From an uncultured Deinococcales bacterium (GTDB taxonomy: Bacteria; Deinococcota; Deinococci; Deinococcales; JAAFIG01), in NCBI GenBank assembly GCA_964247135.1, contig CAXTTL010000025.1:1-32325 (forward strand): a stretch of 32,325 nucleotides of DNA. The letters are read 5' to 3'. The translations under genes and the position numbers were made by a program. The notes under the pieces are model-generated. The model saw only the letters and a program-made list of their open reading frames with translations, searched no databases and was not told where the DNA came from. Shown piece after piece: positions 1-32,325 of this stretch; the first letter of the stretch is position 1, and every line of letters begins with the position of its first letter.

Positions 1-1
1 A

Positions 2-763
2 GATACGGTACAAATCGTGCAGGGCGATACCGAATCTGGTCCTTATGCGCCCGCCAGCGGTGGGTCGCAAATCACAGTCAGCGTTTCGGGCGCGGTTCAA
101 GACGCCAGCGTTCAAGTCCGAAATCAACTGCTCGAGGTTGCCGCACTCGAACTCGAGGCACACAAGGATGATCTCGAGTTGAAGAACGGCGCGGCGCAAG
201 TCAAAGGTGTACCTGAAAAAGCCATTGCGATAGGGCGCTTGGCGCAAATCGCTCAATCCAAAGCGGGTGGAATGGGTCCAATCGTTGCCGAGGGGCGTGC
301 CGCCATGAAATCTGGCGCTCCTGGTTTTACGGTGCAACTGGCTCGGGTCAGCGTCAACAAACTGACAGGTTTGATCACGCCGCTCGAGTTTGTGGCGGTG
401 CAAGACGTGGGTTTTGCCCTCAACCCGACCTTGATCGAAGGGCAGATGCACGGCGGCAATGCCCAAGGTTTGAGCATGGGCTTGTACGAAGCGATGCGTT
501 TTGACGAAAGCGGCATTTTGAACAGCGCCAATTTTCTCGAGTATCACTTCCCACGCGCCACAGATTTGCCACCCTTCGAGGCGGTGATTTTGCAAGAACC
601 CAGCGACAGCGGACCGTTCGGCGCAAGGATTGTCGGCGAACCACCGATTGTGGCTGGCGGCGCTGCTGTCGCCAATGCGATTCGTGCCGCCACTGGAATT
701 CGGGTGCTCGAGTTACCGGTCAAACCCGAAGCGCTCTGGAAAGAGATGCAAGCCAAAGCCTAA
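2..763 (+). CDS. Xanthine dehydrogenase/CoxL-family molybdopterin-binding subunit, C-terminal part (5' truncated by window)
   Basis: Frame is open from base 2. Motifs GDT..GP...SGGS, DVGFALNPTLIEGQMHGG..QG and GPFGARIVGEPP..AVANAIRAATG are typical of the Mo-binding subunit C-terminus. Confidence 0.9.
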   Translation, partial: DTVQIVQGDTESGPYAPASGGSQITVSVSGAVQDASVQVRNQLLEVAALELEAHKDDLELKNGAAQVKGVPEKAIAIGRLAQIAQSKAGGMGPIVAEGRAAMKSGAPGFTVQLARVSVNKLTGLITPLEFVAVQDVGFALNPTLIEGQMHGGNAQGLSMGLYEAMRFDESGILNSANFLEYHFPRATDLPPFEAVILQEPSDSGPFGARIVGEPPIVAGGAAVANAIRAATGIRVLELPVKPEALWKEMQAKA

Positions 764-776
764 ACCGCGTTTGAGA

Positions 777-1295
777 TTATTTTGCCAACAAGGCTTTGAT
801 TTGTTGCTCGAACGGTTCGACCCCGCTCGGGTATTCACTCGAGAGTTCGCCGCGTTCGCTCGAGATCAAATGCCCTTGGCGGTCAATCAAATAAAAGGTT
901 GGCCAAGCATTTGCGCCGTAAGCATTCCAGGTGGCGTAATCGTTGTCCTGCATGACCCGCCAAGTAATGCCCTCGCGTTTGATCCAGCTTTTCACCAAGC
1001 CCGCCGGTTTTTGCCATTTTGTTTCAGGCGTGTGAACCCCAACAATCTCGAGTCCCTGCGTCTGATAACGTTTGAGCCAGGTTTTTAGGGTTGGGATTGA
1101 ACGAGTGCAATTGCTGCATTCAACCGTCCAGATGTTGACCAAGACCACCTTGCCGCGCAGTTGTGCCAAAGAGACTGGCTTGCCACCCAGCCACCTTCCG
1201 CCAAGCACAAATTCTGGGGCAATCTGAGGTGTAGAATTCGCCGCACCCAATGCAACGAGCGTCGTAACCAGCAAAACCAAGGGTTTGAGTTTCAT
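777..1295 (-). CDS. Secreted redoxin/thioredoxin-like protein (TlpA / DipZ C-terminal-like)
   Basis: N-terminal signal peptide; LRGKVVLVNIWTVECSNC (CxxC); GVHTPE; AWPTFYLIDRQG (cis-Pro loop). Confidence 0.85.
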   Translation of the reverse strand: MKLKPLVLLVTTLVALGAANSTPQIAPEFVLGGRWLGGKPVSLAQLRGKVVLVNIWTVECSNCTRSIPTLKTWLKRYQTQGLEIVGVHTPETKWQKPAGLVKSWIKREGITWRVMQDNDYATWNAYGANAWPTFYLIDRQGHLISSERGELSSEYPSGVEPFEQQIKALLAK

Positions 1296-1399
1296 CGTCT
1301 CAATGTACGCTCGAGGGACAAAATGGGTTCAAGGGTTTGAGAAACCAGCAAAACGCTGTACGATTTGGTCTCGAGTTTTCGCTCGAGCCAAGGAAACCC

Positions 1400-1666
1400 A
1401 TGACCAATAGTAAAACCGCTCCAACCATCGAATCCATGCAAACCGCCTGTGCTTTTCCCGACAAGGGCGAACGGCGTTACGCCAAGATCAACCTTGAGGC
1501 TGGCTTGCAACTGGCGTTTATTCGCACCAGCGGACGCCGCAACGAACCGCTCGAGGCGTGGTACGTCACGAACGAAACGGGCACGCTGCGGGTTCAGGAA
1601 GAACAAGTTTTAAGCCTTTTGAAACTTTGGACGGGCGGCGAAATCACAACCTTGCGAAACCAATAA
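1400..1666 (+). CDS. Hypothetical protein (88 aa)
   Basis: ATG at 1400 preceded by AAGGA; divergent from the redoxin; fills the gap before rodA; no family recognised. Confidence 0.55.
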   Translation: MTNSKTAPTIESMQTACAFPDKGERRYAKINLEAGLQLAFIRTSGRRNEPLEAWYVTNETGTLRVQEEQVLSLLKLWTGGEITTLRNQ

Positions 1667-1748
1667 AAATCTGAGTTCGAGTCTTTAAGGATGGCAGGGT
1701 GGATTCAACCATGAGCCATTCCTCACCCGAAAAAGATTTAAAATCACC

Positions 1749-1775
1749 AAGGCTCGAGGGGAAGCTCGAGCTTTT
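1749..1775 (+). terminator. Hairpin built from two CTCGAG copies followed by a short T run, upstream of rodA
   Basis: AAGGCTCGAG-GGGAAG-CTCGAGCTTTT: 10-bp stem with one G-U pair. Confidence 0.4.
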
Positions 1776-1793
1776 CCTGATGGGGTTTTTTGC

Positions 1794-2849
1794 ATGATTA
1801 ACCGTGAAGTGGCATTGCCGTTTATCGCCGTGGTGATCCTGAGTGTGGGCTTGTTGACCCTGACCAGTGTCGGGTCGGCGCTCGACATTCAAAAACAATT
1901 TATTGGTGTGGGCATTGCCCTCGTGCCGTTGGCGGCGCTCTGGATTTTGGGTCGGCGCGGCTTGTATCAACTCGCGCCAGCCTTTTATTTTGTCGCGCTG
2001 TTTTTGCTGCTCCTGACGTTCGTGCCTGGTTTTGGCGTGACCGTCAACGGCAACCGTGCCTGGCTCGGACGCGGCGTGTTTCAATTTCAACCCTCCGAAT
2101 TTGCCAAACTCGCCATGATTTTGATGCTCTCGAGGTTCATGCGCGAACCGGTGCGCTCCTTAAAAGATTACATTCCTGTTGCCGCAATTGCCTTGCCCGT
2201 GATGGCACTGACCAGTTCGGATTTGGGTGGCGTGGTCGTGCAACTGGCGGTGACCTTGGGCATGATGGTGATTCGTGGCATCCCCTGGCGGCATTTTTTG
2301 ATCGGAGCCGCAATTTTGGTGGTCGCCATTCCAACGCTCGTCGTGCCTCACCTCAAGGAATATCAGATCAAACGCTTCACGATTTTCTTAAATCCAGACG
2401 CCGATCTCCGAGGTTTGGGCTATCAGCTCAATCAAGCCAAAATTGCCATCGGTTCTGGTGGCTTGACCGGCAAGGGTTACAAGCAAGGTTCGCAGTCCCA
2501 GGGAGGTTTTGTGCCCGAAGCCCATACCGATTTTATTTTTGCGCCCTGGGCAGAGGAACAAGGTTTTATCGGCGGTGCATTCCTGATTTTGATGTACCTG
2601 GCACTCTTTTGGCGCATGACCGCGATGGGCGGTGAGTGTCTGTCCAACCAGGATAAACTCGTGACTGGCGGCGTGCTCTCCTTGCTCGGTTTTCAAGTCT
2701 TCGTCAACCTCGGCGCAGCCCTGGGATTTGCGCCCCTCACAGGCTTAACCCTGCCCTTGGTCAGTTACGGCATCTCGAGTTTGCTGTCGGTTTCGATAGC
2801 GTTAGGCATGGTGTACATCATTCACCGTGATCGCTTTACAGAGTTTTAG
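1794..2849 (+). CDS. rodA: SEDS peptidoglycan glycosyltransferase, RodA/FtsW family (RodA-like)
   Basis: Multiple TM helices; NGNRAWL..FQPSEFAKL; GYQLNQAKIAIGSGGLTGKG..GSQSQ..FVPEAHTDFIF; TGLTLPLVSYG. Confidence 0.85.
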   Translation: MINREVALPFIAVVILSVGLLTLTSVGSALDIQKQFIGVGIALVPLAALWILGRRGLYQLAPAFYFVALFLLLLTFVPGFGVTVNGNRAWLGRGVFQFQPSEFAKLAMILMLSRFMREPVRSLKDYIPVAAIALPVMALTSSDLGGVVVQLAVTLGMMVIRGIPWRHFLIGAAILVVAIPTLVVPHLKEYQIKRFTIFLNPDADLRGLGYQLNQAKIAIGSGGLTGKGYKQGSQSQGGFVPEAHTDFIFAPWAEEQGFIGGAFLILMYLALFWRMTAMGGECLSNQDKLVTGGVLSLLGFQVFVNLGAALGFAPLTGLTLPLVSYGISSLLSVSIALGMVYIIHRDRFTEF

Positions 2850-2923
2850 TGGTGAATGAAAATAAGTTGAAAGTTTTATGGAGCCTCGAGTTTTGTGTCA
2901 GTCCCTCGAGCTAAACTGTATTT

Positions 2924-4057
2924 ATGTTCAACACCCCAATCTGGGATGACACGCCCTGGAATCAACGCCCAGCTTTAACCCACGACCTCGAGACGGACGT
3001 CTGTGTGATTGGATTGGGCGGCAGTGGACTCTCGAGCATTTTGCGGTTGCTTGAGTTGGGACAGCGCGTGGTGGGGTTGGATGCAGGAATGGTTGCGGGC
3101 GGCGCGGCTGGGCGCAACGGCGGGTTTTTGCTGGCGGGTTTGGCAACGTTTTACCACGATACCGTTGCCGCGCTCGGGCGCGAACGAGCCAGCGCCGCCT
3201 ACCGCCTGACCATGCTCGAGATGGATCGCATAACCGCTCAGACGCCCAGCGCCATTCGTCGGGTGGGCAGTTTGCGCATTGCCACCACGCCAACCGAACT
3301 TGCGGATTGCCGTTTGCAAATGGCTGCCATGCAAGAGGGTGGTTTGCCCGTGAGTTGGTATTCTGGACTCGAGGGCGAGGGTTTGTTGATCGAAACCGAC
3401 GGTGCGTTTAACCCGCTCGAGCGGTGTCGGTTGCTTGCCCAACAGGCGATCAAAGCTGGGGCGCAACTGTTTGAAAACTCGAGTGTGACCAACCTTTCGG
3501 GAGTTGAGGTTCGTACCCAAAATGCTGTTGTTCGTTGCAAAAAAGTGATTGTCGCTGTGGACGGCAAACTCGAGCTTTTATTGCCCGAATTGACAGGTCA
3601 GGTTCGCACGGCGCGGCTTCAAATGATCGCCAGCGCTCCGACAAACGAAGTGCAGCTTTCACGCCCAGTCTATGCCCGTTGGGGCTACGAATACTGGCAG
3701 CAACTCCCGAATGGCAGCATCAGTTTGGGAGGCTTCCGTGACGCCGCACTCGAGCAAGAATGGACGACCGACTCTCAGCCTTCGCCACCGATTCAAGACT
3801 TACTCGAGCAATTTCTGCACGAAAAAATTGGGGTGAAAAACGCGCCAATTACGCACCGTTGGGCGGCGAGCGTCAGTTACTCGAGCAACGCCTTGCCAGT
3901 GCTGAGGGAAGTCCGTGAAAATCTTTGGGCAATTGGTGGTTACAGCGGCACGGGCAACGTGGTCGGCGCTTTGTTTGGGCGTATGGTGGCGGACCTTGCG
4001 GTGACAGGAAAGTCCGAGAATGCCGCTTTGTTTCTCGAAGCAGGCTCAAGAACTTAA
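2924..4057 (+). CDS. FAD-dependent oxidoreductase, DAO/PuuB-like
   Basis: DVCVIGLGGSG (GxGxxG), GAAGRNGG and C-terminal GGYSGTG motifs; TAAACT (2912-2917) lies 6 nt before the ATG, a leaderless-type start. Confidence 0.85.
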   Translation: MFNTPIWDDTPWNQRPALTHDLETDVCVIGLGGSGLSSILRLLELGQRVVGLDAGMVAGGAAGRNGGFLLAGLATFYHDTVAALGRERASAAYRLTMLEMDRITAQTPSAIRRVGSLRIATTPTELADCRLQMAAMQEGGLPVSWYSGLEGEGLLIETDGAFNPLERCRLLAQQAIKAGAQLFENSSVTNLSGVEVRTQNAVVRCKKVIVAVDGKLELLLPELTGQVRTARLQMIASAPTNEVQLSRPVYARWGYEYWQQLPNGSISLGGFRDAALEQEWTTDSQPSPPIQDLLEQFLHEKIGVKNAPITHRWAASVSYSSNALPVLREVRENLWAIGGYSGTGNVVGALFGRMVADLAVTGKSENAALFLEAGSRT

Positions 4058-4206
4058 GGATTTTTGTCGTTCATGCCATCACGAAAGCCTTTTCCAGTGG
4101 CTCGAGCGATTGAGTACCACATTCGCGGTAGGAAAGCGTAGTTGATTCCGATTAGGACAAGAGCGATAACTGCAAGACCAATCAATTCGAGAGCGCCTAA
4201 ACTCAT
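4054..4206 (-). CDS. Small membrane protein, TatA/E-like architecture (50 aa; not in ORF track)
   Basis: Hand translation MSLGALELIGLAVIALVLIGINYAFLPRMWYSIARATGKGFRDGMNDKNP: one TM helix then an amphipathic helix. TATTGT lies 5 nt before the ATG. The stop shares TTAA with the convergent gene. Confidence 0.65.
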   Translation of the reverse strand: MSLGALELIGLAVIALVLIGINYAFLPRMWYSIARATGKGFRDGMNDKNP

Positions 4207-4274
4207 GCTTCACAATACGACGGTTTTAGTCAGATCGTTCCATCATCCGCCCATGAGCTTCTCTTTGTAAATTA

Positions 4275-4345
4275 TGAGATGCGAATCATATTTATTTCAC
4301 GGTGTAGCTACTCAAAATCCTAAGTTGATGAGAATTTTTTCTCAT
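4275..4345. promoter_or_regulatory. Two CRP/DdrI-like palindromes in the divergent intergenic region
   Basis: TGAGA-N6-TCATA (4275-4290) and perfect TGAGA-N6-TCTCA (4329-4344), with the same geometry as the CRP-family TGTGA-N6-TCACA site. Confidence 0.45.
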
Positions 4346-4553
4346 GATTCTTAGACCAAAAAAAGTTTTGCTATTTTGACCAGAGGAAAACCAAAACCTT
4401 GGGTATTGTGTAAACGATTACGCAGTGTCTTGCTTTCACTTTTTACTTCACTGCATTTGCAACTCGAGCAACAATTCATGACGACCAAATTCGGAACTGA
4501 ACACATCAAAAATCAACTCGCCTGACCAGAATTTTTGGCAGGCTGGAGGTTTA

Positions 4554-6941
4554 ATGCGAAAATTAATTGCAATCCTGGCGCTCAGTGCCAGCCTGTCCTT
4601 GGCAGCTCCGAGCAGTGTTGTCGTGCAGTCTGGCGATACGCTGGGGAGTATCGCCGCACGAAACGGCGTCAGCGTCCAAGCGCTTTTAAAAGCCAACAAT
4701 TTAGTCGCCACCAGCACCCTCAAAATCGGGCAGGTGCTGAACATTCCAGGTGCCTCGAGTCAGCAAAAAACCGGCAGCATCACGGTTCAATCTGGCGATA
4801 CGCTCGGTTCGATTGCCAATCGCTACGGCGTCAGCGTTGCCACGCTCAAGTCAATCAATGGTCTAAGCGGTGACAGTGTTTCGGTCGGGCAGGTCTTGCG
4901 GCTCTCAGGCTCGAGCGTTAAACCGAACAACGCCTCTACCGGCAACCAAAAAGCAAAATCGGCAACGGTCACTGTGCAACCTGGCGACACCCTCGGCGAG
5001 ATTGCCCAAGCCAACAACACCACCGTCGCCGCACTAAAATCACTCAACAACCTCTCGAGCAACGACCTGAAATTGGGGCAGGTTCTGAAAGTCTCAGGCT
5101 CGAGTGACACAACCACCAAAAGCTCGAGCAACCCCAGCCTATCGTCAACCGGTACGGTCACGGTCAAGGCAGGCGACACTTTGGGCGAGATTGCGCAAGC
5201 CAACAACATCACCGTTGACAAGCTCAAAGCTTTAAACGGACTGAGCGGCAACGACCTGAAGCTCGGTCAGGTGCTGAAAATTTCTGGCTCGAGCAATAAC
5301 ACCAAAGCAAGTGATAAAACCGCCCCAAGCTCGAGCAGTGCTTCCAAAACCACGGTGACAATCAAAGCGGGCGACAGCTTAAGCAAGATTGCCCAAGCCA
5401 ATGGCATGACCACTGCCGCATTGCGCAGCCTCAACAACCTCTCGAGTGACGACCTGAAGCTTGGGCAAGTCCTGAAAGTTGTTGGTGTTAAACCAGCAAG
5501 CTCGGGTGTCAAAACGCAAGCTGCCAAAACGCCGAATCTTCCCGCCAGCGTCACAGTTCTAAAGGGCGATAATTTAATCAAAATTGCCAAACAATACGGT
5601 TTAAGCATCGAGAACTTGCGCAAACTCAACGATCTCAAATCCGACGATCTGGCGCTGGGACAAACATTAAAACTGAAAGCGCCAGTGGTCGCCAAAACCA
5701 ACAAACCTTCAAAACCAACCTTGAGCACTGCAAAAGCGAGCACCGCAAAAACCGATCAGCCAACCGCAAAAGGCAATCAAACCAAACCTGTAACTTTGAG
5801 CAAACCAAGTGTGACAACCTCGAGTGTGACAACCAACAAAACAACGGCAAATACCGGCAAGCCCACGGTGAGCGCTAAACCACTTGCGACCACCGCCAAA
5901 AAACCAGAAGTTGCCAAGACCAACCCAAACCAACCCCTCACAAATCAAAAACCAGGTCCCGTCAAATCGTCAATCTATCCACTAAAACCAACAACCACCG
6001 TACAAAATGCCCCAAAACCAGCATCCGTTGCCCTCAAGCCAACACCTGTTAAACCAGCCCCAACAAAACCTGTTACACAGGCGCCAAAGCCAATTGCAAG
6101 CGCTCCCAAATCCCAAGCCTCAAGCGTCAAACCAAGCCAGCCAAACGTTGAGGCACAACCAAACAAACCCGTCATGAACGAAGCAACCGTTCCAGATACC
6201 AATGCTCAAAATAACGCCGCAACCACAAGTCCAGAAACGATCACAGCCACCAACGCCAGCAGCCCCTCGAGTGTCACGGGTCTGGCGGCGGTCACTTCAA
6301 TGGGCGCCCCAGGTGAAAGCCCATTGCAAAGCTTGCCTCCAACATCGGAGATCGACCAAAGCCAATCGGGTGTCGGTTCGGACGCCGATTACATCATCAT
6401 CGAACCACAAAACTCGCTCGAGGTTGTGGGTCAACGAACCGGTTCTGTGCCTTCGACCACGCCCGCAAAACCGCCCACCAACACCACACCGCAACAACTT
6501 GCCAAGTACAGCCGCGAGCACCTGCTGTGGCCACTTCAGGGTGTGCTGACCAGCTTTTACGGCTACCGCAGCCTTCGCATTGGTCGCTCACACTTTCACA
6601 CGGGCTTGGACATTGCCGCCCCGAGGGGCACGCCCGTTTACGCCGCGCTGTCTGGACGGGTCGAGCAAGCCGGTTGGAGTCGGGTCGGTTACGGCAATCT
6701 GGTGATTATTCGCGGTTGGGATGGAAGAATGTATTACTACGGTCACAACTCGAAACTGCTGGTCAAAGCGGGACAGTGGGTCAACCAAGGCACCATGATT
6801 TCCAAGGTGGGTTCAACCGGTTACGCCACAGGACCGCACCTGCATTTTGAAATCAGAATCGGGGGTCACACCCACAACCCGTTGGCGTACCTGCCGCGAA
6901 GCCAAGTGCAGTTTGCCAGATACGCGCCGCCAAAACGCTAG
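4554..6941 (+). CDS. Secreted peptidoglycan endopeptidase: 6 LysM domains, long K/P/T-rich linker, M23 peptidase
   Basis: GGAGG SD; signal peptide; six V..GD(T/S/N)L..IA..LN.L....L..GQ.L repeats; C-terminal HTGLD and HLHFE zinc ligands. Confidence 0.93.
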   Translation: MRKLIAILALSASLSLAAPSSVVVQSGDTLGSIAARNGVSVQALLKANNLVATSTLKIGQVLNIPGASSQQKTGSITVQSGDTLGSIANRYGVSVATLKSINGLSGDSVSVGQVLRLSGSSVKPNNASTGNQKAKSATVTVQPGDTLGEIAQANNTTVAALKSLNNLSSNDLKLGQVLKVSGSSDTTTKSSSNPSLSSTGTVTVKAGDTLGEIAQANNITVDKLKALNGLSGNDLKLGQVLKISGSSNNTKASDKTAPSSSSASKTTVTIKAGDSLSKIAQANGMTTAALRSLNNLSSDDLKLGQVLKVVGVKPASSGVKTQAAKTPNLPASVTVLKGDNLIKIAKQYGLSIENLRKLNDLKSDDLALGQTLKLKAPVVAKTNKPSKPTLSTAKASTAKTDQPTAKGNQTKPVTLSKPSVTTSSVTTNKTTANTGKPTVSAKPLATTAKKPEVAKTNPNQPLTNQKPGPVKSSIYPLKPTTTVQNAPKPASVALKPTPVKPAPTKPVTQAPKPIASAPKSQASSVKPSQPNVEAQPNKPVMNEATVPDTNAQNNAATTSPETITATNASSPSSVTGLAAVTSMGAPGESPLQSLPPTSEIDQSQSGVGSDADYIIIEPQNSLEVVGQRTGSVPSTTPAKPPTNTTPQQLAKYSREHLLWPLQGVLTSFYGYRSLRIGRSHFHTGLDIAAPRGTPVYAALSGRVEQAGWSRVGYGNLVIIRGWDGRMYYYGHNSKLLVKAGQWVNQGTMISKVGSTGYATGPHLHFEIRIGGHTHNPLAYLPRSQVQFARYAPPKR

Positions 6942-6957
6942 AAAGACCATCAAACTC

Positions 6958-6989
6958 AAACGCTCGAGGCATGTGCTCGAGCGTTTTTT
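6958..6989 (+). terminator. Intrinsic terminator whose stem is two CTCGAG copies
   Basis: AAACGCTCGAG-GCATGTG-CTCGAGCGTTT-TTT, starting 17 nt after the M23 gene stop. Confidence 0.8.
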
Positions 6990-7009
6990 GATTCGGGTAG
7001 AATACCCAA

Positions 7010-7420
7010 GTGAAAACCATCATCGAGCCGCCCAACCTAAAGCCAGACCCACCAGGCGTTGCCAGAATGCTCGAGATTATCTTCCCAGGCAACACCAATT
7101 CGCTCGGAACGGCGTTCGGTGGGCACATTTTAAGCCTGATGGACAAAGCCGCCGCGTTTGCCGCAGGGCGTTACAGCCTGACGCCGGTCGTGACCGCCTC
7201 GATTGACAAAATCGATTTTCGGGTGCCGATCAAAAACGGCGACGCCCTCGAGTTGATCGCCTGCGTCGAAAGTGTCGGCAACACCAGTATGCGCGTTCGG
7301 GTGGACGTTTTTAAGGAAAACCGTGCCACCCGCGAGCAAGTGCTTTGCACCACCGGACACATGGTCATGATCTCGATTGGCAACGACGGCAAACCCTGCG
7401 CGGTCAAACACCCAACTTAA
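7010..7420 (+). CDS. Acyl-CoA thioesterase (YciA-like hotdog fold)
   Basis: IFPGNTNSLGTAFGGHILSLMDKAA, VVTASIDKIDF, VGNTSM; TAGAAT 6 nt before the GTG. Confidence 0.9.
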   Translation: MKTIIEPPNLKPDPPGVARMLEIIFPGNTNSLGTAFGGHILSLMDKAAAFAAGRYSLTPVVTASIDKIDFRVPIKNGDALELIACVESVGNTSMRVRVDVFKENRATREQVLCTTGHMVMISIGNDGKPCAVKHPT

Positions 7421-7445
7421 AACGCGTTTGCGTTAAAATAGCCTC

Positions 7446-8075
7446 ATGGAACTCCCCCTGACCGAAATGGAAGTCCGCATTCTGGGTACATTGATGGAAA
7501 AACAGGTCACCACCCCAGACCTGTACCCGCTCAGCCTGAACAGCCTGACCAACGGTTGCAATCAAAAAACCTCCAGGGCGCCGATCACCAATTATTCGGA
7601 GCGCGAACTCGAGAATGCCCTCGAGAAACTCGGGCACAAACGCCTGACCGCCTTCGGGCGCGAACCTGGCGGGCGCACGCCAAAATACTCGCAGTACCTG
7701 GCTCGAGAATTGCGCTTTGAACCCCAGCACCATGCGCTGATGTGCGTCTTGATGCTGCGCGGACCGCAGACGATGGGCGAATTGCGAGCCAGAACCGATC
7801 AGATGTACAAGTTTGAGAGCCTCGAGGCGGTCGAACACGCGCTCAATCAACTGACCACCTGGTTGACCGACCCGCTGGTGATCGAATTGCCAAGGCAGGC
7901 GGGCGAACGCGACAACCGTTGGACGCACATGCTCTGCGGAGCGCCGACGATGGTGGCATTGAGCGAACCCAGGGTCAGCAGCGCTTCGGAAATGACCGCG
8001 CGGGTCGAGGCGCTCGAGGCTGAAATGCGCGAGTTGAGGGAAGAACTCGAGAAGTTGAAAACGACGGTGGGCTAG
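7446..8075 (+). CDS. YceH/DUF480 family protein
   Basis: E.RILG.LMEKQVTTPD.YPLSLNSL...CNQKTSR.P; LMLRGPQT.GELR; C-terminal coiled coil; TAAAAT 6 nt before the ATG. Confidence 0.9.
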   Translation: MELPLTEMEVRILGTLMEKQVTTPDLYPLSLNSLTNGCNQKTSRAPITNYSERELENALEKLGHKRLTAFGREPGGRTPKYSQYLARELRFEPQHHALMCVLMLRGPQTMGELRARTDQMYKFESLEAVEHALNQLTTWLTDPLVIELPRQAGERDNRWTHMLCGAPTMVALSEPRVSSASEMTARVEALEAEMRELREELEKLKTTVG

Positions 8076-8098
8076 CAAACTCGAGTTTGGTTTTTTTT
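8076..8098 (+). terminator. Weak terminator-like palindrome centred on CTCGAG plus T run
   Basis: CAAACTCGAGTTTG followed by GTTTTTTTT, directly after the YceH stop. Confidence 0.4.
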
Positions 8099-8126
8099 CA
8101 TTCATGCTTGATAGACTAAAATTCCA

Positions 8127-10394
8127 ATGGGTCCTCACATTTACGGCATTCGTCATCACGGTCCAGGCTCGAGCCGTAGCTTGCAACGCGCTTTAGAATC
8201 GCTGGAGCCAGATTGCATTCTGATTGAAGGTCCACCAGAGGCGAATGGCATCCTGTCGTTCGTCTCGAGCGCCCAGATGCGCCCGCCGATTGCCATTCTG
8301 GTTCATAACGCCCAAACACCATCGCTTGCCGTCTATTACCCTTTTGCGGCGTTCAGTCCAGAGTGGGCTGCGATAAAATTCGGGCTGGCTCGAGCTTTGC
8401 CGGTGCGGTTCATGGATTTGCCGCAGGCGCATCAGTTGCTCGAGCAAGAATCTCGACCCGAAATTGAATTGCCTGAACTTGACCGCTCGAGCCTTCCAAG
8501 CCCAACTGAAATCCCGATTCAAAACGATCCTTTAAGTTGGCTGGCACGCGCCGCAGGTTTTTCGGACGGCGAACGATACTGGGAATATCTGGTCGAATCC
8601 AGGGACGATGCGACCGATGTTTTCCCCGCGATTCTGGAGGCAATGACGGCACTGCGCACCGAGGCTTCAAATGCGCCAGATTTTGTGCTCGAAGCCCGAG
8701 AGGCGAGGCGCGAAGCTTACATGCGCCAAACCATTCGCGCCGCGCAAAAAGAGGGTTTTGAAAAAATTGCGGTGGTTTGCGGCGCATGGCACTCGCCCGT
8801 TTTGGATGTCTCGGGCGAAAACATTCCGAATGCAAAATCTGATGCCGCAACCTTGAAAGACCTGCCCAAAGCCAAGGTTTCCGCCACCTGGACGCCCTGG
8901 ACGCACGGGCGTCTGTCGCGCTCGAGCGGCTACGGCGCGGGCGTGGATTCGCCAGGTTGGTATGCGCACCTGTTCGAGTATTCGCATTCTGGTTCAAGCC
9001 TGGTCACCACACATTGGATGGCGAGCATCGCGCGGTTGTTGCGCTCCGAAGGACTTGATGCCTCGAGTGCCAGCGTGATTGAAGCGGTGCGATTATCCCA
9101 AACCATCTCGAGTTTGCGCGGACTGCCGATGCCAGGGTTGGGCGATCTTTCTGACGCGGCTCGAGCGGTGTTCTTGTCCGATTCCGAATTGCCAATGGCA
9201 CTGATTCATGACCGTTTGATCGTCGGCGAAACCTTGGGTTCAGTGCCGAGCGAAGTGCCAACCGTGCCGTTGCAACGCGACCTCGAAGCCTTGCAAAAGC
9301 GTTTGCGAATGCAGCCAGAAGCCGTCGAGAAAACCCTCGAGCTGGATTTGCGCAAACCCAATGACCTCGAGCGTTCGGTGTTGCTGCACCGTTTAAATTT
9401 GCTGGGCATCAATTGGGGCGAAATCCGCAACTCGAGCGGCACTGGAACGTTTAAGGAAACCTGGCAATTGCGTTGGCAACCCGAGTTCGCGGTGCGAATC
9501 ATCGAAATGGGCGCTTACGGGCAAAGTGTTCTGGAGGCGGCAAGTGCTTACGCCAAGGAACTTTCGGACAAATCTCGAGCCTTGCCAGAATTGACAAATC
9601 TTCTCGACTTGGTTTTGCTTGCCGCGCTGCCCAACGCCACCAGCCATTTGCTCTCAAGGCTCGAGGCGGAATCGGCGCTCTCGAGTGACGTGCCAGTGCT
9701 GATGGCTGCCATTGTGCCACTCGCTCGGGTGTTGCGCTATTCCGATGTCCGTCAAACCGACGCTGGCGTGGTGGGTCATGTGGTGAATGGTTTGATCGCT
9801 CGGGTCAGCGTGGGCTTGCCAGGGGCGAGCCTGAGTCTGTCAGACGAAGCTGCCGAGCATCTTTTTAAACTCGTGCTCGAGGTCAACGCCTCCATTTCAA
9901 CCCTCAACCTTCCCGAGCACCTCGAGACTTGGTTTGAAACGCTTGAAACCATCTCGAGTAAATCTGGCATTCACGGTCTGATCGCGGGTCGCGCCGTGAG
10001 GTTGCTGCTCGAGGCTGGTCGTTTGAATGCAGAACACGCCGCCAAACACCTGGGTTTTGCCGCCTCGAGCGCCAGCGACCCAGCCCAAGTTGGCGTTTGG
10101 GTCGAAGGTTTCTTGACGGGCAGCGGTTTAGTCTTGCTGCACGATGACATCCTCTGGGATGTGCTCGAGAACTGGTTGATGTCACTGACCGAAGAACATT
10201 TTATCGCCGTGCTGCCCTTGCTGCGCCGCACCTTCTCGAGCTTTCCCGCGCCCGAACGTCGCAGCATGGGTGAAAAAGCCAAACACGGCGAAACTCGAGT
10301 GCTGCAAACACAAGAACTGGAAGTTGATGAAGCTCGAGCGGGGTTGGTGCTGCCTTTAATCGCCAAAATGCTTGGACTCGAGGTTCAAACTTGA
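8127..10394 (+). CDS. DUF5682/YehM-like protein
   Basis: GIRHHGPGS, LIEGP, YYPFA.FSPEW.A, RE.YMR, VVCGAWH, SGYGAG..SP.WY and LPLLRRTFS motifs. Confidence 0.85.
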   Translation: MGPHIYGIRHHGPGSSRSLQRALESLEPDCILIEGPPEANGILSFVSSAQMRPPIAILVHNAQTPSLAVYYPFAAFSPEWAAIKFGLARALPVRFMDLPQAHQLLEQESRPEIELPELDRSSLPSPTEIPIQNDPLSWLARAAGFSDGERYWEYLVESRDDATDVFPAILEAMTALRTEASNAPDFVLEAREARREAYMRQTIRAAQKEGFEKIAVVCGAWHSPVLDVSGENIPNAKSDAATLKDLPKAKVSATWTPWTHGRLSRSSGYGAGVDSPGWYAHLFEYSHSGSSLVTTHWMASIARLLRSEGLDASSASVIEAVRLSQTISSLRGLPMPGLGDLSDAARAVFLSDSELPMALIHDRLIVGETLGSVPSEVPTVPLQRDLEALQKRLRMQPEAVEKTLELDLRKPNDLERSVLLHRLNLLGINWGEIRNSSGTGTFKETWQLRWQPEFAVRIIEMGAYGQSVLEAASAYAKELSDKSRALPELTNLLDLVLLAALPNATSHLLSRLEAESALSSDVPVLMAAIVPLARVLRYSDVRQTDAGVVGHVVNGLIARVSVGLPGASLSLSDEAAEHLFKLVLEVNASISTLNLPEHLETWFETLETISSKSGIHGLIAGRAVRLLLEAGRLNAEHAAKHLGFAASSASDPAQVGVWVEGFLTGSGLVLLHDDILWDVLENWLMSLTEEHFIAVLPLLRRTFSSFPAPERRSMGEKAKHGETRVLQTQELEVDEARAGLVLPLIAKMLGLEVQT

Positions 10395-10409
10395 AATGGG
10401 TTTCTTGGA

Positions 10410-10580
10410 TTCCCTCTCATCCCCGACCCGTCTTGCTCACAAGACAGCACCTCACGGGCTGTTCGCGCTTCTCTCCTTGGAAAGAAGGGATTTGGTCTTG
10501 TGTTGAATGGCGGCATAAATTGTCAAGACCAGACCATGCCCGAAACAAGGTCTTGTAGGGGTGAACCTTGTGTTCACCCT
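10410..10580. repeat. Structured intergenic mosaic with a GTAG-type REP-like hairpin
   Basis: GTAG followed by GGGTGAAC-CTTGT-GTTCACCC (10555-10579). Further inverted repeats: GTCTTG/CAAGAC (10430-10445) and CAAGACC/GGTCTTG (10524-10555). Confidence 0.5.
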
Positions 10581-10629
10581 CGAGCACAGTGATTTTTGAA
10601 GATAGAACTCGAAATTTTGGAGGGCAACC

Positions 10630-11307
10630 ATGAAATTATTCGATCAAATACCCGCATCCTGGCAACCGTATCTCGAGCAAGAATTTCAACAGCCGTACAT
10701 TCAAAAACTCGAGGCGTTTCTCGAGGCTGAACGTGCCACGCAGCAGGTCTTCCCACCTGCCGAAAATGTCTTCAGGGCGCTCGAGTTGACGCCGTTTGAA
10801 AACGTGAAAGTCGTGATTTTGGGGCAGGACCCGTATCACGACGACGGTCAAGCGCACGGGCTGGCGTTCAGCGTGCAGCCTGGCGTCAAAGCGCCACCAA
10901 GCTTGGTGAACATGTTCAAAGAACTCGAGACGGATTTGGGCATTCCCAGACCAAAAACGGGTTTTCTCGAGGCTTGGGCGCGGCAGGGAGTCTTGATGCT
11001 GAATGCGGTCTTGACGGTTCGGGCGCACGCGGCGGGCAGCCACCAAAAGCAGGGTTGGGAAAAACTGACCGATGCGATCATCAAAGCCATCTCGAGCCAC
11101 AAAACGGGGGTGGTGTTCGTGCTCTGGGGCGCGTATGCGCACAAAAAAGCGGAGCTGATTGACGCGACTCGCCACACGGTTTTGAAAGCGGTGCATCCGT
11201 CGCCGCTCTCGGCGCGAAACGGTTTTTTTGGCTCCAAACCATTCTCGAGCATCAATACAGCGTTGCGCGAATCTGGAAAGTCCGAGATTGATTGGAGGCT
11301 CGAGTGA
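10630..11307 (+). CDS. ung: Uracil-DNA glycosylase, family 1
   Basis: [36 protein letters not shown] and HPSPLSA motifs; GGAGG SD. Confidence 0.97.
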
Positions 11308-12470
11308 TTGCCGAACCCGAACGCTTGCGGCGTTGGCGTTTGATCCTCGGTGGGGGAGATGCCGACGGTACGGGCTGCCAATTGCAGGGCGCAGACGCCA
11401 GACTCGATGGGGCGCTCGAGAATGTCTACATGACGCCCGAGGAAAAAGAAAAAAACCGTTTGAACGTCGGCAAGGGTGCGAGCCGCCCAAACGTGGCGCG
11501 TTGGCTGGGTGACATCCGCGAGTTCTTTCCAAGTTCGGTGGTGCGCGTGATGCAGCAAGACGCGCTCGAGCGGCTGGGTTTAAAGCAGATGTTGCTCGAG
11601 CCTGAAATGATGGAAGCCGTGCAGCCCGACGTGCATTTGGTGGCAACCTTGCTATCCTTAAAATCTTTGCTCAAAGGCAAAGCCCGAGACACCGCCCGCG
11701 TTGTGGTGCGCAAGGTTGTGGACGAACTCGAGCGTAAACTTGCCAACCCAACACGGCAGGCGGTCATGGGGAGCCTCAACCGTGCCGCCAGAAACAACCG
11801 CCCCAAGCACAACGAGATCGACTGGAACTTGACGATTCGTGCCAACCTCAAGCATTACCAAGCCGAGTACCGCACGATTGTTCCAGAGCGGCGCATCGGT
11901 TACGGACGCAAACGCTCGGCACTCCGAGACATTATTTTGTGCGTCGATCAGAGCGGTTCGATGGCATCGAGCGTGGTTTACGCCGGCATTTTTGGTGCTG
12001 TGCTCGCCAGTATGCCCGCGCTGCGGACCAAAGTGGTTGTTTATGACACCAGCGTGGTCGATTTGACCGATCAACTTTCCGACCCAGTTGAAGTGCTGTT
12101 CGGCACCCAACTTGGCGGCGGCAACGACACGCCACTGGCGCTGAGGTACTGTCAGACCTTACTCGAGCGACCGCAGGACACCATTTTTGTGCTGATTTCG
12201 GACTTGTATGAGGGTTACGGCAGCGCCGAAATGCTTGAGCGTTTGAAAGGTTTTGTCGCCAGCGGCGTGCAGGTGATTACCTTGCTGGCGCTTTCCGATG
12301 ATGGTCGCCCGAGTTTTGACCAGCAAAACGCGGCGGCGATGGCGGCGATGGACATTCCAGTGTTTGCCTGCACGCCAGATAAATTTCCGGACTTGATGGC
12401 AGCCGCGATCAACCGCGCCGACATTGGGCAATGGGCGGCGACGCAAGAGATTGTCACGGCTCGAGCCTGA
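11304..12470 (+). CDS. vWA-domain protein, YehP/CoxE-like
   Basis: [11 protein letters not shown]-terminus; [29 protein letters not shown] at 11304 overlaps the ung stop (GTGA), with GGAGG at 11294. Confidence 0.9.
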
Positions 12471-12479
12471 ATCTCGAGT

Positions 12480-12519
12480 TTGACTGAAACGCGTACCTTG
12501 AGTTATGCTGTAAACAGAA
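12480..12519 (+). promoter_or_regulatory. Sigma-70-like promoter overlapped by an RDRM (DdrO operator)-like 17-mer
   Basis: TTGACT (12480-85), N18, TATGCT (12504-09). TTATGCTGTAAACAGAA (12503-12519) fits TT(A/C)(T/C)G(T/C)-N5-(A/G)C(A/G)(T/G)AA. Confidence 0.6.
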
Positions 12520-12911
12520 TGAAAAAACTTGTTCCGATTCTGCCGTCCAAAAACATTCCCGAATCGCTCGAGTTTTATGGGCGCGTGTACGGCTTTTCTA
12601 ACGCTTGGGCTTGGACGAAATCGGGACAGCAACTCAGCGATTTCTCGAGCAGCAATCACAAAGAGATTGTGTACGGTGGCTTAAGCGAACCCTTGATCGT
12701 TCACTTTTGGTTTGCAGAAGAAAAATTGGTGCTCGAGAGTGCCGGTTTTAGAATCGAAGTTGAAGACATCGACGCCATGTTTAAAAAGTGCAAAGCCGCC
12801 AATTGTGTGCATCCAAACGCGCCGCTCGAGGTGAAACCTTGGGGTTCAAAAGAATTCGGCACCCTTGACCCGAGCGGTATACTGGTCACGATTTTTCAAG
12901 ATGCAAATTGA
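12519..12911 (+). CDS. VOC-fold protein, bleomycin-resistance-protein-like
   Basis: MKKLVPILPSKNIPESLEFY..GF, RIEVEDIDA, KPWGSKEFGTLDPSG. ATG at 12519 preferred over the upstream TTG, which coincides with the -35 box. Confidence 0.8.
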   Translation: MKKLVPILPSKNIPESLEFYGRVYGFSNAWAWTKSGQQLSDFSSSNHKEIVYGGLSEPLIVHFWFAEEKLVLESAGFRIEVEDIDAMFKKCKAANCVHPNAPLEVKPWGSKEFGTLDPSGILVTIFQDAN

Positions 12912-12922
12912 CGGGAGGCGTC

Positions 12923-13309
12923 ATGGAAAAAGTCAGCGGAATTGGTGGCGTGTTCTTAAAAGCCAAGAATCCAGAAACGATGGCGGTTTGGTACGAAACC
13001 CATCTTGGGATTTCGTTTGCAGGCAATGAATACGCGATTTTGAACTGGCGCGAATCCATGACTGCCGAGCAAAATCCGGTGACGGTATTTTCCTTTTTTC
13101 CCGACGACACCAGCTATTTTGCCCCTTCAACCAGCCAATTCATGATGAATTTTCGGGTTAATAACCTTGATGCCATGCTCGAGCAACTCAAAAATGCTGG
13201 TGTGAAGGTGATGCCCGAAATCACCGAAGATGACAACGGTCGTTTCGCTCGGATTCTTGACCCCGAAGGCAACAAAATCGAATTGTGGCAACCTGCGCCA
13301 GGGATGTGA
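12923..13309 (+). CDS. VOC/glyoxalase family protein
   Basis: KVSGIGGVF, FMMNFRV.NLD, GRFARILDPEGNKIELWQP; GGAGG SD. Confidence 0.9.
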   Translation: MEKVSGIGGVFLKAKNPETMAVWYETHLGISFAGNEYAILNWRESMTAEQNPVTVFSFFPDDTSYFAPSTSQFMMNFRVNNLDAMLEQLKNAGVKVMPEITEDDNGRFARILDPEGNKIELWQPAPGM

Positions 13310-13328
13310 TTCGTTTCGGAGGTAAGCC

Positions 13329-13703
13329 ATGAAACTTGACATAATCGGCATCATCGTAAATAACACCGCCCGCAGCCTAGCGTTTTACCGCAAACTCGGT
13401 TGGAAGATTCCTGAAATCGCCCCAGATGAAAACCATGTTGAAATCACACTCGAGAATGGCTTGCGTTTTGCCTGGGATGAACTGGCGATGGTGCAAACAT
13501 TTGACCCCGAAGCCAAGATTTCGGAACAGTACGTCGGCGCATTCTTGTGCGCTAGCCCCGCCGACGTGGACGCCAAATACCTCGAGATGACCGAGGCGGG
13601 TTATGTGGGACATAAAGCACCGTGGGATGCCTTCTGGGGGCAACGCTATGCGATCCTCAAAGACCCAGACGGTCATAAACTCGATTTGTTCGCGCCGTTG
13701 TAA
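13329..13703 (+). CDS. VOC/glyoxalase family protein
   Basis: IGIIV....RSLAFYRKLG, PWDAFWGQRYA..KDPDG..DLFAPL. Confidence 0.9.
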   Translation: MKLDIIGIIVNNTARSLAFYRKLGWKIPEIAPDENHVEITLENGLRFAWDELAMVQTFDPEAKISEQYVGAFLCASPADVDAKYLEMTEAGYVGHKAPWDAFWGQRYAILKDPDGHKLDLFAPL

Positions 13704-13711
13704 ATTAACGT

Positions 13712-14194
13712 ATGCTCAAACTTGCCGCCATTGTTGTCAACAAATCTCAAGCCGAAATTCTCGGGGTTTTCCCAGATTTAATGCCCTCGAGCCACGGTGC
13801 ATTCAGTCGGGTGCAAATGCCCGAGCCGCAAAAATTCACCGAAGTTTGGTACGCCGATCTCGAGTCGCCAATTCCAAAGTTTGCCGATGAAATTTCACAA
13901 AAGCTACAATGTGCCGCGCTTGGTGTGATCAACTGGGACGATGATTTGCTGCGAGTCTGGGCGTTCTCGAATGGCGAATTTGTGACGACCTACGATTCCA
14001 ATCCGTCTTACGCCACTTGCACCATCACGCCACCAGAACTCGAGCCTGACACTGGCGAAAAACTGGCAACGCTTTTTGGTGTTCCAGAAAAAGCCGAAGC
14101 CGTGCGTAAATTACTGACCCGCAAAAAAGGATTTGGCTTCATCAATGAAACCCAGCGCCTCGAGCAATTGTTTGCGCTGCTCGAGATTCCGTGA
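13712..14194 (+). CDS. Hypothetical protein (160 aa)
   Basis: Tightly packed in the operon (8-nt gap upstream, GTGA overlap downstream); carries host-typical CTCGAG sites; no family recognised. Confidence 0.75.
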   Translation: MLKLAAIVVNKSQAEILGVFPDLMPSSHGAFSRVQMPEPQKFTEVWYADLESPIPKFADEISQKLQCAALGVINWDDDLLRVWAFSNGEFVTTYDSNPSYATCTITPPELEPDTGEKLATLFGVPEKAEAVRKLLTRKKGFGFINETQRLEQLFALLEIP

Positions 14195-15255
14195 AGGTTC
14201 TCACGCCAAAACAAATCCATGCCGCTCGAGCAAAGCGTCAATTTCTGACGCCCTCAACCCGTGGCAGTTCGGACTCGGATTACCTCGAGATTCTTCGCGC
14301 ACTCGCGCCGATGCGTCCACCGAGTTACGAATTTCCTGGAACGCCGGTTTGCTTGCACGACCGTCATGTGCCGTCCGATGGCTCGAGTGAAAAAACCGTT
14401 GGCGAACGGGTTCGGCGTGAAGGTTTGGTGGTCAAAAGTCGGTTTCAACACGGCAATGTCGGCTATGTCCCAAGCGATGAGATGCCGCTGTTTGTCGGCG
14501 CATTCAAAAAATCCAAAAGTTTAAGTTGGGACGATTCAGCCGTGCTCGAGACACTTCAACGTGAAGGTCCATTGCAGAAAAAAGACTTGGGCGAAATGAG
14601 CGGCGTCAAAGGCAAAACCCTGACCGCTGCACTGCAAAACCTGCAAGCCAATTTTCTGGCGTTTGAACAGCAACTCGAGACAGAATGGGACAATCCTTGG
14701 GGAGCCATCGAAACCGAACATCCTGCCTGGCTCGAGGATGTGCCAGAGCAATTTGAGGCGCGACTTGAGGTGATAAGGCGTTTCACCCACGCGCATGTCT
14801 TCTCGAGTGCGCGAGAGGTCAAAGACTGGTCGGGTTTTACGGGCAAAGACGTGGCTGTGCTGCTCGAGGAACTGCTTTCAACTGGTCATCTCGAGAAATC
14901 GACCGTTGACGGTTGGGACGAGCATTACCTCGTGACCAATTTTGAAGATGTCCCGCTCGAGCCTCACGTGGCAATCCTTGACCCTGGCGATCCGCTGGCA
15001 ACGGCGCAAATTTCCTACCTCAAAGCCGATTATCCAAAATTGCCTGTGCTCAAATACGTATTGATTGACGGCGAAATTTGCGGTTTGGTCGAAGGACGTT
15101 GGGGGATCAACCCGTTTGATGTGACCGATGTTCACGTGCCAGAACACGCTCGAGAAGGTATGTTAAGGCTCGAGATTATTGAGAAGCTTCGGAGGCATTT
15201 TCCGTTGCCAGCGCAAAAGATTTTGAAGTTTGCGGGTGAGGCTCTGGATCATTAA
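14191..15255 (+). CDS. Winged-helix protein, divergent AlkZ/YcaQ (HTH_42)-like DNA glycosylase
   Basis: Size ~350 aa; R...QFL N-terminus; tandem wHTH-like segments (ETLQREGPLQKKDL; RRFTHAH..SSAREVKDWSG); ILDPGDP; VLIDGEICG..W. No clear QxD/QxQ catalytic motif. Confidence 0.55.
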   Translation: MKVLTPKQIHAARAKRQFLTPSTRGSSDSDYLEILRALAPMRPPSYEFPGTPVCLHDRHVPSDGSSEKTVGERVRREGLVVKSRFQHGNVGYVPSDEMPLFVGAFKKSKSLSWDDSAVLETLQREGPLQKKDLGEMSGVKGKTLTAALQNLQANFLAFEQQLETEWDNPWGAIETEHPAWLEDVPEQFEARLEVIRRFTHAHVFSSAREVKDWSGFTGKDVAVLLEELLSTGHLEKSTVDGWDEHYLVTNFEDVPLEPHVAILDPGDPLATAQISYLKADYPKLPVLKYVLIDGEICGLVEGRWGINPFDVTDVHVPEHAREGMLRLEIIEKLRRHFPLPAQKILKFAGEALDH

Positions 15256-15336
15256 CTCGAGAGACGGTTTTTCGTTTTCAGCACGTTATAAAATCTGATT
15301 TTGCTCGAGTAAGACTTTGACTTGCTACAATTGCGC

Positions 15337-16776
15337 ATGAACACTTTTTGGACTCGAGTTTTGCTGATGTTTTTGGTTTTGGGGCTGGTTGCTTGTCCAC
15401 GTTACCCAATAGATTTTGGTGACCCCAGTGTGGTTCGTGGCACTTTCAATGGCACATTCACGACCCATTGCGGTTTTCGTCTTCTTGGGTCGGCATGGAG
15501 TCCAGACAGTTCTAAAATCGCAACCCTTGACTCGAGAAACAATGGTCATTTGATTGTTTGGGATGCTGTGACAGGTGTTCAACTTGACAGTGTGGATCAG
15601 GTTGGGTGGAATTTGAGAGAAGACGCCGCACTGGGTTGGACGAGCGACGGTCAACGTGTAATCGTGCCAGATCGTAGCAGCATCCCAGAGAAATTACGCT
15701 TTTATAACGTTCAAAATAAGGCTTTTGATGCGGAAACAAAGCTGAACGGATTTATTGGAGCATCTGTCCTGTATTTTAGCCGTAGCGGTACTCGATTTTG
15801 GACTTCAACAAGAACACCATCAAATGACGCCTCGATTGTTTCATATCTCAAAATTGACATCTGGGACGTATCTTCAGGTCAATTGATTCGTACTTTTCAA
15901 TTTGCCAATCATTCATGGTGGGATTTTGATTTTGCGCTCAGTTTGAGTGGGGAACAACTGGTTTACTCCAATAATTCAATCGTGCAAGTTTGGTCTGTTG
16001 CTACAGGAGAAAAAACACATGAATGGAAATTGGCTGGGAATTTCATTCTGGGTTTGCAATTTACCCAAAATGACAAATTTGTAAATGGGGTAAAAGTAGC
16101 AAGTCCAGATGGGATCAATCCGCGTTTTGTCCGTTTTAACCTTGATTCACTGGAATTGACAGAGCAAGCAGAAATGCCAGGTAGATTGCTGGATTTTTCT
16201 GACGATGGACTTCAGGCGGCATTGAGCAATTACCAATTCGATTCACGTTTTACGAAGATTCAGACCTTTGACCTCGAAACTGGAATGTTATCTAAACCCA
16301 TCCTGGAAACGAATTTTCAAGAAAAAGGAAAACTCAGTCCGAATGGTCAATCTGTTTTACTAACAGGTGAATATTCACTTTGTGGTTTACAACGCGTGAA
16401 ACTTTCCGATGGCAGTGAACAAAAACTTTTGCTTCTACCATCAAAAAACCTAACTGTGACGCTACAACTGAACGCAATCTGGCAAAATGAATCTCAATAC
16501 CAGGTGACCGGTACGGCATCCATTGGCGATGTGAAAGGTTTAACTGTAATTGGAACAGGATATCCCGAAGGTGATAAATATTTTGTTAATCCCAAAACTT
16601 CACCCATTCGTCCTCCATACACTGAACTCAAAATTCGAGACAATGGTTCGCAGGTTTGGTCTGGCACTCTATTCAATTATGGGTCGCAAGGGCAAGCCAA
16701 CACCTACTCAGGGAATTTTTTTATTGGAAATGACTACGATGTTGTTTATGGTCTTGAGGTCACACGAACGCCTTGA
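15337..16776 (+). CDS. Lipoprotein with WD40-like beta-propeller
   Basis: Lipobox LVAC; repeats WSPDSSKIA..IVWD, IWDVSSG, VWSVATG, FSDDG, LSPNG; TACAAT 5 nt before ATG 15337; AT-richer than its flanks. Confidence 0.8.
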   Translation: MNTFWTRVLLMFLVLGLVACPRYPIDFGDPSVVRGTFNGTFTTHCGFRLLGSAWSPDSSKIATLDSRNNGHLIVWDAVTGVQLDSVDQVGWNLREDAALGWTSDGQRVIVPDRSSIPEKLRFYNVQNKAFDAETKLNGFIGASVLYFSRSGTRFWTSTRTPSNDASIVSYLKIDIWDVSSGQLIRTFQFANHSWWDFDFALSLSGEQLVYSNNSIVQVWSVATGEKTHEWKLAGNFILGLQFTQNDKFVNGVKVASPDGINPRFVRFNLDSLELTEQAEMPGRLLDFSDDGLQAALSNYQFDSRFTKIQTFDLETGMLSKPILETNFQEKGKLSPNGQSVLLTGEYSLCGLQRVKLSDGSEQKLLLLPSKNLTVTLQLNAIWQNESQYQVTGTASIGDVKGLTVIGTGYPEGDKYFVNPKTSPIRPPYTELKIRDNGSQVWSGTLFNYGSQGQANTYSGNFFIGNDYDVVYGLEVTRTP

Positions 16777-16796
16777 AGCTTGTGTACACTCGAGCC

Positions 16797-17126
16797 ATGA
16801 ACATGACCAACATTCCCTTCGGCACAACCGACTGGGCAAGCATTGAACCCACCGAACACGCGGGTATCACGGGCATGGCGTACTGGCGAACTCGAGATTT
16901 TGCGGGAATACGTGTGCGGATGGTCGAGTACACGGCGGGTTATCTTGCCGATCACTGGTGCAGCAAGGGGCATATCTTGTTGTGTCTTTCTGGTGAACTC
17001 GAGACGGAACTTGAGGATGGGCGGGTGTTCGTCTTAAAACCTGGCATGGGTTACCAAGTCGCTGATAACGCTGAAGCGCACCGCTCGAGAACCAAAGTGG
17101 ACACCAAACTTTTCATCGTGGATTGA
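16797..17126 (+). CDS. Cupin-fold protein (DHCW-motif family)
   Basis: RVRMVEY..GYLADHWCSKGH..LSGEL.TEL.DG; TACACT 6 nt before ATG 16797. Confidence 0.85.
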   Translation: MNMTNIPFGTTDWASIEPTEHAGITGMAYWRTRDFAGIRVRMVEYTAGYLADHWCSKGHILLCLSGELETELEDGRVFVLKPGMGYQVADNAEAHRSRTKVDTKLFIVD

Positions 17127-17141
17127 GGTTAAACTTGTGGT

Positions 17142-18308
17142 ATGCGTTCTGAATTTCGCTCAAAGTTGCTCGAGGCAGCCCATCATTTTGGCACTCCGCT
17201 TTACGCTTACGACTGGTTGGTGATTCAGGCTCAACTCGAGCGAATTCGTATGGCATTCGGTGATGCTCGGATGTTTTACGCCATGAAAGCCAACCCGAAT
17301 CTGGGTATTTTAAAGCGTTTAAATGCCTTGGACGTCGGCTTTGAGGCGGTTTCTGGCGGCGAGTTTGAACGGGCGTTGTTGGCTGGCGCTCGAGCCGATC
17401 AGATTGTTTTAAATGGTCCTGGCAAGCTCGATCTGGATTACGTTCGGGCTGGTGAGGTTGGCGCGAGCATCATTTTGGATGCAATGGACGAATTCGCTCG
17501 GGTGGCACGGTTTGCGCCTGGTTCGCAGGTGCTGATTCGGGTCAACCCTGGTCTTCAAGTGTCCACGCACGATCACCTTGCCACGGGCAACGCCGGCAGC
17601 AAGTTTGGGGTGAAGTTGACGGATGTGCCAAATGCGGTCAAACTTGCCGAGCAAGCGGGTTTAAAAGTCATCGGCTTGCACATGCACATCGGCTCGAGCA
17701 TCGAAGACCCGCACGACTACAGCGACGCGCTTGAGCGAATGGCGGCACTGGCGAGAGTCATTGGCGCTCGAGAGGTCTTTGACATGGGCGGCGGTTTCGG
17801 TTTGGAGTTTGACCTTGTGCCGCTCGCCAAACTGGCTCGAGAGGCTGCCGCGAATTTCGGGGCGACAGAACTCTGGCTCGAGCCTGGACGCTGGCTTGTG
17901 GCGCAAGCTGGGGTGCTCTTGACCCAGGTTCTCGGGCGCAAACAAACCGAGCGAAATTTTGCAATTGTTGATGCGGGCATGAGCGAACTGATCCGCCCGA
18001 TGTTGTACGGCGCGGTTCACGGGGTCGAATCGCTCGATGGGACTGGAAACCTCGAGATGTTGGACATTGCGGGTCCAGCCTGTGAGAGCGGCGACATTCT
18101 GGCGCGGGATGTCAGTTTACCCGAACCCAAAGTGGGTGATTTGCTGGCGGTTTTGAACGCTGGGGCTTACGCGGGAAGCATGGCAAGCAATTACCTCACC
18201 CGCTCCAAACCTGCCGAAGTGTTGCTCGAGCAAGATGCCTGGGTGCAACTGCGCCGCCGTGACACGTTGCAAGAAATGCTGAAAGCCGAACTCGAGCCGC
18301 TGGATTAA
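17142..18308 (+). CDS. lysA: Diaminopimelate decarboxylase-like PLP enzyme
   Basis: YAMKAN (PLP lysine), SKFG, HMHIGS, DMGGGFG, EPGR, RPMLY, GPACESGD, SNY; TAAACT 6 nt before the ATG. Confidence 0.85.
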   Translation: MRSEFRSKLLEAAHHFGTPLYAYDWLVIQAQLERIRMAFGDARMFYAMKANPNLGILKRLNALDVGFEAVSGGEFERALLAGARADQIVLNGPGKLDLDYVRAGEVGASIILDAMDEFARVARFAPGSQVLIRVNPGLQVSTHDHLATGNAGSKFGVKLTDVPNAVKLAEQAGLKVIGLHMHIGSSIEDPHDYSDALERMAALARVIGAREVFDMGGGFGLEFDLVPLAKLAREAAANFGATELWLEPGRWLVAQAGVLLTQVLGRKQTERNFAIVDAGMSELIRPMLYGAVHGVESLDGTGNLEMLDIAGPACESGDILARDVSLPEPKVGDLLAVLNAGAYAGSMASNYLTRSKPAEVLLEQDAWVQLRRRDTLQEMLKAELEPLD

Positions 18309-18703
18309 CGGATTTCAGAATCGTATTGAATGTTCACAATTGTAAACGTGCCAGAAACCACCGTCACGTCCTGAGGGTTGGCTCGAGGTAAAACGTTGTC
18401 CATTGGGCTTTGCGGGTCTATCGTGTACGTTCCAGGCTCGAGTTCGATCTTGAAATTGCCTTGCGCGTTGGCTTGAAATTGCGTAACGTAAGCCTTGTTT
18501 GCGCCCATCACATGGATCAAGCCTTTGTATGGACGGTCGGCACAGTTCGAGTCGTTTACGTTTTGCACAGGGCACGTCGGTCCAATGGTCACCGTACCTT
18601 CGATGCCACTTTTGCTCGAGCCGTTTTGGTGCACGGTGCCTTGCTCTGTCGCATTGCACGCAGCCAACACCAAAGCCAGTGCCAAGCTTCCAAAAAATTT
18701 CAT
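18305..18703 (-). CDS. Lipoprotein with carboxypeptidase-regulatory/prealbumin-like beta-sandwich
   Basis: GGAGG SD then MKFFGSLALALVLAAC (lipobox); GIEGTVTIGPTCPV; G.FKIELEPGTY. The longer ORF-track start overlaps the upstream gene. Confidence 0.75.
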   Translation of the reverse strand: MKFFGSLALALVLAACNATEQGTVHQNGSSKSGIEGTVTIGPTCPVQNVNDSNCADRPYKGLIHVMGANKAYVTQFQANAQGNFKIELEPGTYTIDPQSPMDNVLPRANPQDVTVVSGTFTIVNIQYDSEIR

Positions 18704-18725
18704 TTCGCACCTCCAACGCCCGAGG

Positions 18726-19544
18726 TTAACGCAACAATTCGCGCAAAAACTTGACACTCGAGCGAACTTCATCCGCGCCGCCGTTGATTTCAAGGTTGAT
18801 CGTACCCGAAAAATTCTTAAGAAATTCACGCATACTTTGCCACGGCACTTTGCCGGTGCCGAGCGCCTGATGCGCGTCGCTAGCACCGTCATTGTCTTGC
18901 AAGTGAAAGTGCTGCAATTTGCTTAACCCGTGCAGGTATTCCTCGAGCCGTTTCAAGCCGTTTTCAAGCCCGCCACTCGAGCTGCCATCACTTTTTTCGG
19001 TGGTGCAACCTTCAACCAGCGCGTGACCAACATCCAGGCAGTTGCCAAAGTGCTCGCCCGCCTTTTGGGTCAGTGCCTCGAGTTCATTCACGCCGCGCAG
19101 CAAGTCGTAACCGTCGAGCGCCAGATTCTCGATCATCACGGGCACGAGGGGGATTATTTCGCTCAGGCTTTGCTCGAGTTTTTGTTCCGCGAATTGTTTC
19201 ATTAAAGGGTGACGCAGCGGAATCAAACCCGAATGCAGCACGCCGAGCATCGCGCCGATTTCAGCCGCATACTCGAGTCCCCTGTTCGTTCGTGCCACCG
19301 AATTCTCGCGCACGCCAGGCATCAGGCTGGCAATATTCAAATCGACGTAACTGAGGTGCACGGTGGTGCCAATGCCCGTGGCTCGAGTCAGTTCCTTGAC
19401 TTTTTGCACGCTTTGAATGGCGGGTAAAATCTCGAAGGCATCAAAAGCCAATTCGACAAATTGCAACTCGAGTTCGCTGGCAAGTTTGAACGCCTCGTCC
19501 AAATCCAGAATTTGCGCGTTAAGCGGTGTAAAACCAAGTTTCAT
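18726..19544 (-). CDS. Sugar phosphate isomerase/epimerase (xylose-isomerase-like TIM barrel)
   Basis: VEL, VHLS..DLNIAS, IEN, CLDVGH, HFHLQDNDG..DAH..LG.G, NLE metal-binding motifs. Confidence 0.85.
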   Translation of the reverse strand: MKLGFTPLNAQILDLDEAFKLASELELQFVELAFDAFEILPAIQSVQKVKELTRATGIGTTVHLSYVDLNIASLMPGVRENSVARTNRGLEYAAEIGAMLGVLHSGLIPLRHPLMKQFAEQKLEQSLSEIIPLVPVMIENLALDGYDLLRGVNELEALTQKAGEHFGNCLDVGHALVEGCTTEKSDGSSSGGLENGLKRLEEYLHGLSKLQHFHLQDNDGASDAHQALGTGKVPWQSMREFLKNFSGTINLEINGGADEVRSSVKFLRELLR

Positions 19545-19552
19545 GATTCCCT

Positions 19553-20776
19553 TTACTGACTCGCCAAGGAACGCTTTTGGGCTTCCTCGAGCACGGTCTT
19601 AACATCTTCTTTGCCCTTTAACGCCCGTTCCATCGCCTGCTCGAGGAACACTTTCCAGGCGGCGTAACCTGGCACTCGAGGGCGTGAGACCGCCTCGTCA
19701 AATTGCTCGAAGGCGGTTTTGCGGTACGGGTTTTCTTTGTACCAATCCTCGAGTGACTTCAAGGCGCTGCGCCTTACAGGCACGTAATAGCTGGCTTTGG
19801 TCCAGGCAACGATGCTCTCAACCTTCATCAGGTATTTCCAGAATTCGTAGGCGCCAGCTTGTTCGTCGTTGCTCGAGTTTTTCATGACCACCAGTTGAGC
19901 GCCGCCAAACGGGACAATGGTGCGTGTGCCTTTGGGAAGCGGGGCTGCGCCGAGTTCAAACGCCACGCTGTAAGGCAGAATATCTGGCCAGTTGGCGATG
20001 CTGGCGATTGCCATGTATGCCTTGGTGCGCACAAAATCGAGAATCGCAAATTGTGCTTCGCCCAAGGATCGCGGCACGGCGTTGCCCGATTTCACCAGGT
20101 CTTGCAAAAATTGCAGTGCCTCGATCACCTCCTTGCTGTTAAAATTTGGCTTGCCGTCGCTGGTGACGACATTTCCGCCCCTCGAGAGCACCATCTGCTC
20201 AAATTGCCAACTGTCGGCGATGGCAATAAAGCCTTTGCTGGTGCGGCTGGTCAAGGCTTTGGCGACGCTGGCAAATTCGGTCCAGGTGGTTGGCGGTTTT
20301 AAACCCTTATTGCGAAATTGGTTGGCGTTATAAAACAAAACGGGTGTGCTCGAGTTCCAGGGTAAGCCAAATCGTTTGCCGTCATAAACCCCGTAATTCC
20401 AGAGCGCTGGAAAGAAATCCTTCACAAAAGCTGGGTCGAGCGCTTTATCGAATCTCGAGAGGTCCGCCAGCGTGTCCTTTTCGGCAAGGTTTGGGAAAGT
20501 ACCAATTTCGGCTTGGAACATCACGGGCGTATTTTTGGCGTTGATCGCCGCCACAATTTTGGTGTTCGCCGTCGGGTAATCGCCGACCATGCTTGGCACA
20601 ACCTCGAACTTGTCCTGAGACTTGTTGAAGCCGTCCACCAGCGCATTGACGGCTTTTTCGCCGCCAGCCATTGAGTGCCAGAAGGTAATTTTGGTCTTCA
20701 CATTTTGCGCGTGACTGGCGAACCAGACGCTCGAGAGTCCTGCCAATGCCGCCAGTGCAATCAAAGGTTTTTTCAT
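19553..20776 (-). CDS. Carbohydrate ABC transporter substrate-binding protein (UgpB-like)
   Basis: Signal peptide; ITFWHSM, GLPWNSSTPVLFYN, PPTTW.E, FGGA.L. Confidence 0.9.
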   Translation of the reverse strand: MKKPLIALAALAGLSSVWFASHAQNVKTKITFWHSMAGGEKAVNALVDGFNKSQDKFEVVPSMVGDYPTANTKIVAAINAKNTPVMFQAEIGTFPNLAEKDTLADLSRFDKALDPAFVKDFFPALWNYGVYDGKRFGLPWNSSTPVLFYNANQFRNKGLKPPTTWTEFASVAKALTSRTSKGFIAIADSWQFEQMVLSRGGNVVTSDGKPNFNSKEVIEALQFLQDLVKSGNAVPRSLGEAQFAILDFVRTKAYMAIASIANWPDILPYSVAFELGAAPLPKGTRTIVPFGGAQLVVMKNSSNDEQAGAYEFWKYLMKVESIVAWTKASYYVPVRRSALKSLEDWYKENPYRKTAFEQFDEAVSRPRVPGYAAWKVFLEQAMERALKGKEDVKTVLEEAQKRSLASQ

Positions 20777-20849
20777 GGGTTTCTCCTGACTTGATTGTTG
20801 CAGTTTAGCTTGTCTTGGAGTCTCGAGATGGCTTAAGCATTCTTGAATC

Positions 20850-21689
20850 TTATTTTAGTCCGCCCTCGATCACTCGGGTCACGCGGCGTTCAAACAGGGC
20901 GTACAAGACCAGAATCGGCAGGCTGGTGAGCATGGCGGCAGCACCCAAAGCGCCCCAATTGTTCGGGTCTTTTTGCAACAATTCGGTCAGGGCGACTTGC
21001 ACCGTCGTCCAGTTTTTATCGTTCAAAACAATTTTCGGGTACAAGACCAAATTCCAGTGCGCGGCAAAGCCGAGCACCGTGGCGGCGGTCATTTCGGGAC
21101 GCAGCAGCGGGGCAATGACTTTGGTTAAAATTTGCAAGTTGGTTGCGCCGTCGAGTTTGGCGGCTTCGACGTAAGCCCAAGGCAGTTTGACCACGCCGCC
21201 GTAGAGCAAAAACACCGTGAACGGACTTGCCAGAAACGGCAGCACCAACGCCAGGGGGTTGTTCAGTAAATTCAAATCCTTCAACAAGCCGTATAGCGGC
21301 ACAAGCAGCAATTCGGCTGGCACGCTGAGCAAAAATAAATACAGCGGCAAGACGTTCGTTCCCGCCCGAATGGCAAACGCCGCAGGCAGCGCAATCAAGA
21401 CTTGCAAGCCAGCCACGATGCTCGAGAGCAGCAGACTGAGCAAGAGCGGGCGGATCAGTTCTTTAAATGGCAGCTCGAGGTAATTTTGAAAGGTGAAACC
21501 GACCGGAATGGTGACATCGGGTTTAAACAGCGCTTCTTTGGGAATGAACGAGCTGTACGCCAACCAAATGATCGGCAGCAGCACGAACACGACCATCAAA
21601 CCAACCACAATTCTCCCAAACCAAGTGCCTTTCGGTGGCGCTCCAGCCTGCACTTTCTCCGGCGTTTCGGGTTTAAGGTTCGGGATCAT
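20850..21689 (-). CDS. Carbohydrate ABC transporter permease (UgpE/MalG-like)
   Basis: TM helices; EAAKLDGA motif; ends GGLK. Confidence 0.92.
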   Translation of the reverse strand: MIPNLKPETPEKVQAGAPPKGTWFGRIVVGLMVVFVLLPIIWLAYSSFIPKEALFKPDVTIPVGFTFQNYLELPFKELIRPLLLSLLLSSIVAGLQVLIALPAAFAIRAGTNVLPLYLFLLSVPAELLLVPLYGLLKDLNLLNNPLALVLPFLASPFTVFLLYGGVVKLPWAYVEAAKLDGATNLQILTKVIAPLLRPEMTAATVLGFAAHWNLVLYPKIVLNDKNWTTVQVALTELLQKDPNNWGALGAAAMLTSLPILVLYALFERRVTRVIEGGLK

Positions 21690-22564
21690 AAATCACTCTT
21701 TAAAGCTCGAGCTTGAAAAGCGGAAAATGTAAAGGCGAGTGCCAGAATCAACACGCTGAGTGCCGCGCCGTAACCGAGGTTCGGGGCAGTGCCAAAGGCG
21801 GTTTCGTAAATCAGATAGCCGACCACTCGAGTTGAGCCGAACGGTCCACCTTGGGTTAAAAGAAGTACAGCCGTGTAACTCTGAATGGCGTACAAACTGC
21901 CGACCACCGCCAAAAACACGATGCTGGGACGGAGTAACGGCAGGACAATTCTAAAACGCAATTGGTTTTCGGTTGCACCGTCCACCCTGGCTGCCTCGAA
22001 CACTTCGGTTGGAATGCTTTTCAAGCCCGCGCTGACGATCAACGTGCCGTACCCGACGTTTTGCCAGATCGTGAACAGCACAATCAATGCCACACCCGCC
22101 CAGCCTTGATCGTGCCAGGGCAGACGCAAAAAACCGCCGGTCAGCGTCGCCAGCATTCCGTAATCGGGTTCATAAAGGGTGTACCAACCGATGGCGCTCG
22201 CGCCGATGGTCCATAAACTCGGCAGGAACAAAATGGCTTTCACCAACCGTTCCAAGCGTGTGCCCTCGAGTTCGATGGCGCACAGGGTCGCCAAGCCAAC
22301 AAACAGCGGCAGGGTGCAAAGCCCAAAAATCAAGGTCAGCAGCAAACTGCGCCCGACGTTGGGGTCAGCCAGCATTCGGGCGTAATTGTGAAGTCCCGCA
22401 AAGCCCTCGTAAACAATCGAGTATTTTTGAACTGAAATTTGAAAGACCTGAATCAGCGGATAGGCGATAAAAAGTGTTAACGCCAGCAAGGATGGAATCA
22501 CGCCCCACCAGGCGGGCGCGAGGCGAAAACGTGATGCTTTGGTTTTGGGGGAATCTGAAATCAC
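21686..22564 (-). CDS. Carbohydrate ABC transporter permease (UgpA/MalF-like)
   Basis: FAGLHNY, W..GY, EAARVDGA, GGPFGST; 4-nt overlap with the next permease. Confidence 0.92.
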   Translation of the reverse strand: MISDSPKTKASRFRLAPAWWGVIPSLLALTLFIAYPLIQVFQISVQKYSIVYEGFAGLHNYARMLADPNVGRSLLLTLIFGLCTLPLFVGLATLCAIELEGTRLERLVKAILFLPSLWTIGASAIGWYTLYEPDYGMLATLTGGFLRLPWHDQGWAGVALIVLFTIWQNVGYGTLIVSAGLKSIPTEVFEAARVDGATENQLRFRIVLPLLRPSIVFLAVVGSLYAIQSYTAVLLLTQGGPFGSTRVVGYLIYETAFGTAPNLGYGAALSVLILALAFTFSAFQARALKSDL

Positions 22565-22599
22565 AAATCAACATCGCACATTGCGGCTGGTTTCTCGGG

Positions 22600-23241
22600 T
22601 CAAAGCAAAAAGCGAATGCCCGTGAAGGCGTTGAATACGCCCACGGTGTTCCAGGTGAAGCCTGCCTCGACTGAAAACGCGTCGAAGTAGTAGCGCAGCC
22701 CAAGGTTGATGTCAAAGCTGTAAACGAACGCGTTGGAAAGTGGTCGAACGTAATTTCCGAGGCTGATCAAACTCAAACTAAACGTTGCGTGGAAAGGCTC
22801 GAGGTTGAGGTCTGCCATCGGTCCGAGCGCGAAATGAAAGCCAAAACCGCCAGGCTGAAACTTAAAGCTGATGTCCGCCCAAGCCCCCACCGCAATCGGT
22901 AAATCGCTGCCGAGCGAGTTGAAAATCACCACGTTGATGCCCGTACCAAAACCAAACGAGACGCCGTTGCGGCTGGCGTCGCTCGAGGATTGCGAGCCGA
23001 TGGTGATTTTTGGGGTGATCGCAATGTCGAGCGGGAAGCCTCCCAAATCGAGCGGCGTCTCGTAACCCAGGGTGACGCCAATGGTGCGCGGGTCTAGAAA
23101 TTGATAGCCGAACGTCACCGATATGGCGCGTTCGGTGGCGATGGCAACGGGGGCGGTTTGGGCTTGCGCGGAATTGAGCGCCAAAAATCCCAGGAACGAT
23201 ATGAGCAGGCTCAAAACTCGAGTGAAGCGGATTGATTTCAT
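22600..23241 (-). CDS. Secreted protein, probable outer-membrane beta-barrel
   Basis: AGGAGG SD; signal peptide ending AQA; alternating hydrophobic strands (GVTLGY, FGFGTG, INLGLRYYF, FTGIRF). Confidence 0.65.
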   Translation of the reverse strand: MKSIRFTRVLSLLISFLGFLALNSAQAQTAPVAIATERAISVTFGYQFLDPRTIGVTLGYETPLDLGGFPLDIAITPKITIGSQSSSDASRNGVSFGFGTGINVVIFNSLGSDLPIAVGAWADISFKFQPGGFGFHFALGPMADLNLEPFHATFSLSLISLGNYVRPLSNAFVYSFDINLGLRYYFDAFSVEAGFTWNTVGVFNAFTGIRFLL

Positions 23242-23413
23242 TGGTCCTCCTTGAACACTGATTTGTAGTATACGGCTCGAGTTGTATTGAAAGCATCAAG
23301 ATTTGCCGCTAAGGATCAAATGGGCTGTTCTCACCCGTTTGAGATGATTCGACTTTACATTTTTCTAAAGTGAATTGACGCTACTTTTGTCTAAAGTCTT
23401 TTGGAGGTATCAA

Positions 23414-25420
23414 GTGAAACGACTGCTTTGGATGGTTGGTTTGGTGGCGCTTTTTGCCTGTAACGATCAGACAAAACCCCCAATTGCCCACAACGAATCT
23501 GGAGTTCTGGGAAGCCTCGAGTTTCAATTGGATTCGGTTGGAACAGCCACAGCCAGCTTTAAACCTCGAGCCACGCTCTCCGATTCGGCGGCGAGCTTCA
23601 CTTCGACCGCCTTTGGTGTGACGGACGCCAGTGGAATTCGGTTTTTCAACGCCACGTTTAGCGTCAAGAACAACACGGCAAGCGATTTTAAAAACTTGTC
23701 TGTCGTGATGTACAACCAAAGTGCTCAAAACCTTCAAGGGACTGCCATCAAAGAATTGCAAACGTTTTCTGGCGCACCAATCACCGATGCGGCGGTGGTC
23801 AACCGCATCAAACCCACCCATGCGATGGGCAGCGCGACAAGCATCGACATGGCTCGAGCCGATTTTCAAGCTTTTGATTCCGCTCAGGTCGCCCAGATTC
23901 AAACCGATGCTCGGGCGCTGGGGGTTATTGCCAACAGCGACCAAATCCTCGAGTACGGTTTTGTCGCCCGCAATGGAACTGCCAGGGGAATCGCGGCGGG
24001 TGCAACCGGCAGCATCACATTGGCGTTTCGAGTTCCCAAAACGGGCGTCGCCAGCGAACCGTACCGTTTTAAAGTGACCGCCGTGATTTTTGACGCACCA
24101 ACCACGGTCGTCACGCGTTCTCGAGAGGAAAGCGCCAGCAGCGCCGCATCTCGAGCGGGCAGCATCACCGACCGCACAAATCCAACCGAAGTGGTGCTGA
24201 TTGGCAGCGATACCCAAACCTCGAGTTGCGCCAATTGCACTTTTACGCGCCGCAGCAACGCGCAAATCTCGAGTTCGGGTCAAAACCTATTGGATGACCC
24301 AAGTACCTTGGGTTTTAGCATCGAAACCGTCAAAACTGGACTTGGCATTCCCTGGAGCTTGAATTTTGCGACAGACGGCAGTTTGTACCTCACCGAACGA
24401 GGCTCACCTGGAATCAAAGTGTCGGTCAAAAAACTCAATCCGAGTACGGGGGCATTGACCACCATCACCGATTCTGGAAACTCGAGCATCCGCCAAGATG
24501 GTGAAGGCGGTGTGCTTGGCATGGAACTTGACCCAGATTTTGACACCAACAACCAGGTTTACATTTGTTACTCGTTCTGGCTGGGCAACGACTCGAGCAA
24601 CAACAACAATCGCCGCAACCGTGTCTCGAGGTTCACGATTTCTGGTACAAACCTGACTGGGGAAACGGTGCTGTTTGACAACATGCTCGGCTGGTCAAAC
24701 CACAACGGTTGTCGCGTGGCGAACGGTCCAGATGGTAAATTGTATTTTAGCATTGGCGACGCCGCCGATTATGCCCCAGGTCCAATCAAAGCCCAAGATC
24801 CCAACACCTTGGCGGGCAAGATTTTTCGCATCAATTACGATGGTTCGATTCCCAGCGACAATCCTTATTACAACACCTCAAGCGGTTCGGCTCGAGCCGT
24901 CTGGACGTTTGGTCACCGCAACCCTCAAGGGCTGGCATTTCAACCTGGCACGAATGCGCTCTGGTCGTCTGAGCACGGGCAAAACACCCGCGACGAACTG
25001 AATTTGATTTTAAAAGGCAAGAATTATGGCTGGCCCAGTTGCGTCGGCACACAGAGTCTCAACTCGCCATTAAACGTGCCTCAAGATGGAACGACCTACA
25101 ACTGCGCCGTCAGCAGCAATTTGACCGCCAGCAACTACCAACCCGCCATCAAAGAATACGACCCAAGCGTGACCGTGGCGACCAGCGACATTGCCTTTGT
25201 GACCTCGCCGTTGTTTCCAGAATGGAACGGCAACCTACTGATGAACACGCTCAAAGCCAACCGAATGTACCGCATTACCCTAAATGGCTCGAGCGTCGCT
25301 AGCGACCAGGTCATCATCCCTTCAGGTTACGGGCGACTGCGTGATGTCACGATCTCACCCGATGGATTGATTTATTTCTCGAGCGACGATGGCGCAATTT
25401 ACAGGATGATTCCAAAATGA
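23414..25420 (+). CDS. Lipoprotein: unknown N-terminal domain fused to a PQQ-dependent sugar dehydrogenase (YliI/Asd type)
   Basis: GGAGG then GTG 23414; lipobox LFAC; C-terminal GL.IPW, TER, GEGGVLG, HNGCR, GKIFRI..DG.IP.DNP, GHRNPQG, DELN, NYGWP, GRLRDV. Confidence 0.88.
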   Translation: MKRLLWMVGLVALFACNDQTKPPIAHNESGVLGSLEFQLDSVGTATASFKPRATLSDSAASFTSTAFGVTDASGIRFFNATFSVKNNTASDFKNLSVVMYNQSAQNLQGTAIKELQTFSGAPITDAAVVNRIKPTHAMGSATSIDMARADFQAFDSAQVAQIQTDARALGVIANSDQILEYGFVARNGTARGIAAGATGSITLAFRVPKTGVASEPYRFKVTAVIFDAPTTVVTRSREESASSAASRAGSITDRTNPTEVVLIGSDTQTSSCANCTFTRRSNAQISSSGQNLLDDPSTLGFSIETVKTGLGIPWSLNFATDGSLYLTERGSPGIKVSVKKLNPSTGALTTITDSGNSSIRQDGEGGVLGMELDPDFDTNNQVYICYSFWLGNDSSNNNNRRNRVSRFTISGTNLTGETVLFDNMLGWSNHNGCRVANGPDGKLYFSIGDAADYAPGPIKAQDPNTLAGKIFRINYDGSIPSDNPYYNTSSGSARAVWTFGHRNPQGLAFQPGTNALWSSEHGQNTRDELNLILKGKNYGWPSCVGTQSLNSPLNVPQDGTTYNCAVSSNLTASNYQPAIKEYDPSVTVATSDIAFVTSPLFPEWNGNLLMNTLKANRMYRITLNGSSVASDQVIIPSGYGRLRDVTISPDGLIYFSSDDGAIYRMIPK

Positions 25421-25697
25421 TTGAATTTGTCAGCCACGAGCGTCCCACGAATTCAAAGCCTGGCGACTCGAGCAAACAAGGTTCTTCAAGCCCTGAAAGT
25501 TGATTGCGCTTTGAGGTTCATAAATGGTGTGGTGCAGAGTTTGAACCTCGAGTGATACCCAAAAGCGCGGCGTTTCTTTGAACGCGGTGAAAAATGCTCG
25601 CAAATTTGCTCGAGTCGGGACAATCGACTCATCACTACAGTTGAAATGTGCCTTTCTCAAGGCATTTTCTCGAGTTTGTGACAGTATTGTGTTTTGG

Positions 25698-25726
25698 TTT
25701 ACAGCAAAACCTTTTAATGCTATTAT
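25698..25726 (+). promoter_or_regulatory. rpsA promoter
   Basis: TTTACA, N17, TATTAT with extended -10 TG; AGGAGG at 25787-92. Confidence 0.65.
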
Positions 25727-25801
25727 GAACTGTTGCTCTCGACACGGCTTTACTTCAACGTCGCCAACTCGAGAGGCGCAAGTCTTAGGAGGACTTTAGG
25801 A

Positions 25802-27652
25802 ATGGAAGACACGGTCATTCAGAATCAGACCGCTGAGGCGGTCAACACTCAAGCCGCACCTGCGGCACCCGTAGCCGCTTCAGCACCAGCCGAAACGGAA
25901 TATCCCGCCATGACGATGGAAGACGTGCTCGCGTCGGAAGAGGATCGCGTCAGCGAACTCAACCGTGGCGATGTCGTCTCTGGAACCGTCGTGTTTGTTG
26001 GAGCCGAAGGCGTGGCACTCGATGTCGGCGCGAAGATAGAGGGCACAATCCCGCTGAACCAACTCAGCGAAGAACCCTTGACGCTCGAGCAAGCCCAAGA
26101 GCAATTCAAACCAGGCGACAAGATCGATGCTTATGTGGTTCGTTCTGACATGCAGAACGGCGTCATCATTTTGTCTAAAAAGCGTGCCGAGCAAGATAAA
26201 GGCTGGCGCAAGCTTCAAGCTGTGTTTGAAAACAACGAAAACATCACGGTTCACATTGACGAAAAAGTCAAAGGTGGTCTTGTGGCAAACATCGAAGGCG
26301 TTCGCGCTTTCTTGCCTGCCAGTCAACTTGATGTGCGCCGCGTCAACGAACTCGATCCTTACGTTGGGCATCCGCTCGATGTTCGTCTGATCGAACTGAA
26401 CCGCAAACGCAACCGCGTGATCATTTCACGTCGTAGCATCATTGAAGAGCAAAAGAACAAAGCCAAAACCGAAACGCTTGACCGTCTTGCCCCAGGCACG
26501 ATTCTCGAGGGTGCGGTCGTCGAAATCACCGATTTTGGCGTCTTCGTCAACCTCGGCGGCGTCGATGGTTTGGTTCACCGCTCCGAATTGACTTACGCCC
26601 GTTTTAACCATCCAAAAGAGGTCGTGAAACTTGGCGAGCATGTCAAAGTCCAAGTGATTGACGTGGACGGCGAACGTGACCGCATCAACCTGTCCATGAA
26701 AGCCCTATCGAACGACCCGTGGCAAGCCGCCGTCGAGAAGTACACGATTGGGCAGCGCGTCAAGGGTAAAGTCACCAACCTCACCAACTTCGGTGCATTC
26801 GTCGAAATCGAATCTGGACTCGAGGGTCTGATTCACGTTTCCGAACTTTCCTGGACCAAACGCGTGCGTCACCCCAACGAAGTCCTCAAAGAAGGCGACG
26901 AGGTCGAAGCCGTCATCTTGCGCATGGACTCCAAAGACCGTCGCATCAGCTTGGGCTTGCGTCAAACCACCCCTGACCCTTGGAGCGCCCTGCCAGCCAA
27001 GTATCCACCAGGAACACCAGTCAGCGGCAAAGTCACCGGCTTAACCGATTTCGGCGTGTTCATGGAAATCGAAGAGGGCATCGAAGGCTTGATTCACATT
27101 TCCGAACTTGCCCACGAGCGCGTCACCAACCCAAGCGATCTGTTCAAAAAAGGCGACGACATCGAAGCCGTGGTCTTGAACATCGACCCCGTTGACCAAC
27201 GCGCCAGTCTTTCCCGCAAACGCACCCTTCCAGGTGGACCACCCGTCCGCGAAGAGGGCGCATCAGGCAGCACCGGCGCGAACATCCCAAGTGGACCGAG
27301 CCGCGCAGAGCGCTTTGGCACACGCGAGGGCGGCGCAAACCGTTACGGCGGCGGCGGCAACCGAGGCAACCAACAAGGCGGCGGCAAAGGTGGACGTGGC
27401 GGATACGACTACGACTACTCGAGCAGCAACAACAACAGCGCCAACGCTGACGCTGGCGGCGGTAAAGTCACCACCAAACTTGGTGACGTGTACGCGGACT
27501 TGTTCGCCCAATTTGGAATCGGTGGCGGTAAGAAAGACGAACTCAAAACCGAAGAGAAAGTTGTTGCCAGCGCACCAGCAGCACCAGCCCCAGTGGTTGA
27601 GGCAGCACCAGAAGTGGCAGCAGAAAGCTCGAGCGAAACCAGCGAAAGCTAA
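25802..27652 (+). CDS. rpsA: 30S ribosomal protein S1
   Basis: Five S1 repeats ([28 protein letters not shown] etc.); Gly-rich tail with [10 protein letters not shown]; strong SD before ATG 25802. Confidence 0.96.
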
Positions 27653-27675
27653 AACTCGAGATATAGGTTTGAAAG

Positions 27676-27707
27676 AAGAAGGCGATCCGAAAGGGTCGCC
27701 TTCTTTT
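27676..27707 (+). terminator. Intrinsic terminator of rpsA
   Basis: AAGAAGGCGATCC-GAAA-GGGTCGCCTTCTT-TT. Confidence 0.9.
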
Positions 27708-27839
27708 GACACTCGAGGTGCAGAAAATTCACTTGCTCAAAAGGCTTGTTTACTTTGAAAGGTGCTTTCAACCCCCTAAAAATTAACGTAGAATTGACCA
27801 AAGTAGCCAAGACATTTTCGATACAGGGAGTGTGTAGTT

Positions 27840-28634
27840 ATGAATGATGATATTCATTTTCTTCGAGAAACAGTCGTCAATATCGATGCCGCTGTGGTTG
27901 GTATCAGTTCATCAAGTTGGGTATCTGCATCAGCGGAATCTACCGAGGAATCGGCGCGTAGTATTATGGAACCCAATCGCTTTGACATTCTTCCAATCGA
28001 AAATCCTAAGGGCGTGCGTGAGTATTTTAAAACAGACATCTATAACCAATATTCAGCAATTTCTCGTCACGCTATTGGTCATCGTGATGTTGTTCCCTTT
28101 TCCACGCCAATACGAACCATTGTTGAGCGATTTTCTATAGATAAAAGAACTTTTCTCTTTCTGGTGAACGAGCGACGCATTGTTGGTTTGATCACACTAT
28201 CAAATTTAAACTGCCGACAAGTATCGATTTATTTGTTTAGCTTATTTACGGAATTAGAGGTTAAAATAGGCAATTTATTGATGAAAAACTGTAAAGAAGA
28301 TGAGATAAAAAATTTAACTTTTGAAAATAGTAATTATCCTAAACACCGAGGTATTAAAAATCGCTATAAAGAAGATAAAGAAAACGGAGTAGAAATCCCG
28401 GTAGTTGAATATCTATATCTATCAGATTTAATAAATCTGATAGAAACAAAGAAATTTTATAGAGATATTGGTCTTCAAGATGATGAAGAATCTAAAAAAA
28501 TTCTTAAAGATTTGAATAAAACGCGAAATACTGCTGCTCACCCAATAAAATCTATAATATTAGATTTGGATTCATGTTGTGAATTATGGAAACAAATAGA
28601 GCTTGTAGAAAATATCTTATTTTACCTTCGATAA
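27840..28634 (+). CDS. Putative CBS-pair plus Swt1-like HEPN protein
   Basis: CBS-like ARSIM...FDILPI and TPI..IV..F....FLFLV..RRIVGLITLSNLN; helical C-terminus with YLYLSDLINLI and RNTAAH (R-x4-H); very AT-rich; no CTCGAG. Confidence 0.65.
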   Translation: MNDDIHFLRETVVNIDAAVVGISSSSWVSASAESTEESARSIMEPNRFDILPIENPKGVREYFKTDIYNQYSAISRHAIGHRDVVPFSTPIRTIVERFSIDKRTFLFLVNERRIVGLITLSNLNCRQVSIYLFSLFTELEVKIGNLLMKNCKEDEIKNLTFENSNYPKHRGIKNRYKEDKENGVEIPVVEYLYLSDLINLIETKKFYRDIGLQDDEESKKILKDLNKTRNTAAHPIKSIILDLDSCCELWKQIELVENILFYLR

Positions 28635-28696
28635 ATTTGATTAATTCCCATCCTATTTCTTAATTTCTTATTTTTCAAGGTAGAGGTGATTGAATC

Positions 28697-29047
28697 ATGG
28701 CATTAAAAAAATGGCAACACGCAATTCACGCTGTTTTTAAGAAATTACAAGATTATCAAACGCCTATGCCTGACGGTTTAGAACGTGAATTTATTCTGGA
28801 TGACCAAAACGGGCATTACCAGATTCTGGATGTCGGTTGGATAGACCAAAAACCTGTGCAAGACATCATGGTGCATATTGACCTTAAAAACGATTTTGTT
28901 TGGGTGCAAGCCGATAACACCACCCACGGCATTGTGGATGCGCTTCTCGAGCAAGGTGTGCCTCAAAATCGGATTGTGCTTGGTTTTCATGCGCCGTATA
29001 AAAGAAAATTTACGGGTTTTGCAACTGGTACGGAAATTTCTGCGTAA
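28697..29047 (+). CDS. XisI family protein
   Basis: D...GHYQI..VGW, HIDLKN..VWVQ.D.T..GI...LLEQGVP...IVLGF..PY.R..TGFA. Confidence 0.9.
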   Translation: MALKKWQHAIHAVFKKLQDYQTPMPDGLEREFILDDQNGHYQILDVGWIDQKPVQDIMVHIDLKNDFVWVQADNTTHGIVDALLEQGVPQNRIVLGFHAPYKRKFTGFATGTEISA

Positions 29048-29096
29048 CTTGAGGACATTTTTCAAGTTCGTTTTGACCCTCGAGAACGCTAGACAT

Positions 29097-29489
29097 TTAC
29101 CTTATTAAGCGGATTTTAACTTTTAAGTTTGGAATTTTATTCCAACTTTGTTCCGCTGTTAAAACGTGCAAACCTTTTGCCTCTGCCAGAGCCAGACACG
29201 CACAGTCCCCCAATGAAAGTTCGTAAGGGTTACGTCTCGCATAAAAAAATGCCACGCCTTCGGCTTGTTGGCGGTCTAAATCAGCCAACTCGAGCAATGC
29301 TCCAAAAGCTTCTAGCGCTGCATCCACTTGCTTTGATGTGTGAGTGCCGCTTCCAACCAATTTTCCTTTGGTTTCGGCGTAATTGATTACCGACATCAAA
29401 AAGCCGTGTTGAAGTTGTTCTTCAACCACAGCCGCACCGTTTTCGTCTCGAATGAAGGCGATCAAGGCACTCGAATCAATCACGTACAA
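29097..29489 (-). CDS. vapC: VapC/PIN-domain toxin
   Basis: YVIDSSALIA, SVINYAE, LSLGDCACLALA, VLTAE; 1 nt downstream of the antitoxin stop. Confidence 0.9.
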   Translation of the reverse strand: MYVIDSSALIAFIRDENGAAVVEEQLQHGFLMSVINYAETKGKLVGSGTHTSKQVDAALEAFGALLELADLDRQQAEGVAFFYARRNPYELSLGDCACLALAEAKGLHVLTAEQSWNKIPNLKVKIRLIR

Positions 29490-29490
29490 C

Positions 29491-29760
29491 TTAAAAACCC
29501 TTCTTTTTGGCTTCCAAACGACGATTCTCGAGCAATTCTGAAGTCAAATCTTTACTGTCGTCTGTTTTTAGAATTCCGCGCAAGCGTTTCGCCAAAGCTT
29601 GACGGGTGACGAGTACAACGTGGTCGCCTTCGAGGGTCGCAATCAATTCATCACCAGATTGAATGCCCAGAGCGCGACGGTATTCGACTGGAATAACAGC
29701 CTGTCCTTTTGGTCCAACAGTTACGGTTTGGCTTAACTTTGGAGCAAAGGTTTTACTCAT
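29491..29760 (-). CDS. vapB: AbrB/MazE-type antitoxin (VapB)
   Basis: VTVGPKGQAVIPVEYRRALGIQSGDEL; ATG 29760 lies 6 nt after TATACT on the minus strand. Confidence 0.88.
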   Translation of the reverse strand: MSKTFAPKLSQTVTVGPKGQAVIPVEYRRALGIQSGDELIATLEGDHVVLVTRQALAKRLRGILKTDDSKDLTSELLENRRLEAKKKGF

Positions 29761-29766
29761 AAAATA

Positions 29767-29790
29767 AGTATAATACAAATGTATTTGTAT
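29767..29790 (-). promoter_or_regulatory. vapBC -10 box and adjacent palindromic operator
   Basis: TATACT (minus strand, 29767-72) abuts a perfect ATACAAAT-GT-ATTTGTAT inverted repeat (29773-90). Confidence 0.7.
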
Positions 29791-29953
29791 AACTTAACTG
29801 CTTTCGGCAAGATTTCGTGACGCTGTGGTGGCTCGAGCCAAATCATGTTGCGAGTTTTGTTTGTCACCGCTCGATTTTTCGAGTGATGATTTTGAGTTGT
29901 TTAAATCTCCTTCCCTGTCCTGAATTTCTGACCAAATCTGCTAGACTAAACCC

Positions 29954-30208
29954 ATGAACGTGCAACTCGAGTTACCACAAGAGTTAGAAGCACTGCTCAA
30001 CCCAAACCCAGAACGCAACGTTCTCGAGTCGGTATTGTTGCGGCTTGTTCGTTTGGAAAAAATCAGTGTCGCTCGAGCGGGTGAAATTCTTGGTTTGACC
30101 CGTGCCGAAGCCATAAAATGGTACTCGAGCCAAGGTTATCCATTCCCAGAATTTGACACGACAGATTGGGAAGATGAACTCGATAGCGTGAAACCTTTGA
30201 GTTGTTGA
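29954..30208 (+). CDS. UPF0175-family putative antitoxin (orphan)
   Basis: LELP.EL, KISVARAGEILGLTR.E; acidic tail; TAGACT 6 nt before the ATG. Confidence 0.8.
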   Translation: MNVQLELPQELEALLNPNPERNVLESVLLRLVRLEKISVARAGEILGLTRAEAIKWYSSQGYPFPEFDTTDWEDELDSVKPLSC

Positions 30209-30216
30209 AGGATAAC

Positions 30217-30399
30217 CTACACTTTTGTTTTAACGCGTTTTAAATCTTTAACCCGAAACTTCACCAAGGCTTTCGGTAAAACTCGAGCAGCATCGCCATC
30301 TAGTTCTGGAGCGTCAGCATAACGCCCCTGCGCTTGCCGTGTTGCTATCGGTTCGCGTTTCCTGAATTGTTTTCCTGTGGGAAGCGTTTGGTCGTTCAT
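30217..30399 (-). CDS. Small basic hypothetical protein (60 aa)
   Basis: ATG 30399 lies 7 nt after TAGAAT (minus strand, 30407-12), which overlaps the upstream stop codon; fills the gap exactly. Confidence 0.55.
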   Translation of the reverse strand: MNDQTLPTGKQFRKREPIATRQAQGRYADAPELDGDAARVLPKALVKFRVKDLKRVKTKV

Positions 30400-30409
30400 A
30401 GGCTGCATT

Positions 30410-31114
30410 CTACCACTTGGAAGCCAATTCAATCGATTTTTGCTCGAGATACGCGTCTAAAATGATGTTAGAACTCGAATTGGGTTGTAAGTCAAACTGC
30501 ATGTCTTTGGAGTAACCGTGTTTACGCCAGAAATCAAGCCCGATTCCGTCTTCAATGCCAAACATCAAATCATGCAAGGTCAAGGTGGCTTCGGGTAACT
30601 CGAAACCTGTGTCATTACTAAATGCCAAACGCAATTGCTCGAGTTCAGTGTTCGTAAAACTGGTATTGAATCCCAACCTTGCCCAAGTATAATAACCGTT
30701 GGCTTCTCGTCCTCGGACCGCCAGCAGTTCAATACTTTGAAACCCGAGTTGTATTGCTTTGGCAACTTGGTGCGCCAATAATCGCGTTCCGATTTGGTTG
30801 CCCGTTGGGTCGAGAAAGAGGTTATCAACCATGATGTAGGGGTCTGTGTTGGCAAAAATATACTCGTGTTGGGTTTGGATGCCCCATTTAGGACAGTGCG
30901 CTGCAATGCGCACGACGAGTTCGTCTGGATGCCAAGCGTAATCAAGTTCGCTAACCACACTTTGATTTGGGATGGCTGCTACATCAAGCAATTGCATCAA
31001 TTTTAGCGCATGGTGATGCTCGAGCAATGAGGCTTCGAGTTCCTTGGCGTCGTTTTGATCGAAAAAATCAATCGTTCGAGGTTGACCAAAAAGTTGTTGA
31101 CTGATTTCGTCCAT
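30410..31114 (-). CDS. GNAT-fold-like protein
   Basis: DNLFLDP.GNQIGTRLL..QV.KA..LGF..IEL.A (motif A-like) and NGYYTWARLGF (motif B-like); TATAAT 11 nt upstream. Confidence 0.6.
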   Translation of the reverse strand: MDEISQQLFGQPRTIDFFDQNDAKELEASLLEHHHALKLMQLLDVAAIPNQSVVSELDYAWHPDELVVRIAAHCPKWGIQTQHEYIFANTDPYIMVDNLFLDPTGNQIGTRLLAHQVAKAIQLGFQSIELLAVRGREANGYYTWARLGFNTSFTNTELEQLRLAFSNDTGFELPEATLTLHDLMFGIEDGIGLDFWRKHGYSKDMQFDLQPNSSSNIILDAYLEQKSIELASKW

Positions 31115-31187
31115 AAACTCAAAGAATTATACGATTGTAACCGTGAATTCGCGCTTTTGGCTGTTGTTGAATAAAAAACAATCAATT

Positions 31188-31955
31188 TTAGCTCGAACCT
31201 TTAACCATTCGAGTTTCCTTTTCAATCACCGTGAAGACCACAAAAACCACATTCCCTTCGGGGTGAACATCCACCACGGCTTTCATTTTTTTGCCGCTTC
31301 TGAATGGAATATAACTTTCATCCGTCAGCGGCAATCCAGTCTCGAGCGCAACATGGGCTGGATGATCTTGGGGAATGATCGTGCCGTTGCTGAGTGGGTA
31401 ACGCATTTCACTGGTGCGGGTGCTAAATTCCACCTCGAGCATCTTGGCTTTGGCGCGAAGTACACCAACAATCGCTTTACCCTCCAGACTTTGCGCCAAA
31501 ACCACGCAGGCGGCAGGTCGTGAAATCGTAAAGCTTTTAACGATGCGTGGGATCGCTCGAGCGCCGCGTCCGTATTTTTGCAGCAGTGCCTCGAGTTCGA
31601 TTTCTGGCACAAGTATCGCACTTGCCCCGACGTTGCACAATATCTCGATGGCTTCCTCGAGATCATCGCCTTGGTAAGCGTCGTGCAAGTCCGAGAGCAG
31701 GTCGTCGTCTGCGAGAATCAAAGCATGGGTGACTTCGTGTGCCATCGTGAAGCGTTGACGCTCGAGGGTCACGGTTTTGGAAATAAAAATCACGTTGCGG
31801 TTTGGGTCGAACGCGCCGTCTTTGTCGCCCAGATCGCCGTACTCGAGTTTTGCGCCGATGGCGGCGGCAAGGTCGAGGGGTTCTCGAGCAGGGTGCGAAA
31901 GGTTGAACTCGGCGGCGAGTTCGCGCACTCGGGTTTTGTGTTCCTGTAAGACCAC
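31188..31955 (-). CDS. irrE: IrrE/PprI zinc metalloprotease
   Basis: DGAFDP, RQRFTMAHEVTH (HExxH), DDDLLSDLHDAY.GD.LE..IE.LCNVGA, PFRSGKKM. Confidence 0.93.
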   Translation of the reverse strand: MVLQEHKTRVRELAAEFNLSHPAREPLDLAAAIGAKLEYGDLGDKDGAFDPNRNVIFISKTVTLERQRFTMAHEVTHALILADDDLLSDLHDAYQGDDLEEAIEILCNVGASAILVPEIELEALLQKYGRGARAIPRIVKSFTISRPAACVVLAQSLEGKAIVGVLRAKAKMLEVEFSTRTSEMRYPLSNGTIIPQDHPAHVALETGLPLTDESYIPFRSGKKMKAVVDVHPEGNVVFVVFTVIEKETRMVKGSS

Positions 31956-31965
31956 GTGTACCTCG

Positions 31966-32001
31966 AAATAAAAATGGGAACGGATTTGAAACCCGTTCCC
32001 A
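31966..32001 (-). terminator. Hairpin plus U-tract between ddrO and irrE
   Basis: Minus strand TGGGAACGG-GTTTCAAAT-CCGTTCCCA-TTTTTATTT. Confidence 0.7.
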
Positions 32002-32021
32002 CACGTTACCCTAATTTTGGT

Positions 32022-32324
32022 TTACTCGAGGATGCGTTTGAGATTTCGGTAAATGTCGTACCAGTCTTCTTTGGTTTGCGGACGCTTGCCGCGCAACTCG
32101 ATGCGAGAAAGGCTCGAGACCCAATCGGGGGTGATGTGTCCGCCCAGAACGGGGTCGGCGAGCAAATCTGCCAAGCCTTTCGGCAGGGCGCTGTCGCTGG
32201 CATCGCCGTAAAATTCGACGGGGGCAAGCAAGTCATTCACGCTGAGGTCGTAAGCGCCAGCCAGGGTTTGCAGGGTCTCGAGGCTGGGGTTGGTGCGTCC
32301 GCGCTCGAGGTCGCTGAGGTAAGG
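32022..32324 (-). CDS. ddrO: DdrO XRE-family repressor (5' truncated by window)
   Basis: Open frame from the window edge: [25 protein letters not shown]...[40 protein letters not shown]. Confidence 0.95.
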
Positions 32325-32325
32325 G

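Follow-up and report, generated by a model that had tools for sequence, protein, structure and literature searches.

What keeps one six-base palindrome, CTCGAG, so abundant in the genome of an uncultured Deinococcales bacterium that it recurs 6.7 times per kb? The window, the whole stretch of DNA analysed here (32,325 nt), contains 218 copies, running from 131-136 to 32304-32309. In 100 dinucleotide-preserving shuffles of the window, 6.29 copies were expected (sd 2.61, largest 16), and 0/100 shuffles reached 218. An earlier note, made from the sequence alone, had put the number at about 218 against about 8 expected and had placed the copies in every reading frame and also between genes; the exact count and the frame split bear this out, as seen in Table 1.

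Abundance of CTCGAG in the window, the genome and Deinococcota

The assembly carrying the window (G000, a fragmented MAG, 84% complete) holds 33,925 copies in 5.09 Mb, about one per 150 bases, compared to 1,369 expected from base composition (24.8-fold). Over the trinucleotide expectation the excess is 27.2-fold. CTCGAG is the top-ranked hexamer of the whole assembly, more than two-fold ahead of the next, and many other palindromes are scarce (GAGCTC, 0 copies; GGATCC, 7; GGGCCC, 1; CGATCG, 47, O/E 0.03). By home-made gene calls rather than a reference annotation, 18,220 sites lie in the CTC-GAG frame (62% of coding sites), 4,292 in xCT-CGA-Gxx, 6,640 in xxC-TCG-AGx and 4,741 in intergenic DNA. 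Enrichment is just as high between genes (O/E 26.7-35.4) as within them, and O/E is 22-26 in every GC class from <38% to >62%. CTCGAG thus has a first property of the highly iterated palindrome (HIP) class: it is short, GC-rich and palindromic, and across the genome far commoner than composition-aware nulls predict.

Within the window's family, 19 of 19 genomes have the excess. Around orthologues of the DUF5682 gene in 10 other Deinococcales MAG loci, the DNA is equally CTCGAG-rich (25.5-33.1-fold). In samples of 20 kb, sometimes shorter, eleven further genera from four other Deinococcota families showed a trinucleotide-aware excess of about 5-14-fold, and a weaker excess occurs in all five families sampled. 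The two largest genera lack it: g7 (30 genomes) shows no excess, and in g6 (83 genomes) CTCGAG is avoided. The suggestion of a wider Deinococcota trait therefore holds for the family and the eleven other genera but not for g6 and g7. The earlier note had also raised the prospect of an excess restricted to this window or to the Leu-Glu frame; the genome-wide counts, the related loci and the 19 family genomes contradict the former, and the sites in the other two frames and in intergenic DNA the latter.

Table 1. Features of CTCGAG in the window
Feature	Position	Strand	Details
Stand-alone CTCGAG hexamers (218)	131-32309		104 CTC-GAG, 28 xCT-CGA-Gxx, 58 xxC-TCG-AGx, 28 intergenic
Three in-frame CTCGAG in 21-bp steps (131, 152, 173)	131-178	+	in ORF 17-763
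DUF5682 gene (Pfam)	8127-10394	+	25 CTCGAG, 11 per kb, frames 9/5/11
Intergenic CTCGAG example	10579-10584		flanking genes end at 10394 and start at 10630
484-aa gene, CTCGAG-poor	15322-16776	+	GC 0.43; 2 copies, 1.4 per kb
Four intergenic CTCGAG (25467, 25547, 25609, 25669)	25467-25674		spacer between genes 23375-25420 and 25733-27652
Second long CTCGAG-free gap	27718-28945		1,234 bp, sites 27712 to 28946

Each of the three closely spaced copies near the start of the window (LLEVAALELEAHKDDLEL) translates to Leu-Glu. Site-free gaps of at least 600 bp were listed as long. The second long gap opens the lower-GC end of the window (28001-32000, GC 0.438). The CTCGAG-poor 484-aa gene has no DNA counterpart in five congeneric genomes, where matches end at about 15248 and resume at about 16789, and is therefore probably a recent insertion; the segment around it (C25) spans 15216-16788. 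A dispersed short repeat was also seen at about 10410-10600.

CTCGAG is a stand-alone 6-bp word and not part of a repeat, hairpin or mobile element. The flanks show a weak symmetric preference, A(-3), G(-1), C(+1) and T(+3), and almost no information beyond +/-3. The contexts of 3,401 intergenic sites were almost all unique, and no extended complementarity was found around them. One 16-mer context recurs 18 times among these sites, and this, together with the short repeat in the window, is what could be said for an assembly or adapter artefact, or for a dispersed or tandem repeat or mobile element with a XhoI site. That explanation, to which we give practically no credence, is refuted by the uniqueness of the other contexts, by sites that lie within conserved ORFs at the same positions in independently assembled genomes, by an excess in 10/10 Deinococcales MAG loci from separately named records and by the 19/19 family genomes, one of which is a single 5.1-Mb contig.

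Coverage of the genome is even, with only 1 of 2,341 two-kb windows lacking CTCGAG. At 250-500 bp there is slight under-dispersion of the counts (variance/mean 0.81-0.91, compared to at least 1.05 for controls), and at 1 kb and above they are over-dispersed (1.12-1.89). Excluding spacings under about 18 bp alone gives roughly the observed short-scale under-dispersion. Density peaks about 2-fold just past stop codons.

Codon usage and the proteome

The word might be a translational or compositional by-product, arising from a preference for the codons CTC and GAG, for Leu-Glu or for the codon pair, with no cause at the DNA level. The large share of coding sites in the CTC-GAG frame is in line with this, and the CTC and GAG preference of a high-GC genome can by itself raise CTCGAG about 10-20-fold over base composition. 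However, codon preference lifts GAGCTC equally, as seen in viral contigs and in genus g7, and G000 has no copy of GAGCTC. Compared to synonymous shuffles, CTCGAG was in excess 5.8-, 14.1- and 11.5-fold in the CTC-GAG, xCT-CGA-Gxx and xxC-TCG-AGx frames, and compared to codon-order shuffles 14.8-, 26.4- and 21.6-fold. A dicodon-preserving null, which retains CTC-GAG by design and is uninformative for that frame, gave 2,360 sites expected in xCT-CGA-Gxx (1.82-fold excess) and 3,542 in xxC-TCG-AGx (1.87-fold), and so the excess survives the dicodon shuffling that the earlier note had proposed as a check. Among Leu codons, CTC accounts for 92% in front of GAG but 13% in front of codons whose first letter is not G. 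No dipeptide of the G000 proteome is more over-represented than Leu-Glu (O/E 2.35), while Glu-Leu is not enriched (1.01). Given the intergenic and out-of-frame excess, the missing GAGCTC and the unenriched Glu-Leu, the by-product explanation is refuted and has, in our judgement, only a very slight chance of being right. The earlier opinion that codon or amino-acid bias was an unlikely cause is upheld by all three nulls and by the equally enriched intergenic DNA. In our reading, CTCGAG is not a translational signal.

The influence runs from the word to the proteins. CTC-GAG writes 18,220 of the 23,667 Leu-Glu pairs in G000 (77%), and the surplus of these dipeptides is about 13,600. Across lineages, the Leu-Glu excess rises with CTCGAG strength. 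CTCGAG has altered protein composition, with Leu-Glu content roughly doubled.

Turnover of sites and the force behind it

Conservation was measured on 324,783 aligned nt between G000 and a congener, G012, at 85.7% identity. CTCGAG was kept at 1,819 of 2,254 sites (0.807), the highest retention of any hexamer, compared to 0.459 for all hexamers, 0.492 for words of the same composition and 0.367 for other palindromes. Intergenic sites were retained at 185/248 (0.746) compared to 0.408. The codon CTC was retained at 1,078/1,136 positions (0.949) before GAG and at 697/1,253 (0.556) elsewhere, and GAG at 0.968 after CTC and 0.695 elsewhere. Loss of CTCGAG is about five times slower than that of ordinary sequence, and gain and loss are balanced (34 G000-only and 33 G012-only sites; three other congeners were similar). 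The advantage was expressed as S, the log-odds for completing the exact CTCGAG; a value of about 3.2 is the ln of a 25-fold excess. Six independent synonymous contrasts gave S = 3.16, 3.16, 3.19, 3.50, 2.41 and 3.24, and ln(O/E) was 3.21-3.57. One S of about 3.2 fits intergenic DNA, the three reading frames and every GC class. The earlier claim that the motif is maintained is supported by this retention, this balance and this S. We consider it very likely that a weak, pervasive force acts at the DNA level, with a uniform S of about 3.2, slow loss and balanced turnover, and that it overrides codon preference and about doubles Leu-Glu.

We tentatively propose, by analogy, that the force is a sequence-specific molecular drive of the gene-conversion type, acting during recombination of incoming or heteroduplex DNA. 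The word would be held at a mutation-drive equilibrium by a weak directional force on the DNA itself. A putative CTCGAG-recognising protein, probably dimeric because the word is palindromic and the flank preference symmetric, would give strands with the word an edge in uptake, processing or retention, and alleles carrying the motif would displace those lacking it a little more often than the other way round. The same drive model has been proposed for the uptake sequences of Neisseria and Haemophilus. The available parts of recent HIP1 papers also point to an uptake/conversion drive (PMC13756078; bioRxiv 10.1101/2024.09.10.611283).

CTCGAG saturates the flexible genome of G000 to the same degree as the core (O/E 23.9 and 25.2), flexible meaning specific to G000 relative to the roughly 10% of G012 that was compared, so that some of it may lie elsewhere in G012. 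Restriction-modification genes hold 3-7 CTCGAG per kb. Both observations fit an exchange of genes limited to DNA that carries the motif; for the flexible genome, fast accumulation of CTCGAG is an alternative reading. The density peak past stop codons also counts towards uptake or conversion. ComEC and DprA are each present in 18/19 family genomes, G000 included, but discriminate weakly since they are near-universal and were matched in 10-11 of 14 control genomes too. An uptake/conversion agent, argued from analogy and elimination, is a possibility that we hold at somewhat less than even confidence, and it is favoured partly because the methylase and Vsr candidates tested failed.

A uniform S per site would equally be expected from a repair bias directed by methylation or from direct weak selection. 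In the former, Elhai's HIP model, an orphan CTCGAG/TCGA methylase with methyl-directed or VSP-type repair would convert near-cognate words. Cyanobacterial HIPs each co-occur with a cognate methylase in the available part of PMC4390886, G000 carries about 12 DNA methyltransferase genes or fragments, and CTCGAG is reported to be methylated in hot-spring MAGs and their phages in the part seen of bioRxiv 10.64898/2026.06.24.734251. The weak G(-1)/C(+1) preference recalls Elhai's GmeC idea. The HIP1 transformation effect is methylation-dependent (PMC13756078 / bioRxiv 10.1101/2024.09.10.611283, as far as the accessible text goes), and a full analogy would mean that a CTCGAG methylase should exist. 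One genome, G043, has a XhoI-family endonuclease and methylase and is still about 6-fold enriched, which suggests that Deinococcota can bear heavy methylation at a large number of sites. Against this, neither a XhoI-family endonuclease (PF04555) nor Vsr was found in G000 (84% complete), and PF04555 was not found in family genomes G003 and G005 either; the endonuclease with an adjacent PF01555 methylase occurs in 4/201 Deinococcota genomes, one copy being degraded. No methyltransferase orthogroup was common to six genomes that together represent the family's five genera. PF01555 had zero hits in G018, which is assembled as one 5.1-Mb contig, no m5C methylase was found in G001, and none was conserved in the sampled family genomes. 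Gamma-class enzymes of about 500 aa were rejected as the CTCGAG methylase, being type I HsdM. Judged by co-variation rather than by predicted specificity, four candidate methylases, C36, C320 and the L044-type enzymes among them, and the XhoI-linked one did not follow CTCGAG richness. The XhoI-linked methylase has orphan orthologues, 62-66% identical, in 22/30 genomes of the excess-free g7, was not found in 18 g8, 4 g10, 3 g11, 2 f1 and 92 f2 genomes, and is matched in G000 at no better than 25-28% identity, too low for a close homologue; its presence does not track enrichment. Single-step transitions are shared about equally among the three half-site positions (114/111/103), so there is no deamination hot-spot at any one cytosine. 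Methylases that are not orthologous may recognise the same word, and GAGCTC, avoided just as strongly, likewise lacks a conserved enzyme. The methylation link proposed in the earlier note has so far gone unsupported in these searches, and we regard methylation-linked repair as quite unlikely.

Direct selection, with 2Ne*s of about 3, would favour every single site because of a role in the chromosome, for instance in binding an abundant dimeric nucleoid, segregation or condensation protein, or as a self tag read by defence. The preferential conservation in coding and non-coding DNA, the even coverage with its short-scale under-dispersion, and a palindrome with symmetric extended preference, as for a dimeric binder, are consistent with this. 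For HIP1, Xu et al. make a case for selection and for a function in the nucleoid in the accessible part of PMC5861425. However, the spacing exclusion nearly accounts for the under-dispersion, and the over-dispersion at 1 kb and above gives no sign of diminishing returns or of evenly spaced sites. An S that stays constant over compartments and GC classes does not call for a functional context, the extra Leu-Glu dipeptides are a heavy cost, two large sister genera lack or avoid the word, and no candidate binder was identified. We consider direct selection unlikely, but a serious contender.

Comparison with known systems

The target of XhoI/PaeR7I-type restriction-modification is the identical word. 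Restriction targets are normally avoided in host genomes, whereas CTCGAG is 25-fold enriched while many other G000 palindromes are avoided, which rejects an ordinary restriction target; the lack of a PF04555 hit in the three family genomes searched is a further difference. In E. coli, Dcm/Vsr illustrates the principle that repair biased towards a particular sequence can make a methylase target commoner and its one-off neighbours rarer, but the effect on CCWGG is much smaller than 25-fold. Unlike that system, CTCGAG comes with no Vsr found in G000, no conserved m5C methylase and no position-specific C-to-T signature.

The DNA uptake sequences (Neisseria DUS, Pasteurellaceae USS) are non-palindromic words of 9-12 bp with roughly one copy per kb; they often form inverted pairs within terminators, and preferential uptake has been shown experimentally. 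Like them, CTCGAG is distributed evenly over the core and flexible gene sets, is common to a clade and absent from neighbours, turns over with one-off variants, is denser downstream of genes, leaves a proteome imprint and is accompanied by competence genes. It departs from them in being palindromic, 6 bp long and denser (6.7 per kb), in lacking extended complementarity around intergenic sites and in showing no more than a 2-fold peak after stops.

The likeness claimed by the earlier note, to HIP1 and uptake sequences, stands: CTCGAG is genome-wide, in all frames and spacers, and conserved above background. HIP1 (GCGATCGC) and the alternate cyanobacterial HIPs are likewise short, GC-rich, hyper-abundant palindromes found in genes, in all frames, and in spacers. 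As far as the available parts of PMC4390886 and PMC5861425 go, HIP1 too is conserved above control words and above its own codons elsewhere, and has a patchy phylogeny with lineage-specific replacement or loss. The two differ in phylum and word: CGATCG, the HIP1 core, is the top hexamer of a cyanobacterial locus (L010) that has 0 CTCGAG, and its 47 copies in G000 reject HIP1 proper as the abundant word there. HIP1 is accompanied by DmtA/DmtC, whereas no conserved cognate methylase was found for CTCGAG in the six family genomes. CTCGAG is a 6-mer and HIP1 an 8-mer; CTCGAG reaches about 6,660 per Mb and O/E 25, compared to 300-2,700 per Mb and O/E 55-228 for HIP1 in the part of PMC4390886 available. 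A measurable effect on dipeptide composition, shown here for CTCGAG, is a further difference. CTCGAG is a real HIP-like element, with a new word in a new phylum.

Abundance and distribution of CTCGAG

A string search of the 32,325-base window found exactly 218 copies of CTCGAG, and 100 dinucleotide-preserving shuffles of the window gave a mean of 6.29 copies (sd 2.61, largest 16). The excess claimed in the earlier note, which counted about 218 copies, is thus fully confirmed and lies far above chance. It is also not restricted to the window. The assembly to which the window (contig C25) belongs, G000 (5,091,702 bases, 386 contigs, GC 52.7%, estimated completeness 84%), has 33,925 copies, or one in every 150 bases, where base composition predicts 1,369 (24.8-fold), and all 19 genomes of its family show the excess. 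Among all hexamers in G000, the runners-up GCTCGA and TCGAGC are mere overlaps of CTCGAG, and no other palindromic hexamer is above 3.7-fold. None of the 18 single-mismatch variants is enriched (0.08- to 1.76-fold), and the flank preference is weak and symmetric (A at -3, G at -1, C at +1, T at +3; 0.35-0.44). The repeated unit is the bare hexamer.

Enrichment was 22- to 26-fold in each GC class of G000, from below 38% to above 62%, and just 1 of 2,341 two-kb windows was without a site; gaps over 1.5 kb numbered 16 vs 1.4 expected. Density was flat at 6-7 per kb upstream of and within genes, with a peak of 12 per kb in the first 30 nt past stop codons, and tRNA and tmRNA genes were partly spared (11 sites in 5.5 kb vs 36.7 expected at genome density). 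A spacing of exactly 6 was never seen because it would create GAGCTC, and spacings of 7-17 occurred at about half of expectation. Regular spacing was sought in G000 and no signal past this short-range exclusion was found, since the slight under-dispersion of counts at 250-500 bp (variance/mean 0.81-0.91, vs 1.05 or more in controls) is about the size that the exclusion predicts and counts were over-dispersed at 1 kb and above. Intergenic contexts were essentially unique and had no extended complementarity, so the sites are not parts of hairpins or repeat families. Segments of at least 1 kb without alignment to retrieved congener DNA were enriched 23.9-fold vs 25.2-fold for aligned segments; individual newcomers were poorer, as in one gene of the window (see table).

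The reversed word GAGCTC, the SacI site, has 0 copies in the window and in the 5.09 Mb of G000, with ~1,250 expected from the GAG and CTC counts, and 0 of 10,222 Glu-Leu dipeptides are written GAG-CTC. Two other genomes of the family have 6-15 copies, and throughout the phylum GAGCTC tends to be low where CTCGAG is high. GAG-NN-CTC (O/E 0.31) and CTC-N-GAG (0.37) are depleted as well and may be an additional avoided target; this depletion is why CTCGAG pairs at spacing 8 are nearly missing (11 vs ~215 expected). G000 is strongly short of many 6-bp palindromes, including GGGCCC (1), CGGCCG (3), AGGCCT (4), CGTACG (5), GGATCC (7), CCGCGG (11), CAGCTG (15), GCATGC (17) and CGATCG (47), and also of GGCC (380) and CTAG (1,409), which looks like a restriction-avoidance landscape.

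Features with coordinates in the window, elsewhere in G000 and in G043 (family f4)
Feature	Location	Observation
First CTCGAG	window 131-136
Last CTCGAG	window 32304-32309
DUF5682 protein, ORF, VWA/CoxE-like protein, in this order	window 8127-12470	755, 225 and 392 aa
Short dispersed repeat that looks like a MITE or REP element	window 10410-10493 and 10548-10597	~40-85 bp at 80-100% identity; lies in the spacer that separates the gene ending at 10394 from the one starting at 10630; occurs dozens of times in G000 and in all five congeners
AlkZ-like DNA glycosylase homologue	window 14191-15255	downstream of the DUF5682 group
Gene with no counterpart in five congeners	window 15322-16776	2 CTCGAG, 1.4 per kb
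Contig-end methylase fragments, probably one gene split by assembly	G000:C4:2-397 and G000:C207:3-827	match N- and C-terminal parts of 344-aa PF01555 methylase of G003 (same family) at 75% and 80% identity; G010 homologue likewise at contig end
1,499-aa protein, possible defence-system component	G000:C112:1671-6167	gamma-class N6-adenine methylase domain joined to an SNF2-type helicase region that weakly matches DISARM DrmD and Dpd helicases
XhoI-family endonuclease locus L297	G043:C1:73699-77256

Codon choice, proteome and maintenance between congeners

The 4,697 genes called in G000 by a simple model trained on codon usage span 87% of its sequence. A shuffle of synonymous codons inside each gene preserves proteins and codon usage, and CTCGAG exceeded this null 5.8-, 14.1- and 11.5-fold by frame; over a codon-order shuffle the excess was 14.8-, 26.4- and 21.6-fold (10 replicates each). 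A dicodon-preserving null fixes in-frame CTC-GAG by construction and is informative for the two other frames, which still stood at 1.82 and 1.87 times expectation. In these two frames, the excess did not vanish under the shuffle that the earlier note had named as its refuter. The synonymous and codon-order nulls, exceeded in three frames, and the enrichment of spacers show that codon or amino-acid bias does not explain the excess; given a word found in all three frames and in intergenic DNA, that note had judged such bias alone an unlikely explanation.

CTCGAG sites in G000 by sequence class, and retention in the alignment with the congener G012
Class	Sites	Per kb	O/E	Retained	Background retention
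Coding, all frames	29,152	6.57
Frame CTC-GAG	18,220
Frame xCT-CGA-Gxx	4,292
Frame xxC-TCG-AGx	6,640
Three frames, by frame				0.843 / 0.702 / 0.803	~0.46
Intergenic, all	4,741	7.29	35	185/248 (0.746)	0.408
Intergenic, long trimmed spacers		5.79	26.7
CTCGAG, all sites				1,819/2,254 (0.807)
All hexamers				0.459
Same-composition words				0.492
Other palindromes				0.367

The word imprints both codon choice and protein sequence. Leu is written CTC in 92% of cases before GAG vs 13% before codons without an initial G, Glu is GAG in 94% after CTC vs 32% after non-Leu codons, Ser is TCG in 73% before AGN vs 18%, and Arg is CGA in 74% after NCT vs 12%. Leu-Glu is the most over-represented dipeptide of the predicted G000 proteome, with 23,667 copies (O/E 2.35, ~13,600 above expectation), 77% of them spelled CTC-GAG; Glu-Leu stands at 1.01 and Ser-Ser is raised to 1.61. 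Over 22 loci of several lineages, Leu-Glu O/E rose with motif strength (Spearman's rho 0.66, from small, non-independent samples). It was 2.0-2.8 in the family of G000 and 1.1-1.7 where genera are moderately enriched; a cyanobacterial and a Bacteroidota locus gave 0.87-0.92. CTCGAG is a clear case of a DNA-level force that beats codon choice and alters proteins.

Maintenance of the sites was followed in an alignment of G000 with 468 kb of G012 (324,783 nt, 85.7% identity). Retention of CTCGAG ranked first among hexamers with at least 60 occurrences. Where the amino acid was conserved, CTC was kept in 1,078 of 1,136 cases before GAG vs 697 of 1,253 elsewhere, and GAG was kept in 0.968 after CTC vs 0.695. 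Leu-Glu itself was conserved as protein in 0.926 of cases if written CTCGAG vs 0.824 if written otherwise. Across the window region, four congeners kept 0.79-0.83 of the sites of G000, and sites private to G000 or to the congener were balanced (34/33, 39/35, 34/28 and 25/27). A five-species alignment of 14,082 columns on a near-star tree had 56 sites present in all species, 49 absent from one, 11 in one only and 36 in other patterns, which are ambiguous. Single-step differences were 81% transitions and fell evenly on the three half-site positions (114/111/103), so no one cytosine stands out as a hot spot. The unpolarised "gain" rates between G000 and G012 (e.g., CTT/CTG/CTA vs CTC, 39/43 before GAG) are unusable as gains and are mostly probably recent losses. 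Population data were also sought, and two sequencing runs, as assembled contigs, carry 0.05-0.07 of the sampled words.

If the exact hexamer had a scaled fixation advantage S, as log-odds, over any other word, O/E would equal e^S everywhere. The observed ln(O/E) was 3.21 genome-wide and 3.28-3.57 in spacers, and six independent synonymous contrasts in three frames gave S of 3.16, 3.16, 3.19, 3.50, 2.41 and 3.24. We infer that the equal O/E over GC classes and the roughly five-fold slower loss agree with a single S. Our analysis establishes that CTCGAG is under a uniform, per-site, DNA-level directional force with a scaled strength of ~3.2. Being the same in spacers, three frames and all GC classes, this value is a concrete target for mechanistic models.

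Spread through Deinococcota and the search for a methylase

The nearest relatives by protein search were 'Deinococcales bacterium' MAG loci, matched through the DUF5682 protein at 55-91% identity, and 10 of 10 were enriched 25.5- to 33.1-fold; one cyanobacterial and one Bacteroidota locus had 0 copies. Clustered CTCGAG triples were found in 19 of 19 genomes (5 genera) of the family, with 0 for the reversed control. Copies were then counted in 201 Deinococcota genomes of five families, all labelled one order. High-GC codon usage inflates CTCGAG and GAGCTC alike, as viral contigs show, so the counts were normalised by N(CTC) × N(GAG)/L in samples of up to 20 kb, some of only 3-6 kb because of short contigs. 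The idea that the excess is a wider Deinococcota trait held in part: eleven further genera share it, and genus g7 has no excess and g6 avoids the word. The phylum therefore offers a natural series, from 15- to 28-fold in the family of G000 and ~5- to 14-fold in eleven genera down to one large genus with no excess and a second that avoids the word. This series could be used to find the responsible protein through gene-content correlation, and through genetics where cultures exist. A search for 16S in G000 and one congener found none, the rRNA being unassembled, and the taxonomic placement relies on how the records of related loci are titled.

CTCGAG and GAGCTC in Deinococcota (g, genus handles)
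Group	CTCGAG copies	GAGCTC copies	Normalised CTCGAG O/E
Family of G000	23,235-33,925	0-15
Window			27.8
G018 (same family)			15.5
g35, g8, g10, g12, g9, g13, g41, g28, g38, g37, g27 samples			4.7-14.3 (0.7 in one 2.9-kb g8 sample)
g11			3.3 (4.8-kb sample)
g19			3.1
g7 (30 genomes)	~1,500-2,800	about equal	1.7 (GAGCTC 1.9)
g31			0.6
g6 (83 genomes)	26-1,010	about equal	0-0.4
Many other genera	3,000-19,000	far fewer

In two scans of viral contigs (at least 80 and at least 119 loci), the matches listed were mostly high-GC sequences with GAGCTC as common as CTCGAG, and no mid-GC virus resembling family f1 was among them. Five of the listed IMG/VR contigs (L188, L326, L353, L360 and L372; GC 0.57-0.65) have 27-57 CTCGAG in 8-14 kb and 0-5 GAGCTC, with CTCGAG the commonest hexamer in four, and show a moderate form of the asymmetric, host-like signature.

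The leading idea of the earlier note was methylation-linked repair, and it had called for a CTCGAG methyltransferase to be sought. Pfam scans of G000 (PF07669, PF01555, PF00145, PF02384, PF02086, PF04555 for XhoI and PF03852 for Vsr) turned up about 12 genes, some of them fragments, for DNA methyltransferases; neither an XhoI-family endonuclease nor a Vsr was detected in this 84% complete assembly. Vsr affects oligonucleotide abundance. Five methyltransferase families were scanned in five more genomes of the family, from five genera and including the single-contig G018, and clustering revealed no orthogroup with members in every one of the six. The groups that came closest linked G000, G012 and G018 through a D12-class enzyme, and G000, G003 and G010 through a PF01555 enzyme; by these scans PF01555 is absent from G018 and an m5C methylase from G001. 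NCBIfam matches gave no methylase specificities.

Several candidates were rejected. Gamma-class proteins of ~500 aa, initially taken for type II enzymes of PaeR7I size, are type I HsdM because they carry HsdM_N and one adjoins a specificity subunit. For the candidates C36 and C320, the nearest homologues lie in genomes of the CTCGAG-poor genus g6, and the L044-type enzyme occurs only in two genomes of the family. CTCGAG density inside methyltransferase genes, tried as a test of residents and newcomers, did not discriminate, nearly all having 4-7 per kb.

XhoI-family endonucleases were found in 4 of the 201 genomes, three in f4 and a degraded one in f5. Each of the three intact ones (L295, L296 and L297) adjoins a convergent PF01555 methylase of ~340 aa, and these methylases are ~70% identical to one another. 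G043 carries such an endonuclease yet is ~6-fold enriched, so this host has many copies of the word that its own restriction system targets. Orthologues of the XhoI-linked methylase (62-66% identity; e.g., L304-L309) occur in 22 of 30 g7 genomes, where no XhoI-family endonuclease was detected and CTCGAG is not in excess. At E <= 1e-20 the methylase was not found in 18 g8, 4 g10, 3 g11, 2 f1 and 92 f2 genomes; other matches were in one genome each of g17 and g18 (63-64% identity), with a distant one in g37 (35%), and the best match in G000 has 25-28% identity. This pattern suggests that a probable CTCGAG methylase of the XhoI-linked type is neither required for the excess nor enough to produce it. 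In phylum-wide profiling, neither this methylase nor C36, C320 or the L044-type enzyme correlated with CTCGAG richness, so no candidate tracks the trait and gene content gives methylation-linked repair no backing.

Possible agents and relation to HIP1

A recombination- or uptake-linked conversion drive is, in our view, the most likely agent behind CTCGAG, an opinion that we hold tentatively. Uptake sequences are a model of such drive, with effects on the proteome. ComEC and DprA were each detected in 18 of 19 genomes of the family, a result that could have told against a transformation-linked model and did not; these genes are too widespread to be support. A single S of ~3.2 fits conversion or uptake bias and weak selection alike, and direct weak selection for a DNA-binding function ranks second, though we think it rather unlikely. 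Methylation-directed repair, which we find less probable still, comes third. The methylase scans, clustering and profiling give it no support, with the caveats that non-orthologous methylases can have the same target and that G000 is incomplete.

CTCGAG is best described as a highly iterated palindrome (HIP) of the kind of cyanobacterial HIP1; for this class, both the phylum and the word are new. To our knowledge, the function and origin of HIPs have been open for three decades, and studies have been almost solely cyanobacterial. In the part of Elhai (2015; PMC4390886) available, HIP1 and alternate HIPs of cyanobacteria each have a cognate methylase, a methyl-directed repair model is set out, and neither CTCGAG nor Deinococcota is mentioned. 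HIP1 is reported to be periodic and conserved beyond codon effects (Xu et al. 2018; PMC5861425), to raise natural transformation in a manner that depends on methylation (bioRxiv 10.1101/2024.09.10.611283) and to correlate with a secretion/uptake apparatus (PMC13756078). A hot-spring epigenome preprint names CTCGAG as one of the motifs methylated in certain MAGs and phages (bioRxiv 10.64898/2026.06.24.734251), and an MspJI-seq paper describes m5C within CTCGAG for a Halorubrum. The literature searched contained no account of CTCGAG hyper-abundance in Deinococcota.

That a second phylum has a HIP of its own, built on another word, shows the phenomenon to be convergent. In practice, XhoI digestion would yield a cut roughly every 150 bp if the sites were unmethylated, the word could help to bin or classify these MAGs and the mobile elements they carry, and motif content may bear on transforming relatives, as reported for HIP1. 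Taken as a whole, a fuller reading is somewhat doubtful: CTCGAG would be the Deinococcota counterpart of HIP1 and of the Neisseria DNA uptake sequence (DUS), a self-DNA word produced by motif-specific recombination or uptake drive without a dedicated conserved methyltransferase. It would be old, spanning the five sampled families with its greatest strength (S ~3.2) in that of G000, would later have disappeared from one large genus and become a restriction target that a second one avoids, and would have added ~13,600 Leu-Glu pairs to one proteome. If this is true, the phylum supplies contrasting lineages for finding the reader protein, and HIPs are a general convergent product of recombination-linked drive rather than a cyanobacterial curiosity.

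Follow-up and report, generated by a model that had tools for sequence, protein, structure and literature searches.

The IrrE/DdrO-controlled RDR regulon is known to comprise DNA repair genes as well as the ddr and ppr genes specific to Deinococcus. Additions in individual species have already been documented, such as the ddrTUVWX genes, a published RDR operon. In D. radiodurans, both ChIP and EMSA support the RDRMs of cinA and ddrD (PMC8533742 Table 2), and the table for this species also includes examples of RDRMs at -17 and at +4/+9 relative to start codons (PMC8533742). In D. deserti, transcription starts are found within or near RDRMs and 60% of mRNAs are leaderless (PMC4007540). Outside this regulon, the mitomycin-binding resistance protein MRD of Streptomyces lavendulae is described as clamping its ligand with a pair of aromatic side chains (PMC3175449).

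The locus described here was found in the genome of an uncultured Deinococcales lineage (roughly 52% GC), in a window of 32325 bases, by which we mean the whole stretch of DNA that was analysed. It resembles the RDR regulon in several respects: its candidate operator fits the 17-bp RDRM and is close to bound D. radiodurans sites, the operator overlaps the predicted promoter, as RDRMs are described to do (PMC4007540), and the window encodes a DdrO homologue with a conserved cleavage loop and an IrrE homologue with an HEXXH motif. It differs in that the VOC/MRD-like, orphan and HTH_42 genes are absent from the regulon lists of D. radiodurans, D. deserti and five other species. Furthermore, ddrO and irrE are adjacent here, whereas in D. 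deserti they have far-apart locus tags, Deide_20570 and Deide_03030. A preliminary description of this DNA had placed the module outside the described RDR regulon, and these regulon lists, as well as literature searches, agree with it. On the strength of the sequence, the operon is best read as a new, accessory addition to the RDR regulon. The features are collected in Table 1; no Rfam family was detected in the window.

Table 1. Positions of the predicted operator, promoter and genes in the window.
Feature	Position	Strand	Basis
-35-like hexamer TTGACT	12480..12485	+	Promoter scan; TTGAC invariant in 6/6 aligned promoters
RDRM-type operator TTATGCTGTAAACAGAA, predicted DdrO site	12503..12519	.	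Motif match and conservation
-10-like hexamer TATGCT, within the operator	12504..12509	+	Promoter scan; invariant in promoter alignment
Gene 1, VOC protein, 130 aa, weakly Ble/ZbmA-like	12519..12911	+	PF00903, 24.8 bits (cut-off 20.6)
Gene 2, generic VOC protein, accessory	12923..13309	+	PF00903, 34.6 bits; ATG 12923 after GGGAGG
Gene 3, homologue of mitomycin-binding resistance protein MRD	13329..13703	+	PDB matches; GGAGG upstream
Gene 4, orphan protein, 160 aa, invariant Cys103 in loop DSNPSYATCTITPPE	13712..14194	+	Open reading frame; no family
Gene 5, HTH_42 (AlkZ/YcaQ-fold), 354 aa	14191..15255	+	PF06224, 49.1 bits; GTG start overlaps gene 4 stop
irrE homologue, M78 metalloprotease, HEVTH visible	31188..31955	-	PF06114
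ddrO, C-terminal 100 codons; 5' end and promoter beyond the window	32022..32324	-	Match to 6jq1

The candidate operator was scored with IUPAC patterns. The 17-mer that had been pointed out over the -10 box, touching the ATG, is present: it is the sole match without mismatches in the window to TTMTGYNNNNNNCRKAA, the RDRM pattern of the preliminary description, and it fits on both strands. Shuffled versions of the window contained a mean of 0.21 such matches, with at least two in 4 of 100 shuffles. A looser pattern, TTMYGYNNNNNNCRKAA, matched seven times with up to one mismatch against 11.27 expected, and only 12503-12519 matched it perfectly. The site departs from the published consensus 15-mer TATGYYHTTARCRKA at two positions, both central, and 1.03 matches of this quality are expected by chance. 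Given the shuffle counts and this chance-level fit to the consensus, the motif match taken alone is only modestly above chance. At up to two mismatches 64 window positions are RDRM-like, none of the other sites being well placed; one with a single mismatch (15200-15216) lies inside the coding sequence of gene 5 and was read as chance. As a positive control, the strict pattern was applied to a D. taeanensis plasmid, where it located a site with no mismatches 20 nt upstream of the SWIM (ddrT) gene. The promoters of the lineage's own recA operon, ssb, gyrA/B, uvrA/B and ddrO are found neither in the window nor in the nine related loci described below, and the motif was judged against the Deinococcus consensus.

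Both half-sites of the operator match TTMTGY and are arranged as an inverted repeat. A by-eye comparison with a few of the sites published for D. radiodurans (roughly 40) showed that the window site shares 14 of 17 bases with the cinA-recA and ddrD RDRMs, while the corresponding site of one orthologous locus (L003) is identical to that of ddrD at 16 of 17 (PMC8533742 Table 2).

The operator overlaps a predicted promoter pair, TTGACT-18 nt-TATGCT (12480-12509); a promoter scan of the whole window returned 5 promoter-like sites against 4.7 expected from shuffles. The ATG of gene 1 begins at 12519 (not 12520), and the last base of the operator is therefore the A of this start codon. No Shine-Dalgarno sequence is present upstream of gene 1, while genes 2 and 3 have GGAGG, and the gene 1 mRNA is hence probably leaderless or provided with a very short leader. 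TTG 12480 was considered as an alternative start of gene 1 and rejected, as an in-frame TAA follows the TTG in four of the five orthologues (by-eye reading).

Conservation of the site was examined in the window and nine further loci (L001-L009), five with gene 1, from related Deinococcales MAGs, and four without. Across this set the strict pattern has six matches, each abutting the ATG of gene 1: the site is present at the identical position in all five loci with gene 1, and the four loci without it have no match. In an alignment of the six promoters, 13 of the 17 operator columns are invariant compared to 5 of the 17 spacer columns beside them; the variable columns (motif positions 8, 9, 10 and 12) form the degenerate centre, and the half-sites do not vary. 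Conservation in orthologous promoters, which the preliminary description had proposed as a check, was thus borne out. A sixth, more distant MAG (L004) lacks genes 1-4 and encodes a gene 5 homologue with 76% identity, preceded by a 75-nt gap with a 1-mismatch RDRM-like site that overlaps TAGAAT 7 nt before the ATG; the number of sites in this locus is within chance (43 matches at up to two mismatches vs 48 expected). The gene 5 copy of L007 is split across three frames, and the gene context of the distant gene 5 homologues in L008 and L009 is uninformative.

Since the left half-site doubles as the -10 box and its right counterpart reaches the ATG, the conservation could stem from promoter and start-codon constraints alone. 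The likeness to the RDRM would then be coincidental: a constitutive leaderless promoter, not bound by DdrO, would account for the conserved bases through its -35 and -10 boxes and its start context. An exact degenerate match is indeed not very rare in 32 kb, and the published consensus is reached only at a mismatch level expected once by chance. However, a promoter requires no fixed sequence between its -10 box and the ATG, and it is here that ACAGA (12514-12518) has four of its five bases invariant in the six sequences while the upstream spacer drifts. The inverted TTMTGY repeat, the 14/17 to 16/17 identity with experimentally bound D. radiodurans sites, and the occurrence in L004 of a second RDRM-like site, ahead of a gene 5 homologue with other gene neighbours, also argue against coincidence, which we consider unlikely. 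The possibility that the operator serves a different repressor of the XRE or LexA type with a similar palindrome appears highly improbable. The core CTGTAAACAG does contain CTG and CAG, reminiscent of SOS boxes, and LexA is present in some Deinococcus species (PMC8072749). Nevertheless, the RDRM-defining outer TTAT and GAA bases are invariant, no other regulator gene adjoins the operon, and the CTG-to-CAG spacing of 4 nt is far from that of the E. coli-type SOS box. The proposed control by DdrO is, as far as sequence goes, supported.

The presence of ddrO and irrE in the same window, as had been stated, was confirmed, with ddrO as a fragment. The irrE product matches IrrE structures (8slm, E 3e-62; 3dte, E 1.8e-58), and the ddrO product matches DdrO of D. 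geothermalis (6jq1, E 6.9e-49), with 77 of 99 aligned residues identical by manual count. This identity takes in the first 25 visible residues (from the PYLSDLERG segment onward) and the cleavage loop IELRGKRP (cut IEL/RGKRP).

Downstream of the operator, the tightly packed five-gene run that had been described is present as three PF00903 VOC genes, one family-less ORF and one PF06224 AlkZ-like gene, with successive junctions of +11 nt, +19 nt, +8 nt and a GTGA overlap. The strongest assignment among the VOC genes concerns gene 3, a clear homologue of MRD by sequence. It matches the MRD structures 1kmz, 2a4w and 1kll with E values of 4.6e-35 to 1.7e-34, and the homology is full-length, residues 3-124 of 124 aligning with MRD residues 5-129 of 130 at about 48% identity (manual count of the alignment). 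Two residues of gene 3, the His of DENHVE and the Trp of AFWGQRY, align with identical MRD residues, which may be the clamp residues His38 and Trp108. The setting differs from that of MRD: the host is a non-producer, no mitomycin cluster or mct-type exporter lies nearby in the window, and the gene is placed behind a predicted DNA-damage operator. Relatives of gene 3 are also very widespread (1435 matches), mostly under generic VOC names; none was found on Deinococcus plasmids, the four plasmid records all being from actinomycetes.

Gene 1, like the bleomycin-binding proteins BleO, BLMA and ZbmA, encodes a small VOC protein, and its best specific matches are bleO and ZbmA. It falls far below the family cut-offs (bleO model, E 5e-10, 39.8 bits vs a cut-off of 275; BLMA, 19.5 bits vs 140), matches ZbmA (5cj3) at E 0.0059, and differs from these proteins in that only its C-terminal half aligns. 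All of its atlas neighbours are VOC/Ble clusters. By sequence, then, gene 1 belongs to the VOC superfamily and is weakly Ble/ZbmA-like. Gene 2, whose longest ORF begins at TTG 12908, matches Rv0577 (3oxh) at E 2.5e-05 and is found in two of the five orthologous loci and missing from the other three; its sequence and distribution are those of a generic, dispensable VOC protein. The proposal that the VOC proteins sequester genotoxins therefore stands more firmly than claimed for gene 3, weakly for gene 1 with scores so far below the Ble cut-offs, and not for gene 2.

Gene 5 shares with the interstrand-crosslink DNA glycosylases AlkZ and YcaQ (AlkX) a PF06224 match above the gathering cut-off (25.9 bits), although only residues 178-301 align, and a predicted fold. 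Its AF2 model (pLDDT 93, pTM 0.90) was matched by Foldseek to AlkX/YcaQ-DNA (9zd6, TM 0.73) and AlkZ (5uuj, TM 0.71) with E values of 4e-13 to 2e-12, and has the C-shaped arrangement of tandem winged helices of AlkZ/YcaQ. Identity to the solved AlkZ/YcaQ structures is 14%. Searching the solved structures with the gene 5 profile returned only 9zd6 (E 0.0038), with AlkZ absent, and hhalign of the gene 5 alignment against E. coli YcaQ gave a probability of 7.9% over the C-terminal 91 columns only. Since direct sequence similarity to the solved structures is marginal, the catalytic motif was assessed in a family-anchored MAFFT alignment that combined gene 5 and E. coli YcaQ with 64 family representatives (65 of 150 listed representatives were kept for a length of 320-400 aa, and P0120 was then dropped for its unaligned N-terminus).

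In this alignment the catalytic (H/Q)-aliphatic-(D/Q) motif of WH1 is missing from gene 5, Q45-I46-D47 of YcaQ aligning to R42-P43-P44. Residues 36-48 (RALAPMRPPSYEF) contain no Q, H or D, although at 14% identity the register may be off by a few residues. Gene 5 has LAPMRPP at the place of the motif, where the wider family has (S/Q)-P-V, and the most conserved block of the family is FEQQLETEWDNPW (157-170). As the canonical motif is missing, glycosylase activity of gene 5 is putative only. The earlier suggestion of a repair function is thus weakened: gene 5 has the predicted AlkZ/YcaQ fold but not the catalytic motif of active glycosylases. The Lhr C-terminal domain, which likewise is without the catalytic motif (PMC9040887), also resembles gene 5 (TM 0.59-0.61). 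No gene 5 homologue was found on Deinococcus plasmids, the one plasmid record being from Subdoligranulum.

These features of gene 5 bear on an alternative in which DdrO does control the operon, but not against exogenous genotoxins: the VOC proteins would treat endogenous electrophiles or oxidised metabolites arising from desiccation or oxidative stress, and the HTH_42 protein would, in the manner of the Lhr C-terminal domain, bind DNA or serve as a scaffold. In its favour, the assignment of genes 1 and 2 goes no further than the superfamily, the D. radiodurans regulon includes metabolic genes too (PMC8533742), and neither a biosynthetic cluster nor a drug exporter adjoins the operon in the window. 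Such a role is harder to reconcile with gene 3, given its identity to a protein whose solved complexes hold mitomycin-class ligands and its retention of the aligned His and Trp of the putative aromatic clamp, and with the MATE efflux gene that adjoins the gene 5 homologue in L004. We regard it as doubtful, while giving it real weight.

Gene 4 has 21 relatives besides the window protein (22 matches), none with a Pfam domain. Neither Pfam nor NCBIfam matched the protein itself, and Pfam searches of the full set of 22, with E allowed up to 5, produced noise only (CSD in 6 of 22, best E 0.059). Its profile reached a best E of 1.2 against PDB sequences, and an atlas search returned unnamed clusters only. 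The AF2 model has a pLDDT of 88, with no fold match in the PDB by Foldseek at E up to 0.001 (best E 0.055). A complex prediction for genes 4 and 5 scored 0.01 against a mark of 0.32, which is informative neither for nor against a pairing.

The preliminary interpretation as a whole is thus partly upheld, by operator conservation and by gene 3; gene 1 lends it weak support, and gene 2 and the motif of gene 5 do not. We lean slightly towards a working RDRM operator in front of a probably leaderless operon that DdrO represses and IrrE derepresses, and whose products would sequester genotoxins and handle lesions. During normal growth, a DdrO dimer would occupy the 17-bp site and, because the operator holds the -10 box and extends to the start codon, would shut out RNA polymerase. 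Following DNA damage, the IrrE metalloprotease would cleave DdrO at the conserved L/R bond; DdrO would fall apart and transcription would begin at ATG 12519 or immediately upstream, giving an mRNA with little or no leader. Genes 1-5 would be transcribed together, probably joined in relatives by the downstream cupin and decarboxylase genes. The gene 3 product would act as an MRD-type binder of mitomycin-like planar genotoxins and that of gene 1 as a second, Ble/ZbmA-like binder, gene 2 supplying a dispensable VOC protein. The gene 5 product may be an AlkZ/YcaQ-fold DNA-binding protein acting on bulky or crosslinked lesions through something other than the canonical Q-x-Q or Q-x-D chemistry, which its sequence would not allow, with the gene 4 product as its possible orphan partner.

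A bolder proposal, which we rate as unlikely, is that genes 4 and 5 represent a new kind of damage-induced lesion-processing pair, forming with the MRD-like binder a set of regulon-switched antidotes. The HTH_42 scaffold, lacking the Q-x-Q/D site, might then use another centre, e.g. the invariant Q161-L-E163-T-E-W, or sense lesions, and the invariant, exposed C103 of gene 4 might react with electrophilic drug-DNA adducts, either sacrificially as an acceptor or catalytically as a nucleophile. If this were true, it would be the first bacterial DNA-damage regulon to directly activate antidotes to natural-product genotoxins in a non-producer.

If the operon is controlled by DdrO, the damage switch of one Deinococcales lineage would also activate producer-type self-resistance proteins against mitomycin- and bleomycin-class drugs, linking the radiation/desiccation response to chemical warfare among microbes. 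The operon also offers a handle on the function of HTH_42 proteins without the glycosylase motif, and on a confidently folded orphan that travels with one of them.

A scan of all 32325 bases of the window with the pattern that the preliminary description had used for the RDRM, TTMTGYNNNNNNCRKAA, returned a single match without mismatch, TTATGCTGTAAACAGAA, which fits on both strands and bears out the exact match proposed there. Dinucleotide-preserving shuffles gave a mean of 0.21 pattern matches, with two or more in 4 of 100, while a slightly wider pattern allowing up to one mismatch was found seven times against 11.27 expected, this site alone being exact. Relative to the 15-mer consensus TATGYYHTTARCRKA (PMC8533742), the site carries two mismatches, both central, a level at which chance yields about one match per window; since this is near chance level, the motif match by itself is suggestive of an operator, not compelling. 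Its placement over a predicted promoter is as had been described: it overlaps the -10 box (TATGCT) and ends on the first base of the gene 1 start codon (ATG), so that each of the conserved half-sites coincides with one of these two elements. The start of gene 1, previously put at 12520, was off by one (12519). A further RDRM-like palindrome, TTCCGTTGCCAGCGCAA, with one mismatch per strand, lies at 15200-15216, in the 3'-terminal part of gene 5 and about 105 nt ahead of an inserted ORF (15322-16776); it is probably a chance occurrence, because about 11 matches of such quality are expected per window.

Coordinates of the candidate operon, its predicted control region, the regulator genes and the insertion found in two related loci (window coordinates unless a locus is named)
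Feature	Coordinates	Strand	Remarks
Promoter-like pair TTGACT-18 nt-TATGCT	12480-12509		overlaps predicted operator
Candidate RDRM operator TTATGCTGTAAACAGAA	12503-12519		sole exact match to TTMTGYNNNNNNCRKAA
Gene 1, VOC	12519-12911	plus	PF00903 (Pfam)
Gene 2, VOC	12908/12923-13309	plus	PF00903 (Pfam)
Gene 3, VOC	13329-13703	plus	PF00903 (Pfam)
Gene 4, ORF	13712-14194	plus	no family (Pfam)
Gene 5, 'AlkZ-like'	14191-15255	plus	PF06224 (Pfam)
irrE homologue	31188-31955	minus	directly downstream of ddrO, same strand
ddrO, last 100 residues	32022-32324	minus	right end of window; 5' end and promoter outside
Insertion of ~0.9 kb	L002 7805-8734; L006 360-1305		carries minus-strand ORF

Scanning an alignment of gene 5 relatives against genome contigs gave nine loci, from which roughly 130 kb was fetched, and five of them (L001, L002, L003, L005 and L006) were syntenic with the window by tblastn. 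All five contain genes 1, 3, 4 and 5, although the contig of L006 ends within gene 5, and gene 2 occurs in L001 and L003, being dispensable in the other three relatives. In L001, genes 3 and 4 are separated by an additional DUF1801 gene, and in L002 and L006 the inserted segment, whose ORF (143-149 aa) has no Pfam family, separates the upstream VWA gene from gene 1; the promoter and the RDRM are intact 3' of it in both. Notwithstanding these differences in gene order, the strict RDRM pattern has exactly one match in each syntenic locus, ending in every case on the first base of the gene 1 start codon, and no match elsewhere in the ~130 kb. Conservation of the site in orthologous promoters, a check proposed in the preliminary description, therefore held at the same position in 5 of 5 loci. 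Of the 17 operator columns in the promoter alignment, 13 do not vary, and the other four, motif positions 8, 9, 10 and 12, form the degenerate centre of the RDRM; the 17-nt spacer that separates the operator from the -35 box has only five unvarying columns. The TTG of the -35 box was rejected as an alternative start of gene 1, given an in-frame TAA between it and the ATG in four of the five orthologues, and the ATG at 12519 is therefore taken as the start. At the Trueperaceae locus L007 (10025-11054), tblastn matched the gene 5 homologue in three pieces in different frames; it looks broken, or subject to frame errors in the assembly.

A gene 5 homologue in another context was found in L004 (8507-11059), from a more distant, CTCGAG-rich Deinococcales MAG. 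This homologue (76% identity) comes after a MATE efflux gene, and none of genes 1-4 was found with it by tblastn. The 75-nt gap on its 5' side contains TTCTGCTCACAGCGTAG, which departs from the pattern at a single position, its final base, and ends like the D. radiodurans ddrO RDRM (PMC8533742, Table 2); it overlaps a -10-like TAGAAT, 7 nt ahead of the ATG. L004 as a whole contains no more sites this good than chance predicts, and about 0.03 would be expected per 75-nt gap, as estimated from the one-mismatch background of the window; it is the placement of this putative site, not the count, that would carry weight.

Table 2 of PMC8533742 provides D. radiodurans RDRMs with ChIP-seq, RNA-seq and, for many, EMSA support. 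The window site is identical to those of cinA-ligT-recA and of ddrD at 14 of 17 positions each, and the orthologous site of L003, compared by eye, matches that of ddrD at 16 of 17. RDRMs in the same table reach start codons as near as -17, +4 and +9, and in D. deserti transcription starts upstream of, inside or downstream of RDRMs, with leaderless mRNAs amounting to 60% (PMC4007540). As a positive control, the pattern recovered a site without mismatch 20 nt ahead of the SWIM gene of a D. taeanensis plasmid locus (L011), whose gene order, SWIM-DUF5691-AAA-hyp-DUF5682-VWA, is that of the published RDR operon ddrTUVWX (PMC5552922). The window genes 5' of the candidate operon, DUF5682 (8127-10394) and a CoxE-like VWA gene (11292-12470), correspond to the last two of these in L011, the VWA gene being 61% identical, and enclose a uracil-DNA glycosylase gene (10630-11307), an order that recurs in L001, L002 and L005. 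Pfam and pattern scans of the window found no SWIM, DUF5691 or AAA gene and no RDRM preceding them.

The tightly packed run of three VOC genes, an ORF of no family and an AlkZ-like gene was confirmed by Pfam and by the junctions, which measure 11, 19 and 8 nt, followed by a GTGA start/stop overlap. GGAGG-type ribosome sites stand ahead of genes 2 and 3, and none was found upstream of gene 1. Within 12519-15255, the plus strand has no predicted terminator-like site, and in L001-L003 a cupin gene and then a PLP-dependent decarboxylase gene follow a few bases 3' of gene 5; the transcript may therefore extend beyond gene 5. The window itself has a 44% GC gene (15322-16776) inserted at this junction, which separates gene 5 from the cupin gene. 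This ORF of 484 aa, in a 44-45% GC stretch, has a weak beta-propeller match alone (35 bits against a cut-off of 305), is missing from L001-L003, and has a distant fragment in its place in L005.

Among genes 1-5, the functional assignment appears solid, by homology, for gene 3 alone. Judged by sequence comparison, it is homologous over its full length to MRD, the protein by which Streptomyces lavendulae binds and resists mitomycin, with E-values of 4.6e-35 to 1.7e-34 to the MRD structures 1kmz, 2a4w and 1kll and about 59 of 122 residues identical (manual count). What we take to be the aromatic clamp of MRD, a His and a Trp, is aligned identically in gene 3. In MRD, a pair of aromatic side chains sandwiches the ligand (PMC3175449). 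The gene 3 family comprises 1435 matches, mostly under generic VOC names. The best specific matches of gene 1 are bleomycin-family binders (ZbmA at E 0.0059); it reaches the bleO model at E 5e-10, but with 39.8 bits against a cut-off of 275, and is not filed as a Ble protein. Gene 2, by its family match, is a generic VOC protein. The drug sequestration proposed for the VOC genes would be best supported for gene 3, weakly for gene 1 and not for gene 2.

The AlkZ-like label of gene 5 stands as regards its Pfam family and fold. The predicted structure is confident (pLDDT 93, pTM 0.90) and resembles DNA-bound AlkX/YcaQ (9zd6, TM 0.73), AlkZ (5uuj, TM 0.71) and, at a TM of about 0.6, the Lhr C-terminal domain. 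Active AlkZ/YcaQ glycosylases, however, are defined by an (H/Q)-aliphatic-(D/Q) motif in WH1 (PMC9040887, PMC13303869), which is absent here: in an alignment of gene 5 with 64 full-length family representatives and E. coli YcaQ, Q45-I46-D47 of YcaQ aligns to R42-P43-P44, near which the family consensus is (S/Q)-P-V. The register is uncertain at 14% identity, but a shift of a few residues restores no such motif, and residues 36-48 of gene 5 contain no Q, H or D. Gene 5 thus shares the HTH_42 fold but not the catalytic motif and belongs to a distinct clade, which holds 340 representative clusters at E <= 0.001 and is most conserved in the block FEQQLETEWDNPW (residues 157-170). Apart from itself, gene 4 has only 21 relatives, and Pfam recognises no domain in any of them; its predicted fold is confident (pLDDT 88), no counterpart was found in Pfam or in the PDB, whether by profile or by fold (best E 0.055), and its invariant Cys103 lies in a low-confidence loop, DSNPSYATCTITPPE.

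The presence of both ddrO and irrE in the window was likewise borne out. The DdrO fragment matches D. geothermalis DdrO (6jq1) at E 6.9e-49, with 77 of 99 aligned residues identical (manual count), including all of the first 25 visible residues (PYLSDLERG... onward), and retains the IELRGKRP loop, in which IrrE cleaves DdrO between L106 and R107 (PMC6868357). The IrrE homologue matches IrrE structures at E 3e-62 and 1.8e-58, with HEVTH seen in the alignment. The two minus-strand genes are separated by 66 nt containing a terminator-like hairpin (32002-31974; 13-pair stem and T-run), right behind which irrE starts with GTG. Unlike this adjacent pair, ddrO and irrE of D. deserti have distant locus tags (Deide_20570, Deide_03030; PMC5552922, PMC4007540); in being linked, the window genes are like the usual XRE/COG2856 pairs.

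The window has a GC content of about 52%, and its genes have their nearest relatives in MAGs that bear the label Deinococcales bacterium; a plasmid search found neither gene 3 nor gene 5 on cultured Deinococcus plasmids. CTCGAG is very strongly over-represented, occurring 218 times in the 32325 bases (6.7 per kb), both within genes and intergenically, the next commonest 6-base palindrome having 23 copies. Its density is 6-8 per kb in the Deinococcales MAG loci L001-L006 and below 1 per kb in the Trueperaceae, Lentisphaerae, Phycisphaeraceae and E. coli loci; a literature search found nothing on CTCGAG as an iterated palindrome. A low-GC stretch at 27840-29778 (34% GC at 28001-29000) contains an XisI-family gene (28697-29047) and, on the minus strand, a PIN/MazE-type toxin-antitoxin pair (29097-29778).

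No VOC, MRD-like or HTH_42 gene appears in the RDR regulon lists of PMC8533742 (Table 2) and PMC5552922 (Tables 2 and 4), or among the RDR members in the accessible portions of the reviews PMC6300522 and PMC8072749. Weaker, two-criteria DdrO candidates are given in Supplementary Tables S9-S14 of PMC8533742 and may include a VOC or HTH_42 gene of D. radiodurans. Full-text literature searches found nothing linking RDRM to bleomycin and, judged by the listing, nothing relevant linking DdrO to glyoxalase or on YcaQ in Deinococcus. Within that scope, the lists and literature agree with the earlier view that the module lies outside the described RDR regulon. Because the make-up of this regulon is already known to vary from one species to another, we rate the candidate operon not as a new kind of system; it would be a new addition to the known RDR regulon.
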